Part shown: piece by piece, positions 1-64,000 of the stretch
How positions within the stretch are numbered: the stretch's first letter is position 1
How the letters are laid out: each line of letters begins with the position of its first letter
NCBI RefSeq assembly: GCF_001194135.2
Contig: NC_068998.1
Coordinates: 17,396,746 to 17,460,745 of the forward strand
Direction: 5' to 3'
From: Octopus bimaculoides
Lineage: Eukaryota
DNA: 64,000 bases
Made by a program: the position numbers and the translations under genes
The notes under the pieces: generated by a model
What the model was told of the DNA's origin: nothing
Databases searched by the model: none
Seen by the model: the letters and a program-made list of their open reading frames with translations, nothing else

Positions 1-2604
1 GAGAGAGGGGTAATGGCTAGTAATAATGAATGTTATGGTAAGTGGGGATTGAATAAGATCAGATCCACTGCCTAATGCGATGTCATCCCTCATTATACAG
101 GTAGCATGATGTGAGAAAGTTAGAGTGGCAGTGATGTTGGTTGTGCAATTGTTAAACAGGTGCAGGTTGAACTTTGAATAAATTCTTGAAACAGGTGGGA
201 GCTTTTTCAAATTAATGAATCTTTTTTCTTGGCAAATGTAAAAATATGGTTAAAAGCTTGAATAAGGAAGTACTGTCAATACCAAGATCTGAAGAAATAG
301 ATGGTTTTTGCTTTATATATCTATAGTAATAATATAATACTGAAATTGTTTTCCATCCAGTTGATTAATGATATATTAGCTGATGACAACTGAGACAGGA
401 TAAGTCTATTTTAGCAAATGAAATGTTTAAATGGTAAATAAAAATGATGCTGAATGATTTGTTCTGCATTACATTTGAAGTTGTTGATGTTAAAACTTTT
501 TTGAGAGAGGAATATGAATACATATAATATCTTACAGTAAATGAAATCAAGTAGATATGTACTTGGCATGTCAGACATAATCTGATGTAAGAAAAAAAAT
601 AATCATCATTTCCAGTATTGTGTAATGGAGAAAGTGCTGTTGAAAAACATTCATGCAATTACATTAGGAGAACGGAGATTTATTTTTCAAATGTAAGATG
701 CTAATAATGGTAATTTTTATGTCTTCATTCTGCTTCATATTTATGCTCTTATGTAATTATATTGCCTGTATCAGAACTAGTTCACTATGATAGTGAAATT
801 TAAGCCATGAAATTAGATAACTTGTTTCTAAAAATAGATTTTATATAATTCATTGGAGGTGGTTAGAAAGATTGAAATCAGGAGAAACTTGGTTGTATAT
901 GGAATTAGATTTAGTGCAGTTTGCAAAGGAGAAGTTAGGTACTGTCTGAAGAAAATAAAATTGAATTATTCTTCAATGTAGAAAACATAGAATGTCTTGT
1001 AGAAAACATAGAATGATATTGATTAGCATATTGACTTTTTACAGAATTGTCTAGAAGAATTAAATGCATTTTACAGGTGTTCGAAATTTGATTCAAATTG
1101 ATTCTTGTTAATGCACTTTTTGGTAACTAAATCTGAAAATCCTAGAATAAAATATTTAGCTTGTTCAGGTACATTTTCAGACAACAATGCAAAATGGCAT
1201 ACAGTACTACTTATAGATATATCATAGTCATAAAGTTAAAATTAGAAAGCATATTTTGTGAGAAGCCTGTAATCTTTTCTAAAAGCCAGAGTCTTTTTGG
1301 AGCTGTTTTTTTCTTTTTTTTTTTATATCTTCTGGTTTCTGTAGCATTAAGCAGATGAGATTTAATTTTCTCATGAATAAGACAACTAGTAGTTGTTTTT
1401 CTTCTTGTAAGTGGAATTGAACTCCTGAAACTACAAACTAATTAATCCCTTATCAGTTCTAGTGCTGCTGTCTAAAGCTAGGTGAATTGGACTGAAATGT
1501 TTTGGTTGTATATATAACAGTATCAGTAAACAAACAAGTGCTGACTTCTTGGGTTGCTTTCTGCTTCTCTGTTCACTTGACCAAGATCTATTTCATAAGT
1601 GCGAAAAAAAATTTTTTTTAAAGTACATTTATAAATAATATTTCTGTGAAAAGGCAGAGCAGGATTATTATTTTAAACTAGAATTCAGAAATTATTGAGC
1701 CTCTCCTTGCAATTATCTTGGAAATGCTTTCAAACAAATCATTTTAAAATTTAATCAAACAAGACAAAGCAGAATCAGAGTTTTATTAATGATTTTCCGA
1801 ATTTAAAAAGGAAAAAGTTTCTTCACTAAATTTTCAAAATAATTGCCGTCAAAGTGTTAATGAAACTAAGGTAGTTGAAATTGCTACAAATAATTGATTT
1901 ACTCTTGTCCAAAGAATTGAAAAGAAAGAGAAAAATATATCTGCTACTGGAAGTTCAATTAAAGAAACTACAAATTCTTAAAAACTGAAATCTACAAAGT
2001 TTAAAAAGAAATTTAAATCAATGTTGTGATCAGAATTAAGATAGATTTCAAGGATTGTGACTTTACATTGATGAAATTAAATCTTGATGCAAATACAAAC
2101 CGACTTAAGAACACATTAAAATCAGAAAAAAAAAAAAATTACTTTAAATTCATTTTGTTCACACTTGCTTCAGTTGGATGGTTCTGCACTTTTTCTGTAT
2201 AATTTTTCTTCGCCAATTTTTGGAAATATTATTGAAGTAATAAAAATATCAAATTACTATTGTTGATCTAAATGTGAGTAGCATTTTATTTTCTAAGAAA
2301 GCTTTAAATACTTTCAAGAACAACTAATTGAATTGTTCTTAATGAAAATATTTTTTCCCTCTTTAATACAGAATGGCGTAAATCAGAAGATAGTTTTCCT
2401 TTGCAGTTTTGATACATGTGTTGTTTGAACGGTTTCGTCTAAAACCTATATGGACATTAAGTTTATTTCCACCCTAATTGGTATTAAATCATTAATTTTA
2501 TTATTGTCATCTCTTCTGCAAACTTATCTTATTCAGCTTGGATGTCTAACAAATAACTAGTACATTGTTAGCCATTTATGAGCACTATTGAGGGTCCTTC
2601 TACG

Positions 2605-2772
2605 TGGTCACTCAACATGCTAGAGATAGCAGCTAAATCTGCCTCAAATCACACTCAGTTGCCTTGAAAAAGGGGCAGTCATATTGGGAAATATGTTCCT
2701 AGACACTCCTAGAAAGTGGAACATCTTTGGTCATATGATTTACTTGACCAGGGCTGACTTTGGCTAAACAAT
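2605..2772 (+). mobile_element. Decayed dispersed SINE-like repeat (tagaratagcagcyaaatct..cctcaaatcacac family)
   Basis: Shares the core tagagatagcagctaaatctgcctcaaatcacac and the tail cagggctgac..ggctaaacaa with copies at about 17140-17305, 40140-40290, 44640-44815 and (minus strand) 53365-53400. Confidence 0.6.
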
Positions 2773-3097
2773 TATAATTTTGGCACAATACTTAACCTCA
2801 ATATTTATTTTTAAACCTTTTGTTACAATATTTCTGTTGATATATCAACTACCTTTGTTTGAATTAATTTTTAAAATAAAGAAGAATTTAGTAAAATAAT
2901 TTTCTCATTATCAAGCTGCAGTCTGGAAGAGATTAACATTAAAAAAATTTTGATGGAAGATTATTATTTAGATCACTTTAAAATTGTGTGTGATCATAGA
3001 ACTAGAGGTAGTTGTTGGCAGGTATCAAAAGGGTTAGATTACTATCCTTCTGGTCTGAGAAAATAGAAACTTACATACCAAAATAAGTTTTTGCTAT

Positions 3098-3309
3098 ATT
3101 CTTTTGTTTGTTTCAGTCATTTAACTGTGGCTATGCTGGAGCAATACCTTGAAGGGTTTTAGTCGAACAAATTGATCTTAGGACTTTTTTTTTTAAAGCC
3201 TAGTACTTATTCTATCAGTCTCTTATTCCAAATTGCTAAGTTATGGCGACATAAGCACATGAACACTAGCTGTCAAATCATGATTGGGGTGAAACTGACA
3301 AAAAGACAT

Positions 3310-3379
<70 letters not shown>

Positions 3380-3536
3380 ACATGAAGGGTCCTCTTTCAG
3401 TTTCCATCTACCAAATCCATTCACAAGGCTTTGGTTGGCCTGAGGTTATAAGCAGAAACACTTACCGAAGGTGCCACACAGTGGGATTGAACCCTAAACC
3501 ATGTGGTTGGGAAGCAAGTGTCTTACCACACCTGCA
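3098..3536 (-). mobile_element. Octopus-type tRNA-derived SINE, full length, with internal (CA)n
   Basis: The reverse complement gives the tRNA-like head gtgtggtaagacacttgcttcccaaccacatggtttagggttcaatcccact, a microsatellite middle, and the tail gatagaataagtactaggc...gctccagcatagccacag...tgactgaaac. It aligns by eye to the plus-strand copy at 12708-13097. Confidence 0.9.
3313..3377. repeat. (CA)n microsatellite
   Basis: Perfect CA run inside the SINE. Confidence 0.98.
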
Positions 3537-3686
3537 CTTATATGTTTATTAAATACAAGAATATTGAATCTAAATAGTCTTACTGTGCATGTCTCCACAG
3601 CGGTTATCACTCTTATCAGTTATAAGGCTGGGTGACAAAGCTGACGTAGTATGCTCCGGCTGCTACAGTTTTCCATTCTTCTAGAC

Positions 3687-4359
3687 CAGTGTTTCTCAAA
3701 GTGGGCAGTACCACTCCCTAAGTTGGGTGAAAATTTTTATGTGTAGTGAGGCAAAGGGAATGGGCTGAGCATAGATGTAATTACAGTTTTTAATCATTAT
3801 TTCCGATATAAATATCAATTTTAAGGAAAGAAAAACATTTAACTATATAATAAACTGCTCATTAGCCACAGTTACAACAATGAATAATAACAGTAGACTT
3901 TAAAATGTTAATCAATAAACAATATTGAATATATACCACTTTTGCATGTAAATTATAAACAAATGAAATAATAATTTAAAAGATAGTCATATTCTGTGGA
4001 TGTTTCCTTATATGCAATAAAGACTGCCATTGCACCTGTAGTATTAGCTAACACCCTAACATATTTGCATATGTGCATGCTTCCATGTTGTCAATTTCAG
4101 CAATGAGTGTCATCTGTTAATCTCATAATCTACCCATATGTATAAACAAATGTGTTAACTTGCATGTTACTAGAGAAATCAATGTCTGTATGATTGTTTG
4201 TGTAACAGAAAACACAGTTATAAATCTGAATGCATAGATAAATTTCAGCTGGTAGCTACAAGAGTATATGAACCATAAAGAATCTTAGCAAAGGGGCATT
4301 GAAAAGAGTTAGTAAAAGAATAAGGAAGTGACAGCTGAAAAAAGATTTGGAAAGCTCTG
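3687..4359. mobile_element. Non-autonomous hAT (Charlie-like) DNA transposon
   Basis: Left end cagtgtttctcaaagtggg and right end ...ttggaaagctctg form an imperfect TIR. The 8-bp flanks ttctagac (3679-3686) and ttctagat (4360-4367) match 7/8 and fit the NTCTAGAN target preference of Charlie hATs. Confidence 0.7.
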
Positions 4360-5464
4360 TTCTAGATACTGCATTGAGAAATGTACAATACTATTCCAAA
4401 TGACACCAAGCCTTAACCTATGAAATTTTGGTTAGCTTAATGGCTTGCAGAGATGATCAGATTTATTAACTGTTATTGTCCTGCATCTTTGCCTGTCAGT
4501 CACATGATCAAATGTAGTCTAAACTGGGTTTTTGTTGTTGTCGCATAAAGTATTTATACACGGAAACAAATTCATTTTAAGTTGCTAAAGGAGTCTTATA
4601 TTAGAGAAAAATTCTTATAGTCTTGACAGTTTCAAACTAGATATCTTCTGTTTAGGCTCCAAATTAATTTTTGATGATATTTCTACGACATATCTACCAT
4701 TTTGGATGAATACTTTCTTCAACAATACTAAAACATATATTTATGAACTTTACATGTATAATACTGAATTTAATTTGAGACTGTAAGCTACTGCTGTGAT
4801 AGCTGGATCTCTCAACTGAATATTCTTTCTCAATTACAGAAGCTTCTGAACAATTTACAAACACGTAACAAATCCAGATGCTTATTGGAATTGAAAATGA
4901 AGAGTAATCAATTGAAAAGAAATCAATTTTGGAAATTGATTTTTTTTCTATCTAACATATAAATTGTCATTAAAAAAGCCATATCATGGAAGTGGCTAAG
5001 AAATTTAACTAAAACTTTTTAATAGAAAAAAACCAGAAATTTTGTGTAATAATGATAAGTATCTAAAGAAATTTATGCAAACTCAATATTTTTGAAATTC
5101 TTGAAGTGGTGTAGTCAAGATATTCTCCACTTGAGTTGGAGAAAATATATTTAACTTTTAAAAAGCAATTCTGTTTTAAGGTTTATAATAATCCCAGTTA
5201 AAAAAAAAAGTAGGACTTAAATATTCCACTGACCCTCTAAATGTAGGTATTTTAGATATAGCTGTTGACTCATAGACAAATATGAGACAAAATTGGTTCA
5301 TTTTTTAATGGAACTATGGTCTCTTGTCTGCTGCAATCATTTTGCTAACATGACTATTGTACTAGTTTTTCCTACTGTATAAAAATTTTAGAATAAACAA
5401 CTATTAACAGTCAATTTGTTTGGATAATTATCAAAACAATACTAAATATCAGCAACGGGGTGTG

Positions 5465-6190
5465 GTCAACCATCCAAACAAAAAGAGTAGCTTTTCATGT
5501 GGAAAAAAAAAAAAGCTCAAGGAAATTGAAAGGCTATTTATTGATGCTAGGTATCATTGAAAAGCAAGAAATCAACCTCTTTGGCTGTCGTTCCAAAAGG
5601 AAAAAAAAAAAAAAATTAAAATAACAAAATTCTTGTCAACCTCTGCCAAATCAAACAATTAATAGGAATTACTATCTCATTCTGATAAGGACAAGAATTC
5701 TAGAAAAACTCACCTAAGTGCTTTGTACTCAAACCTAAATTTCAGCTTGGGTTATCATAAAGTAGAACTAAAGGCTGAACTAAGATATTTTATAACATTC
5801 TCATTGACAAATGAACTACATGGGTATAAAAATCTTGCTGCTGCAAATACTATCTTTCATATTCACTGAAATCTTTTTAAGAAAACCAATATTTTACTGC
5901 AGAATTGGGTATTGTCAGTATAGAAATACAAATATTATAAAGATATGTACAATATCAGTGAGCACAGATCTTGCTCTCATCAAACAAGGTAGAAAGTTTA
6001 TAATTGAATGTCAGGTGAGTTGAAAGACCTTTTAAGAAGTGCTTATGTATGATGGTGGAACATGCTAATCCTAAATCTAGAGAATGGGGACCAAATACTG
6101 ACTGTCAATGGGACAAGCCAGAATTGACAAAATGAATACGAGTAATTCAGTTCTTGATCATATATTTATACTAGATGCACCAGTCTAATA
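5465..6190 (+). mobile_element. Degenerate Ty3/gypsy LTR-retrotransposon reverse transcriptase relic
   Basis: Frameshifted translation gives TIQTKRVAFHV..KEIERL / LGIIEK / SLAVVPK / LPNQTINRNYY / FSLGYHKVELKAELRYFITF / NISE / IQF.DHIF. These are gypsy RT motifs in the correct order (PFH..EI.RL..GIIE, PLVVVPK, LPN.AI.R, GYHQ.EL, NISDD, FLGH). Confidence 0.7.
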
Positions 6191-8418
6191 GAGCAAAAAA
6201 GAAATAATAGAAAAATAGTTCATTTCACAATATCATGTGGGGATTTTTCTGTGTAATGATGAATGTTGATTTACTGGAGTAGTTAGCTAGTGTAGCATTC
6301 ATATTTTGTTGACAGTCAGGTTGTCAAAACTGAATTAGCCAAATTTATTCGCATGGTAGAAGTTTTGGTGGTATATCAGCTAGAGAAAGAATTTTGTTTG
6401 CAGTCAAGCTTCATTGATCACAACTCCATCTCTCAGCTTCTATTGTCTTTACTTCTAAATAGCATAGTGTTCACTGACCAGATCGAATCTGTTTCTCTTC
6501 ATCTGCCTGTTGTTTGTTACTCTTTTTTATAAGCTGTGATTAGCATAATTGAAGCTTGATTGACTTCAATCAACTATTTTGTGTTCCTTAGAATTTTTGA
6601 TGGCACCAGTCTAAGAATAAGTTGTATAATTGTTGAGCATTTTTTTTTTTTTTAGATCTTTCTTGATGTCATCAGATCTGCATGTTGTTACTTGATTCCA
6701 AAAGTTCCTAGAAAACCATTGGTGGAATTTTTGCTAATGTGACAAAATTCTGTTTACACTATTTCATGTTTAAAAACCAAAATGTTCCAAATACAAAACA
6801 CAGTATAGATCTGCTATAGGACTATAGACAACAGGAAAATCAACCAATCTGTTTCTAGTGGTATATTCCTCTTGGTATATTAGTATAGTTTCAAGATTTG
6901 GTTGCAATTTGGCAGACCAAATGACCACCTGCTATGTGGGATACAGGCAATTTGTTAAGGTACCAAAGTATGTTCATAAATCACTATTATGCCTTAGTTC
7001 TGTTAAAGATTAGGATTTATAATACCATTACATTAAACATTAAGCATCTTTATGTTCCTTTTATAGTTAATGAAATCAGGATAAATAAAATATTAAGACA
7101 TGAAAATTGAAACCTGTTGCTGTTTTTTTTTTTTTTGTTTTTCTTTATATAAATAAGGTTTAATGCAGTGTATTATTGAAGTATTTTGTGTGTCCGGAGG
7201 CCTCAAATTTCTCTAATATTCCATCACTTGTACTTTTAATATTTTTTTCTTTACATAGCTATTCAATCTCTTTTCTTTTTGTTTCTGCATTCTATAGAAA
7301 CACAACCAGAGGGAAGGCATATGTATCTCCTTTATTATTTTCTAACTGGACATTATTGTTTCATGATACACTTGATATTTCCTTTATTTGGAATTTCTTG
7401 AGAAATCTAAGAAATGAATATTGGCCTTATAATAGTATTTAGGTGATTATTTCAGACAATTGTAAAATTTCAAAATTTTATTTTAATTGCAATGTTGAAT
7501 TACTGAAACTGTTACTTCAAAATGCTCTGTATATTTTACTTGATATTCTTGTTGAACAGAATTATAACCACCTTCATTTTGGGAAGAAAAAGATACCAGT
7601 TTATGACATATAGCTTTTGTGTCTAAAATGATTAAGGGAGAGATAAAAAATTATGGATTTTCTACCAATTTTCTAGTGACTGAGTACTTGGAGTACTTTA
7701 AAATCTATAAGCATAATTCTTGAGCACATCTTGATTTATATAGATAGGAGTCTGTACTAGGTACTTCATATATAAGTAGGTAATATTAGATTAGTTACCT
7801 TATCTGCTTTCAAAGCACATTTTGTTCAATCATTAGGATTATAGAAGTGTGTGTATCTGTAAGAAAGAAAGCCCATTCTTAATGTCTTAATTCATTGTAA
7901 GAAAGTCTCTTAATATTGAAATCTTTAAGTTATATATGTAATAAATATATTTTTAAATATATATTAACTTTTAAGGAGTTACTTGGAAATTTATTAGGAA
8001 AGAAATTTATAAAATGTCTTATATTGTAACATGATAAACAGTAAAACGTGAATGGTTTGTTCAGAAATATTTTATTAACATCAACTTTAATCCTTTTTCT
8101 AAATAGAAAATGGATTAATGTTGGATTAACATTAATAGAACATTAATAAAATTCAGTATGTACAGGAAAAAAAAATTTCCATGGTTGTGGAAGGTGGGGG
8201 GAATGCAGTTGTTAATATACAGACAGTAGACAAAATAGCTCAAAAATAGGACAAGGAACTCTAAACTTCAAATATGCTTATTTAGATCTCTAACATAGCA
8301 TATGCAATTGATACTGGAATGCAAGCCCTAGTGATGTGGTTTTGTATTGTAAAGTGTATTGATCAGAAAACGGCAGTGTTTATTGGAGACATATTTTCTC
8401 TCTTCATACGAAAGATAG

Positions 8419-8420
<2 letters not shown>

Positions 8421-8455
<35 letters not shown>
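8421..8455. repeat. (TA)n microsatellite
   Basis: Perfect TA run. Confidence 0.98.
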
Positions 8456-8457
<2 letters not shown>

Positions 8458-8594
8458 GAGAATATACAAATAATAACAGACGAGGACAGGTGGTGTAAAT
8501 AACAAAAGTATATATTAGTATGACGCTCGGGAATACGGAAAGTGTGTGTGTGTGTGTGTGATGGTTCCAGCATACTCTGTGTTGCTAAAAAAAC

Positions 8595-9620
8595 AGTCTT
8601 GGTTTCATTGTTGCATTCGGCAAGGTATTACCATTCACCATGGGAGCTAATGAAAGCAAAGCCTTACTATAATTAAGTAGAGAGCATGGCAAAAAAAAAA
8701 AAATTATAAAGCCAGACTGACAAGACAGACAAGCTGTAACCTTAATAGAAAGAAGTCTTGGGGCATAGCAAATTCTCTTTCTACAAGAACTGGCCACTCT
8801 GCATACCCATTGTTAAACATGATGCAACTGCACACATCTAAAAACAAGGTAAATATCTTTTGTGAGATTTTTGCAGAAAAGTTTCTAGTACTAAATACTG
8901 ACAACCAACCACTGCTGATCAGATTACCCTCTGGTACAAAGCTACAGAGTGAGATTTTTAATACAAAAGATATCATGAAGGTGAAGTGTCTCAAACCTGG
9001 TAAAATTATTCGTTCCTACAAATTCCCACCAGAGTCCTGTAAGACTATTATGTGGAAGTTGCTAACCCCCATGTTACTTGTTTCATCTGTGCTTCACTTG
9101 TGTATTTTCAAACCTGTGAAAGCTTATTTATTTAATTTCTATACATTAGACAGATTCTAGATCTGATCTCTCAAAATGTTGGCCTGTTTTATTGCTCAGC
9201 ATCATTAGCAAAGTAATGGAATCAGTTGTCCTCAAAACAATTACTAAACAACTTACAAAAACAAACTCACTATCAATTGCTTACAGCACAGGCAACAGGT
9301 TGCTCCAGTAACAGTTTTTTTTACAAAATGTACACAGTCTACAACTGTCAGTGTTTAGAGCCACGCTTCTGCCATAGTATGAAAGACACTATTTCACAAA
9401 GGTTAGTGCATTTATGTCTGTGCCGGGGCCTCTCAACACCTGATGCCAAGATCCACTATGACCAGGGGCTTCTTGCACCTATGATGTCCCAGTTAAGGCC
9501 AAATACAAAAACATCTTACTCTTGCCATCAGAACTGCAGTGAACCAGTAATCAAAAACTTATTAACAATGGTGTTATTATGTCTATATGCAATAGACAGT
9601 GAAAGTTTATTACATAGCAC
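8595..9620 (+). mobile_element. Decayed CR1/L2-like LINE ORF2 (RT region)
   Basis: Fragments appear in LINE order: KKSWGIANSL, IFCEIFAEKF, DIMKVKCLKPGK, SDLSKCWPVLLLSIISKVMESVV (compare SDPSNYRPISLLSIISKVMESII), CLYAIDS (compare LYADDS). There are multiple stops and frameshifts. Confidence 0.8.
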
Positions 9621-10973
9621 AGATCTTATCAACCAACATTATCAAAATTAGTAGGTTCTAAACTCATTTTGCTTAATGTTATTAGCTGGTTATCGTTATC
9701 AAAAAGACTTTCATCTGAAAGTAACTACACTGTGAAAGAGTCAGTTGATAACACACCAACCTGTTAAATTCATTTGAATTTTAATTTTAACACTTCATGA
9801 AATTTAAAATGAATTTAACAGCTTTGTGTGGTATTAAATGGTTCATCCATGATTTAGATTCTTCAACATACCATCTCAGATCAAGTCACTTGCTAGATAA
9901 ATACATTCTTGAAGCTTTATTCCAAAGTGATCACAATAAGTGGTTTCCACTATTTATGCGCATGGGTGTAATATATATATAGCTTTATTTATTGTGAAGC
10001 CTTACATGCAAATAATATGGTCTATGAAAGCTGAAGTCCTGTAGTTATTGAACTGTAAACAAATTCGATTTGTTGGGTATGTTTCTTGAATTTGAAAGTC
10101 TGAATGAGTGCAACTGTCTGTCAGTTAGTATTGATCAGTATATACAAGAGACATAAGTATATTGATATAGTTAGATAAACTATATAAATGGATGCTATTC
10201 TCAGTTGGCAAAAGATGGCTGATTTAAAAGCAGCTTGTAGGCGAAAATCTTGGAGTGAAATAATTAGATCACATCTTAAGATAATAGATGTTATGAATTT
10301 GAAATAACTCATGAAAGTGTTGATTAGATTTGCAACTCAAACCAAAACTGTTTATGCAAGACAGAAAACATTACATGTTAAACTTATATTTTGTTATTGA
10401 AATGTTAATGAGAAGTTCCTTAGTGAATTTATTATTCTGAAATCTAAGGAAATTAAAAACATTTTGATTCTTTGTTTTATAAAATTTTTAAATGGATTTT
10501 AGCTGAAAATTAAAATATTTCTTTTTTCATGTCATATTTCATTAGAAGTTGTTTTTGAGTATTTCATTGGAAAGCATTTTTTAAAATTAAAATCTGGATT
10601 AATGCAAACCATCATATCTGCATAAAAAATTGTTAAGTCAGTGATTTTTGATTTTAAGAATTGTATCAGATTGTGTAGAAATATAAGCAGTCTTATTTGC
10701 TTAACTAATCAGGAGTTTTGAAATCGCTTGAAATTTAAGCATAAGGTTTAATGCAGTGTATTATTGAAGTATTTTATGTTTCAATGTTGTATTGATGTTG
10801 GAGTTTGATATTAGTTTATGTCTTGAGACCTCAAATTTCTCTAATATTCCATCACTTGTGCTTTTAGTTTTTTTATATAATTTATAATTTTTTAAATATT
10901 TGTTCTATAATTAATTACTATTGATAATCCTTTTCAGTTTTAGCATGTCATACTTATTTACAAGCTATATCTA

Positions 10974-12244
10974 TCAGGTCCTCCCATAAGTAATATCCGG
11001 ATTTTAAATAAGGTAAACAAGTGATCAAATCTTACATTTTAATGAAACTTAATTGTCAAATTGTTTCCCTGATTATCTGACATCTTTCCATCTTTCCATG
11101 TAAGCTTTTTAATCCCATCAGTGAAAAACTCTTTCGGTTTTGAAGAGAACTCTGAAAGGTCAGTTTCGACTTCCTCAGTTGTTTCAAGAGTTAATCCATC
11201 CATCTGTAAACTATGGAACAAATGGTAATTTGAAGGAGCAAAGTCTGGGGAATAAGGTGGATGAGCAATTTTCTCCCAGTTAAGTCCCTTGATCTTCTGT
11301 GACGTGATCTTTGCAGTGTAGAGTCTTGCATTGTCCTGATGAAACACTCCCTTTTGATTAACTAAAGCAGGTCTTTTTTCTTCAAAACAGTATTCAAATG
11401 CTCTAATTATTGACAGTAGATTTGAGTATTGATTGTTGCATTAGTTGGTAGCAGCTTAAAGTGGATGACTCCTTTGCAATCTCACTAAACAGAGAGAAGC
11501 ACCTTCTTCACATGGAGTTCCCTTTTTGGTTGTGGTTGGGCCTTGTCCCCTTCACCAAGCCAATGACTACAATGCTTAATATTCTGATAAAAGACCCATT
11601 TTTCGTCACCAGTCACCACTCTTCAAAAAGGATGAGATGAGTTCATGAGAACAAAGAGAACAACAAATGTTCACTCGGGATTTGCGGTTGGCTTCAGACA
11701 AATCATGAGGTACCCATTTTTCAAGTTTTGGGACCTTTCCAAGCTGTTGAAGATAGCAGTGAATAGTTGTGTGGCTTGAATGAAGCTTGCTTGCCAATTC
11801 TTCAACTGAAACTGCATGATATTTTTCAAATTCTGCCAAAAGGAACTTGTCATCAAACTCAATTGAACATCCTGTTTGGGCCTTGTCTTCAAGACTAAAA
11901 TCTCCACTTTTGAATTTTACAAACCATCTTCTGCAAGTTCTTTCATTCAGGCACTCTTCCTCATAGACTGAGTGAATATTTAGAGTTGCTTCAGCTACAA
12001 AGTTCCTTTTTTTAAACTCATAAAGCATTATGTGCTATCAAATGCTCCTTAGACACTTCCATGTTTGAAGAACTATAATTAGTGAAATTTCAATTAGATT
12101 ATCCTGCAAAATGAAATTTGATTAGTTTAAATATTTCCAAATGCATATAAATATTACTTGATGCCATTAGAAATTCCAAAATACTGTTAAAGCATTTACA
12201 AACTGAAAATATAGAATCCAGACATTACTTATGGGATGACCTGA
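10974..12244 (-). mobile_element. Near-full-length mariner (D,D34D) transposon with inactivated transposase
   Basis: TIRs tcaggtcctcccataagtaatatccggatt (from 10974) and the reverse complement of aatccagacattacttatgggatgacctga (to 12244). TA on the left, TG on the right. Transposase motifs MLYEFK, RWFVKFKSGDFSLED, WVPHDL, VTGDEKW, HQDNAR and HPPYSPDFAPSNYHLF are split over ORFs 11606-12028 and 11039-11347. Confidence 0.95.
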
Positions 12245-12707
12245 TGCATAAACATGTAACTTGTTTTGTTCAACATATGTGAAACAAACCTAGTTATTTG
12301 ATAAAATGTGATATGGATGACATACTATCATTGAGATTATTATGAATAGTATAGAAGAATGAGTAGTCAATTGGTTACATTAGTAATAAATAAAAGCATA
12401 TTTTTGAACTTGAATATCTATAATGTTTATATATTCTGCTAAGGGCTATAGGTTGATAGATAGAACAGTCATGCTAAAGAGTATTTTGTTGCATTTCTTT
12501 CTACACTGAATAAGCTGCCTTTGTATAGCCATGCCTTTCAACCTGATATATTGCAAAATTGTCAAAAGTTATAAAATTTTATTGATGACTTTATTCACAG
12601 AATAAAATTAAACATTATCTATTTTAACTGCTTGGTTTCTCTCGACATGGTGAGCCCAAATTCTCTATTTAATATCAACACATTTACTTGGAAAAAAAAA
12701 ACTGTAG

Positions 12708-13097
12708 GTATAGGTGTGGCTGTGTGGTAAGAAGCTTGCTTCCCAACCACATGGTTCCAGGTTCAGTTCCACTGCGTGACACCTTGGGCAAGTGTCTTCT
12801 ACTATAGCCTTGGGCCGACCAAAGCTTTGTGAGTGGATTTGGTGGGCAGAAACTGAAAGAAGCCTGTCATATATATATATATATATATATGTATATATTT
12901 GTATGTTTGTCTCTCCACCATCGCTTGGCAACTGTTGTTGGTGTGTTTACATCTCCATAACTTAGCAGTTTGGCAAAAGAGACCAATAGAATAAGTACCA
13001 GGCTTACAAAGAATAAGTCCAGAGGTTGATTTCTTTGACTAAAAGGTGATGCTCCAGCATGGCCACAGTCAAAATGATTGAAACAAGTAAAAGAATA
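12708..13097 (+). mobile_element. Octopus-type tRNA-derived SINE, full length
   Basis: Head gtgtggctgtgtggtaagaagcttgcttcccaaccacatggttccaggttcagttccactgcgtg, a (TA)n middle, and the tail gaccaatagaataagtaccaggcttacaaagaataag...gctccagcatggccacagtcaaaatgattgaaacaagtaaaaga. Confidence 0.92.
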
Positions 13098-13844
13098 CAA
13101 GAAAAGTGTCATCTTTAAAAAGTTGAAAAGTGCTCATATGATGTATTTTGGAGCATTTCAGTTAGGTAGAACCCACCAAGCTATTGTGTTAAGAAAATTT
13201 GAAGTCCATATGGCAAGCAAACGAAACATTAATTCTACCATGTTGCTGTTACTAGTTGTTCCCCTATGCAGTGTCTAATTATATAAACTGTAAATGGCAT
13301 TATATAAGAATTGGGAGTTTTAGTCATGAATACAATGAAGTTTTGGTGACTGGATATAAACTATCAAAATTTATCCTGATTGCCAGCTAAAATATCTACT
13401 CACCCCATTCAGATATGTTTTGTCTTTATAGGCTTTGACTGCATAGACCTTCTTTTTTTTTTAATCACAGTTTGAATGGGTTAATGAATTTGAATTACTT
13501 CACTAGAATTGCTTTACAACATACAATTTTATTGAAGAATCAAGGTTGAACATTTAGTGTTTGCAGATATTTAATTTTGATATACTTTTTGAAGTATTCC
13601 TAATATAAAGTCTTTTATTATAGTCTTGACTAATGTATTAGGCTTCTATTTTGTGTTGTGCATCATGGAGGTAATAGATTAAAAGATATTACAAGATAAC
13701 TTGAGTCCTATATAAGTTCAGTTTTCTCAAACAAGATTTATCAAGATATATTTTGTGTATGTATGTAAAATTACCTGTTCTTTAATACTTTTGATTAAAT
13801 GTTTAAAGTAGTGTTTTTTTTTTTTCATAAAGATTTGTAAAGAA

Positions 13845-13911
13845 TTTTTTCTTTCTATTCTAGGTAAGTGTAAAGAAAGATCTTTTATAAATTCAGCTTC
13901 TAAAGGTAATA
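13845..13911 (+). other. Candidate recursive splice site with 42-nt RS-exon
   Basis: ttttttctttctattctAG|GTAAGT at 13863/13864, and a second donor AAG|gtaata after 13905. Confidence 0.5.
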
Positions 13912-16408
13912 TTTGATTTTTCTATTCAAAACTATGATTTATTTTGAAATTAAATTTATCATTAGTTAATAACAGCCTATTTTTATATATATATATTTTA
14001 AGTCATACTTTCTGCTAAGGAGTGTAAAGTTAATAGAACAGTTATCTTAAAGTATTTAGTTTCAATTCTGTATGTTTTAAGTTTAAATCTTGTTAGAGTA
14101 GACCTTTCTTTCGACACTTAGGTGTTACTATAAAATTGTATTACAGTGGAGCTTATTCAATTTGCTGGGGGTCTTCTTTTCTCTCTTGTGTAAAAAAAAT
14201 TAAGTGGAGTTTTTTTATTAACCAAAATAGATTAAATGTAAGTTTAAAATTATTTTCATAATACTTCAGCTTATTGCTAACTGCTGAACCTGTTTATTAC
14301 TAAAGTTTTATTTTGAATCATTGGAAGTAGTATTTTATTGTTTAATAAACAATACAGAATAGAACAGTTATTTTGATTGTTTTGTATTTTCAGTCCCTCA
14401 TCTTTTGATAAGTTTAAGATTATATTCATCTTCAGATTATATCAATTTTCAGCTGTTATTTCACCTCAGGTCATCTCTGATTTGTTGTCAGGTCAGGATG
14501 GAAACCTGCCACTAGTAACCATGTAATTCAGTACTAGATATTCATTGTTGAATGGTTGGCAACTAAACTCAAGTACCCAGCATAATTAAAAAAGCAAAAC
14601 TTGTCAAAGGCAGATGAATTTCTTGAGAACCAACAACATTCATCTCTTGGGGAGGAGATAGATGGGTACTATGAGGATTATTTTGCTCAGCGAAATAATT
14701 GGATGAAATATTTAATTCTATACTGAACCAGTTAGGGCCAAGATTGATGATAGCCACATAAAACCTAAGAGGATGGAAAAGGGGTTGGTTGAAAATTTCA
14801 GGTATCCCAACAGCATTCCTGATTGAGCAGATCTATGATTAAAGGCTCCATATCTTGAACCATCTTGATCCTTTTTCTGTTTAGGACTTTACTGTCTGAT
14901 GTATCCTTCTTCAAGATGTCAGTATTTGATTTCAGGGATATTTCAGTTCCTGTCATTGACCTTTTTGGCAGTGTTGTTATGTAAGTAATACACAATTCAA
15001 AATATCTTGTTTTTGTGTGATGGGAGGTTTTACAACACTTGATAAGATTTGAAATGATTATTAGTGGTTAAAAACCACTCTACTAGGAAGTTGTTAATTC
15101 AGTATACAATCTTAACATAAAATTATTGAGGGATTCAACCATTCCTCTAAAAGAATAATGAATTTACCAGAAAAATATTGGGCTGGAATTTGCTGAAGAA
15201 TATTGTTAAATGTTTATTATTTGCAGGATGAAATTTACCAAAATGCAGATGATTTATAGAGCTTTAGATGCACAACAAACCTAGAGCAAAGATTGACTTT
15301 TATCAAGTTGCAGTCTATCTAAGTAGAATTAGATGATATTGACAGTAGAGAAGTGTTAAAAGAAATACAATGAAGTTTTGGTTTTTGTCAAGATGCAACT
15401 CCACCGTCAGTTATATTTTCTTGAAGAACAGACAGTTTTACTTTGTTGATTTACAAAACACTTTTGATAGGCTTCTAATTTCTGCAATCTAGTCATAATG
15501 GAGATAACTAGGTATGGAAAAGAGCTATCTTGTAGGGAAACCATAATCTATACACAAGTAAATCATGATCAGCAGGAATGTGCAAGACATTTTAAGAGTT
15601 CACTAACTCTCAGATAAATCTCTAGAAGTTTTTTCTCTCCTTAAAGCTGTTCTTGTAAAAAATAGGATTGTGAACCATAAAAATACTGTGTAGAAATGAT
15701 CTAAGAAAGAATTTTATTTTATCTATACCTTTTAATACAGGTTTTACTCAATTTGTAAGAGTTACATCCTATTGAATAGCTCACAATAGTATCTGTATTT
15801 TATTGAGCCTGGAGAAATGGAAAACAAAATTTAATTGCAGAAGCAATTTTAGCTGGAATTAATGCAGTACCAAACTAAATAATGTAAAATGTGTCCAAAG
15901 AGGAATATCATTTAAGGAATCTTGGATAGTAAATATATTTATAAATCTCTTTATACTGGACAGTTCTAACAAGTATTTTAGTGATTTTTACTAACCATTT
16001 TAAACTCACAGGAAGAGTTGAGTTGTTATTGTTTAGCCTCGAAATAGACTTTGGTTGAGCATGTCTATGATCAAAAGCATTCTGGGTATGACTCTCCCAA
16101 ATTTTTCAGGTCTAATATACCTTAAATAGCACTATTCAGTTTGTCCTTTCTTAAGATGTTAGGAAATAATTTAAGTGCAATTTGATTGTTTTTTCTAGTC
16201 AATTAAGCAACCACATTGTTGCTCCCTTGTTTAGGAGTTGAGTGATTTAATCAGTAGAATAAAGTTTTATAAACTTGTTGACCTTTAAGCACACTGCATT
16301 TTCTCTAGAATTGTTTCCCCTGTCACTGCCCTGTTACTACAGAGGAGAAAACTCATACAGTAACACGATGCACCTACAGTGTGCTAAAGGTTAAACCTAA
16401 AATTACAA

Positions 16409-17052
16409 TTACTTGTTACCTTTGCTGGCGACAGAGTTACTCTCTCTCTCTGAGTAGAGGACAGATTGGTTGATATTTGTGCCTAAAGTACAGTGCTGCA
16501 TGGTAGTGGAACACAGGCTTTGAATATGGAAGACATAGGAGGGTTGAAAAGAAATGAAGTGAGTATACTCTGCTGGATTAGTGTAAGTGTGCATGAACAA
16601 ATGAGTTGAGAAAAATTGTACATAAGTGAAATCAGATATTGTGTGCAAAAAGTAAAGTTGTTATATGAGCTTGCAATGCATAAAATTGTTTAATGCTCTA
16701 CACGGACAAAAGAAGGCTGAAAAAAACATGGAAAGAATTTAAGACCAGTGTTAGGAAGATGTCAAAAAGCCATAAGTAGTGAAACAGTGTGATGGAAAAA
16801 AAACGTGTTGAATGGAGACAGCTTGGGTAGAGTAGTCTCTTTAGTCTTGCCTAGGACAAGACAACCTCTAGTGCCATGATAAAATGCACTGGTATTCTCT
16901 GTAAAGTAGTTGGCTATACGGAGGGAATCTAGCTGTAGAAACCATGTCAAAAATTAGATATATGAGTGAGATATAGTTCCTAACTCATTTACAAGGGTAA
17001 TGATTCCAAATAGACTATGATGATTCAGCTAACTCATGCCAGCATGGAAAAG
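16409..17052 (+). mobile_element. RTE-clade LINE 3' fragment (ORF2 C-terminus and 3' tail)
   Basis: Translation LLPLLATELLSL*VEDRL..ICA*STVLHGSGTQALNMEDIGGLKRNEVSILCWISVSVH matches the RTE pattern LLPLL...SLRVKGRLY.ACV..MLHGSETW...LERNE.SMLRW. It ends in the shared tail catgccagcatggaaa. Confidence 0.8.
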
Positions 17053-17139
17053 CAAAGAAATATAACCAGGAATAATTGTCTTTAATTTCATTAACAGAAT
17101 TAGATGAGCCAACAAAGGAGCTTGAACAAGTCAGTCAAA

Positions 17140-17305
17140 CTACTAGAAACAGCAAAATCTCCCTCAAATCAGTCTCCTGTCTTGAGAACTTAAGTATTGT
17201 CATTCAACATCCACTATGCTTGAAAATATGAGATTCTCATGACTAGAATACTTCTCATCATGGATCTACTAGATCGGGGCTGACCTGGGGTTAAACAACA
17301 ACAAA
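17140..17305 (+). mobile_element. Decayed copy of the 2605-type SINE-like repeat
   Basis: Contains ctagaaacagcaaaatctccctcaaatc and ggggctgacctggggttaaacaacaac. Confidence 0.6.
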
Positions 17306-17643
17306 CATCATATATGAAATTAACCTAGTTACTGATGAACATTTTTTTTACTCAATGCTTAATAATATGCTTTCATCTTATTTCTTATGATAAAACTAAT
17401 AATAATAATAATAATAATAATAAAAGTTCCTAAAGCATAAAATAGGAAGCGTCATTAAATAAACACCAGCTAATAATTTCTTCATAAATTCCCATGAATT
17501 TTTCATATGAATTGAACGTGTTTCAGAAGATGTATAATTTCACTACGCATATTGATTATTATATATTTTTTTAAAAAATATTTTCTTCATTTTTATTCCG
17601 ATAAATTAAACAATTTATTTAATTAAATTCTTGGAATAGCAGC

Positions 17644-17677
<34 letters not shown>

Positions 17678-17944
17678 TGGCAATAGTGAACACCTAAGAA
17701 TACTGTAGACTTTTTGAGAAGTGAATTGTTGAAGTTTAGCTTCAGTGGTTAAAATAAGTAGATTTTTATTCTGATGCATTAATTCAAAATGTGTTTGGCT
17801 GATTAGTTAAGGTATTTTTTGTCTTCTATTTTGTAATTTTAAAAGAATTCATTTTGAATTTAAGTTTTATTCCATTCTTTTGGAACACTACTTTATTTCC
17901 AAGTTCAATTTTAAGCTCTTGTTCTCATTCTTGCTGTCATTTTT

Positions 17945-18710
17945 CTCCTGTATCTGTCTTATTTTCTCTCTCACTCTCTCCTTTCCTCCTCTCTCTCACT
18001 ATCCCTCCTTTCCCTCCTCTCTCCCTTTCCCTCCTTTCCTCCTCTCTCCCTTTCTCTCCTTTCCTCCCCCTCTCTTTCTCTACTTTCCTCCTCTCTCTTT
18101 CTCTCCTCTCCTTTCCTCCTCTCTCTTTCTCTCCTCTCCTTTCCTCCTCTCCTTTCCTCCTCTCTTTTTCTCTCCTTTCCTTCTCCCTCCTTTCCTCCTC
18201 CCTCCTTTCCGTCTCCCTCCTTTCTTTCTCCTCTTCCTCCTCTCCTCCATCATCTCCCCTTCCTCTCCCTCTTCTTTCCTTTCTCTCCACACCTTTCTCG
18301 CTTTCTCCATGCCTCTCTCTCTCTCTCTCTCTCCATGCCTCTCTCTCTCTCTCTCTCTCTCTCCATGCCTCTCTCTCTCTCCATGCCTCTCTCTCTCTCC
18401 ATGCCTCTCTCTTTCTCCATGCCTCTCTCTCTCTCTCCATACCTTTCTCTCTCTCCATGCCTGTTTCTCTCTCTCTCTCTCTCTACTCCTTTCTCTTTTC
18501 CATCATTCTCTCCTTTTTCAACTTTCTCTTTTCCTCTTTCTCTCCTTTCTCTTTCTCCTCTTTCTCTCTTTTTCCCCTCTCTCTCTTTTTCCACTATCTC
18601 TTTCCACCTTTCCTTCCCTTTCTTCTCTCTTCCTCTTTCTCTCTCATCCTCTTTTTTCCTTCTCCCCCTCTCCTTCCTTTATATGCTTTCTTTCTGTTCT
18701 TCCCTCTCCG
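17945..18710. repeat. About 760-bp homopyrimidine/homopurine low-complexity tract with an internal CCATGCC(TC)n minisatellite
   Basis: The plus strand is almost only C and T. About 8 CCATRCC units separated by (CT)n runs lie at 18307-18461. Confidence 0.95.
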
Positions 18711-19654
18711 CATGAAATATTATTCTCTTTTCAGCTTATTTGTATGGCAAATGAATTTCTTACCTTGATACTTAAAGTTAGTACTCAGTAACTTTCTCCT
18801 TATTTTTTTCAAAGAACAAACAAAGAAACATAAATAATCCACCTGCAAGTTCAATTTGAAACCATTTTATGTTTTGAACACTTCATTAAGTAAATTAAAA
18901 TAATGCATAATTGAAGGTTGTTTATAGGAGAGTTTTTAAATTTCCTTTTCTCTCCTGTTAAACATTACCAAGCCATTTGCATTATATTTCATTTTAATTA
19001 AGACTGAGATTTAAAAAAAAAAGTATATTTCTCATCCCAATTAACTATTTTCTTCATAACTTTTTATCTTTCAGTAAATGTCTAAGAATTTAAATTATTG
19101 ATCATGGTCTTTTACACAACATGAAACTTTGTATTTCTAAGGTAGATTAAAATGTAATTTTTCTTAGGATATTAAGTGAAATAGGTCTTGGTTCTTTATA
19201 GCTATGTACTGGATTTAGTTCATTGAAAAATTATGCATCATTACCTGTAGAATTAATTAGAATTGATAAAAGGATTTTAATGTAGACTTTTGGGGAAAGT
19301 AGAATTTTTGTTTTTTTTAAATGACATGGTTTTTAACAATTAATCCTTTATAATTTCTTGGGTAGGAGGTTGGGCAGTCCCATTAGAATTTTTCAGGTCT
19401 AAGATAAGTTAAATCGGTAAAAAAAGTCAATATTTTTCTTTAGCTTCTTTCATTGCAAAACTAAAAATGGAACATTTATCATTGTCAATTTTCTTCCGAA
19501 TAAAATATAATGCTGTCTGAAAATTTGTTGTCTTTTTGTATTAAATGACCCTCAAGAATTTTTGTGATTTGGTGTTAAACTTTTACATATGTGGATAGGA
19601 TATGAATTTAGATATTAATATATTGCACAAGTCAATGTTATTGAAGTTACAGAT

Positions 19655-19855
19655 TGGCTTGAAAATTTTACAGTTTCACTATTTGGTTGCTTTCAGAGTT
19701 ATGGTTCTTGTGTTCAGAATTAGAACGGAAGGTTTAAGTATTGCATTAACAGTTAAAGCAACTTAACCACTAATGCAATACTCAAAACTTCCTTTTAACC
19801 ACAGTTCTGAAAGCAATCAAACACAGTGAAACCCTGCAATTTTCTAACCAAGCCA
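19655..19855. mobile_element. Small fold-back (MITE-like) element with a central 66-nt hairpin
   Basis: Outer arms gtttcactatttggttgctttcagagttatggtt and aaccacagttctgaaagcaatcaaacacagtgaaac. Inner arms ggaaggtttaagtattgcatta and taatgcaatactcaaaacttcc are 20/22 complementary. Confidence 0.65.
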
Positions 19856-22800
19856 CATTATATAAATACACACACACACACACACACTACTAGCTCTTGC
19901 TGTTTTTCATTATGTTGTTATTTGTAAGTTTTCTCATTGGTTTGTCTAGTATGGTTGGTGATAGTTTAGTGTTATGCATTAAAGAGCATTTCAATAGTTT
20001 ACATATCTGTAACAAAAGTTTCAAAGACATTTTAATATAGTTATAGCAACATTGACCTTGTTTGACAGCTTGTAATGCAGTAGACTTATTGAGTAGCTTG
20101 ATATCGAAAGGATTAGAAGACAAACTAGTAAGATTATCTATTATTACATAAAAATACAAGCTTGTCATCATCTTTCATTTTGTCTTTATAAAGGGCTTTT
20201 AACTCCATAATAGTGAAATATAAAAATCAAAGAGTTAAACTGTTTTTTTTTTTTTTACGTCTATTTCTTTTACTCTTTTATTTCCAACCTGCATTGTGCT
20301 GGTTTTCTAAACAATTTTGATAATTTATTTTTAAATGTCTCTATTAGAATGAAATGTTTCTAAGACAAATTGTATTGTACCCTAGTACTGAAGTAGTTCT
20401 TTATAGAAAAGGATTTTTTTTTCTCCTAATATGGAAATGAAATATAGGTAGAATAAATATAAATTATCAAATTTATCACAATTTTGTACCTATTTTGTCA
20501 TTTCACACAAAATACTTTTACATAGATGACAATTGTTTATCAAAATTGTTTAAATTATATGTAATTAGAGTTGTAAGGTGAAAAAGTTTGCTTTTAAGAA
20601 ATGAAAATAATTTAAGTTATTTGATTACACATCTAAAATTCAGTTACTTTTCAATTAAACTAAGTGTGCATGTTAAAGGAAATTTAAATATTGTATTGTA
20701 TATTAGACTAACTTATTTAAACTTTTCCACTTTTGTTTCTCTAATGTTAGGCTATAAAACTAGAATAAATAATTTCTGTAAACTTGAAGACCAAACATTT
20801 TGTATATTTAATGTTTCTTAGCCTCAGCTCATCCCATATTGGACAGCCACATGAAATTTATTCCAGTTATGATCATCTGTCTTTTTAGGGTTATCTAGAA
20901 TATTATTAGAGATGTCCTTTGCATATGGAATTTGTCTGCTATTTCTTGCTGATTAAGTGATCACTTAGTCACACATATTATAGGATTCTTGAATCAAATT
21001 TTTCACTCATTGATTGTATATATTACATTTAAAACAAAAGTATAACATTTTATTTGAAGACCCTGGCTGCATTTGCTTATGTATCTATCATTCAGTAAAT
21101 TTGAATCAGTTGCCTGTTTCAAAAATATCTTTTGTTAGTTTTGTCTGACTAGTAGTAATTTTAAACTTGTCATGTTTCTTTTAAAAGGTTTTATGTATAT
21201 TGTAATTACTGATATTAAAAAGTTATTTATTTATTTATTTGCAGATGTTTTTCACTTTATGTTTACGTTTCATGACAAGCAATTAAGCTTTGTACAAGAT
21301 AGTAATTGGCAAACATCCTAATTAAAATGCTTTCAACATCTACTGATTATTTTACTTCTCTAGTGTTTTTAATGTCTGGTCAGTGTCACATAATAACAGG
21401 AGTAAGTGATAAGAATGAAAAAATATATTTATCACAAGTTGTAGGGTCTGATTACTTATTTTCATTTATATGCTGTCAATTATGTTTTCTTTGTTAAAAA
21501 GAAAACACTAAAGGAATTTAGGTAACATTGGGATAATGGAGGTCACTCTTATTCTTTACCAAACATTTTATATGGTAATGATTGAAATAGTTATATAGTG
21601 TTATAACTTTTCAAAAAAAAATTATTTGTCTAAGAAAAGTAGTGTCCATAGTGCTTGAATCCTTCCCAAGACTGGTAAGTTTGTTCAGCTTATGCAGGTC
21701 AACATTTGGGAGGCAGTATGTAGGCTGTGTTTTGAGTAGGCTTTTAAAGGATGGTATTTAGTGGGTCAGAGAAAGGGTTTAGTTAAGGGTAGCACATATC
21801 CAGAAAAATTTAATGGTGCAAATATTGTTGTGGTTGTTGTATGTTGAATTTCTCTGCCTTCTGTCATAAAAAAAGTAGGTTCCACAATATTTATTTGGTG
21901 GCTGCACCATTTCAGATACCCAAACAGTGCTTTTAGTACAGATGATGCACTTGTCTCTTTGGAATAATAAAGCTGAATTTATTTCTTAAAATTTGAAAAA
22001 TCTCTCTGTTAGTGAGCAATGAGATTAATTGTGTTTGAGAATGCAGTGAATGTAATTTTAGGAAAGAATCTTTGATTTTCTCTGCTTTTAAATCTTGCAT
22101 TTAAGTTTGTCTATTCTTTCTGATCACTTATTGGTCTCCATTGACCTCTTAATCTCTAAATCTTACTTTCATGCTATATTTATAATTTGATAATGTGACA
22201 GTTGTAACAACTAGATCTGATCTCTAAGAAGCATTATTTTGATAGCTAGCATATATCCAGAGGCAAAGGTTTAATGTAATAATCAGAAGTAATGTAAAGC
22301 AGTGTCCTTGTTCTTTGAATTAATTGATGGTTGTGGTACTTTAACGAACTGCAAAAGTACTGATGAACTGTACTCTATCAGTGATTTGACATAGATTTCA
22401 ATAAAATGCTAATTTTTTTTCCCCCATTAGTTTTCTTTTAACTAAAGAAAAAATCTATTAACTCAGTTAGCTTAATTCAATTTAAAGAAACTGTTTTGTC
22501 ATTTGTTATTCAAGTTTTTGTGAACTATTCTGGTGACATATTATTGTAAACTTGAGCTACATCACGGTCTAATCTGCTGTTTTATTCAAATGATGTACTT
22601 TAATGCAAAACAAATACAGTTCAATATAATACATTGTACTGGTTTACAGAAGTTATTCTATGCCAGCAAAAATAAATAGTTAAAGAAAATAGTCATCTGT
22701 ATAAGGCTTGTTTTAGTTTTCCCTGTATATTCCACATTCCCTTCTATACATTGATAACCTATCTGTATACATCTTTTATGTAGATGAAATAGCCTTTCAC

Positions 22801-24810
22801 TTGTTTTGCAGACAGTCTGTTGCCTGCTTTGACATCACTGCCACCTGCTTTTAGGTGTCTTTAATAAAGTATATTCTGCTGCCATCTTTCAGAATATCTC
22901 CAATTTAAGGATACCTTCTTTCTATCTCCCATCAATCTCACAGGCTTCATAATGTGTTATTGGCACTGCCTTTCCTCCCAGTAAAAAAGATTAAAAAAAA
23001 ACATTTACAACCTAAATAACTGGTGCCAAACATACACCACCTTCCATATACAGAAGAGACCTTGAAAACTTCATTCAGGAAATGCTAATCTAGTTTCCTT
23101 CAACAACACCATGATGCAATCATTTCACAATTCAAAGAAGCAATGTTACAGTACCATGCATTCTGCACTCTTGAACAGTACACAGTTAAATATTCACTGT
23201 GATTATAAATGGTAAGCTTTAAAATCTCCAGTCACATATCTGTAACATTGTGAAAACAGTATCCCAAAAGTTCAGACTCTTCAAGGCCATAAAATGCTTC
23301 AGCCTTTATCTTTCACCAAGTATCTACAAAGAGCAAATGCTAACCATATTAGAGTACTATTTACATATTTAATATGCTGCTATTTGTGCACAGACAAGTA
23401 TATTAGGCTACATTAAAAAAAAAAACAATAATACCAAAGGCTTTTATGTAGTCCACAAATGCTCTTTCTTCTTGCTATCTCTTTTACGATTACTATAGTG
23501 GCTTCTGCACACTGCCTCTAACAAAGTACTCCCAGTGCATAACCCTCTTCTCTCTTTGACATCTCTACTCTGTGTTTCTCCTTAAATTCTGCACTGAACA
23601 TTATGTTACTCAGAATTTCAGATGTCTGGAACACCTTTCTTGCACATAATTTCCCCACATTAATATAGGCAACCCAAAAACCGCTCACTAATTTGAGAGT
23701 GTCTGCAAAGGTCATGAGTTCTAACTCGATGACGATGATGGTAATAATAATAATAAAACTTTACAAAGATTGGTACTTACCATAATAGTTAGTATTTGTT
23801 ATTTCCTTTGCCACTTGTTGCAAAAGCCATTCAGTGATTACAAATTTTCTGCTTTTGCAGCACAGGGAGAAGCAGACAGAACTAGGCACAGAAGGTGACT
23901 GCCATTATTACTACCAGCACCAGCACCAGCACCACTATTTAGAAATAAAAATGTCAATGATTTTAGCATTTTATTTGTTTTTTGTTTAAAATAGAAAGAT
24001 AGTTTGTTAGGTTATTTTTTAAAACTTAACTATAATAGTTGTATTTTTCATACTGATATAAAGAAAAATTTTGGAATTTGGTATTGATCCAAGAACAAAT
24101 ATGGTTTTTGAAACTTTTAAGTATTAGAAATGATAAGAACTATAGTATATAAAAATCTTAATTCTAAAGTTTGATCCCTTTTATATTTTCCATTTTTCTT
24201 ATTTCTTTTCTTATTACACATTCTTTTCTCTTTCCTTTTATAGATCATATGGCTTTTTGTGAGAGTAGTTGTTTTTATCTGAATGCTAACTAATCAAGTG
24301 TAAAAAAGAAGTGGTACTGTCACTTAGGCAAACTGGAACAAACAAAGGTAAGGGAAGACAAATGTTTTTAGTTGGAGTTATGAACTCTTTTTCAACAGGA
24401 AGTTTAAAAACATTTGTCTCCCCTTACACACACTTCCTGTTTTGACAGCACACTTCCTGCTTAACACAAACTTTTAACTCCTTTTTTTTAAACCTAACAC
24501 AACTCTCAATTCTCATGCATCCTTATTTTTCCAATCATTATATACATGAATTACCATTGAACTTCAAAAGCTCAAAGACAATATAATGTATTGGTATATT
24601 TATTTTTTTATATATTATTTTCTTTATTTTTGTACTTCTTTGTAAAAAACATTTTCATTCTCCCTCTTCTTGAAAATTTGCTTCGCAATGAAAGCCGGTT
24701 AGAGAAATCTTTATTAAAATATGCTTCCAGTTTAGCATTCTGCCTTATTCTTATTTTTCATTTTCCTATTATTTCTCCGTGTGGTTAACACAACCCCACT
24801 ATTTACTGAC

Positions 24811-24846
<36 letters not shown>

Positions 24847-25058
24847 TTGTGTGTCTGTGTTTGTCCCCCCACCATCGCTTGACAACCGATGGTGGTGTGT
24901 TTACGTCCCCGTAACTTAGTGGTTCGGCTAAAGAGACCGATAGAATAAGTACTACACTTTCAAAGAATAAGCCCTGGGGTCGATTTGCTCGACTAAAGGT
25001 GGTGCTCCAGCATGGCCGCAGTCAAATGACTGAAACAAGTAAAAGAGTTAAAGAGTAA
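24811..25058 (+). mobile_element. 3' half of the Octopus-type SINE (head missing), apparently young
   Basis: Starts at (TA)n(TG)n and keeps many CpGs (accatcgcttgacaaccgatgg, ttacgtccccgtaac, ggtcgatttgctcgactaaagg) that have decayed in the 12708 copy. Confidence 0.92.
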
Positions 25059-27039
25059 ATGTATTTGATTAAAATTATGGTTATGCAAGAGTTAAATATA
25101 TATTATTACTTTACAAGAAACACAAACATCCTTGTACTTTTTATATACTACATATAACTAAAAGCATTGCACCTTTGATCTACTTAGGTTTATTAATATC
25201 TGTTGACCTCATGGAGACACCATGCTTTTATGTTACATAAAAGGCTTCTAAAGGGTTCCTAGATATTTCATCCTTGAAGTGATGTTAACCTTTTAACAAA
25301 GCACATATATGTCCTGCTCTTAAAAAATGCTTTACATATCTGGGATATATTTACTCATCTCTAGGAAAATGAAACTAGTAAATTATGAATACTACTCTGG
25401 TACATTAAAAAAAAACCCGACTATTCTGATACAGGCCTAATGTAACCATTTCTAATGCCTTTTGGAAAGCCCACATACTCAACATAGTTAAAAGTGCTTG
25501 AATGATACTTGTTTTCTTGTATTGTTGAGATGTTACTCATTACTAAACTTATATTAGATCTAGATTGTTTTTGCTCAAGAGTATGCCTATTATATTTGGA
25601 AAATGGCACATTTTTGTTTTAAAATCTATTCATGGAAAACTATTTAATCAATAGTTTCTGATGGGTTGAGTCTCTACCAATGTAATGCAGTTGAGGTAAA
25701 TGCTTACATTTGAAATAACACAGTACTTGAAAATATTTGAAGTTAGACATTTTTCATGAGGTTTTTTATTTTTATTTTTTTTCATATCAAAAACATCTTA
25801 TAGAGAAATTTCCAGCATTTAGAACTAAGCTTTTTAAATCTGGAAAAACATTTAAATAAATATATAAATAAATAAATATAATTAAGAGCTGATACAGAAA
25901 GCTTTCATTCTTATTACGAAATTGCAAAATATACGCTCATTGCCTGTGTGTTGAATGGCAATAAGGCTTCATGTATACAGCTGCAAAATAATTGTTTCAT
26001 ATTAGTGGTGATGGTGAGGAATAAAAATGTGGCAATGTTGGGTTCTCTTTCATTTGAAAAATAATTTTTTTTCATATACTTCCTAGTGTCATAAATATTG
26101 TATAAAGGATAGCTGGTTGATAAGTGCAAACATTTTGTGCTAATAATTATCTATGGTAATGGGATAAACAAAGCTTGGAAATATTAATAATAGGAATCTC
26201 CGGTGGCACACAACTTTCAAAGAAAGATTATTGATTATTTTTAGCTAATTTTTAAGGCTTATTACCTTAGGATAAGCCATAATCTAGCTCTTTCGTTTAA
26301 GAGCTAGGATGCTGCTAGTTGTTTTAACAACTGTTATTCTACATAAGAGTTCAGAATTCTTGCATACCAGTTTTAATTGACCAATCATTATTTTAGAAAC
26401 ATTACTTGGCAATCTGTTGAGATGGGGAATTTAATTATTCCTTTGACTGAGAAATACAGTTTGAATGCCAATCCTAAGAGGCTTTTTTTTATGATTGCAT
26501 TCTTCCCAGTCACTCTTTCTTACTCCTTTCTATTGTCTTCATACTCTTTCCTTGCAATGGTGGTGCAACTGGAACTGCTGTATATCAGTGCATGGTTCAT
26601 AGAAGGTCATGTTGTTAATGATGATGAACAACAAGATCAAATTGTTTAGCCAATGATGTAATTACATCATCCTCTTAAGCCAGTTTGACCCTTTGAAATG
26701 TGACATGACTACTTGAAAAATCTTTTTAGTTGAAATTAAATTATGATTGATTATTGATTGAAACATAGTGTCTTCACAACAGATTCACTGAAGAGATACG
26801 TTTAAGCTAAAATTCATATTTAAAACAAAGTTTATTGATTTAAGTTTTCTTTAAGTATTTTCTTCTTAACCAATTGATGTAACTAAACAGTTTTGAAATA
26901 GTTTTAAATTTAAACACTTGCGTAATTTTCCTGCTTTTGTTTTTTTCTTAATTCGACAAATGTTTGAAATAAAAGAATTAAAATAATTGAATATTAGTGG
27001 TTTTGGTTAGAATTCTAGAGCTATATTACAAGAACTATC

Positions 27040-27045
27040 TTTCTT

Positions 27046-27091
<46 letters not shown>

Positions 27092-27176
27092 TCTCTCTCT
27101 GTTTGTCTCTCTCTCTCTCTCTCTCTCTGTTTGTCTCTCTCTCTCTCTCTCTCTCTGTTTGTCTCTCTCTCTCTCC
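27040..27176. repeat. Compound (CT)n microsatellite with periodic GTTTGT interruptions
   Basis: CT runs are interrupted by repeated gtttgt units. Confidence 0.95.
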
Positions 27177-28513
27177 TTATGTTTTCTATCGCTCCATATG
27201 ATTTTTCTCTTTCAGAAAAGCAATGGGAGTATGATTGGCTTGGGATTGCTGCCTGATGGGATTATGCCACTTTATGATCTTTATGTAAAATATGATTTCT
27301 TATTGTGACAGCTACTTTTTTCATTCATTTGTTATATAGAATTTGTATTCCCCCCTCACCAGCTTTCACCATATGTTACATTCAGCCTGGATAAAACTAG
27401 AATCAGTGTAGAAAAATGTATATCAGCTTTCTTTTTATATATTTTTTTTTATTGTTAAGTATAAATGAAAACTGATACTTTTATGAAATTAGTATTGACT
27501 GTATTATCTGATTGCGATTACTGATGGATGTACTAAATGTATTTCATGATGATGGATAGATGAAGAGAATTGTTTCTTGTACTTTATTTTGATGAGATAT
27601 TTGTTGCAAAGTGAAATTATTAATATTCCTAATGCTAAAATACTTTTTATCTGAAATATATCAGTCTCCAAATAACCCCTTTTTACCAATAAATCAATCA
27701 GATATAGTTTACTTCATCAAAAAGTTCTGTAATTCCTAAACTTGATTGTAAGTCTAGTCATGTCTCTAATCAATGCTAGCAAAATGCTATCTTTTATAGA
27801 AAACTTTTAAAGCTGTTAATCAGATTACATGCAGACCAATATATGTTTGAATTTTTATTCATAAAATGTAAAAAAAAGAACAAGCATGTTGGATTTATGA
27901 ATTTAGAGGGAAAGGCATGTTAGAATTCCATTAAAAACAAAAAAAAAAAGCCTCCCTTGAAATCTCTTGACTAAGCTTTTTTTGTTAGATTTAGTTATTC
28001 AATAGATGAATTATTTTGAGTCAATTCTGTAAGCGATACCAACATTTTTGTTTTAATGCTGACATTAGTTTTAAAAATCTTTCCTTAAAATCAATATAAT
28101 TTTAAATTTAGAATATATTTATAAAATCTTTTTATTTGTCCAGATGCATAAATTTGATGAGTTAATTTGAAGGGAAATTTTTAATGCCTTTTTTCACATG
28201 ATTATAATCATAGAACCTGTTCATATTTGCTGTCTATTATTTATACATAATTAAAATAGCTTCCTCTGGACTTATTTTTAAAATTATAAAAGATCTATAC
28301 TTTTTAAAATGAAATTTTCACTTTCAGTTAAATGAATTTCCCATAGGAGTACAAGTTCTTCATAGGAAAAAATGCTTATTGATTTATTTTTGATGTCTTA
28401 TAGGAAAAAGATGAACACAAATGCATAATATATACTTCTATGTAATACTACCTCCAAAAGAAAGAACTCAATACATATGTAGAGTATGTTTGTGTGCATA
28501 TATATGTGTGTGT

Positions 28514-28554
<41 letters not shown>

Positions 28555-28611
28555 AACACACACATTAGGGGAAACTGAAGGTACAATTCCTCACAGTGAC
28601 TGACTAACTCT

Positions 28612-28830
28612 ATCTTACCAGATCCCCTCACCACCATCCACACCGCCCTTGCCAGAGCATGTTCCATGGACCGTGCATCTGCTCTCTCTCCCCGCACCCG
28701 CCCTGCTATCACCTGTCTCCCGTTTCTCCTCACCTACCACCCCACCACCCTACCTCTCCAACGCACCATTCTCTGAGCCTTCTGGCGATTCCAGTCCGAC
28801 CCCTCCACTTTGCACATCTTTCCTAACCAA
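28612..28830 (+). mobile_element. Penelope-like retroelement fragment (RT to GIY-YIG linker)
   Basis: A GC-rich island translating PDPLTTIHTALARACSMDRASALSPRTRPAITCLPFLLTYHPTTLPLQRTIL*AFWRFQSDPSTLHIFP. This matches the PLE pattern (GY)P...I..A..RA....R..AL.......PL.LTYHP......I......LQ.DP.T..IF. Confidence 0.75.
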
Positions 28831-30107
28831 CATTATGCAATGTTTTGTTATTTTCAAGACAGTGTGTGTGATTTAACAAAGATTTAACTACTATCTCTAG
28901 CAGGTCAAGTACAAAGGCTTCTTGTTTGGTTTCTCCTCAGAATCTGTTATCTTTAAATATAGGTTACATTTGCTGTTTTATTATTTTATCCTACATTCTG
29001 CCTCATTCAGTGACATTTCATATCAACCCTAACCAAGTGTAGTGATATTCTTTGCTTAGGATAGTGTGTCAGAAAAAGACATATACAAGAGAAATGCTTT
29101 GTTGCCAATTGTAATTAAAAAATTTTTTTTACTTCATTAACATAACATTAACATAATTTGAGTCTTGTAAAACCTATTTAATTAATATTATAGTTAACTT
29201 CCAATATACAAATACTTTTTCTATTATGTCCTTAGCCCTTTTCATGCATAATTTTTATTTATTTGACATTGGAATTGGTAGAAATCTAAACAAAATAGGA
29301 TATTATGAATTTTTTTGTACCTTATGACTTGCTTTCCATATTTTAATATTTGTTCATGTTTTTAATTACCGTTTAAAATATTTTATTCTATGTTTTTCAA
29401 TTTCTGCTCTATAGTTGTAAAAATATTTGTTTATATTCATATGTTAATTTATCTGAGCTGTTCATTATCTTAGATCAATGTTTTCTTATTGTACATTGGT
29501 TGTTCAGTGTATTTATCAGCTTATTAAGTTATATTATGCCAAGTAATATCAGTCTTTTTCTATAACTTAAGCTTCATTACTTATTGATCACATTTGTTGA
29601 TTTACTTCACTGTACAATACTGCACAATAGAAAGGAAGGGATTATTCTTACATTTTGTTCTAGTTCTCAGATTTTTTTTCACCAAGAAATTCTATTTTTG
29701 GACTATTTTTCCAATTCTTCTGAGATGATCTACCAATACATTTCTGTGCACATGATAAAGGATGCATTGTGATGTTTTTTTCATTTGTCTTAATTTGAAA
29801 TTATTGTTGACAGTTTTACCAATATCATAAGAGAGGTTTCACATAGCAATCATAATATACAGTATTAATACATTTTTCTTTGTTTATTCATATATCATTT
29901 ACAATTTTCTGATATTTGAAATAAATGAATTTCCATTTCCCTTATGTAAGGAGTTTATTTGATAAAAGTAAAAAAAAAAAAAAAACTCCAAAAGAAAATC
30001 CTACTTGACTTTCAGAGGAAAAAAATTAGCTTGATTGTTTTTCATAACTACAGAAAAATAATGAAAAAAAATTGTATGATTTTTTTCAATAATTCACATG
30101 AATTTAA

Positions 30108-30550
30108 TGGGTTAAGATGTTTGCTTTCCAACCACATGCTTCTTTGAGTTCAATCCTACTGCTTGGCACCTTGGGAAAGTGTCTTCTAGTCTACCCTGGG
30201 CTGACTAAAGCCTTGTGAATAGATTTGGAGATGGAAACTGAAAGAAACCCATTGTATATGTATGTATATGCCTACATACATAAATACACACATAAATCCA
30301 TACATACATACATGTATGCACATGAATGTCTGGTTGTGTCTGCTTGACATTGCGTGATAGTTGTAAAATGAGTGTCACTCTCAAAGAAGCAGTGTCACTC
30401 ATTTCCAATAATCTGTGAAAACACATGGCCATGACAAAATGTTACCTTACTTGGAACCAGGTAAGGGTTGGCTGTAGAAAATCTACCTCTTTAAACTCTA
30501 TCCAGTCCTTGCAAGCATGGAAAAATGGACATTAAAATGATGACAATGAT
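30108..30550 (+). mobile_element. SINE with the same tRNA-derived head but an RTE-LINE-type 3' tail
   Basis: The head matches the 12708 SINE (ccaaccacatg..ggcaccttggg..aagtgtcttct..ggaaactgaaagaa). The 3' end, gctgtagaaaatc..ccagtccttgcaagcatggaaaaatggacattaaaatgatg, is like the RTE tails. Confidence 0.8.
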
Positions 30551-31599
30551 ATTTAGTTCATTTTAAATTGGTCTTCTCTCTCCAGTGATTTTTTTTTTCT
30601 GTAGATAATTCTCATCTAATTCTTGCAGACTTTTGCCATTGTAACTATATACTTAACTATGTGTGCTATACTGATATCTTTACACTAATTACTATTAGTA
30701 GCCTTTGTGGTCCATTCTATTAAAAACAAATGTATGAGCTGTAAAGCTGTTACTTAATGAGTACCATTTGTAAACTCCACTTCAAAGTCACGATCAGTAT
30801 ACTTTGTAATTTATGCTATACAACTTGTTTATTTCCTTTTTCTCTTAAGTGAATTAGGTTGTTGGCAACATGTCATAGAAATCTTAATTAATAAAACCTT
30901 GGAATTTGCTACATTAAATATTAATTCTTCAGTCCTCTCTTGTGCTTAAATCTTTTTCTTCCATTAATTCTGCTTTGGGAATTAGGAAATTTATACTGAC
31001 AGACTTAGAATCTTTTGTAACTATGCTTTTAACTATAGAAATGCCAACTAGTGCACAAGTTAACTGACCATCCATTCACTCAAACGTAAAATTACTGTCT
31101 TATTTTGATATATCATTCACAGACAATAGCATGATTTCTATTGTTTTGTCATATCTAAGATATGATTATATTTCTCTGTTTTTACATTTTTTTTTTTTGT
31201 ATTCTTGGTGAAAATTGATCAAGTAACAAATGAAACGCCTTGATTTTCTTATTATTACTACTCTTTATGTTTAAAACCCATCAGTCAACTTCAGAGGTTA
31301 ATAAAATAGAGTACAAGTCATGTACATGAGTCAATATAATTATTTATACATTACCCTCAACATTTCTGGTCCTGTTAAAATAATTTCAGTTTCAAAATTT
31401 TTCCATTAAGTCTCTTTGAATGTTTATTATTTTTTGTGAGAAAATAAATACCCTGCTCCCTTAGAATTCATGTGTATTCTGAGAACAAGCTAACATAACT
31501 CATTCCAATTCAGGAGAATGATTGCTTGACTGTTAATCACAAATTCCATCACTTAGCTAAACCAGAACCTGTCACCATATATTGCTTGCACACTTTTTA

Positions 31600-31980
31600 C
31601 ATCTTCGCTTGGCTTTGCAAGCAAGGATTTGTGGAGGAGGATGTTCATGTCTGTGGCAATCTTGCTGGTGCCCAATGAGTCCAATTCAGGACAAACCAGT
31701 ACAACTGCAGAGACTGCATGGGAAGGTAGGCTGATCAGGGCTGGCTACAGTATCCTTGTTTTCCCTCCTTTTTCTCTTGTCTGCAAGGATGGTCCTGTGG
31801 GTGTCTTCAAAGAAGGCTGTTTCCCAGTGGACAATAAGTCACCAGGCTTCACAGTCAGCAGTAAGAACAGAACTCTGGTGATGATCAATATTGCAGGCAC
31901 CCAGAGAGTTCTTGTACCTCTTCTTTGGTGCCCCTCTATCATTTTTCACACAGTATATTGTTGCACTATTATAATTAAGA
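31600..31980 (-). mobile_element. RTE-clade LINE 3' end encoding a C-terminal C2H2-like finger
   Basis: Translation DRGAPKKRYKNSLGACNIDHHQ..LTADCEAW, then FEDTHRTILADKRKRRENKDTVASPDQPTFPCSLCSCTGLS*IGLIGHQQDC. The 3' UTR is acaaatccttgcttgcaaagccaagcgaag. Confidence 0.85.
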
Positions 31981-32784
31981 TGGCAATAGAAAGGATATCC
32001 ACTCATAGTAAACATATGAAAATGAAATGTGTGAGAGATGTGGATTCTGCCTGTTGTGGTAGAAGGAACTCTTGCAAGGAACATCTCAAGTACCAGAGGC
32101 ATGATAAAATGCTAAATAAACAGCTGATTGGTTAGTTTTCTCTATTGCAAGATGATGCACATGACTGCTCGTCCAACCCATGTCACAGTTGAAAAACAGG
32201 TAAAAATTAATGTCTACTTCCTCTCTAGAAATAGGAATAAATGATTTATTAAGTTCACTTTTCATTAATGGTTTGTACTTGATAATACATTGGCTGATTG
32301 GGTGTTAACTGAAGATAAAGAACTTTCAACTGATATTAATAGTTGGAGCTAAGGTTATTTAATAATATGCTGTGTCAAAACTTCAGATCTTTTGACTTGA
32401 GTTAGGTGTAAATATATTCACTGTAAAAGAAAGGAGAAAAAATGTTAGCACTGCGTTTCTCAACTAGCATGTGCAAAACTAAAGAGAAATAGGTACTTAT
32501 GGTACCCTACAGGCTGATTAGATTTACAAAACTAATCTATTATAATTGTTATTTAAAAAAAGAAACAAGTTTTTTTAAAAGTTCTAAAAGATTTGAAAAC
32601 TGATGTTTTACTTCTGAAGTAGAAGTAGGGAGAAAGAAAATTGATTTTATTATATGAACAATGTAACATATAGATTATATGATATATAATACTGATAATA
32701 TTTAAAGGCCTGAAATTTGGAGAAGGATAGTTGATTACATTGGCTCCAGTATTTAACTGATACTTCTTTTTTATTGACCTTGGA

Positions 32785-33080
32785 AGGATGAAAAGCAAAG
32801 TTGACCATACAAGGATTTGAACTCAGAATGGGAAGTGTGGGAACAAATACTACAATGCATTTTTTCTCATCTGCTAATGATTCTGCCAGCTTATCACCTT
32901 TTTAGTAATTATTTCAGCTCTTGGCCCAAGGCCAGCAATTTTAGGGTGTGGTCTTAGACAATTACACTATCCCCAATACTTGATTGGTAGCTTTTTTTTT
33001 TTATTAATCCTGAGAGGATGAAAGGCAGAGTCAACCTCAGTAAGATTTGAACTCAGAATGTAAAGAGCTGAAACAAATAA
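32785..33080 (-). mobile_element. Two decayed fragments of a second tRNA-derived SINE family
   Basis: The reverse complement contains attctgagttcaaat...gttgactctgcctttcatcct twice, homologous to the plus-strand copy at 45678. Confidence 0.7.
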
Positions 33081-33104
33081 TGTGTGCATTATTTACATCT
33101 TGTT

Positions 33105-33230
33105 TACATTTGCCTGGTGTACTGTTATCAGATGGGTAGTCATGATGGGTGTATGAGACTTCATATATTTATACCCCAGTTTCACTTTGATGGCATACGT
33201 TGCTCTCTCACTCAACAATAATAACAATGA
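33105..33230 (+). mobile_element. Short dispersed-repeat 3' tail ending in (AAT)n
   Basis: agatgggtagtcatgatggg...taccccagtttcactttgatggcat..gctctctcactcaacaataataac resembles an Octopus retroelement tail recalled from memory. No second copy is present in the window. Confidence 0.45.
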
Positions 33231-33680
33231 TACACCTTCTTATATAGCATCTAAGCTCAATGTTTTTTCTCTTCTTAAATGTTCTTTGCCTGAACATTTT
33301 CTGACATTATATTTTCTCCTGGTATTATATATATTATAAACATTATATAAAAAAAGACAAGTATAATAAATGACCAGTGTTGCTAGATTCCAAACCTAGT
33401 AATTCTCTCTTGTCTGTACCAATCTTAGCATTTTTACTTGAATGTCACAGTAATAATTATTCAAGGAGGTAAACAATAATTTGGAGTAATGAAGGATAAT
33501 TTGCATTGTATGTTATATAATAGATATTTCGCTGCTCTTTTAGTCATGAGATTGCAACTATACTAAGGCACTCTACCTTCAAGTATTTAGCTATTCATAT
33601 CAAGCTCAGCATTTATTTCAGTTTGGTACTTTATCAAACTTTACTGGTTAATCCACTAAGTTAACAGGACAACAAATGTA

Positions 33681-33686
33681 CACACA

Positions 33687-33734
<48 letters not shown>

Positions 33735-33742
33735 CACACACA
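33681..33742. repeat. (GCAC)n(CA)n compound microsatellite
   Basis: Direct reading of the sequence. Confidence 0.97.
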
Positions 33743-34499
33743 TTATATGTATGTATCTGAACTACACAATGAAATTCTGTGTGTATACTTTGTAATGACA
33801 ATTCATTTGAACTGAAATTACATAGTTGTATTGCTTTATGAATTCTACTTTATTGAATCAGTAGTGCTGGACATATATGTCTTGTAGTTTGCAGTTCTGA
33901 GCTTTTATGCTCTTATCTCAAATCCTACTTGGATCAGCTATGCTGTTCACCCTCCTTCTTGGGCCAATTCAAATTATTAGCAGTCAAATTCCAGGATCAA
34001 TATAATTGTTTCTTTCCTTCCCCACAAGTATAGACATGTGTCTTAAGTTAGAAATTATTACTGCGAATTATTGTTACTGGTGAATTCAGTAGAAATGGTA
34101 ACATGCTGAAGTAAATGCCTCGTGGTATTTAGTTTTATCTTTTTATATTCTGAGTTTAAATGTTATTGGGTTTGACTTTGCTTTCCTTTCTTTGAAATGG
34201 GGAGATAAGTATCATGGAAGTACTGATGTTGATTTAAACAATTATAGCACTTTTCTCAATATGTTCCTGACCTTGTGTCAAAGTTAGAAACCTTTTCTTT
34301 CCTTTGCTATATTCCCACCTCAGCATTCATTTATAAAAATCTGACATACTTCTCTAGTCTTCTAAAGTCTATAGTAACAAAATGTTTCGAGGTTCATGTA
34401 GATCAAAATATGTACAGAGTTATTACCACACTGCTAAGCATCACTCACTTCTTGCATATATATATATAACTATATATATAGTTGAGGTTCATACTGATA

Positions 34500-34640
34500 G
34501 TGAAGGTGTATGACCCAGTGATTAGGAGGAGCTATGATTCATGATCATAAGGTCAGGGGTTCAGTTCCTGGATCTTGCATCTTATGTTCTTGATCAAGGC
34601 ATTTCATTTCACATTGCTCCAGTTTACCCAGCTGTTGCAC
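34500..34640 (+). mobile_element. Decayed tRNA-derived SINE head (third family)
   Basis: gacccagtgattagg...catgatcataaggtcaggggttcagttcctgg...ttgatcaaggcatttcatttcacattgctccagt contains A-box and B-box remnants. Confidence 0.55.
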
Positions 34641-35191
34641 TCTGGATGTGCTGCTGGGGGTCAAGAGTGAGGGGGCCTGAGAAGGTGTCTGTGTCAGCTA
34701 GCATTACATAGACATTTAAAACTATTAGTAAAAGTATGATACTTGTCACTAAGCCATATTCACTTACCAGTGACAGTTAGATGTATTGCCTTGTATACTG
34801 ACAAAACAACTTTTTTTTTTACTCTCTGCTGGAATTTGAAGACATTTCAGTGAAAAGTGAAAAACCAATAAATACCTCTAAGAATAATAAACAGCTCAAC
34901 TTGGAGAATAATTTCCTACTTTGCAAAATAAATTATGCAATTGAATGGCACTTCGTGACAAAACAATCTTAGTTTACAAATCAAGACTTCTGGAGTTCAA
35001 TAAATAAACAACTGTAATGTTTTCTGGAATTAGCATAGAGGTATCATGTTCATATTTAAAAATTTTTTTTAGTAAAAATTAAGCAGAAGTAAACATTTAG
35101 AAATTGATTAACTATCTGATAAACAGTTTTCTTTTTTTCAAGGTGCATTAGTAAGAACAAATATTGATATTTTCTATAACTACAAAACGTT

Positions 35192-35233
<42 letters not shown>

Positions 35234-35833
35234 NNNNNNNNNNNNNNNNNNNNNNNNNNNNNNNNNNNNNNNNNNNNNNNNNNNNNNNNNNNNNNNNNNN
35301 NNNNNNNNNNNNNNNNNNNNNNNNNNNNNNNNNNNNNNNNNNNNNNNNNNNNNNNNNNNNNNNNNNNNNNNNNNNNNNNNNNNNNNNNNNNNNNNNNNNN
35401 NNNNNNNNNNNNNNNNNNNNNNNNNNNNNNNNNNNNNNNNNNNNNNNNNNNNNNNNNNNNNNNNNNNNNNNNNNNNNNNNNNNNNNNNNNNNNNNNNNNN
35501 NNNNNNNNNNNNNNNNNNNNNNNNNNNNNNNNNNNNNNNNNNNNNNNNNNNNNNNNNNNNNNNNNNNNNNNNNNNNNNNNNNNNNNNNNNNNNNNNNNNN
35601 NNNNNNNNNNNNNNNNNNNNNNNNNNNNNNNNNNNNNNNNNNNNNNNNNNNNNNNNNNNNNNNNNNNNNNNNNNNNNNNNNNNNNNNNNNNNNNNNNNNN
35701 NNNNNNNNNNNNNNNNNNNNNNNNNNNNNNNNNNNNNNNNNNNNNNNNNNNNNNNNNNNNNNNNNNNNNNNNNNNNNNNNNNNNNNNNNNNNNNNNNNNN
35801 NNNNNNNNNNNNNNNNNNNNNNNNNNNNNNNNN
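35234..35833. other. Assembly gap flanked by (TA)n on both sides
   Basis: N run between TA arrays. Confidence 0.99.
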
Positions 35834-35876
<43 letters not shown>

Positions 35877-36462
35877 GTGTGGCATGAAATTCTGTGCAAA
35901 AAAGATTTAACAAATTCTCCCCCTCCTCATTAATCAGTATTTTTCTATTTTCATTACCAACGTGGATATCGATTTTTAGAATGATCACACTTTTTAAGTG
36001 TTTTGGCTTTAGACTTAAACCTTATATTATTAGAAATTCATATTTATACACTATAATCCTGTTTGAATGTAGAGATCTTAGCTTGCTTTGTATATTCTGT
36101 ATGCACATTATACTCACAATTCAGTGTTATACCAAGTTTTGTTTTGCCTGTATATTTAGCTATTTCTTTTAGTTATGAACCAATATTTCATACCTTTATA
36201 GTATTTGGTCATAAATATCACTTATTGAGGCAGTTTGTCATGAGGATAGACAACTATACATTATTTATTTAGAATCAGTCAGTAAGTTTCTATTACTTCT
36301 GGTTATAGTCTTGACATTTCATAAATAAAATTTTATATTGTGGAGATGAAGAGAGAAAATATTCGAATTAAGGAATTTTACTCTCCCTCAGTAAAAGAAT
36401 ACTGGAAATACTCTTTTTTTCTTTCTTTCACATTTTGCTTGTCTGCTGAGGTTCAAAAAGTA

Positions 36463-37664
36463 TTGGGCCATCCCATAAATAATGCAGTTTTTTAATACTA
36501 ATTTTATTTTTCAAAATTAAGGTAAACAAAGTTCCGTTTTAATTTAAAATATACTCTCCTTCATCTCTACAATGCTCTTCCATCTATCTGGTAGACTTGC
36601 AAAGCCCTTCTTCCAAAATTCACTTGTCCATGATGAAAAATACTCCTTCAGTACTGTTCTGACCTCTCTACAGAATTCATATTTTTTCCATCCAAATGAT
36701 TTTGAAGACTGTGGAAGAAATGATAATCAGATGGGGGCAATATCTGGTAAATATGCTGGGTAGGGCATTGTTTCCCATTGAAACTGTCATCCTCACTGTA
36801 TGTGGCCAACCATTATCCTGATGGAAGAACACCTTTCGTCTTGAAACCAAAAATGGTCATTTTTCTTTTAGTGCTGACTTCAGCTATTCAAGCTGTTCGC
36901 AGTAGATCTCCTTTGTTATCTGTTGGAAGTTCGAAGTGGACTAAACCTTTCATATCCCACCAAACAGATAACATCTTATATGGGTGAAGACCTTCTTTAA
37001 TCTGGAGTACCAGTGTTTCTCCTTTCCCTGCCCACTGTCTTCGGCACTTGCCATTTTTATAGAGAACCCATTTCTCATCACCAGTCACTATTAGGTCCAA
37101 AAACTGTTCATTTATATGACGTGACAGCAAAGAAGAGCACCCATTGACCCAATTTGCTGACTTTTCTAATGGCACGCAAGTGTCGATGAATGGTTGAATG
37201 ACTAAATCCAAGCTTTTCTGCTAGTTCCTGAACAGTTACAATGAAATTTTGTTCCACCAGGGTTTGCAAGATGTCCTTGTTGAGCTTTACAGGTCTTCCA
37301 AGATGAGGCATTTTTTCTAGGCTGTAGTTCCGGCTTGGAATTTTTGGAACCACCATTGATACTGGCTTATGCTTATTGTCTGATCCCCATATACTGCATT
37401 AATATTCCTCGCACTTCCCATTGTGTTGTTGCCTTTATTGAACTTATAAAGCAAAATATGCCGAATATGCTCCTTTGTCACTTCCATTATAGCTTTGGAA
37501 AACTAACTGTTAAAATCGAACTGCATTCTTCAAAACTTGCACTAAGGGCAAGGTAAAATTACTACCTGCTTTTATAGCACATTGATGCAGATAGTTTACC
37601 CTGTCCCCCTCTGACTTTTAGTTCATGCAATTGAAAAAACTGCATTATTTATGGAATGACCCAA
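36463..37664 (-). mobile_element. Near-full-length mariner (D,D34D) transposon with inactivated transposase
   Basis: 31-bp TIRs with 2 mismatches: ttgggccatcccataaataatgcagtttttt and aaaaaactgcattatttatggaatgacccaa. TA is intact on both sides (36461-36462, 37665-37666). Motifs GRPVKLNKD, ELAEKLGFSHSTIHRHL, IVTGDEKWVLY and LSVWWDMKG are present, with frameshifts. Confidence 0.95.
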
Positions 37665-37966
37665 TATTAGGCCTGTCGCTTTCTCATTCACTCTCATACT
37701 TTCTTGTTCACTCCAATTCATTTTCTTTCTTTCATATTGTTATGGGAACTGCCTTGTATCTAGATTAATAGCTTACATTGAAAATCAAAAAGAGAAATTG
37801 CTTTGAGAACTTTAACATGAATGAATGAAAGAAAATAATCACATTCTTAATAAAATTTGTTACTGGTTTCAATAAATTGAAATAAATCAATCTCCCATGA
37901 TATAATTTCTGGAAGCTCACATTTCCTTACCAGAAACAAACACACACACACACACACACACACAGA

Positions 37967-38353
37967 NNNNNNNNNNNNNNNNNNNNNNNNNNNNNNNNNN
38001 NNNNNNNNNNNNNNNNNNNNNNNNNNNNNNNNNNNNNNNNNNNNNNNNNNNNNNNNNNNNNNNNNNNNNNNNNNNNNNNNNNNNNNNNNNNNNNNNNNNN
38101 NNNNNNNNNNNNNNNNNNNNNNNNNNNNNNNNNNNNNNNNNNNNNNNNNNNNNNNNNNNNNNNNNNNNNNNNNNNNNNNNNNNNNNNNNNNNNNNNNNNN
38201 NNNNNNNNNNNNNNNNNNNNNNNNNNNNNNNNNNNNNNNNNNNNNNNNNNNNNNNNNNNNNNNNNNNNNNNNNNNNNNNNNNNNNNNNNNNNNNNNNNNN
38301 NNNNNNNNNNNNNNNNNNNNNNNNNNNNNNNNNNNNNNNNNNNNNNNNNNNNN
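37967..38353. other. Assembly gap
   Basis: N run following (CA)n. Confidence 0.99.
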
Positions 38354-39379
38354 CAGTCAACCTTAATTAAGTAGACCTATGACAAAATGTATTCCGTCTA
38401 CAACCCTCTCATTTTTTGTGACCTTCACTTTATATAACACATCAAGATTTGATTTAAACCCAAGTGACACTGGTTCACGTGGTATGGTTCCTTGTTATAT
38501 TTTGAAAAAGCTATAGATGTGATAAAGCCGGCTCCAAACTTATATATCAAACTAACATTAGTGTTGATTGCTTGCTCATGTTAAAAATATCACGCTACTT
38601 TATGTGGCATTACTCTCTGCCTTCCTTCCTCACTTATTGTCTACCACTTTTGCTACACCTCCTCTTATACAATTACAACTTGTTTGTAATTGTTGAGGCA
38701 AATTACAACCTATTAATTGTAATTTACCTCCTTTACTTTTGCTTCTTGCTATTACTACTTCTCTATCTCCACTCTCTCCTATTCCTACTCCTACTGCTGC
38801 TTCATTCAATGTGCTTAAAGCACATGGAATAAGGACATCACCCTGAGTAATGTTTTCTACAGATTCTTAGTCACAGGAGACTTAGTCTCTCCTTCACTTT
38901 ATTAGCATACACACAGGAGACTAAGAATACGTGTGTACATAAATATATATTTATTTGAAACTTAGACTTACCCCAACCCTATGAATTTTCAAGCATATGT
39001 TTTGCATGCATATGTACATATGTACATATATACATACATACATCTTCACGGCATTAGCCAGTAATAACATGGATATACTGCCCTAGGTCTAGCAAGTGAT
39101 GCCAACATCCTGTCTGTTCTACTGTGTAAACCCACCTAAAAGAAATTGTTACTGTGATAGCAAAATCAAATGCTTGACCTGAACTGAACAATGTAAGCTT
39201 AAATACTCTCATCTGAAGCCATTTTTAATTTCTCTTTACTCCATCTCCAAACATATGAGATGTGGACATATCCTACGCCTATAAAACTTTATGTGAAACT
39301 GAGTCAGATTTGTTAAATGTATATAACTCCAACCAAAAATGTGTGGAGAGATACTTTTTTTGTTCACCTCATATATATA

Positions 39380-39426
<47 letters not shown>

Positions 39427-41504
39427 AAGAGAGACTGGTAGTAATTTTAAGATATGTATGTATAAATATGTGTGATAGAGAGTACATTAAATATCAATCA
39501 TCAATACTAATTGTTGGTTGCTAGTTCATGCTGAAAATGTCATGCTACCTTATAAGGAATTAATCAATGTTGCTTCTGTACTTGATAGATAGTTAAAAGG
39601 TATTATTGTTATTGATAATATATATTTTTTACAAATATAAATGAGGTAATTTGTTTTATTCAATGTAATAATTTAATATTTATATCTTGAAAATTTGAAT
39701 TTATTTTATTTTGCGATTTGAAAATAAAAAATTTATAATTATTGTGCACCTATGTAACATTACTTGATATCATTTATAGTGGCAAAAGTATATTCCCAAG
39801 CCATATTGCATGTAACAACTTATATCTAAGAACATTCAATGTAAAAAAATTTGTTTGAGAGAACAGTGTCTTTAGCTGTGTCTAGAATTTCATGTTTGAC
39901 TAATATTAAACATTTTACATATGTCATAGTATCTTATTTCTGGATATATATTATGATATATTCGTATTAAATATCTTCCGTCCCTTTTTTCCTGGACAGA
40001 CTAAAGGAAATTACAGTCTTGATGTGTAAGATATTTTACATTATCTATGTAAATTAATTTCCCATAACAAAGTATCTCTAGTGTTTCCCTAACAAACAGT
40101 TTTGGGGTTATTTACTAGATAACCTGTGGTTGCATTGAGCTATGATCACTTGACTTCCAAGACATAGCAACCAAATCCCTCTCTCACATCACATCCTGCC
40201 ATTTTATAAAACAAACATTGGACAATGTGGTCCTTCTGGAATGTCTTTGATCATAGTTTATTAAATCATAATTGGCCTGCACTAATCAACTATATGTAGC
40301 TCCAACAATGATAAATCACAATTTATCAGCTGTTGGAGCCATATGTAATTGGTCAACCACAGGTCAGTTATATTCTTGGTCTAGGAACAATTATTAATAC
40401 TCTCTCAACCAAACTGTCTATGGATATATCGAAAATCTAAAATCTTGTTGTGTAAATTCAGGAATTACAGTTGAATGAAATTAATGGAACTTCATGGAGT
40501 ATATGAATTAATTTTATATTAGAAAATATATGTCTAGCTGGGTCTAATACAGCTTAGAAGTTTTAACTCTTATAAAGAACAGGGAAGCCAAGAAAGATAT
40601 TATGATCCTCGAAATTGTTTGAGAGCAAAGTTAGAAATAATATAACATTAATTCATGTTATAGTCTGCTATGTAATTTTCATTGGATACTTGTAATTATT
40701 GAATCTACTTCACTCAATTTATTTTGGATATTAATCAATAAAAACACAGCTTGGATGAGAGATCACATGTGATTTCAACTGCATCAAAGTTGATGAAACC
40801 CTATGAGGTTGACAACTGCAATCTTTTGATTGTTAGACAGACATCTTCTTTCTAGAAGTTATAACTTTGAAATTGTTTTAGAGTAAAGAAAGAAGTACTT
40901 TCTTATAGAGGATTAATTTATATGCTCTATGCAGTTTTATGTAATTTTTTCACAGCAGAAATTGGTTTTGCTGTTACTGATCTTCCAATAATATCGCTTT
41001 TTGAAATTTGTGTGTAATATAAAAGTTGATAAAAGCATTAGCACATGTGAATCAACACATAACATAGAAATGCTTTAGTCTTAGTAATCCTTGTGTCTTT
41101 TATGTGTTATATTCGCTTGACAATGTTCATCTTTGTAGTGAAAAGCAAATATGCACTACTTTTTAATAAAAAAAAAAATATTGCTCTTATGTCAGAATCT
41201 TTTTTTTGTCCCTGGGAGAAAAAAAAAAGACCTGTGTTGTAATTTACTTTTGAATTTTGTCCAGTGTGTTTCAAAGAGAACAGACACTATTGAATGGATT
41301 AATAATGTTACTTTTTTTTTTTATATCATGTTGAACTTTTTTCTCTGTTAGCTGAGGTTGGTCATTCAGAATCTGCAGTGCTAGATATAGTGGTTATGAC
41401 TTAACAGCACATATCTAATTTTGCTTAACCAGCTATGTAAATTTCAAAACATCAGTCTCTTAATAGCTGAAGAATTTGTTTATATTTTAAACACACCTAC
41501 ATGA

Positions 41505-41866
41505 CCATGTGGTTAAGTTTGGTTCCAACCACATGGTTTTGAGTTCAATTCCATTTTGCAAAATTTTGGCAACAGCCATCTACTGTTGTATTAATTGAGG
41601 CAGTGCTTTGAGTGCAATTTGATAGAGGGAGCTTTATAGAAGCTCATTGTGTGTGTGTGTGTGTGTGTGTGTAAACCTGTTTATCATTTTAAACCAGTTT
41701 TAAGTTGTGTCGCTTTATATCACCAAATGTAGCTTAGTGAATTGTTAAATAGAGATTGATAAAATAAGTACCAGACTGAAAAACCTGGTGTTTATTTTAC
41801 TGGAGTCAGTATGATTAACAATACCCTAAAGGCAGTGCCTTGCCATGATTGAAACAAGTGAAAGAC
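41505..41866 (+). mobile_element. Old decayed Octopus-type SINE
   Basis: Head remnant ccaaccacatggttttgagttcaattcca, a (TG)n middle, then gataaaataagtaccagact and atgattgaaacaagtgaaaga. Confidence 0.7.
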
Positions 41867-42312
41867 GAGTGGCTTTTACTCAAAGGAAAATAAAATCCAA
41901 CAACTGTAGGCAATGGTTTCAAAATTACTTAGCCCTTTCTTTCATAACAGTAACTAAAAACTAACTTAATCTTGTAAATGAAGAAGCTGCTCTTAAGTGT
42001 AAAATAATATTGAGGATTATTTGTAATTCTTCCCTGTTATGAATCAATCCACAAATTAACCACTTAAGTGGTATGCTTTGTCAACACAGGTTCGTTTGCA
42101 TTTTCAATACTCTTATCTTGTTTTCACATTCTGTCATCTTTCTTATACTTTGCATTATCTGAAATCTATTTTGGTATCATCAATATTATCAATACCAAGT
42201 AAAAGTATGGATTGTGAGGATTTTTTGTCTCTTACATATTGTGATTGATGTTAATTTCTCCTTCATCTTTTATTCATTCTTCATTGTTTAGTGCATACTG
42301 TTATCCTTAACC

Positions 42313-42640
42313 TTAGTACTTCTGTTTCAATACAGATCTGCAAAATGTTTTAAATGAGCCACTGCAATTTATGTTTCTATAGGTTTGAATCTTACAGAAG
42401 TCTAAAATACAAGCTGAATTGAGAAATGTTTTAGGTTTTTCACTAAATATTTCAACCCTGTTTCTTATACAGCTGGAATTATCATATGGCAACAGGTGTA
42501 GAATCCTAATTGTCTGCTTGCAATCACCTCTTAACTTTGCAGGTTTTAACCTGTGGGAAATATTGCATGGCAATGAATCACAGATAGTTGAAGAAATTGC
42601 AGTGTCTGAAGGAACAAGCTGAGTGTGATTCATTGGATGT
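42313..42640 (-). mobile_element. Old CR1/L2-like LINE ORF2 relic
   Basis: ISHRLKPAKLRGD, NSACILDFCK and TYRNINCSGSFKTFCRSVLKQ loosely match LK..KA.GPD, N.S...G..P..WK and YRPI.LT....K.FER. Confidence 0.45.
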
Positions 42641-44169
42641 GCAAGTGGATTTAGAAAGTGAATAAATTGATTGATTGCATGCAGGAGCTCTGTGTTAATT
42701 TACTTATGTGATGAGGAAGTGTGATGTCTATTGGATAGAAAATGGTTGTGAGTAAGTAGTGATGGTAGTTCAAATGTAGGTAGGCTAAGGAAACTTAAAT
42801 AGATCTTGAAAGAAAAAATATTTTTATGTAGGAAGCACTCGTGAAACATGCTAGTATGATACAACTTACATTAAGTCGATAATTTTTAACTTTGGCACTA
42901 GGCCACCCATTTTGTGGAGATATGTACGTAGTTGATTTAATTGACTCCAATACATGAAAGGTACTTTATCATGTCTGTATGGGTGAATAACAAAGTCAAT
43001 TTAGGTTGGATTTTAATGGATAAACGTAAAGGTCTGGAACTGAATACACTATGCTTTCTACCAACTCACTACTTTTTATGAAGCCAATAAATTGTAGGGG
43101 GGAAAAAAAAAATCTTTCTTATATTGCCACTGTCAGTTGACTTTTCATTTTACTGTGAGTCTTTCTCACAGGTTCTATAACATTTATTTAACTTTACAGT
43201 TTTGTGACTATCATCAATCATTCATTTGTTCATTTTTCAATGTTTCCCAATGATATTTTTTTAGAAAATACTATGCTTATGTGTTTCGGTTTGGAATACA
43301 TTCAAGAACTTGGAGGAATTTAGTAAAATAACTTTCAAGCTAACAAAAAATTCTTACATGAAATTAATGTTGTTTTTTATTGTTTAAAAAGAGCACTTTA
43401 AAATAGTCAAGTTTGTTGCATAGGAAAAGAGGCATTTTGGTATCAAAAGGTTTAATCTGATTTTTATAAACACTAATTTTTTTCTTTTATGCTGCACTAC
43501 ATGCATCTGCTTATATCAAGCCATTTTCTCAGCTAGTTTACACTCACTGAGAATTTAGATTTGTCATTTTTTTTATTTGCTTGCATTATACATTCTACAT
43601 CTTCCATTCCACTGAAGCATATGTGTATAGTTTATATTTATGACAGTGCAAAACTATATGCAACATGGCCTTAAGTGTTGTTTGAAATTCTATGGCTTTT
43701 TATTCTCTTCCACATAATTTTTGTTTTAGCATTACTGCATTTTACTTTATAGAAGTATACACTTGTTTCTCTTTATCTTATTTTAGATTTTCTACAAATA
43801 GTCTTCTCTCCCCTCCCCCCCACACACGTGCCAGCTGTTGAATTTACTTTGAGAACTTCTTGATCACAGTGTCATGAATCACATTGTAATGCAAAGATTA
43901 TCCATAGAAATTTCATACTTGCTATCAAAATAGAATTTTGATTTGATTACTTCACAAGGAGTTAAACTTTTAACTTTTTAAAATTTATTATCTTCATTAT
44001 TATACAATGGGGAAACTTGTGGTAAGAGTACATATTACAGTTGCCTCTGTTTCTATATAAACCATTTTTGATTGTAATTGCTCTTATTTTATTAATACTA
44101 CTATAACTGTCTCATCTATCATACTTTAACCTCTCAACAATTTGCATATAACCAACTCCCTCTCTACTA

Positions 44170-44425
44170 TATTCCCTTTCAGTTGAGAGGGCTTTTTATT
44201 CTTGTTGGATACATGTCAATCTCACTAATGCTGGTGCCACAAAAAAAGAAAAAGAAAGCACTTGGTACTCACTCTAAAGTGGCTGGTGTTAAGGACATCC
44301 AGCTTTAGAAATCATGCTAAAACTGAGATATTGGAGAACAACATTATCCTCCCATTGGCCACTGTTGAATTGTCCAACCCATGCCAGCATGGAAGGCAGA
44401 TATGAAGTGATGATAATAATTATGA
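44170..44425 (+). mobile_element. RTE-type 3' tail or SINE tail fragment
   Basis: tgctggtgccac..aaagcac..ggtactcactctaaagtggctggtgttaaggacatccagc..gtccaacccatgccagcatggaagg followed by an (ATG/AAT)n tail. Confidence 0.7.
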
Positions 44426-45677
44426 TGATTCATTAATATTTACATTCACTTTTAGATTTGCTTTCAATATGTTAATTGTACCAACTTTTAAGATAATTGT
44501 TGAGATGTCATTCATAAACCTTTTAGGACAACCATAAATAGTAATATATTCCAAAAGAGCCTTGGAGAAATTCTTGAAATCTCCAATTATAGGTTGCATA
44601 TTTTAGTTTGAACTACTGAACTTTGATTCTTTGCAAATCATTTGATTTGCTAGAAATAACTGGTAAATAACTTTTAAACCACACCCTACTATTTAAAAAA
44701 AAGACAAATTGGATAATGTGGTCCCTGGAACACAGTGCTAAGCAAATAAGATGGATGTTCACAACTGCCTTTAATTATAAGACTGTACAGTCAAACCTAG
44801 GTCTAAACAACTTTCTTCACTTGATATATTACTCAATCTTTTTAGGTCTTTAACAAATAGTATTTTCCCTAAATAACATTTTATTGTAATAAAGGTTTTT
44901 TCATATCAATACCTTGTATGAAATTTAGTTTATTGTATCAAACATTTTCATTAGTTCAATATATTTTACTCAATTTTAGGACCATTCATAATTGTTGATG
45001 TTCTGTTGAAAAAGACTTCAAACTAGCACACTGTATGTCTTTGTGCTTTTTTTGTTTTTGTGTGCCTTTGTGTTTGTTTGAGTGTGGATGGTAATTTCTA
45101 TGAATTTGTATGTAGAATATAAAAGTTTAATTATGATAAAATAATGTTTTTATGTATTTATTTATAAGCTATTAAAGCTGCTAGTATCTTACAATATCAT
45201 TTTTTCCCTAAATTTGTATGCAAACTTATCAGTTCCATACTTTCTACTCGACTGAAGATTCAAATTATATGCTTGTTCTCATTACCAAGTTATTCTTTTC
45301 ATAAAGCTGGGGGTTTTTTGCTGTAAGATTTTGTGTCAGTATTTTGAGTTGCCTTCAAGTGAAATTTCCTCAGACTTCACATTAACCACATCATTTCAAT
45401 TTGACAGTAATGCAGGCAATGTCAGATTTAAAATACTGAGGTCTTAGTAAATCAAAACGCATTGACAGGAAGAAAATTCCTGAGCTGGAGAAAGTTAGAT
45501 TGGGTGCAGTCTTTATTTAAGGTCTAAGCTGTGGGAGTAGATTAGATTGAGCTATAAAAAGTAGCTGAAACAAATGGATTTGACAGGGAACCAGCAAATT
45601 TGAAGAATCAGGAATATATGTATAACTGATAAGAAAATGGAATCAATATTTGTTAGGGAATGGGAGCTTCCTAAAGA

Positions 45678-45895
45678 GAGCTGGCAGAATTGTTAGCATA
45701 CCGGGCAAAATGCTTAGTGGCATTTTGTCCGTGTCTACATTCTGAGTTCAAATTCTGCTGAGGTTGACTTTGCCTTTCATCTTTTCAGGGTTGATAAATT
45801 TGGTATCAGTTAAACACTGGGGTTAATGTAATTGACTAGCCCCCACCCCCAAAATTTCAGGCCTTGTGCCTTTAATAAAAGGATTATTATTATCA
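45678..45895 (+). mobile_element. tRNA-derived SINE (second family), near full length
   Basis: gagctggcagaattgttagcataccgggcaaaatgcttagtggc...ttctgagttcaaattctgctgaggttgactttgcctttcatc...aaaatttcaggccttgtgcc...ggattattattat. Confidence 0.85.
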
Positions 45896-48800
45896 TCATC
45901 ATCTGAATGTAGTTCATTAGTGTTTTAGTGAGGACTATTTTATAACATTGCTTAACCAGATTACTTATACAACTTAATTTTGCATTTTCCTGCCTGATTA
46001 ATTCTACACCTGTTAATTACTATTTAACTGATGTCTTCAACATTGTGCAACCCAAAATAGTGAAAATAGTAATAAAATTGAAACATATTTTGCATTCCAG
46101 GCTGGGTTAATTTTACCATTTCAGTTATTGGCATCTTAATACAAAACAATTTTAAAACCAAAATAAAGAATGGTTCCTATTTTAATTGATAAGCAGAATA
46201 TTGAGCTCTAGCTAAGAGGAAATTGCAGTGCATGTAAGAAGGCTTTAAGTCCAGTAACCTGGTCTCCTTAATAGCTCTATCTCTATGATTCTGTTTTTGT
46301 TTTTATTTGAAGAAAAGAAAAACTTTTTTTTTGTCTATAATCTTTTACTATCTGATGAAATTTTATAGTACATTAACTATCAAAAAATTAATCTAAAAGC
46401 AGATCTAAAACAACTTACTTTACGATTATGAATGGTTGAATGAATCTTTGTTTCTTATACCTGTGTAAGTAAATTAGCTCTTTTCACTTCAATTGTTTAT
46501 CTCTAAGCTAACTTTTCACACAATTTCAAGTCAGCAGTACAAGTCATCAGAACACTCTTCATTTATACAATATTCATAGCTTATAGCATTAAGCTTCACC
46601 TTTTCATACTGTCACTTTACATTTAAATGGACTGATATAGCAAGGTTTGCGTTTGTGTATTTCTGTCATAGTCACAGTACTGATGTTAGGATGTGAATCA
46701 TTCCATGGTTGGTCAGCACTTTATTCATCAACTGTGATTTGATTTTATATTAAGTGTATAATGTATTTATAGACTTGCAGAAAATAATGAAAATTGTTTA
46801 TAATTCCTATTTGTAGAGATAAGTAATTGAATAATATAAAACAAAATTTATTTTTGTATTTTCTTTTTTTTTTTCAGGTTTGTATTTAAGATTTTTTGAA
46901 ATCATTTTTAAATGAAAAAAAAATATATATATACATAGCCCTCTCAAACAAACTAAAATCCATTCACAGTTGGATTTTAATGTTACTTAATGGACTACAA
47001 ATTTGTCTCCATTAGTGGAGGAAGTTGAATTCTTGTTTGTCTTTACTCATATAAATGGAATGTTGTAAAAATACACCTGGGTCAATCAATGATAGATATA
47101 AATTTATTGTTAACACTTGAAACAAGGTGTTAAAAGAAAAATAAGATAGTTTTCACCTATGAAAATTAATAAAAAAAATTATCTCTAGAAATTTGGATAT
47201 TAGTAAAAGCAGATGATGCTTTATATATTTTCATATGAAATAATCAATTAACCTGAATTCTTAGAAGTTAACTTTTTTACTTCTTTCCTAAAGTAATTGA
47301 ATATAGATGAGTATACAAGTTATAATAATCAATTGAGAAAGAAAATGAATTTTCAATCAATAAAGCTATCATGTCATTTAAGACACTAATTTTAGTTTTA
47401 AAGGAACCTCCTAGATTCCTTTAAAACAGAATTAGCTTGCATTTTTATGTAATCATTAAACATGAGAGATGGAATTCTTTTGAAAGGCCTGCAGACGTCT
47501 CCTTGACTTGTGCCAAAGAATTTTGAAATAGTTGATCTATTTCTACTCTAATAGCGGTTCATAGCAATTCTTCATCTGTGTCAGTGACATAACATTCTTA
47601 GAATGTTTGTAGGCTGAATATCTTTCCAGTAAAGCATATTCATCTCTTAAGTCTTTGCTTGACATTTGTCTTTGTCGCTCGTCTTTCCCTGTCATATTAA
47701 ATTCCACTGGTCACAATAAACATTCTTTAGTTATTAGCAAGAGCAGAAGTTTTCATGATCACTTTCCATTATAAACATCAGTCACAATGTTAACTCAAGC
47801 TTCTAAACATTCTGTTCTCACATACAACATATTTATTATTCACATCTCTCACATTCTCTAGCTCAGAATTTTATGCTAGCCTATGTCAATGTATTTTATA
47901 AACTGAGTGTTTAGACTTCGTTAGACAATAAAATACTACAAAACTAATGTTATCTGCATCATACTGATAATCTACATTAACAAGTGACACTGCTACTGTA
48001 CTTCTTTTACTTAGATGCATATTCAGTCTTTTAAGTTTTGTTGAAAATGATGCAGACACATTTTATATAGCCTTCTAGCATGCGGTGTCATCTCTGATCC
48101 ATTTTTTCATTTGGTTCATGCTCATTTCCTTGATATTTTTTTTCTTTTAAATGAATTTGTTTTGCTGCATTATTTTTACTTTAATTCTTTGGAAAGTTGG
48201 GCAATATGAAAAATAGTGATTATTCTCTATGGATGATAGAAAAGGCTGTACAGTGTGTATCTAAGGTTGTGTTCTTAACTAGCATGCCAGAGATTTATAA
48301 AGAATGACAGACAATTAGAGGAAAAGTTACAGCATGAAGTTTGAGCATTCGTTAATCTATATAAGACATGAAAGGTAGACGCTGAAAGAACAAAAGTTAA
48401 CACATTGAGAGTGGTATATATTTCCCTCCTAGAATAACTTTAGTTTTAACATTTTGAGCGCTTGCTTTGTTAGATTCGAGAACATTGATTTACCATTGTT
48501 TGTTGGCAAGGTATATGATGCTACATGGTAGTGAAATATAGTCAGAATTGAAAAGGAAGAAAGGAAAGAAAAAAGAATTAGATATTACTGTATAAATTAT
48601 ATAGGAAAGCAGCTAATACTAGTAGAGAATTGTTAAGGGTAATTATATGAGAGAAGTATTGAAGGCACCTGATTTCTTACTTTTGGATATAAGGTATGTC
48701 TTTAGTATTGTTATGATGATTAGTTGTTCTGAAAAGTTAAAATGCATTGGATATAGCATAAAGAATTACATAACTTAAGGAAACTGTTGAACATAATGTT

Positions 48801-51800
48801 TCCATTTTAGACATTAAAAGATTTTCATGTTATCTGTTCATTTTCAAAAGATAAATATGCATGCTCATGTCTGAACATTAAAATAAGAATTTTGTTTTTC
48901 TTAATGTAGGTGAATTTAAATTGTGTCATTTTGCTGTAATATTTTTTTTTTTTTAATATGCCTCAAATCATTATGTATTATTAATTAAATTATTTCAACT
49001 TTAAATACCAAATATGATTGGCATATCTGAAATCTTTTGGATTTTTTAATAATCATTTTTGATCTTATAATTAGATTAATAATCTATAATTTTTTTAATC
49101 ATAAATTTTAAATGTGCATACAAATGTGATTTAGCAAATGGAATAGAAGTAAATGTATTTTTCTTGCTTTTTTATCATCATAACATTTTAAACTTAAAAA
49201 TTGGTTTGAATATAAGGCTTTTAAAAATGCAAAAGAATTTGCTTGTGACTTTCAAAATTTACTAATGCTTTTATTATAGCATTCTATTTTCTTTCCATAA
49301 CATTTCACAATCCTTTTAGTATCTTTTGAAAGGACCCTGAATTTCATCCATTTTGACAAAAAGCAAATGTAATTTCTATTTTGCATCCTAACAGAAATTA
49401 GGTTGCTCAGTCCATTATGATGATTGTCCTATCACCTTCTTTTGGTCTTTCATTTCTGTCTGGTGGCTATATTGAAAGAGGTAGTATGGTGCAAGCAGCT
49501 GAAAGGGCTAAGGACAAACACTGTCTCAATGGTTAAGTCCTTAATTACTTTTCAGTTTTCATTTGGAAAGAATGGTAAGGGTGGAGAGAGAGTACTTGCC
49601 CTCTAGTAAAGTTTTTGAAAGTTATGAGAGAAGTTATGAGAGAAGTAAGCATATGTGTCTGTAGGCTGGGAACACAGCTGACAGAAGGCACTCAGCAGAC
49701 AAGCCAATCTTTTGATCTCTGAAATTCTTTGATAGGCCTTAAGTAACAATCGTCCTACCCAGCGACTATATCACATATTTGTATATTGTATTGTCACGCT
49801 TCATTAATTTCAGTTTCAGTGTCCTTCTGATGTCCTCTCATCCATTGCCCTTGTAGCAACAATAGTTATTATTTCTGAATATATTGTTTGCTTCACTCAT
49901 TTTTTTCAATTATAGAAAATTGTACATTGAATTAGCAGTATGGCTTTTCCTTCATAAAAGGTTTTACTACTTGTACAATTTTATAAGCATTAAATTAATC
50001 TCTTTCCTCTCTCTGAAATAGGTTTGATAACAATATTAAGCTTTGGTTTGCAACTCTTCGTAATCATGGGCTGATAGTTTAATCAAGAACTTTGCCTGGA
50101 TATTTATCAAGTAATAATAAATTTTATGAATAATTATAGTCTGGTGTAAATATATTATGAAGTTTTCCCTCAGATTATAGTATGTATATATCTATCAGTA
50201 TTTTTAGATGTTTTTAATTTTCTTTCTATAGCGGAATATGGATTCCCTGCATAGAATTGCATCATATAAAGTTTGCCATGTTTAAGAACTCATTTCAAGT
50301 GTATGGCTCTTATCTTTATCATAATCCTTCTTATTATTATCCTCATGAAGCTCTTCTGAAAGTAGCTGAAAAGTAGAAACTTAGGATTGTGCAAGTTAAT
50401 AACAGTGTTTGAGAAGTTGAGGATTTGTGTTTTCTAGTATGCAGCAAGGTTATACTGCAAAGTATGACATAAGTTGAAACATATTCATGAAACAGTTTCA
50501 AACAGGGTTATAGCACACCCAGCAAGTAAAAAGATCTGTTGTAGTTATAGCGAAAGAGATTTTATGAAAACTGCATGACAATCTATGAGTGACTGGTGAT
50601 TGTCGATCATGTCAACGACAATTTTTTCAACATTACACACTAAGATATCCATGATTAAGAAGACTGTATTCAGTTACAGAGAGGTGGTTAGTGTAGATTA
50701 AGAAGACTGCTTTCAGTCACAGAAAATTTTATGTTTAAGCATGTCATGTAAATGTTCAAAGCTAAAGGAGTTATTCACACTTGCAAAAGCAAACTCATCT
50801 TCAAACAATTTTTGCCAGGTTCATGAAATGTCCAAAGCATGTTTTTGAGCATATTGTAAAGTAAGAACCACTGTTTTTGTATGTTGGGGATTAGACAATG
50901 CAATTAGTAACGTTTATTAGATCACCTTTACAAGGCATATTTAAAGGTTTTCTTTGACAGAAGTTATTATTGTTAAGTGTCTTAGAGTGGATGAAAGAAT
51001 ATGAGAAATATGAAAGGTAATTTTGTTAGCACAAGAATGTATAGTTAAACGTCTTGATATAAAGCATTAACCAGACTGGCAGTGGCTAACCTGAAATTTG
51101 GAACCAGCAAAGTAGAAAATTATCTCACCTGCAAATTCTGTGATAAGACCCATTCTCATTTAGTGTATTTCTAGCATTTCTGAAGAATTGTTTGAATTTT
51201 CTTTATTTTGTCCCTTAGATGGAGATTAAAACTTAGACTTCATATTACAGACCAATCCATTCCAATTAAGATTTTTTTGTTTCATTCATCTTCTTCATTA
51301 AATAACTACTCAGACATATTACTTCAATATTTGTGCACAAATTACTAGAATTTTTATAATAAAAAAAAAATTGTCTAACAATTCTCTAAAATTAACTTCA
51401 CACTCTAAACTGCCTAAATGGATTTTCATATTTCTAAACAGATGTGTAAGAGTTAGTATTAAATTTTCATATATATTTGTAAATTGTTTAAATGCTTGGT
51501 TTTTTTTTTCAGAAACAATAGCTTGCCTACTAATGCAAGTGCATCATAGCAAGAATTAGTGATCATTCAATGCAAAAAGCAATCTAATAATAAAGCATTA
51601 TAAGAACTTGTCTAATGAACTCTTTTCAATGCTTGATTTGATGTCAGTAAAAGCCATCTACTCCTCGTTCCACTTGAAGCAGATAATGCTCATGTGGTTT
51701 CCAAACCTTGTTAGTGATGCTAACAGTGAAAGTCGTTTTTGTTTTTTTTTTTTCTTTTCTACATGAAGTGATGTTGGTTTCATGAATCTTTAAGCTCTGG

Positions 51801-51814
51801 CGAAGAGATATCTA

Positions 51815-51900
51815 ATCATCATCATCGTTTAACATCCACTTTCCATGCTGGCGTGGGCTGGACAATTTGACTGAGAACTGACTGTACCAGGCTGACAACT
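51815..51900 (-). mobile_element. RTE-type 3' tail fragment
   Basis: catcatcatcgtttaacatccactttccatgctggcgtgggctggac is the reverse complement of the shared tail. Confidence 0.75.
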
Positions 51901-51914
51901 GAAATTACCAAATA

Positions 51915-52270
51915 CCTGAGGGTTTAAAGAGTTTACATTTTCTCCTATGTAGAAGTTATTTATCATGTTTGATTGTACTTGAGTGCCTTATGCTTAGTTT
52001 ATATTAGCTATTTGAATGCCATGTTATTGTCCTCTTTGAGATTAGAATTTGTTTTTTAAGATATAAGAATTCATCTGATTTAGTGTCATCTCTTAATCCA
52101 TTGCAGCACAGATCCTCTGCAATGGATTAAGAGCTGTTATTAATCTTGAAGAGGACAATAACATGGCAGTCAAAAAGCTAATATTAACTATGCGTAAGGC
52201 ATTCAAGTGCAAGCAAACATCGTAAAATACGTTCTAGTTAGGGGAGAGTGTAACTCTTCAAACCCTCAGA
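51915..52270. mobile_element. Fold-back MITE, probably Tc1/mariner-derived
   Basis: Arms of about 130 bp (51915-52043 and 52141-52270) are inverted copies, for example atgccatgttattgtcctct and agaggacaataacatggcag. Termini are TA-cctgagggtttaaagag and ctcttcaaaccctcaga-CA. There is a nested perfect 17-bp hairpin, ctcttaatccattgcag and ctgcaatggattaagag. Confidence 0.8.
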
Positions 52271-52689
52271 CATTTAGCAATTTCATTTGTCATTAGTTTT
52301 CTCCTTGCTAGAGCTTAAAGAATCATAAAGGGCCAACATTGCATTTTATGTACTTTGAAGTTTGTTTATTCAACTGCAAATGACAGTAAGTTATATCACA
52401 ATTATTTCAGTAATGTTTTAATGCATACCTTGTATATTCACTAAAATATCAAATGAAGTATTTCATGTCTTTACTGATGAAATGTTTTCATACTTCAGTA
52501 ATTTTTTTAACTAAAAATATTTAACATAGTTTAGTGATACTCTCATGAAATGTAATATTAAAATTCATGTATTGAATATGCTTTTCTCTTTAAAGTTTAG
52601 TTTGAGTAGAGATGAAATGTTTTGATTAGACATAACGATTATATTTAATGAGTTCTTAGTCAACTTGTAGATGTTTATGACAGCAGCTG

Positions 52690-52870
52690 AGCATTAGAAG
52701 TATTGGTAATTTTTGGGAAAGGTATCTGTGCTGCTACAGACATGTTAGGAAAGATGAAAAAGTAAACAACTATAACTGATGTAGACATACTAAGGAAGAC
52801 CTAGAAAAAACTGGTTAGGTCAGATCTGAGAATGTTATGTATCTCAGATAAATTGGTTTGGTCACAGTAA
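52690..52870 (+). mobile_element. Very old RTE ORF2 C-terminal remnant
   Basis: ggaagacctagaaaaaactgg reads GRPRK.W, followed by an SDLRML-like segment. Confidence 0.45.
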
Positions 52871-53014
52871 GAATTTTGCTAACATATTTCTAATAAAATA
52901 TACTGCAGATGCTTCAAACTTGGAAATGAAATTTTAAGAGAATTTAGTAAAGTATCTTTTTCAATTTATATAAAGAGAAACACTGCCCTCCATATAGTTT
53001 TCCTAAATAAAATA

Positions 53015-53290
53015 TATTTATATCTGTTTTCCATGTTTCCATGATAACATGGATTGGACAGGCCATCATGACCAACTGGCATATATTTTGAAGGTGCTAC
53101 TTGCCACGATGAGTTGAGGACCTCATCTTGCATTTCATTTTTGGCTTGGTACTTTATGCTCTTCCTAAGATCAACCATTTTACAGAGTGTGCTGGATGCA
53201 TTTTTTAAGGCATCAGCTCTATAGTAACACATCTACTGAGACCCCACAACCCATGTCTTTGCTCACTCATCAGCTTCTTTACACAGTTTA
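53015..53290 (-). mobile_element. Old RTE 3' end
   Basis: The minus strand ends in ctgtccaatccatg...catggaaaacagat, a variant of the shared tail. Confidence 0.5.
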
Positions 53291-53454
53291 GTCATGATCA
53301 TCCTATCTCTTTTTTTTTCTTTTTGTATATTTGCAATTGCTCAGAATATCCTTTTAGTTGATAGGTTGTGATTTGAGGGAGATTTGGCTGCTATTGTAAG
53401 ATATTTTGTTGAACACTAACACCAACTGGTAGGGGGGGGAGGACTCTTTCACTG

Positions 53455-53526
53455 TGAATTTCATTTCTTCACAGGTAACCTGTATAAGAAGGAGTGTGCA
53501 GTATCAATTACTTAAGGACGGTGAGA
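53455..53526 (+). other. Candidate recursive splice site with 46-nt RS-exon
   Basis: ttcatttcttcacAG|GTAACC at 53474/53475, and a second donor ACG|gtgaga after 53520. Confidence 0.35.
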
Positions 53527-56500
53527 GAGGAACGGCTTGACAGGTTTCAGTTGCATATATTGATATTACATGAACTTCAAAAGATATTAAGCTAGTGTTT
53601 GGAACATGACTTAAAAGGTTCTTATATAAAACTATGATAAGACTAGAGAAGGTATCAGGCAAGTTAGTACTAGAAGGGTGAAACTCATGTTAGCACGGAA
53701 TGGTATTGAAAAATCTTTTATACTACAAAGGAAACCTTAATAAGCACATTCTACAAAAAAAAAAAAAAGAAACAAAACTGAAACAAAAAAGAAAAACCTA
53801 GACAACAGCTGTTCTGTTTCAAAGTGTTAAACTACATGAAACAATTTAGTTATCTCAAACTAGGTGTCATGAATTCTAACAGCTTGTACAAGTTTGCTGA
53901 ATTCACTTTTAATGAGTGTAAAATGTAACAAAAGCCATATAATAGAAGTTGCTTGAATTTAATAGTTGGCTATTTTGTTCTGTTTCATAATCAACATTTA
54001 CGTTTTTAAACTTTATTTCTTTATCAATTAGATATCCTTCTTTTATACCATATATATTTTTTTTTTTATAATTCTAGATTTGCTAAATTAAAGCAATTGA
54101 ATTTATTTTATCCTAAAGATTTAATCTTTTCCCAGAGATTAAAGATTCTTTTTATTAAGTTCTTTTCTTTAAAACATGTAAGTTATTAAATATCAAAGAT
54201 TGATTTTTTTAAACTCATTTACAATATGTTATGAAAAATGTATTTCTCTTGGAGTCATTTATATTAGTCAAATCATTTGCAGCTGTGTTCTATTGCGTTT
54301 TAATAAATTATGTTCCTATCGATGATTTAGTATATAAATTCTTTGAAATTTGTTATTAACTTTAACTCAGAAAACAGCTCTTTTGGTTAGACACAAAGCT
54401 AGTTTATGTAGGAGATAGGTAGTTGATCATAAACCAGTTCTAATATCACAAGTTATTTTATATTATTGGGTTGCCTTCAGTAGGATTTGAACCAACAACA
54501 GAAATGTACTTTGGTACTAATTTTAGCCTTTATTTCAGCATATTACGTCTTCCTCTCCCTCTGCCACTTGTAGAAAGTAAACTTTAAGAATATTCATTGA
54601 TTAATAGTTTTAGTTGTGGTTTAGAGCAAATATTATCTTTAATTTTGAAAGTTTAACAAGTAGTAAATTATATTAAACTAAATTAAGATATTTACTCAAA
54701 TCATCTAATTAATTACAAATTTGCTGCTTTTGACATAATTTCATGTTTTTTCATTCAAATTCCTTCATTCAAATGCATCCTTCATAGTAACAATTATCTG
54801 TAATTGTCTTCAATTAATCCTCTTCCTAGCTTTACAGTCTTTTTTCTTTTGATTATTTGCAATCTACCTAAGAAGTTTTAGTCTTTATAGTTTACAATTC
54901 TTCTCATGCCCTTTATCTGTTATTGATCATATTTATACAATTAAGAAATAACAGTGCATATAATCTGGATATTGAAAATTTTAATTTTTTTTTCCCTTCT
55001 TGCAAATTTCAACATGTACTTCATGAGTCACTAATACTGAATGCTAAATTGTATAACATAATAACTTTAGAAGATACCATTTCTGCATATAAGAAAGTCT
55101 TAAAAGTAAATATTCATATATTTACCTACATACCTTTACCTTTGTTGAATTTTAATAATGTCTTTTATTTTTGGTTTCATACTAAGTAAAATGAACTTTC
55201 CTTTCAGTATTTTAAAAATGGTTTATTTCCATTTTTAACATCAAAGGGTTTAAATTTGGTGATTAAGAAACATTTAAAGGTTAGCTAACATTATTCTTTG
55301 GTTAAGTATACAAAGAAGAAAAGTCAATGTTTCTGACTTACTAGTCATCATCAGTAGAAATGTAACATATTGTTATTATTTATTGGCACTGTAGCACCTA
55401 GCTTCATATATAAAGAATGTTCATAATAAATACTGAAATGTGTTGGGAAACAAGCATAATGTATAATTTAATTATAAAAGGACATTGACCACATACTGAA
55501 TTAAATTATCCATTAAGTTCATTATTTTTGTTGCTCATGTACATGGAAGATCAAATTTGTTGATTTATCATTTTTAAGCATTTGTAGATCATTGCAGAAC
55601 AAGAAATTTCAGCAACTATATGAAAATATATATGGTGTAGGTATATGATGAAGTTTGCTTTGCAGTTATTTATTTCACGGTATTGAGCCGACTGTGGTAC
55701 TTTGAAGAAGTGTTTCAGCCATAGCCGTGGGTTGACCTAAACCTTATAAGTGAAATTAGAGAAAATTATGTTGAAGTCCATTGGATGAAGTGTACCTATT
55801 CTTGAATGGTAGACTTATTGCATTTCTTGGTTTAACATCATAACTTGTTTCTTGGGTGCCTGTTTCAAGTATTTGGGCCAGGTCCTACTCACCTGGCACA
55901 TAGGACCTTAGGATAACCTAGGTGTTGTAAGTTTTCCATTCTTTCCTCCAACAACCTTGAAGACCATACAAAGTGTCATGCTTGCTGACTTACCTCTGAC
56001 TAAAATATTAAAAGATATTGACAATTATTGCATAATTCTTTTCTGTATAACCCATAAGTAGTTGTCATATTCTTGCCCTTATTTATGTTTTCTTTTTTTT
56101 TTTTTTTTGAATTTATTCTTTACCAACTATTTTCATATTGTGGTAACTGAAGTAATTACGAAAAGTGTAAATGGTTGTAGATTGTAATCACTTATTTTAG
56201 TAGTCAGAAAGAAAAAAAAAAGAGTTGACTTTAACAAATTTTTATGTTAAATACTCAGTAATGTTAGTATATGCTTTAATGGTTTTTTGAAGATAGATAT
56301 TTCACTGAATTGTTTTTGGTTTTTTCATATATTGTGACACATGTTAAATTAACAGTTCATATAAAATTTATATCTGTAAATATATCTGTAAACCTATTTT
56401 ACTATTTTACTTTATATCTCTTTCATACTATTCCTCAATGCATGTACAACATTATCAACATTTCTAGTAAACATTTATGTAACTGTATTTCTATTGAAAT

Positions 56501-57267
56501 ACACTGCCCGCCCCTCCACTTTTTTTTTACTTGTTTGATATTTGACTGCAGCCATGCTGGAGCACCACCTTTGTTTGAGTTTATTTTGAAAATAATTAAG
56601 AATTTAGTGAAATATCTTTGTCATTAAAGCTGGGCTTTAGAACATATGAAACTTTTAGGAAAAGTTTAATTTTGATCACTTGAAAATAAGAAGTCTGTAT
56701 TATAGAACTAGGGCAATCTTAGGTGGTTGGATATCTAAAAGTTAAATTTCTTCTGGACGTTTGAAGTATGCAACGGTTTTTAATTTAGCAAGAAAAGAAC
56801 AAAACTACTTGTTTCATTAAATAACAGAGTATATACTAGTTACTTCGCATCTTTGGCAGTTATGAATTTTAAAATGCATTATCATAAAAACTTCCTTCGT
56901 GTGTAAAATACATCTATTTAGGTCATATATTTTAAAAACTGAAATATTTTATGTAATACAGTAGCTTTTTTTGGACAAAGCCTACTGATGTTTTTACACT
57001 GTGTTTAGTATAGAACTATGCTGCAATAATAAAAAAAAGGCTTTATTCAAAATTTTGTTCATAAATCAATCGATCTCAATAATCACATTCTTAAAGACAT
57101 CTGCATTTTAACAAAAAAGTAGTGTTAGAAGTTGTATAAGGGTTAATTGTTACATGTTATATAAAACTTATTTGTGTGCTGTGCACACCATACATTACAG
57201 ATTTATATTTTCAGTTTTGAAATATAGTTTTCACAGAGTGTGGTAATACACACGTTCATTGTATTAG

Positions 57268-57326
57268 NNNNNNNNNNNNNNNNNNNNNNNNNNNNNNNNN
57301 NNNNNNNNNNNNNNNNNNNNNNNNNN
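57268..57326. other. Assembly gap whose flanks overlap by about 42 bp
   Basis: agttttcacagagtgtggtaatacacacgttcattgtattag occurs on both sides of the Ns. Confidence 0.95.
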
Positions 57327-57394
57327 AGTTTTCACAGAGTGTGGTAATACACACGTTCATTGTATTAGTGATAAGATCTCAGCAGAATCTCAAA

Positions 57395-57630
57395 GTTTGT
57401 TCAAGAAAGAAACACCCATTTCCACCAAAGCTTGTTAAGTTCTGTAAAATCATTTATTGCAGTCAATGTGATCAGCGCAAAATCATTTTTCTCCCTCATT
57501 GTACTGGCTTTTGCTCTCTTTACATTGTTTTTTCCTGCATTCAATTGGCAAACCAAATTTTTATAATGGCGCATTGCCAGCTTAATTGTCACTTTTATTG
57601 CATGGACACACCCAGGAATTTACATTTGGG
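57395..57630 (-). mobile_element. Old CR1/L2-like RT C-terminal relic
   Basis: KFLGVSMQ*K*QLSWQ resembles KFLGV.LD.KL.W..HI, and a later tgg tgg aaa corresponds to W.G. Confidence 0.35.
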
Positions 57631-58730
57631 ATATTCTTCTTTTAGATATTCTTAATTTAAAAAGTATTTGCTGGCTCACTTGTTTCTTCAATTATTTCAT
57701 CCTAAGGCACCCCTCCCTCAACATTGGCATACTGTTTTCCATTTGAAACCATTTAGAAATGGGTGGGTGATATTCCCAGCTCTGATAAATACATATTTAT
57801 GCAGGCAATGTAAACATTGTTAATATTGAATTGACAAGATCTCTGAAAATTCTGAAAGAAAATTTCTCCTTCACCTTTTAACATTTCTCACTTCTTTGAC
57901 ATTTCTTTCTCTTTGACTTGTTCACTCTTTCTGACTAGTCCTCTCTATATATTTCTCTTCTACTCTGTCATCCTCTTTCTCACTCTATCTATCTATCTCC
58001 ATCCCCCCACACTCTATTTTCCTTTCTCTCTCTCTCCCCCTATCTTATTATCATATATATAATTAGTTATATGTTTCATAGTGGATGGAACCTCAGAAGT
58101 AAAATTCCAAGTAAGGTGTATACCACTGGCTACTCTTCAGTCCAAGGATATCTTGATTAAATTAAAGGTTACATTGTCGCACAGATGTACGTGTTGATGC
58201 ATGGAAGATCCAATCAGAGTGTGTGGAGAGCACAGTCTGATACAGGGTATATAAATGTGGGGAGAAATAAGTATTTGAATAACAGAACAAGAAGGAAATA
58301 TAAGGGAGTGAGAGAAAGGATGAATTTAAGCAAGGTCAGCTGACTAGTATTAACACTTCCTTCATGTGTAAAATACATCTATTTAGGTCATATATTTTAA
58401 AAACTGAAATATTTTATGTAATACAGTAGCTTTTTTTGGACAAAGCCTACTGATTTTTTACACTGTGTTTAGTATAGAACAATGCTGCAATAATAAAAAA
58501 AGGCTTTATTCAAAATTTTGTTCATAAATCAATCGATCTCAATAATCACATTCTTAAAGACATCTGCATTTTAACAAAAAAGTAGTGTTAGAAGTTGTAT
58601 AAGGGTTAAGTTTTACATGTTATATGAAACTTATTTGTGTGCTGTGCACACCATACATTACAGATTTATATTTTCAGTCCTGAAATATAGTTTTCACAGA
58701 GTGTGGTAATACACACGTTCATTGTATTAG

Positions 58731-59257
58731 NNNNNNNNNNNNNNNNNNNNNNNNNNNNNNNNNNNNNNNNNNNNNNNNNNNNNNNNNNNNNNNNNNNNNN
58801 NNNNNNNNNNNNNNNNNNNNNNNNNNNNNNNNNNNNNNNNNNNNNNNNNNNNNNNNNNNNNNNNNNNNNNNNNNNNNNNNNNNNNNNNNNNNNNNNNNNN
58901 NNNNNNNNNNNNNNNNNNNNNNNNNNNNNNNNNNNNNNNNNNNNNNNNNNNNNNNNNNNNNNNNNNNNNNNNNNNNNNNNNNNNNNNNNNNNNNNNNNNN
59001 NNNNNNNNNNNNNNNNNNNNNNNNNNNNNNNNNNNNNNNNNNNNNNNNNNNNNNNNNNNNNNNNNNNNNNNNNNNNNNNNNNNNNNNNNNNNNNNNNNNN
59101 NNNNNNNNNNNNNNNNNNNNNNNNNNNNNNNNNNNNNNNNNNNNNNNNNNNNNNNNNNNNNNNNNNNNNNNNNNNNNNNNNNNNNNNNNNNNNNNNNNNN
59201 NNNNNNNNNNNNNNNNNNNNNNNNNNNNNNNNNNNNNNNNNNNNNNNNNNNNNNNNN
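58731..59257. other. Assembly gap
   Basis: N run. Confidence 0.99.
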
Positions 59258-59729
59258 ATATATATATATATATATATATAGCAACATCCATGCTTAAGCA
59301 AATGATATAACCGTTTCATTTCTCTGTGACCTTCCCTAACCATGCATCACCCACAAGCCTAGGTACCACATGCCAAACCTACATTGATTGTATAGTCAGA
59401 TACTTTGAGAGCATTTTCCAATAGGGTTAAACTAGCCTTGTCTCTTTTTAACATTTCAAGTCCTACTCATGTCAGAAAAACATCACTGCACCATACTCCC
59501 TCTAAAGATGAACAGAACTCAGCTTATACCTTCCATGTAGGTGTTGACTTGCAACAGTTTATACAGAACATTTAACAACATCAATCTCACCAATCTCAGA
59601 GAGCTTGCAAGGATCATTGTTCTCTGACCTTCATTCAAACTCGGCAAGTTAAAAAATTTTTTTTTAATCTTTAGATTCACTGATTCTGTCATCTCATACT
59701 GATACACAACTGAGTGGCTTCTTTTGAAT

Positions 59730-59830
59730 GCTTTCCAAATTCCATCCACAAGGCTTTGCCCAAGGTACTGCACAGTGGGACCAAACCAGAAACTATGTGG
59801 TTGTGAAGCAAACTTCTTTTCCATAAGCAA
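59730..59830 (-). mobile_element. SINE head fragment (first family)
   Basis: ccacaaggctttgcccaaggtactgcacagtgggaccaaaccagaaactatgtggttg is the reverse complement of the tRNA-derived head. Confidence 0.65.
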
Positions 59831-60121
59831 CACAACAGCTGGTGGAAATTGTACTGCACCAAACAAAATGCTCTTGCAGCATTTAGTTACATTCCTTTAT
59901 TCTTTGAGTTCAAATACTGCTACAGTCAACTTAGCCTTTCTCCCTCTGAGTTCAATTGCAATAGTATCCTTATTATACTGAAAGTCAATATCTCTTTCTC
60001 TCCAGATTTTTGGTTTTGTACTGATGGAAGAAATCATTATTTTCCAATAAAGTGTAGGGGACGGTGGAATTTGTGTTGAGTTGGACAAAATATTTCTGCA
60101 GTTTTTTTTTTTTTATGTATT

Positions 60122-60250
60122 GAGTTAAAATTCCTTCAGAATTGACTTTGCCTTTATTCATCATGGGGTTGATAAAATAAATATGGGTCTACAGTGGGTT
60201 CCAATTAAACTGAAATCTTTTCCGCCAAAATTTGTGATCTTGTGCCGACA
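60122..60250 (+). mobile_element. Decayed SINE (second family)
   Basis: gagttaaaattcc..agaattgactttgcctttattcatc.tggggttgataaaat...aaaatttgtgatcttgtgcc. Confidence 0.6.
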
Positions 60251-61499
60251 AAAAGTTCCACAATGTAAAAAAAATATCTGCTTTTTTGGATTAATGATCA
60301 TTAATTGTTCAGTTTTCATTTTGTTTAGAAATTGTAAATTTTTCTCTCTACAATTACAAATGCTTTCTCATGTAATTTTGTAAAAAGAAGTAATATTTTC
60401 ATTGATGCTCAATTAATTGGTTAATGACATGGAAAAATTCAATTTTGAAATCTATAAATTATAATTTAGATTTCATGCATAGCTAATATTTAATAAATTG
60501 GAGCAATTTAATGGGATATCTAGTGCTAAAAAAAGTTCTGTAACCACTGTTTCAGGCCTTGTATTGTTCAAAATTTTTCTGTGTAGAAGTCTTTTTTTTC
60601 CTCCTTCTAAATTTTAACCCAAGCTTTAATTAGGAATAATGTTGCAAAATAATGGAATATATTATAAAATGTCCAATATAATTATTGCTATCTAGTGAAT
60701 GATTTGGTTTTCCTTCCAGTGTAGTTGAAGATACTATTGCTATAAGGAACACTAAATTATAATAATTAAAAAATTGAATTTTTTTAGCACTATTACATTG
60801 AAGTTATTTCTCTTGAGGTTGTTCACTGGAGATCTATAGTCAATTCACGGAGATGAAAATGACCTTTCGTAATATCAAGGTTCAGTTGTTTAACTGCTAC
60901 AATTTTGTGGAATTGTGTGTTGCAGAATTTGTGTGGCCATCAAACAATGAGGCAGTGATGCAAATTTTTGCACTAAAAAAGATTTAGCTTTTCACTATTA
61001 CTCCTTCATTTCTCAAGCGCTTTCATTATAAAGCAGCAGCACAGCATATAAATATATTGTAGTCATACAGATGGAGATATTCTCCCATGAATTAATCTAG
61101 TTACTTTGATTTGAAGAACAGAATTTTCCACAGAATTTTCAGTGTTGTTGAAAAGATATCTAACTTTTTGGATTGCTGTCACTTTTTTGTATGTTGTAGT
61201 TTTCTGTGAACTAACAATCTTATCGTTTAGTGTACTGCAGTGGTGGCTTGATAATTTCAAGTTTGTCATTGTAAAGATAGTTCAAATACTTGATACTTCA
61301 ATACTAAGGACAGTGCAGTTTTATTGTCGTCACTTTACTAGAATAAATATTGCTTGCAGGAAATTCTTGTGGAAATACCAGGTTTTATAAATTTTCTTGT
61401 ATTTGAATGTACAAATTTATATATCTTCATGACATTATTTCATTTTGTTAGTTTTTTATGATAAAGGATTAGACAATAGATTGATGTTAACAAAGAATT

Positions 61500-62005
61500 A
61501 TGATTTAGGTAACTTAGAGTATTAATACAAGGTAATAAATTCTGGTTTTCTCTAGTTGTAAGGTGATCTATCAGTCTATTGTACCATTCAACTAATGGCT
61601 GACTTTGATTGTTTCTTACAACCTTGACATATCTGTCAACTAAATATTGTTGGCTTTCCTGATCTATAAAGGACATTGAAGCCACCTCTATGTGCAAGAT
61701 TATTGTAATAGAACTGTTGTACAGCCATCTTATTGTAAACACGAGCTTGTTGTTCTTTAACATGTTGCTGATCACTGTGCTGTTTAAGCTCTCTGTTGGG
61801 GAATAAGAGAGTAACATTGGCTAAAAACAGCAAGATAAACAGATCCTTGTCAGTGCTATATTTCTGGGATGATTTGTTTTTTTTTTCTTTTTCAGGAACT
61901 AAATTTTCACCAATAAACAGAGCAGTGATTTTTATTATTTATAAGAAAATTGTATCACCTGATGTCAGGACCTTGTTTGAGCTGCAGTTCATATTTGCAT
62001 TTAAG
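61500..62005 (-). mobile_element. Helitron Rep/Hel fragment (region N-terminal to the HUH motifs)
   Basis: Frameshifted translation gives GPDIR*YN, ALFIGENLVP, LLFPNRE...HSDQQHV, QFYYNNLAHRGGFNVLYRSGK and QQYLVDRYVKV..RNNQSQPLVEWYNRLIDHL. These match the Helitron pattern D.RRYN, AAVF.GE, YPLLFP.GE.GWH, YRLA.R..F..L..SG.LFQQY.VD.YVK..RL.Y.R.NQ..LR.E.Y.GL.D. Confidence 0.8.
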
Positions 62006-62043
62006 CTACATATTAACTGCAGTTTACATTTACATTTTACCTA

Positions 62044-62095
62044 GTCCAACCCATGCCAACATGGAAAATGATGTTAAAGGGTGATAATGATGATG
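62044..62095 (+). mobile_element. RTE-type 3' tail fragment
   Basis: gtccaacccatgccaacatggaaaatgatgttaaag..gataatgatgatg. Confidence 0.7.
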
Positions 62096-62340
62096 TTATC
62101 AGTTCTTATTGAATGTGCCTGTTTTTATAACTCTACTAAAAACATTTTTTATATCTAACTCAGTATATGAATTATGAAATGTAATTTCTTGTTTTATGCT
62201 TACCACATAAGGCAAACCATCTGAATTTTGAGATGTTTTAAATTTTCACTAGCATCAGTAATACAAGTTGGCCTATGTGTTGGGTGATTATTTGCATGTA
62301 CAGAGTAGTAGAATGGTATGTTTGTCCTTGAATTCTAGAA

Positions 62341-62398
62341 CTTTATTTTTTTTTTGCAGGTGAGTAATTTTTACACCAACTGAAGCAAAAAGGTAACT
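62341..62398 (+). other. Candidate recursive splice site with 33-nt RS-exon
   Basis: ctttattttttttttgcAG|GTGAGT at 62359/62360, and a second donor AAG|gtaact after 62392. The exon has stops in all three frames. Confidence 0.55.
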
Positions 62399-62771
62399 GC
62401 ATATATATTATTTGGTATTTATCCTGATATGATTAGCTTCCTCAGTATTCTCATCAAAGAATAGTTTCAGTTCATCATCATAAAGCTGCAGAAGAGCAAG
62501 TTTCATTTTATTGTTATAACAACAATTTAGATATTCGTTTCTGAATCTCAGACATCACATTGAGGACACCATCTGTCTGTTTCTCTGATGTATGATTCAC
62601 TTATTTCATTCTGATGTGTCACAGGAGCACCAAATCATCTCTCACATTGTCTTATTTGAAATTTTCTCAAAGCAAGCAATTTTTTCTTGTATTCAGTTCC
62701 AGCTTTTGAAGATTTTCTTGCTAGTCTATCTTCTGTTTGTTATTTCAAAGCACCTCACTCTGCCCTTCCCC

Positions 62772-63028
62772 NNNNNNNNNNNNNNNNNNNNNNNNNNNNN
62801 NNNNNNNNNNNNNNNNNNNNNNNNNNNNNNNNNNNNNNNNNNNNNNNNNNNNNNNNNNNNNNNNNNNNNNNNNNNNNNNNNNNNNNNNNNNNNNNNNNNN
62901 NNNNNNNNNNNNNNNNNNNNNNNNNNNNNNNNNNNNNNNNNNNNNNNNNNNNNNNNNNNNNNNNNNNNNNNNNNNNNNNNNNNNNNNNNNNNNNNNNNNN
63001 NNNNNNNNNNNNNNNNNNNNNNNNNNNN
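62772..63028. other. Assembly gap
   Basis: N run. Confidence 0.99.
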
Positions 63029-64000
63029 ATATATACACAAAATTAGCTTGCTGTTTACTGTCCATATTTTCTCTTCATATTTGTTAGGTTTTTTCTTCTT
63101 TGATATGATATGTATAGTCGTATTGGCTCTTTTTTCTCTGGTTTTCTATGAGACTTTATTTTCTGCTTTTGTTCTTTCCTTCATCATTTGCCTATATCAT
63201 TTTATTCTTTTTTTGTTGTTATTTCAAATCATTGTTCCGTAGTGAAGGTTGTTTAAATGTGAAGTGAGAATTTAAATTTGTGGTGCATAGAATTTGCCTT
63301 TCCTAATTTGAAAACTGGAAGATATTAGATCTTTTATCTGGTTTATTAAAAGGAAAAAAACAAAAAAAAATTTTTTCCCACCCATAAAGATTGACAATGG
63401 AAGGTTGTTTAAATGTGAAGTGAGAATAAAATTTGTTGCTCAAAAATTTACAGTAGTGTAAAGATCATGAAAGCTAACAAGAAACTGGAATATTTTCTTT
63501 GCTATCTTACTGTCTGCCATCTCATGAAAATGTTTACCTTGTTGTCAAAAGTGAAGGTGAACATGTTTTTCTTCACAGGAAACTGTTTTCTTCAAAAATG
63601 GAATTATCAGTGAATAAGTGTCAAGGAATATGAAGAAACTGAGTGTTAATTATAGTATAAAATAAATAATGGACAATAGTGCTAGCTAGATACTATAAAG
63701 CATCCAGTGTGATGAAAGCACTTTAGACTACTTGGAATTGTGGCAGGGGGTGGGTAAGAAGTGAGATATTGGTAGTCATCACATTATCACATGCAATTAG
63801 ACTTACCTAATCAAGTTTGTGACCTTTACTAATATTGGTTTTGAAAAGTTATTAAAAGCTATTAGAACCAACTTTTTAATGATTCAATTGGTTTGTTTGG
63901 TCTTGTATGGCATGTCTGTATAGTGTGCATTGAGAAAATTGCATTGTGATTTGATCCAGTAGCAGGCTAGGGTTGTATGTTGATAATGTTATAGTCACTT

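What the first reader, a model, noticed from the sequence alone, without database searches (positions are those of the whole stretch)
13845..62398. Candidate recursive-splicing system in a giant plus-strand intron
Seen: at 13863, 53474 and 62359 (weaker at 46877) a polypyrimidine tract plus YAG is fused directly to a 5' splice-site consensus. The three main sites each have a second donor 42, 46 and 33 nt downstream. None lies in a recognised repeat. I found no equally strong motif on the minus strand, and no conventional coding exons lie between the sites. Known: Drosophila ratchet points and vertebrate RS-sites have this AG|GT fusion plus a short cryptic RS-exon needed for exon definition, often with premature stops, in very long (often neuronal) introns. 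Inference: an octopod host gene removes this intron stepwise. I am not aware of this being described in cephalopods, but I cannot search.
Basis: partly seen in the sequence, partly recalled or inferred. Interest (0 to 1): 0.8.

Follow-up and report, generated by a model that had tools for sequence, protein, structure and literature searches.

The report
Two candidate recursive splice sites, octopus
Two of the four flagged spots in this exon-free stretch of octopus DNA look like recursive splice sites more closely than chance predicts, but no RNA, host-gene or cross-species evidence could be obtained, so stepwise intron removal remains an untested candidate.

Summary
All four motifs and all three "second donors" are at the stated coordinates. 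Only two sites exceed chance: 13863 (ttttttctttctattctag|GTAAGT) and 62359 (tttatttttttttttgcag|GTGAGT). They are the two best of 186 plus-strand AG|GT junctions, and nothing on the minus strand comes close. Each has a weaker donor 42 or 33 nt downstream. Sites this strong with such a donor are expected 0.02-0.03 times per window; two are seen, and 0 of 900 Markov simulations reached two.

Site 53474 scores no better than minus-strand sites, and its downstream donor is stronger than its own. That predicts exon inclusion, not recursion. Site 46877 has a poor donor (GTTTGT) and no second donor.

The window is exon-free as far as homology can show. It shares mariner and SINE-like repeats with three Octopus genomes. 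T exceeds A on the plus strand in 26 of 27 2-kb bins from 10 to 64 kb, which fits plus-strand transcription.

No host gene, RNA evidence or orthologous sequence could be reached. The assembly gaps do not touch the sites.

Verdict: this is a reasonable but unproven two-site candidate for recursive splicing, not a four-site system. I put about 0.4 on recursive use. If true, it would add a new lineage to a known mechanism.

The parts
13844..13863 (+). Acceptor half of candidate site A: pyrimidine tract plus TAG (attttttctttctattctag), with TT at -5/-6
   Evidence: sequence. Acceptor PWM 4.3 and combined score 8.9, second best of 186 plus-strand AG|GT.
13864..13905 (+). Candidate RS-exon A, 42 nt, starting with the regenerable donor GTAAGT. 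Stops in 2 of 3 frames; purine fraction 0.57.
13906..13911 (+). Downstream donor of unit A (AAG|GTAATA), weaker than the GTAAGT at 13864
   Evidence: score 1.1 against 6.3. Chance of an equal or better donor at +25..+60 is 0.09-0.14.
62340..62359 (+). Acceptor half of candidate site B: actttattttttttttgcag, with TT at -5/-6
   Evidence: Acceptor 6.0 and combined score 11.6, best in the window on either strand.
62360..62392 (+). Candidate RS-exon B, 33 nt, starting with GTGAGT. Stop codons in all three frames.
62393..62398 (+). Downstream donor of unit B (AAG|GTAACT), weaker than the GTGAGT at 62360
   Evidence: 3.8 against 10.0. Chance 0.02-0.05.
53455..53526 (+). Exon-like unit C: moderate acceptor (ttcatttcttcacag), weak regenerable donor GTAACC, 46-nt body, strong downstream donor ACG|GTGAGA. 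It reads as a cryptic or cassette (frameshifting) exon rather than a ratchet point. Its RS score is at chance level.
   Evidence: (score 3.4, matched by minus-strand sites). C, not T, at -5.
46857..46882 (+). Strong acceptor-like tract (tttttttttttcag) followed by the non-consensus GTTTGT. No downstream donor within 80 nt. Not a credible recursive site.
10001..64000 (+). Domain of sustained T>A strand asymmetry (about +0.08; 26 of 27 2-kb bins positive). Indirect evidence for plus-strand transcription across both strong sites.
   Evidence: Other Octopus loci fluctuate around zero.

Best explanation
Sites 13863 and 62359 are spliceosome-recognised units in a long plus-strand transcript of an Octopus gene. 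Each is a strong 3' splice site fused to a strong 5' splice site, followed by a 42- or 33-nt cryptic exon closed by a weaker donor.

The inferred mechanism follows Drosophila ratchet points and vertebrate RS-exons. The short unit is first recognised by exon definition. The upstream exon is spliced to 13864 or 62360, which rebuilds a GTAAGT or GTGAGT donor at the junction. That donor out-competes the weaker downstream donor, so the cryptic exon is removed with the next intron segment and leaves no trace in the mRNA.

Shown here: the sequence anatomy, its excess over chance, its strand specificity, the donor strength order and the stop-codon content. Inferred: that the region is an intron, that it is transcribed from the plus strand, and that the sites are used. 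Sites 53474 and 46877 are not part of the system on present evidence.
For: - The two sites are the top two of 186 plus-strand AG|GT junctions and exceed every minus-strand site.
- Two sites this strong are expected 0.13-0.35 times per window. None reaching 8.9 occurs in 201 kb of other Octopus strand-sequence.
- Both have a downstream donor at an RS-exon-like distance. The composite expectation is 0.02-0.03 against 2 observed, and 0 of 900 simulations reached 2.
- The regenerated donor is stronger than the downstream donor at both sites, as in fly ratchet points (PMC8605326).
- TT at -5/-6 is present at both, as in 99.5% of fly ratchet points (10.1101/006163).
- The cryptic exons carry stops in 2 of 3 and 3 of 3 frames.
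- The sites are not in any detectable repeat and are not homologous to each other.
- There are no coding exons around them.
- The plus-strand T>A skew over 54 kb fits sense-strand transcription. That T>A marks the sense strand of introns is established for other animals and is my own knowledge, not calibrated in Octopus.
Against: - There is no RNA evidence, no conservation data and no identified host gene or flanking exon.
- The statistics are post hoc on a window that was flagged because it looked like this. At about 3-5e-4 per window, some 15-20 such double hits are expected by chance in a 2.7-Gb genome.
- The splice PWMs are approximate human-derived frequencies recalled from memory, not Octopus-trained and not MaxEnt.
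- Branch-point evidence is inconclusive. At both sites an upstream AG lies 21 nt before the acceptor, and the only YTNAY matches sit at -36 and -14.
- In mouse brain, recursive splicing is very rare: 19 sites, under 0.06% of long introns. Most AGGT junction candidates there were unannotated exons (PMC8797253). The base rate in a new lineage is therefore unknown.
- The one annotated Octopus gene stretch available showed no T>A skew, so the strand inference is uncalibrated.
Confidence: 0.4

Rival explanations
1. Chance. In T-rich, 30%-GC non-coding DNA, pyrimidine runs ending in AG occasionally abut GTRAGT, and a donor-like GT falls nearby. None of the sites is used by the spliceosome.
For: - 53474 and 46877 are fully explained this way.
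- YAGGTRAG alone shows no strand bias, 4 against 5.
- Strong donors and acceptors are equally common on both strands.
- The plus-strand T excess alone predicts about twice as many PPT-AG|GT motifs on +.
- Seventeen mini exon-like units occur on + and nine on - at modest thresholds.
- Order-5 Markov gives P = 0.035-0.055 for the motif scores alone.
- The selection effect of a first-stage reader looking for striking motifs applies, and branch-point support is weak.
Against: - The composite of two top-scoring junctions, each with a suitably placed weaker donor, was reached in 0 of 900 simulations, against an expectation of 0.02-0.03.
- No site reaching 8.9 was found in 201 kb of other Octopus strand-sequence.
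- Four of the 17 plus-strand mini-units begin with GT, against 0 of 9 on the minus strand. About 0.9 would be expected if roughly 5% of AG dinucleotides are followed by GT; that fraction is my rough estimate, not a count.
Confidence: 0.35
2. These are ordinary but unannotated small exons of a plus-strand mRNA or lncRNA: alternative, UTR, poison or decoy exons. They appear in mature or NMD-targeted transcripts, and their GT-starting 5' ends are incidental, or they act as 'expressed RS-exons'. Unit 53475-53520 fits this reading best.
For: - The acceptor plus 33-46 nt plus donor architecture is that of a micro-exon.
- 13864-13905 is 42 nt and open in one frame.
- At 53474 the downstream donor is the stronger one, the pattern of the 'RS-like cryptic exons' of PMC8797253.
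- In mouse, 46 of 84 AGGT junction candidates were unannotated exons.
Against: - 62360-62392 has stops in all frames, and 53475-53520 shifts the frame.
- The 647-aa search query, built from ORFs overlapping or within a few hundred bases of the three main sites, found no protein homolog.
- An exon beginning with exactly GTRAGT is rare unless the donor is functional. At the two strong sites the 5'-end donor is stronger than the downstream one, which in flies leads to skipping.
Confidence: 0.2
3. The sites belong to an unrecognised interspersed repeat, or are an assembly artefact, and the splice-like motifs were carried in with it.
For: - The window is rich in SINE-like, mariner and LINE-like fragments.
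- One gap is spurious, and a 384-nt block is duplicated beside two gaps.
- Only about 110 kb of other Octopus DNA was available for the repeat test.
Against: - The +/-600 nt around each site has no significant match covering the motif, elsewhere in the window or in the other loci.
- The four sites are not alignable to each other.
- The sites lie in contiguous read sequence, away from the gap artefacts.
Confidence: 0.05

Closest known systems
Drosophila intronic ratchet points with cryptic RS-exons (Hatton 1998; Burnette 2005; Duff 2015; Joseph and Lai 2018/2021; Pai 2018)
   Same: - A long pyrimidine tract with TT at -5/-6, then YAG fused to GTRAGT.
- A short cryptic exon (about 50 nt in flies; 42 and 33 nt here) closed by a weaker donor.
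- Cryptic-exon content that is non-coding or carries stops.
- Location in a very long, exon-free stretch.
- More than one site on the same strand, tens of kb apart.
   Different: - The lineage is a cephalopod mollusc. I found no report linking recursive splicing to cephalopods.
- Ultraconservation of the SA|SD core, junction reads, saw-tooth coverage and lariats define fly ratchet points and are untested here.
- The host intron is not identified.
Vertebrate RS-sites and RS-exons in long neuronal genes (Sibley 2015; PMC6110456; PMC8797253)
   Same: - An AG|GTAAGT-type core with a strong pyrimidine tract.
- An RS-exon used for exon definition, with premature stops.
- Introns over 50 kb.
   Different: - Vertebrate sites are few (19-20 in mouse brain), sit mostly in first or second introns of genes over 294 kb, and are highly conserved.
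- None of these properties could be checked here.
'RS-like cryptic exons', poison exons and pseudoexons
   Same: Unit 53475-53520 has an AG|GT 5' end whose regenerated donor is weaker than the downstream donor. Its length shifts the frame and it carries stops. This matches the pattern PMC8797253 describes for RS-like cryptic exons.
   Different: No evidence that it is ever spliced. Its acceptor and combined score are at chance level for this window.

Membership tests
Intronic ratchet point / zero-nucleotide recursive splice site (Drosophila type) | Juxtaposed strong 3' splice site (pyrimidine tract + YAG) and strong 5' splice site (GTRAGT) at one junction | tested here: met
   Met for 13863 and 62359. 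Marginal for 53474 (GTAACC, score at chance). Not met for 46877 (GTTTGT).
Intronic ratchet point / zero-nucleotide recursive splice site (Drosophila type) | TT at positions -5/-6 of the acceptor (99.5% of fly ratchet points; 10.1101/006163) | tested here: met
   13863 (ttcTAG), 62359 (ttgCAG) and 46877 have TT. 53474 has T at -6 and C at -5. The feature is fly-specific and its relevance in Octopus is unknown.
Intronic ratchet point / zero-nucleotide recursive splice site (Drosophila type) | Cryptic RS-exon: a downstream donor about 30-60 nt away that is weaker than the regenerated donor | tested here: met
   13863: +42, 1.1 against 6.3. 62359: +33, 3.8 against 10.0. Not met for 53474, where the order is reversed (6.2 against 4.7). 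Absent at 46877.
Intronic ratchet point / zero-nucleotide recursive splice site (Drosophila type) | Lies on the sense strand inside a long intron of an expressed gene | tested here: inconclusive
   No exons or host gene were found. A sustained plus-strand T>A skew fits sense-strand transcription but is not calibrated in Octopus.
Intronic ratchet point / zero-nucleotide recursive splice site (Drosophila type) | Evolutionary conservation of the SA|SD core above flanking intron | not testable with these tools
   No cephalopod genome collection can be searched by DNA. ORFs spanning the sites found no orthologous calls in the protein collection.
Intronic ratchet point / zero-nucleotide recursive splice site (Drosophila type) | RNA evidence: upstream-exon-to-site junction reads, saw-tooth intronic coverage, recursive lariats | not testable with these tools
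   No RNA-seq access.
Vertebrate RS-exon (exon-definition-dependent recursive site) | RS-exon carries premature stops or shifts the frame, so that inclusion is non-productive | tested here: met
   62360-62392 has stops in 3 of 3 frames. 13864-13905 has stops in 2 of 3 frames (42 nt, frame-preserving). 53475-53520 is 46 nt, frameshifting, with stops in 2 of 3 frames.
Ordinary cassette or coding micro-exon | Open reading frame with protein-level homology, or presence in mature mRNA | tested here: inconclusive
   ORFs overlapping or near the sites have no homologs, and 62360-62392 cannot be coding. A non-coding or UTR exon cannot be excluded without transcripts.
Interspersed repeat carrying splice-like motifs | Multiple similar copies of the site and its flanks | tested here: not met
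   No copies in the window or in about 110 kb of Octopus DNA, and the sites are mutually non-homologous. The sample is small, so a genome-wide test is still needed.

The most novel reading that the evidence does not exclude
An Octopus gene removes a giant intron (over 50 kb) stepwise at fly-like ratchet points with cryptic RS-exons at 13863 and 62359. This would be the first evidence of recursive splicing in a lophotrochozoan. It would imply that the AG|GTRAGT-plus-RS-exon mechanism dates back to the bilaterian ancestor and is used in the very long introns of cephalopod genomes.
Probability: 0.35. Interest if true: 0.5.

Novelty: new member of a known kind. Interest (0 to 1): 0.33.

Why it matters
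Recursive splicing is documented in Drosophila and vertebrates. In the held literature I found no report for cephalopods or other molluscs. Cephalopod genomes are large and repeat-rich and have very long, often neuronal, introns, so how those introns are removed accurately is a real question.

A validated pair of ratchet points would extend the mechanism to a third major bilaterian branch. It would also provide a motif definition (PPT-TT-YAG|GTRAGT plus a weaker donor at +30..+60) for a genome-wide scan.

As it stands this is a sequence-only candidate. The mechanism would be known and the lineage new, so the result is useful but not surprising to a splicing specialist.

Tried and rejected
1. 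Orthologous or paralogous DNA through the protein collection. A 647-aa query built from ORFs spanning or flanking the three sites gave 5214 word candidates and none at E<=0.001. No conservation test was possible this way.
2. The host gene. A 964-aa query of the longest unexplained ORFs on both strands gave no hits. A splice-aware exon scan found nothing convincing. Pfam found only two mariner fragments.
3. Rfam and tRNA scans for intronic ncRNAs that might reveal the host strand. No hits.
4. Repeat explanation. Self-BLAST, BLAST against six fetched loci and direct alignment of the four sites were all negative at the sites.
5. Branch-point and AG-exclusion-zone analysis. Uninformative.
6. Calibrating T>A skew as a sense-strand marker in Octopus. 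The only annotated gene stretch available, 8.2 kb of a CARD gene in L004, showed about zero skew, so no calibration was obtained.
7. A general strand bias of splice-like signals. Rejected: donors >=6 number 15 against 18, and acceptors >=6 number 20 against 18.
8. Treating 53474 and 46877 as recursive sites. Rejected on score, donor order and the lack of a second donor.

My by-eye reading of 8681-9648(+) and 31842-32111(-) as LINE fragments was not confirmed by Pfam and stays an impression.


Full report
**What is there.**
- 13863: ttttttctttctattctag|GTAAGT
- 53474: ttcatttcttcacag|GTAACC
- 62359: tttatttttttttttgcag|GTGAGT
- 46877: ttttttttttcag|GTTTGT

The three 'second donors' are also real. 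They are AAG|GTAATA at 13906 (+42), ACG|GTGAGA at 53521 (+46) and AAG|GTAACT at 62393 (+33). 46877 has no donor-like GT within 80 nt.

**Gaps first, as the scan's program asked.** The N runs at 35234-35833, 37967-38353, 57268-57326 and 58731-59257 lie between the sites, not at them, and the nearest is more than 3 kb from a site. A fifth gap, 62772-63028, starts 413 nt downstream of 62359.
- Gaps 1, 4 and 5 abut (AT)n and gap 2 abuts (CA)n. These are ordinary microsatellite-induced breaks.
- Gap 57268-57326 is spurious, because the 41 nt before and after it are identical.
- 56884-57267 is 97% identical to 58349-58730, and both blocks end at a gap. This is an assembly artefact or a 1.46-kb tandem duplication.

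Reading frame is irrelevant because nothing here is coding. The gaps affect only the 48.5-kb distance between the strong sites and the completeness of the 'no exon' statement.

**Is it more than chance?** The window is 30% GC, and T exceeds A on the plus strand (22875 against 19929).
- Without a pyrimidine tract, YAGGTRAG shows no strand bias: 4 on + and 5 on -.
- I scored every AG|GT junction with a combined acceptor and donor weight matrix. The frequencies are approximate human values recalled from memory, not Octopus-trained.
- On the plus strand, 62359 (11.6) and 13863 (8.9) stand apart. Then come 46877 (5.4), 14491 (4.2), 53474 (3.4) and 48909 (3.1).
- The best minus-strand sites score 4.9, 3.3 and 3.0.
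- Sequences simulated from order-3 and order-5 Markov models of the window give P = 0.025/0.055 for a top score this high. For a second score this high they give P = 0.003/0.035.
- A regex definition (at least 12 of 15 pyrimidines + YAG|GTRAG) gives 2 observed against about 0.1 expected. Looser definitions that let 53474 in are within chance.
- About half of the plus-strand excess of PPT-AG|GT motifs is simply what T>A composition predicts.
- In 201 kb of strand-sequence from other Octopus loci, the best scores were 8.3 and 7.4.
- Strong donors alone and strong acceptors alone are equally frequent on both strands.

The non-random thing is therefore specifically the coincidence of a strong acceptor and a strong donor at one junction, twice, on one strand.

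**The second donors.** A donor at least as good as the observed one within +25..+60 has these chance probabilities, using real positions in the window, AG|GT-matched positions and other Octopus DNA as nulls:
- 13863: 0.09-0.14
- 62359: 0.02-0.05
- 53474: 0.006-0.02

I then set a composite criterion taken from the literature description of ratchet points: RS score >=8.5 plus a donor >=1 within +25..+80. It is met twice on + and never on -. The expectation is 0.022-0.031, and none of 900 simulated windows reached two. This is post hoc on a window that was flagged for looking like this. At roughly 3-5e-4 per window, some 15-20 such windows would arise by chance in a 2.7-Gb genome. The result is suggestive, not proof.

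**Anatomy against the known systems.**
- Fly ratchet points have a prominent pyrimidine tract, and 99.5% have TT at -5/-6 (10.1101/006163). 13863, 62359 and 46877 have TT; 53474 does not.
- They hide a cryptic RS-exon of about 50 nt whose donor normally loses to the stronger regenerated donor. The content of that exon is poorly conserved and non-productive (PMC8605326).
- At 13863 and 62359 the regenerated donors (GTAAGT, GTGAGT) are stronger than the downstream ones.
- The 33-nt unit has stops in all three frames, and the 42-nt unit has stops in two.
- At 53474 the order is reversed, 4.7 against 6.2. PMC8797253 reports that pattern for 'RS-like cryptic exons' that are included rather than recursively removed.
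- 46877 is only an acceptor-like tract.
- Branch-point inspection was uninformative.

**Context.**
- No host exon could be found. A splice-aware ORF scan gave nothing credible.
- The longest unexplained ORFs and the ORFs around the sites have no homologs among 5.8 billion proteins.
- Pfam sees only two Mos1-type mariner fragments, both on the minus strand: HTH_48 at 11609-12034 and Transposase_1 at 36891-37220.
- Rfam and tRNA scans are empty.
- The mariner ORF's relatives include O. bimaculoides, O. vulgaris and O. sinensis proteins.
- Loci fetched around those proteins share the mariner at 85% DNA identity over 1.3 kb. They also share two SINE-like families at 75-90%. An Octopus origin is well supported.
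- None of these repeats, and no intra-window repeat, covers a candidate site. The four sites are not homologous to each other.
- From 10 kb to the end of the window, T exceeds A in 26 of 27 2-kb bins, with a mean of about +0.08. In the first 10 kb and in the other Octopus loci the skew fluctuates around zero.
- In other animals, sustained T>A marks the sense strand of long introns. That is my own knowledge. I could not calibrate it in Octopus, so it is indirect support for plus-strand transcription, no more.

**Interpretation.** The most likely reading (about 0.4) is that 13863 and 62359 are recursive splice sites with cryptic RS-exons in a long plus-strand intron.
- The short unit would be recognised by exon definition.
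- Splicing of the upstream exon to it would rebuild a strong donor at the junction.
- That donor would out-compete the weaker downstream donor, so nothing remains in the mRNA.

Only the sequence anatomy and its statistics are shown; every RNA-level step is inferred. The rivals are:
- Pure chance, about 0.35.
- Ordinary unannotated small exons, poison exons or decoy exons, about 0.2. This is the better reading for 53475-53520.
- An unrecognised repeat or assembly artefact, about 0.05.

**Novelty and verdict.** The library holds no paper linking recursive splicing with cephalopods or molluscs. The single co-occurrence of the terms is in a reference list. If confirmed, this would be a new lineage for a known mechanism, not a new mechanism.

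The finding shrinks from a four-site 'system' to two good candidates plus one cryptic-exon-like unit. Its decisive tests lie outside these tools: genome annotation, nascent RNA-seq junctions, saw-tooth coverage and lariats, cross-species alignment, and genome-wide sense/antisense counts.

Noticed in passing
window 57227-57367 and 56884-57267 / 58349-58730: Gap 57268-57326 is a false gap: the 41 nt on either side are identical, so the contig ends overlap and were not merged. Separately, 384 nt ending at gap 3 are 97% identical to the 384 nt ending at gap 4. This suggests an assembly artefact or a tandem duplication of about 1.46 kb.
   Followed up: partly
window 10001-64000: T>A strand asymmetry is sustained, positive in 26 of 27 2-kb bins with a mean of about +0.08. 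It is about zero in 1-10000 and in five other Octopus loci. This may mark the body of a plus-strand transcription unit starting near 10 kb. CpG observed/expected is very low throughout (0.06-0.34).
   Followed up: partly
window 10968-12249 (-) and 36547-37502 (-): Two degenerate Mos1-type mariner copies lie on the minus strand (Pfam HTH_48 and Transposase_1). The first is 85% identical over 1.3 kb to an O. bimaculoides copy (L002). Its protein relatives also include Limulus SETMAR-like proteins at 69% identity.
   Followed up: yes
window 3089-3531 (+), 12703-13116 (-), 24806-25074 (-), 30113-30317: Copies of a SINE-like family are present, with internal or terminal (CA)n or (TA)n. It also occurs many times in the O. 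bimaculoides, O. vulgaris and O. sinensis loci at 70-90% identity. The three copies inside the T>A domain share one orientation, and the copy at 3 kb is inverted.
   Followed up: partly
window 32705-33079 and 45676-45902; L004 15115-15751: A second short interspersed repeat family is present. It forms a tandem array of units about 175 nt long in the O. vulgaris locus L004.
   Followed up: no
window 17965-18644 and 27038-27175: There are long TC-rich low-complexity tracts, with periods of 2/18/28/41/72 and a GC skew of -0.44. They create spurious 300-aa ORFs in several frames.
   Followed up: no
window 100-159 (+): A further GT-starting mini-unit: ctcattatacag|GTAGCA with CAG|gtgcag 59 nt downstream. 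Its RS score is weak (1.7). Counting it, 4 of the 17 plus-strand mini exon-like units begin with GT, against 0 of 9 on the minus strand.
   Followed up: partly
window 8681-9648 (+) and 31842-32111 (-): ORFs that by eye resemble LINE reverse-transcriptase and C-terminal motifs. They have no Pfam hit and no homolog in the protein search, so the reading is unconfirmed.
   Followed up: partly

What the first reader, a model, noticed from the sequence alone, without database searches (positions are those of the whole stretch)
13845..13911. RS-site-like motif 1: PPT-TAG|GTAAGT with a 42-nt exon
Seen: a perfect GTAAGT directly follows a strong acceptor, and a second donor AAG|gtaata follows 13905. 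Frames 0 and 2 contain stops. Phase 1 is open and frame-preserving (xKCKERSFINSASK), so this could instead be a rarely included alternative exon that competes with recursive use.
Basis: partly seen in the sequence, partly recalled or inferred. Interest (0 to 1): 0.7.

Follow-up and report, generated by a model that had tools for sequence, protein, structure and literature searches.

The report
Candidate recursive splice site, octopus DNA

Summary
One frame is open (KCKERSFINSASK).

The window is AT-rich (30% GC), repeat-laden draft sequence of an octopus. No protein-coding exon was detected on either strand.

AGGTAAGT alone is not enriched: 1 on +, 2 on -, about 1 expected. The combination is unusual. 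Of three AG|GTRAGT on the + strand, two (13864 and 62360) have pyrimidine tracts in the top 0.4-1.1% of all YAGs (Fisher p about 0.001). None of four on the - strand does, and neither of two in 169 kb of other octopus DNA. Each strong site also has one weaker donor 42 or 33 nt downstream (chance about 0.16 or less each). That matches the "ratchet point plus short cryptic RS-exon" layout described in Drosophila. Neither site lies in a detectable repeat.

Missing evidence: host gene and strand, conservation, and any RNA data. Site 1 also has a short AG-free zone with no consensus branch point.

Verdict: a plausible but unproven recursive splice site (about 45%). Chance is the main rival (about 35%). 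If real, it is a new member of a known kind, in a clade where recursive splicing has not been reported.

The parts
13812..13828 (+). T14 run followed by TTCAT, the only YTNAY branch-point-like pentamer within 60 nt upstream of the acceptor (A at 13827, 36 nt from the AG)
   Evidence: Two AG dinucleotides (13831-32, 13841-42) lie between it and the acceptor.
13845..13861 (+). Polypyrimidine tract ttttttctttctattct: 16 of these 17 bases are pyrimidines, and the scored interval -18..-3 (13846-13861) has 15 of 16
   Evidence: top 0.36% of all YAG sites on this strand
13862..13863 (+). Acceptor AG (TAG)
   Evidence: 3'ss log-odds 11.7 with my own approximate PWM.
13864..13869 (+). GTAAGT: the putative regenerated (ratchet-point) 5' splice site, perfect U1 consensus
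   Evidence: 5'ss score 10.5
13864..13905 (+). 42-nt putative cryptic RS-exon. Open only at offset 2 (KCKERSFINSASK).
13906..13911 (+). GTAATA: weaker downstream donor (AAG|GTAATA), the putative RS-exon 5' splice site
   Evidence: score 5.4. It is the only donor scoring 3 or more within 15-120 nt.
62342..62359 (+). Site 2: tttattttttttttgcAG, a polypyrimidine tract and acceptor. TTTAT branch-like pentamer (A at 62345); no AG between it and the acceptor.
   Evidence: (14/16 pyrimidines, top 1.1%)
62360..62392 (+). Site 2: GTGAGT ratchet donor (62360-65) starting a 33-nt putative RS-exon with stop codons in all three frames
   Evidence: (combined score 27.1, best in the window on either strand)
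62393..62398 (+). Site 2: downstream donor AAG|GTAACT
   Evidence: score 7.9, against 13.8 for the ratchet donor

Best explanation
13862-13911 is a candidate recursive splice site (ratchet point) in a very long intron or long non-coding stretch of a + strand transcript in an octopus genome.

Proposed mechanism, all steps inferred:
1. The spliceosome first defines the 42-nt cryptic RS-exon (13864-13905), using the strong acceptor ttttttctttctattctAG and the modest downstream donor AAG|GTAATA.
2. The upstream exon is spliced to 13864. This removes the first part of the intron and puts GTAAGT directly behind that exon, which regenerates a strong 5' splice site.
3. That regenerated donor out-competes the weaker GTAATA donor. 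The 42 nt and the next intron segment are removed together, and nothing is left in the mRNA.
4. A second site of the same build at 62360 (CAG|GTGAGT, then 33 nt, then AAG|GTAACT) would be the next stepping stone, 48.5 kb further on.

Shown here: the sequence anatomy, its rarity, its strand bias, the non-repeat context, and the absence of detectable coding exons in the window. Inferred: transcription of the + strand, any use of these sites, and the skipping of the RS-exon.
For: - Exact juxtaposed 3'ss|5'ss with a perfect GTAAGT.
- Pyrimidine tract in the top 0.36% (site 1) and 1.1% (site 2) of + strand YAGs. With the third + strand AG|GTRAGT (rank 0.54), my hand calculation from the ranks gives Fisher p about 0.0015. 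The PWM-based ranks give p = 0.0013.
- The - strand has four AG|GTRAGT sites and none has a tract (p = 0.19). 168.6 kb (strand-bases) of other octopus DNA has two, also without a tract.
- Expected sites at least as good in both scores: 0.05-0.11 per strand. Observed: 2 on + and 0 on -.
- Both strong sites have a single downstream donor, at 42 and 33 nt. P = 0.16 for a donor as good as site 1's within 20-80 nt; site 2's donor is stronger, so its probability is lower.
- Both downstream donors are weaker than the ratchet donors (5.4 against 10.5; 7.9 against 13.8).
- This is the published architecture: ratchet point, cryptic RS-exon of about 50 nt, weaker downstream donor, exon content usually not coding (PMC8605326). 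Recursive sites occur in most fly introns longer than 40 kb (PMC6110457).
- Site 2's 33 nt has stops in every frame.
- The two sites are not homologous to each other. Neither matched a repeat in the window or in the other octopus loci then held.
- No coding exon was detected in 64 kb on either strand, which is compatible with one long intron.
Against: - There is no RNA evidence, no orthologous sequence, and no host gene or transcription direction. The window may be intergenic.
- The core octamer is at chance frequency. About 0.01 sites of the full architecture are expected per 62-kb strand, which still implies thousands of chance copies genome-wide.
- My score thresholds were set by the candidates themselves, and the PWMs are approximate, written from memory rather than trained on octopus.
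- Site 1 has AGs at 13831-32 and 13841-42. Its AG-free zone upstream of the acceptor is therefore only about 20 nt, with no consensus branch point inside it. The only YTNAY (A at 13827) lies upstream of those AGs.
- The T>A skew of the + strand (-0.07) could not be validated as a marker of the sense strand in octopus.
- Recursive splicing has not been reported in cephalopods in the searchable literature.
Confidence: 0.45

Rival explanations
1. Chance. In T-rich, 30% GC non-coding DNA, a pyrimidine run happens to precede an AGGTAAGT, and a mediocre GT lies nearby. Nothing is spliced here.
For: - AGGTAAGT occurs 1x on + and 2x on -, about as expected.
- The combined score of site 1 (22.2) is only slightly above the best - strand sites (21.0 and 20.1).
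- Markov order-5 simulations give 0.54 sites per strand with a combined score of at least 22.2.
- A donor scoring at least 5.4 occurs every 0.4 kb.
- The branch-point region of site 1 is poor.
- No gene context was found.
Against: - Two of the three + strand AG|GTRAGT have top-1% pyrimidine tracts, against none of six elsewhere.
- Both also carry a short-range downstream donor.
- The joint in-window probability is of the order of 1e-3 (my own Fisher combination of the values).
Confidence: 0.35
2. An ordinary rarely used cassette, poison or decoy exon of 42 nt (13864-13905). It would be spliced in conventionally and either included in frame (xKCKERSFINSASK) or would act as a decoy, without recursive use of the GTAAGT.
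For: - Strong acceptor plus a donor 42 nt away, and a length divisible by 3 with one open frame.
- Expressed RS-exons exist in flies and are common in mammals (PMC8605326; PMC6224609, abstract).
Against: - An open frame is expected by chance in 78% of 42-mers.
- The peptide gave no match when included in the candidate-exon search, though 13 residues are too short to be detected.
- The exon-start GTAAGT is a much better donor than GTAATA, so after splicing to 13864 it should win.
- The sister site at 62360 cannot code, with stops in all frames.
Confidence: 0.12
3. The motif belongs to a transposable element or other repeat that happens to carry splice-like signals, for example the antisense A-rich tail of a retroposon.
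For: - The window is full of SINE and mariner relics.
- On the - strand, the T14 run at 13812-25 reads as an A-run.
Against: 1-kb segments around both sites have no significant match elsewhere in the window, to each other, or to the 49 kb of other octopus loci then held.
Confidence: 0.05

Closest known systems
Drosophila intronic ratchet points with cryptic RS-exons (Ubx, kuz, Bx; Burnette 2005, Duff 2015, Joseph 2018/2021, Pai 2018)
   Same: - (Y)n-YAG|GTRAGT juxtaposition.
- A short cryptic exon (about 50 nt in flies; 42 and 33 nt here) ending in a weaker donor.
- Exon content mostly non-coding.
- Tens of kb between sites in very long introns (PMC8605326; PMC6110457).
   Different: - The host is an octopus (Lophotrochozoa), where recursive splicing has not been reported.
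- The 'ultraconservation' and RNA signatures that define the fly sites are untested here.
- Site 1 uses TAG rather than the usual CAG and has a short AG-free zone.
Vertebrate recursive splice sites / RS-exons in long neuronal genes (Sibley 2015; Blazquez 2018)
   Same: - RS starts by defining an RS-exon.
- Splicing then creates a recursive 5' splice site that competes with the RS-exon donor (PMC6224609 abstract).
   Different: - Only nine fully suppressed intronic sites were noted definitively in mammals (PMC8605326).
- Whether this octopus locus lies in a long neuronal gene is unknown.
Poison, decoy and pseudo-exons in long introns
   Same: A short intronic segment flanked by usable splice sites that is normally absent from mRNA.
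   Different: Those do not need a consensus donor placed exactly at the acceptor. Here GTAAGT / GTGAGT starts at the first exon base at both sites.

Membership tests
Recursive splice site (ratchet point with cryptic RS-exon) | [quoted passage not shown] | tested here: met
   ttttttctttctattctAG|GTAAGT, 15/16 pyrimidines, top 0.36% of YAGs
Recursive splice site (ratchet point with cryptic RS-exon) | Short downstream cryptic exon (about 50 nt) closed by a 5' splice site | tested here: met
   42 nt, then AAG|GTAATA. P = 0.16 by chance within 20-80 nt.
Recursive splice site (ratchet point with cryptic RS-exon) | Ratchet-point donor stronger than the RS-exon donor | tested here: met
   10.5 against 5.4 bits with my own approximate PWM. 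This is partly built in, because the site was picked for a strong GTAAGT.
Recursive splice site (ratchet point with cryptic RS-exon) | Lies in the sense strand of a long intron of an expressed gene | tested here: inconclusive
   - No coding exon was detectable in 64 kb on either strand, so a long intron is possible but intergenic DNA is not excluded.
- The T>A skew of -0.07 is uncalibrated.
- No annotation of the source assembly was reachable.
Recursive splice site (ratchet point with cryptic RS-exon) | Usable branch point in an AG-free zone upstream of the acceptor | tested here: inconclusive
   the AG-free zone is only about 20 nt (13843-13861), and the only YTNAY (A at 13827) lies upstream of two AGs. 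Site 2 passes (TTTAT, A at 62345, no intervening AG).
Recursive splice site (ratchet point with cryptic RS-exon) | Strong evolutionary conservation of the SA|SD core, and of the downstream donor, relative to the flanks | not testable with these tools
   - No eukaryotic genome DNA search is available.
- ORF-based fishing for orthologous DNA found nothing.
- The metagenome scans found nothing.
Recursive splice site (ratchet point with cryptic RS-exon) | RNA signatures: junction reads from the upstream exon into the site, a sawtooth in nascent or total RNA, and segment lariats | not testable with these tools
   No RNA-seq access.
Alternative in-frame cassette micro-exon | Frame-preserving length, an open frame, and presence in some annotated or observed protein isoform | tested here: inconclusive
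   - 42 nt, with one open frame, but 78% of random 42-mers have one.
- No protein match; a 13-residue match could not reach significance.

The most novel reading that the evidence does not exclude
Octopus long introns are removed stepwise by fly-type zero-nucleotide recursive splicing. The ratchet points at 13864 and 62360 would be two consecutive stepping stones, each defined through a 33-42-nt cryptic RS-exon. That would be the first evidence of recursive splicing in a lophotrochozoan. It would suggest that the mechanism is ancestral to bilaterians and scales with the intron expansion of cephalopod genomes.
Probability: 0.4. Interest if true: 0.5.

Novelty: new member of a known kind. Interest (0 to 1): 0.35.

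Why it matters
Recursive splicing has been demonstrated in Drosophila and vertebrates. Both cited papers discuss only those two lineages, and the literature search found nothing for cephalopods. Cephalopods have very large, repeat-rich genomes with long introns in neural genes.

If fly-type ratchet points are used there, three things would follow:
- The mechanism would extend to a third major bilaterian lineage.
- The exon-definition (RS-exon) model would be supported as general.
- Octopus genome annotation would gain a simple sequence signature for marking the sense strand of long introns.

If the site is chance, it shows how easily an AT-rich genome produces convincing splice-like motifs.

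Tried and rejected
- Rfam on the whole window: no family.
- Pfam scan of all 346 stop-to-stop ORFs of at least 45 aa: only Mos1/mariner domains, no host exon.
- Look-up of the mariner ORF as a called gene: not on record.
- Homologue search with eight concatenated ORFs from 13078-16105, meant to fish orthologous DNA from other assemblies: nothing.
- Homologue search with 100 splice-flanked ORF candidates from both strands (3378 aa), meant to find any annotated exon and hence the host gene: nothing.
- Exact-match scans of metagenome contigs for both sites: nothing.
- Test for repeat or TE origin of both sites: negative.
- Using AT/GC skew and AATAAA asymmetry to infer the transcribed strand. The asymmetry is fully explained by base composition, and the skew could not be calibrated on the two small octopus genes available, so I give it little weight.
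- Limulus as the source organism was rejected. Only the mariner matches the Limulus locus, whereas the window's SINE family is present in several copies in the O. bimaculoides and O. sinensis loci.

Full report
**Observation.** The sequence reads ...aagaattttttctttctattctAG|GTAAGTgtaaagaaagatcttttataaattcagcttctaaAG|GTAATAtttg.
- The acceptor AG is at 13862-63 and GTAAGT at 13864-69.
- The interval 13864-13905 is 42 nt, and GTAATA follows at 13906-11.
- Offsets 0 and 1 contain stops. Offset 2 reads KCKERSFINSASK.
The open frame carries little weight, because 78% of random 42-mers of this strand have one.

**What the window is.** It has 30% GC, five N gaps of variable size and many microsatellites.
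- There are two Mos1/mariner relics on the - strand (about 10969-12245, with ORFs at 11042-12034; and 36547-37502). There are also several copies of a SINE-like repeat.
- The closest mariner proteins come from Limulus and from Octopus bimaculoides, O. vulgaris and O. sinensis.
- The SINE family occurs in several copies in the fetched O. bimaculoides and O. sinensis loci and not in the Limulus locus. The source is therefore an octopus. The assembly style fits the O. bimaculoides scaffolds, but I could not fix the species.
- No Rfam family matched.
- No Pfam domain other than mariner was found in 346 ORFs of at least 45 aa.
- None of 100 splice-flanked ORF candidates from either strand has a homologue among 5.8 billion proteins, a set that includes annotated proteins of O. 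bimaculoides, O. sinensis and O. vulgaris.
- No protein-coding exon was therefore detected in the 64 kb: it is either a long intron or intergenic.

**Is the motif more than chance?** The bare octamer is not: 1 on +, 2 on -, about 1 expected.
- I scored 3' and 5' splice sites with approximate PWMs written from memory. They were used only to rank sites against nulls.
- The candidate's combined score (22.2) is second on the + strand, behind 62360 (27.1). It is just above the best - strand sites (21.0 and 20.1).
- Sites that equal the candidate in both scores are expected 0.05-0.11 times per strand (Markov order 1-5; empirical product 0.06). Two are observed on + and none on -.
- A threshold-free test asks how the pyrimidine tracts of the AG|GTRAGT occurrences rank among all AGs or YAGs of the same strand. 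On + the ranks are 0.009, 0.004 and 0.50 by PWM (Fisher p = 0.0013).
- By plain pyrimidine count the + strand ranks are 0.0036, 0.011 and 0.54, which I combine by hand to p of about 0.0015.
- On - none of the four occurrences is strong (p = 0.19).
- In 168.6 kb of strand-bases from other octopus loci there are two AG|GTRAGT, and neither has a tract.

**The second layer of the architecture.** Each of the two strong + strand sites has exactly one plausible donor close downstream.
- Site 1 has AAG|GTAATA at 42 nt. Site 2 has AAG|GTAACT at 33 nt.
- The empirical probability of a donor as good as site 1's within 20-80 nt of an AG is 0.16. Site 2's donor is stronger, so its probability is lower.
- The three + strand and - strand AG|GTRAGT sites that lack even a mediocre donor, and the three others, have none within 80 nt.
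- Both downstream donors are weaker than the donors at the junction.
- The 33-nt segment of site 2 has stops in all three frames.
- Combining the tract test (doubled for two strands) with the donor test by hand gives an in-window probability of the order of 1e-3.
- This is suggestive rather than proof. The thresholds and the 20-80 nt range were fixed after seeing the data, and a genome of gigabase size would hold thousands of chance copies.

**Other checks.**
- The two sites share no homology. Neither matched a repeat in the window or in the 49 kb of other octopus DNA then held.
- Branch points: site 2 has TTTAT (A at 62345) with no intervening AG.
- Site 1 has its only YTNAY (TTCAT, A at 13827) upstream of two AGs (13831-32 and 13841-42). 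Its AG-free zone is therefore only about 20 nt and lacks a consensus branch point. This is a real weakness of the flagged site.
- The + strand has T>A (AT skew -0.07). The AATAAA deficit (82 against 132) follows from that composition.
- The skew could not be validated as a sense-strand marker in octopus.

**Comparison with what is known.**
- Joseph et al. 2021 (PMC8605326) define the fly ratchet point as a tandem acceptor|donor. It embraces a short cryptic RS-exon of about 50 nt with a downstream donor.
- In that paper the ratchet donor usually wins by competition. [quoted passage not shown]
- Pai et al. 2018 (PMC6110457) find recursive sites in most fly introns longer than 40 kb.
- Blazquez et al. 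2018 (PMC6224609, abstract) describe the same RS-exon-first logic in mammals.
- The present site meets the three sequence-level criteria: juxtaposition, a short exon with a donor, and donor hierarchy.
- Location in a sense-strand long intron and branch-point quality are inconclusive. Conservation and RNA signatures could not be tested.
- No paper in the searchable library links recursive splicing to cephalopods or octopus.

**Verdict.**
- The best-supported reading is a genuine but unproven ratchet point, one of two on this strand (about 0.45).
- Pure chance is the main rival (about 0.35).
- A conventional rare or poison cassette exon is third (about 0.12), and a repeat-derived motif is unlikely (about 0.05).
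- If real, it is a new member of a known kind in a new clade, which is of moderate interest.
- The decisive data are the position of the window in the annotated assembly, total or nascent RNA-seq junctions with a sawtooth, and cross-octopod conservation. All are easy to obtain outside this tool set.

Noticed in passing
window 62342-62398 (+): A second and stronger recursive-site-like motif: tttattttttttttgcAG|GTGAGT, then a 33-nt segment with stops in all frames, then AAG|GTAACT. It has the best combined splice score in the window on either strand and lies 48.5 kb downstream of the flagged site.
   Followed up: yes
window 53453-53530 (+): A weaker AG|GT junction (catttcttcacAG|GTAACC) followed 46 nt later by a stronger donor (score 9.9). 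Offset 0 of the 46 nt is open. It could be a cryptic or real short exon rather than a ratchet point.
   Followed up: partly
window 10969-12245 (-), L003 9783-11075, L001 2817-4111: The mariner (Mos1-type) relic is 79% identical at the DNA level over 1.3 kb to a copy in the horseshoe crab Limulus polyphemus. It is 85% identical to a copy in Octopus bimaculoides. This closely similar mariner lineage is shared across phyla, which would fit horizontal transfer.
   Followed up: partly
window 56884-57326 and 58349-58789: A near-identical (96-98%) direct repeat of about 0.44 kb, spaced 1.46 kb apart, with both copies abutting N gaps. It is either a tandem duplication or a scaffolding artefact.
   Followed up: no
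window 17900-18720 (+): An 0.8-kb almost pure polypyrimidine (TC-rich) tract on the + strand, built of degenerate 18-72-nt periodic units. A shorter (TC)n lies at 27038-27175.
   Followed up: no
window 28600-28810 and 31557-32132: Two GC-rich islands in otherwise 30% GC DNA. One is a C-rich segment (up to 63% GC) next to (TA)n/(TG)n. The other is a 576-nt stretch with long open frames on both strands. Neither has a Pfam or protein homologue. They may be decayed TE fragments.
   Followed up: partly
window 3158-3550 (+), 12668-13100 (-), 24735-25060 (-), 30100-30441 (-): Several copies of an octopus SINE-like repeat carrying an internal microsatellite (CA/TA). The same family is present in the O. 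bimaculoides and O. sinensis loci and served here to identify the source clade.
   Followed up: yes

What the first reader, a model, noticed from the sequence alone, without database searches (positions are those of the whole stretch)
62341..62398. RS-site-like motif 3: PPT-CAG|GTGAGT with a 33-nt exon stopped in all three frames
Seen: a near-ideal acceptor, a consensus fused donor, and a second donor AAG|gtaact. The exon reads GTG..AAC TGA, G TGA, and GT GAG TAA, so it cannot code. A TGCATG (Rbfox-type) motif lies about 60 nt upstream. This is the best match to the stop-containing RS-exon model.
Basis: partly seen in the sequence, partly recalled or inferred. Interest (0 to 1): 0.75.

Follow-up and report, generated by a model that had tools for sequence, protein, structure and literature searches.

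The report
Unverified recursive-splice-site look-alike in octopus DNA
A near-perfect back-to-back splice acceptor and donor sits in repeat-rich, non-coding octopus DNA and looks exactly like a recursive splice site, but I could not show that it is transcribed, spliced or conserved, so a chance match is somewhat more likely than a working site.

Summary
The motif is real and at the stated coordinates: TTTATTTTTTTTTTGCAG|GTGAGT, junction 62359/62360. A 33-nt segment follows, stopped in all three frames, then AAG|GTAACT. TGCATG lies 62 nt upstream.

The window is Octopus DNA (about 30% GC, five assembly gaps, mariner and SINE-like relics). I found no coding exon, so host gene, strand and intron status are unknown.

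How unusual the site looks depends on the statistic:
- Strict consensus: 0.02 expected per window.
- Threshold-free PWM maximum: P = 0.05-0.10.
- Downstream donor within 20-100 nt: about 4% by chance.
- Three-frame stops: 24% once GTGAGT is given, because its TGA closes one frame.
- TGCATG: at background frequency.

A second, unrelated site of the same build lies at 13864 (+); the minus strand has nothing comparable. Two such sites give P about 0.001-0.07, using partly post-hoc thresholds.

Every sequence-level feature of a ratchet point is met. Junction reads, sense-strand intron location and conservation could not be tested.

My estimates: about 0.5 fortuitous or unused, about 0.28 true recursive site, about 0.12 ordinary unannotated or poison exon. 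If real, it is a new member of a known kind and would be the first reported in a cephalopod.

The parts
62293..62298 (+). TGCATG hexamer (Rbfox-type), 62 nt upstream of the junction
   Evidence: Present. Its frequency in the window is at expectation: 22 observed against 19-21 expected on the + strand. Probably incidental.
62345..62345 (+). Best candidate branch-point A (cTTTAt fits yUnAy), 14 nt upstream of the acceptor G
   Evidence: Read directly from the sequence. The nearest upstream AG is at 62337, so the stretch from the branch point to 62358 is AG-free. The 14-nt distance is short but workable. This is inference only.
62342..62359 (+). Acceptor-like element: TTTATTTTTTTTTT tract followed by GCAG
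   Evidence: 14 of the 16 positions from -20 to -5 are pyrimidines.
62360..62365 (+). Fused donor GTGAGT directly after the AG (candidate ratchet-point 5' splice site)
   Evidence: CAG|GTGAGT can pair with the U1 5' end over 9 contiguous positions, with one G.U at +3 (established U1 pairing rule). PWM score 9.5 bits, at the top of the scale.
62360..62392 (+). 33-nt putative cryptic RS-exon, stopped in all three frames
   Evidence: Stops at 62381, 62361 and 62365. The chance of stops in all three frames given GTGAGT is 24%.
62390..62398 (+). Downstream competing donor AAG|GTAACT
   Evidence: PWM score 3.79 bits. Only 37 of 3333 GT sites on this strand score as high. The chance of one within +20 to +100 nt is 4.4%. 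It is weaker than the fused donor, as the RS-exon competition model requires (PMC8605326).
13840..13914 (+). Second site of the same build, on the same strand: TTTTTTCTTTCTATTCTAG|GTAAGT, a 42-nt segment, then AAG|GTAATA
   Evidence: Its flanks show no significant similarity to those of 62360, and it is not in a detected repeat.
62044..62095 (+). 3' core of a dispersed SINE-like octopus repeat, 265 nt upstream (context only; the motif lies outside it)
   Evidence: Matches 51815-51863(-) and 44372-44424(+) in the window and an O. vulgaris locus.

Best explanation
The sequence is a genuine, consensus-grade juxtaposition of a 3' splice site and a 5' splice site. It lies in T-rich, repeat-laden, apparently non-coding Octopus DNA.

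The single most likely account is that it is fortuitous. A 10-T homopolymer run happens to abut GCAG|GTGAGT. The site is then either not transcribed on this strand or, at most, an occasional cryptic splice site that has not been selected as a ratchet point.

Shown: the motif, its rank in the window, and the absence of any detectable coding exon, repeat membership or RNA family.

Inferred: that it is unused.
For: - **Genome-wide expectation.** Sites of this quality arise at about 0.01-0.04 per 62 kb per strand under Markov nulls trained on the window.
- **Threshold-free test.** A window maximum this high occurs in 5-10% of simulated windows.
- **Biased strand.** The + strand carries 2.4-4 times more pyrimidine-rich 16-mers than the - strand and many T runs: 21 runs of at least 10 T. 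Acceptor-like tracts are therefore cheap here.
- **No host gene.** About 100 of the most protein-like ORFs, including all those near the site, have no homolog among 5.8 billion proteins, which include annotated Octopus proteins. Two ORFs tested are not on record as called genes.
- **No sign of + strand transcription.** 5'ss-like hexamers are symmetric between strands. TGCATG is not enriched. Composition alone explains the AATAAA asymmetry.
- **Mammalian experience.** Motif-bearing AGGT sites are rarely recursive: 19 RS sites in mouse brain, and 46 of 84 read-supported candidates were simply unannotated exons (PMC8797253).
Against: - **Strict criteria make it rare.** Expected 0.02 per window, or 0.003-0.01 at its own quality level.
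- **The downstream donor is present.** The RS-exon model requires it, and chance supplies one only about 4% of the time.
- **A second site of the same build** lies at 13864 on the same strand, and none of that quality lies on the other strand.
  - Two such sites: P = 9e-4 under the order-5 Markov null.
  - P = 0.001-0.009 from an independence estimate using the real pyrimidine-rich windows.
  - P = 0.013-0.067 for the threshold-free second maximum.
- **Invertebrate precedent.** In every invertebrate Shepard et al. studied, ratchet-point motifs are 4-22 times enriched on the sense strand of introns over 50 kb (PMC2773006, Table 2). If the window is such an intron read on the + strand, most sites this good would be real.
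Confidence: 0.5

Rival explanations
1. It is a true recursive splice site (ratchet point) inside a very long intron of a + strand octopus gene.

Proposed sequence of events:
1. The 33-nt segment is first defined as a cryptic RS-exon, by the acceptor at 62359 and the donor at 62393.
2. The upstream exon is spliced to 62360. This rebuilds a strong 5' splice site, (exon end)|GTGAGT.
3. That rebuilt site out-competes the weaker AAG|GTAACT and removes the RS-exon together with the rest of the intron.
4. If the weaker donor is used instead, the stop-laden exon marks the mRNA for nonsense-mediated decay.

The site at 13864 would be an earlier ratchet point of the same intron, 48.5 kb upstream.
For: - All sequence-level features of the published model are present (model as in PMC8605326, and PMC5126111): a T-rich tract, CAG|GTGAGT, a short cryptic exon, a weaker downstream donor, and no coding capacity.
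- Two independent sites of this build lie on one strand and none of that quality on the other. Nominal P is 0.001-0.07.
- The observed density, about 3 per 100 kb, resembles fly large introns (2.2 per 100 kb) rather than the background of about 0.1 (PMC2773006).
- No coding exon was detected across the 64-kb window and it is very AT-rich (30% GC against 35-39% at five other Octopus loci). This is compatible with a giant intron.
Against: - No host gene, strand or transcription evidence.
- An exon-free 64-kb window is more likely intergenic than a sense-strand giant intron. My prior for the latter is roughly 0.05-0.15.
- The significance depends on thresholds chosen after seeing the sites. At looser thresholds, two sites are unremarkable (P = 0.08-0.18).
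- A 33-nt exon is at the short end for exon definition (from my own knowledge of exon-size limits).
- Recursive splicing has not been reported in any cephalopod in the searchable literature.
Confidence: 0.28
2. It is the acceptor of an ordinary unannotated exon: a non-coding, UTR or lncRNA exon, or a poison or decoy cassette exon. The exon ends at 62392 or at a donor further downstream, and splicing is conventional. GTGAGT at its 5' end is then incidental.
For: - The acceptor and the donor at 62393 form a plausible exon pair.
- In mouse, more than half of read-supported intronic AGGT candidates turned out to be unannotated exons (46 of 84, PMC8797253).
- The segment cannot code, which fits a poison or non-coding exon.
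Against: - A 33-nt exon with a consensus 5' splice site at its very first base would be expected to be removed again by that site (donor competition, PMC8605326).
- No transcript evidence is available.
- No homolog or annotated gene was found in the window.
Confidence: 0.12
3. This is an explanation of origin and is compatible with any of the others. The T10 tract would be the poly(A) tail of a retroposed element inserted on the - strand. The element body would be 62356 onward, read leftward, including the 48-codon ORF at 62411-62554(-). The acceptor-like tract would then be a by-product, as in antisense-Alu exonisation.
For: Read on the - strand, the order is: ORF end at 62411, about 55 nt of sequence, then A10 at 62355-62346. 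Antisense poly(A) tails are a well-known source of polypyrimidine tracts (established knowledge of Alu exonisation).
Against: - No target-site duplication of 8 nt or more.
- The region is not repeated in the window or in 100 kb of other Octopus DNA.
- The ORF has no homolog and no Pfam match.
Confidence: 0.1

Closest known systems
Drosophila intronic ratchet points with cryptic RS-exons (Ubx, kuz, Bx; Hatton 1998, Burnette 2005, Duff 2015, Joseph 2018/2021)
   Same: - Tandem acceptor|donor around AG|GT.
- A long T-rich tract.
- A consensus donor.
- A short cryptic exon (about 50 nt in flies, 33 nt here) bounded by a weaker downstream donor.
- Exon content non-coding (PMC8605326).
   Different: - Fly sites are proven by junction reads, saw-tooth coverage and mutagenesis, and their core motif is ultraconserved. 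None of that is available here.
- The host intron and strand are unknown here.
- The taxon is a cephalopod, where recursion has not been described.
Vertebrate RS-sites / RS-exons in long neuronal genes (Sibley et al. 2015; Blazquez et al. 2018)
   Same: - YAG|GT core.
- RS-exon defined first.
- Competition between the reconstituted donor and the downstream donor.
- Inclusion introduces premature stop codons (PMC5126111; PMC6224609 abstract).
   Different: - Vertebrate high-confidence sites are few. Nine fully suppressed sites were noted definitively in mammals (PMC8605326) and 19 in mouse brain (PMC8797253).
- They were defined from RNA data and conservation, not from motif alone.
- The motif is not enriched on the sense strand of vertebrate large introns (PMC2773006).
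Poison / decoy cassette exons
   Same: A short exon with stop codons flanked by usable splice sites. Inclusion would trigger nonsense-mediated decay.
   Different: Such exons do not normally begin with a consensus donor. They are recognised from transcripts and are usually highly conserved, and neither point could be tested here.
Exonisation from antisense retroposon poly(A) tails (Alu-type)
   Same: A homopolymeric T run immediately upstream of an AG supplies the polypyrimidine tract.
   Different: No repeat family, target-site duplication or element body could be demonstrated.

Membership tests
Recursive splice site / ratchet point with cryptic RS-exon | Juxtaposed strong 3' splice site and 5' splice site around a central AG|GT | tested here: met
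   TTTATTTTTTTTTTGCAG|GTGAGT at 62342-62365. It is the only match to Y8NCAGGTRAGT in the window and the top-ranked of 361 AGGT sites.
Recursive splice site / ratchet point with cryptic RS-exon | A downstream 5' splice site, weaker than the ratchet-point donor, bounding a short cryptic exon | tested here: met
   AAG|GTAACT lies 33 nt downstream and scores 3.79 bits against 9.5 bits for the fused donor. The chance of such a donor within 20-100 nt is 4.4%.
Recursive splice site / ratchet point with cryptic RS-exon | Cryptic exon is non-coding, frame-breaking or stop-containing | tested here: met
   Stops in all three frames. This discriminates weakly, because it is expected 24% of the time given GTGAGT.
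Recursive splice site / ratchet point with cryptic RS-exon | Lies within a long intron, on the sense strand of the host gene | tested here: inconclusive
   No coding exon or homolog was found anywhere in the window. T>A skew and fewer AATAAA on the + strand fit + strand transcription but are explained by composition. The one calibrating octopus gene shows no such skew.
Recursive splice site / ratchet point with cryptic RS-exon | Splicing intermediates: junction reads into the site, lariats, saw-tooth coverage in nascent or total RNA | not testable with these tools
Recursive splice site / ratchet point with cryptic RS-exon | Acceptor|donor core conserved in related species while the cryptic exon and flanks drift | not testable with these tools
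   No orthologous Octopus sequence could be reached. The local ORFs have no called homologs. The metagenome scan for the motif was empty, and a second scan for a 23-nt consensus of the window's commonest repeat was also empty. This suggests, though a single exact-match probe cannot prove, that the collection holds no octopus DNA.
Rbfox-regulated exon | (U)GCAUG near the exon, enriched and conserved | tested here: inconclusive
   One TGCATG lies 62 nt upstream. The hexamer is at background frequency in the window (22 against 19-21 expected). Conservation could not be tested.
Retroposon-tail-derived (Alu-type) exonisation | The T tract is the antisense poly(A) of a recognisable repeat copy with target-site duplications | tested here: not met
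   No target-site duplication of 8 nt or more. No other copy was found in the window or in five Octopus loci.

The most novel reading that the evidence does not exclude
The window is a single octopus intron longer than 64 kb, read on the + strand, and it is removed stepwise at two ratchet points (13864 and 62360), each with its own cryptic RS-exon. To my knowledge these would be the first recursive splice sites reported in a cephalopod or any lophotrochozoan. Ratchet-point use in giant introns would then be an ancestral bilaterian trait that octopus retained as its genome expanded.
Probability: 0.25. Interest if true: 0.5.

Novelty: not a real feature. Interest (0 to 1): 0.27.

Why it matters
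If the site is used, it would extend recursive splicing to cephalopods. Until now it has been documented in insects and vertebrates and inferred from motif enrichment in sea urchin, bee, beetle and mosquito. Cephalopods have large genomes and long neural genes, which makes them a natural place to ask whether giant introns need ratchet points.

The window would also offer two concrete, testable sites.

If the site is unused, it is a useful caution. In T-rich, AT-rich DNA a textbook acceptor|donor motif, complete with "stops in all frames" and a nearby TGCATG, can arise without function. Motif-only calls of recursive sites need RNA or conservation data.

I chose the novelty label "not a real feature" because the modal reading is a chance match. 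The sequence itself is real. If it proves functional, the correct label would be "new member of a known kind".

Tried and rejected
1. **Rfam scan of the whole window:** no family. ARAGORN found no tRNA.
2. **Search for a host gene or coding exons.**
   - Pfam on ten candidate ORFs found only the mariner HTH_48 domain.
   - Homolog search with all ORFs around the site (1194 aa) found nothing.
   - Homolog search with the 84 most protein-like ORFs elsewhere (4915 aa) found nothing.
3. **Exact look-up of two window ORFs in public assemblies, to locate the locus:** not on record.
4. **Repeat membership of the motif region:** none. I checked a self-comparison, five Octopus loci, and a direct comparison of the two sites.
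5. **Retroposon-tail origin:** no target-site duplication.
6. **Conservation through public collections.** A splice-site-anchored pattern found nothing in metagenome contigs. A 23-nt consensus of the window's commonest repeat also found nothing, so the first negative is probably uninformative.
7. **Strand of transcription from skews, poly(A)-signal depletion and 5'ss-like hexamers:** all explained by composition or symmetric between strands. Calibration on one octopus gene failed to support the skew rule.
8. **Rbfox idea:** TGCATG is not enriched.
9. **MaxEntScan scoring:** not installed. I used a generic metazoan PWM with frequencies from memory, so the bit scores are approximate.
10. **Sibley et al. 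2015 (PMC4471124):** not held. I cite it only through papers that describe it.
11. **One simulation timed out and was rerun smaller**.

Full report
**1. The observation**

| Feature | Coordinates | Sequence |
|---|---|---|
| Pyrimidine tract | 62342-62355 | TTTATTTTTTTTTT |
| Acceptor | 62356-62359 | GCAG |
| Fused donor | 62360-62365 | GTGAGT |
| Putative exon (33 nt) | 62360-62392 | GTGAGTAATTTTTACACCAACTGAAGCAAAAAG |
| Second donor | 62390-62398 | AAG\|GTAACT |
| Rbfox-type hexamer | 62293-62298 | TGCATG |

- The 33-nt segment carries TGA at 62381 (frame 1), TGA at 62361 (frame 2) and TAA at 62365 (frame 3).
- A plausible branch point (cTTTAt, A at 62345) lies 14 nt from the acceptor.
- The nearest upstream AG is at 62337.

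**2. What the window is**

- It is about 30% GC with five runs of N, as in a scaffolded draft assembly.
- It contains microsatellites, a CT-rich low-complexity block at 17.8-18.9 kb, and two decayed Mos1-type mariner copies on the - strand. Pfam HTH_48 matches with E = 6.5e-16.
- It also contains copies of a SINE-like repeat.
- The mariner's best protein matches are Limulus and Octopus entries annotated as "SETMAR-like".
- I fetched DNA around those genes. The window shares many different dispersed repeats, at 70-90% identity, with loci from O. bimaculoides, O. vulgaris and O. sinensis. With the Limulus locus it shares only the mariner. The window is therefore Octopus DNA.
- It is more AT-rich than the five comparison loci, which are 35-39% GC.
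- There is no Rfam family and no tRNA.

**3. Is there a host gene?**

I could not find one.
- Two long ORFs are not on record as called genes.
- All ORFs within 2 kb of the site, and the 84 most protein-like ORFs elsewhere in the window, have no homolog. The database of 5.8 billion proteins includes annotated Octopus proteins.
- No coding exon of 40 codons or more is recognisable among the ORFs I searched. The window is either one very long intron or intergenic DNA.

The strand of transcription is also open.
- T exceeds A on the + strand, and AATAAA is 1.6 times rarer there than on the - strand. Low-order composition explains this.
- 5'ss-like hexamers are symmetric between strands.
- The one octopus gene I could use for calibration shows no T>A skew on its sense strand.

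**4. Is the motif part of a repeat?**

No evidence supports that.
- The region 62100-62770 has no second copy in the window or in about 100 kb of other Octopus DNA.
- A SINE-like 3' core ends 265 nt upstream, at 62044-62095.
- Read on the - strand, the T10 run looks like a poly(A) tail following a 48-codon ORF. I found no target-site duplication, no homolog and no other copy.

**5. More than chance?**

The answer depends on the statistic.

| Test | Result |
|---|---|
| Strict consensus Y8NCAGGTRAGT, both strands | 1 observed, 0.02 expected |
| AGGT sites with tract ≥12/16 and donor half ≥3 bits | 2 of 361: 62360(+) and 13864(+) |
| Same loose threshold, Markov nulls trained on the + strand | 0.4-0.8 expected; P(≥2) = 0.08-0.18 |
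| Same loose threshold, 190 kb of strand sequence from five other Octopus loci | 3 weaker sites, the same rate |
| Level both sites actually reach (14/16 plus GTRAGT), order-3/order-5 Markov | 0.02-0.04 expected; P(≥2) = 2e-4 to 9e-4 |
| Same level, estimate using the real count of pyrimidine-rich windows | 0.05-0.14 expected; P(≥2) = 0.001-0.009 |
| Threshold-free PWM, window maximum (10.5 bits at 62360) | P = 0.05-0.10 |
| Threshold-free PWM, second maximum (8.4 bits at 13864) | P = 0.013-0.067 |

Single features:
- A downstream donor as good as AAG|GTAACT within 20-100 nt: 4.4%.
- TGCATG within 100 nt upstream: 3.4% by position, but the hexamer is not enriched in the window.
- Three-frame stops: 24% once GTGAGT is given.

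The site at 13864 also has a downstream donor, AAG|GTAATA at +42, scoring 1.3 bits.

Combining the threshold-free pair statistic with the two downstream-donor tail probabilities gives roughly P = 0.01. This is my own Fisher combination of the results. It is suggestive, not compelling.

**6. Comparison with what is known**

The anatomy is that of a ratchet point with a cryptic RS-exon: a tandem acceptor|donor, a short cryptic exon, a downstream donor that loses the competition, and non-coding exon content (PMC8605326; PMC5126111).

How well the motif alone predicts function differs sharply by lineage.
- Shepard et al. counted ratchet-point motifs per 100 kb in introns over 50 kb, against the complementary strand. 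Fly 2.2 against 0.10, mosquito 1.0 against 0, beetle 0.81 against 0.10, urchin 0.54 against 0.07, bee 0.48 against 0.12. The eight vertebrates had ratios of 0.9-1.5 (PMC2773006, Table 2).
- In mouse brain only 19 sites were confirmed. Of 84 read-supported candidates, 46 were unannotated exons (PMC8797253).
- No mollusc has been examined. The only paper in the library that contains both "recursive splicing" and "cephalopod" uses each term once and is about microexons.

**7. Weighing**

- If the window is a + strand giant intron and octopus behaves like the other invertebrates, a site this good is probably real. The density of two sites in 62 kb would match fly introns.
- An exon-free 64-kb window is a priori more likely to be intergenic. 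My rough prior for a sense-strand giant intron is 0.05-0.15.
- A composite P of about 0.01 supports a Bayes factor of at most about 8.
- That puts a true recursive site at roughly 0.25-0.3.

My estimates:
- 0.5 fortuitous or unused motif.
- 0.28 true recursive site.
- 0.12 acceptor of an ordinary unannotated, poison or non-coding exon.
- The remainder for other explanations. The retroposon-tail origin is compatible with any of these.

**8. Verdict**

- The interpretation cannot be decided with the tools at hand.
The downstream donor and the second site on the same strand carry some.
- If real, it is a new member of a known kind, in a lineage where it has not been reported.
- The decisive data are the position of the locus in the annotated assembly, nuclear or total RNA-seq junctions and saw-tooth coverage, and alignment to other Octopus genomes.

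Noticed in passing
window 13840-13914 (+): A second ratchet-point-like site: TTTTTTCTTTCTATTCTAG|GTAAGT, a 42-nt segment (stops in frames 1 and 2 only), then AAG|GTAATA. It is on the same strand, 48.5 kb upstream of the finding. Its flanks are unrelated to those of 62360 and it is not in a detected repeat.
   Followed up: partly
window 11042-12034 (-) and 36547-37500 (-): Two frame-shifted Mos1-type mariner transposase relics (HTH_48). The first is 85% identical in DNA to an O. bimaculoides copy whose ORF NCBI annotates as 'histone-lysine N-methyltransferase SETMAR-like'. That name probably reflects a mariner fragment rather than a SETMAR gene. A 79% identical copy exists in Limulus.
   Followed up: partly
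window 44372-44424 (+), 51815-51863 (-), 62044-62095 (+); also L005 192-242: A dispersed SINE-like repeat with a conserved 3' core (…GTCCAACCCATGCCAGCATGGAAAG…GATGATGAT). It is shared with an O. vulgaris locus. ARAGORN finds no tRNA-like head.
   Followed up: partly
window 17800-18900: A CT-rich low-complexity block (GC skew -0.44). It produces spurious ORFs of 170-330 codons on both strands and supplies 40% of all pyrimidine-rich 16-mers on the + strand.
   Followed up: no
window 35234-35833, 37967-38353, 57268-57326, 58731-59257, 62772-63028: Five assembly gaps (runs of N). Three of them abut TA or CA/GT microsatellites, which suggests the assembly broke at simple repeats. The gap at 62772 begins 380 nt downstream of the finding and limits analysis of its right flank.
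   Followed up: no
window 62411-62554 (-): A 48-codon ORF (…MKLALLQLYDDELKLFFDENTEEANHIRINTK*) that ends about 55 nt before the A10 run when read on the - strand. It resembles a retroposon 3' end, but it has no homolog, no Pfam match and no target-site duplication.
   Followed up: partly
window 51100-51170 (-): The best recursive-site-like candidate on the - strand: TTTGCAG|GTGAGA with a downstream CAG|GTTAGC at +38. Its pyrimidine tract is poor (10/16).
   Followed up: no
window 8680-9650 (+) and 31840-32110 (-): ORFs that look to the eye like decayed non-LTR reverse-transcriptase fragments (…SKCWPVLLLSIISKVMESVV… and …RGAPKKRYKNSL…). Pfam and the homolog search did not confirm them.
   Followed up: partly
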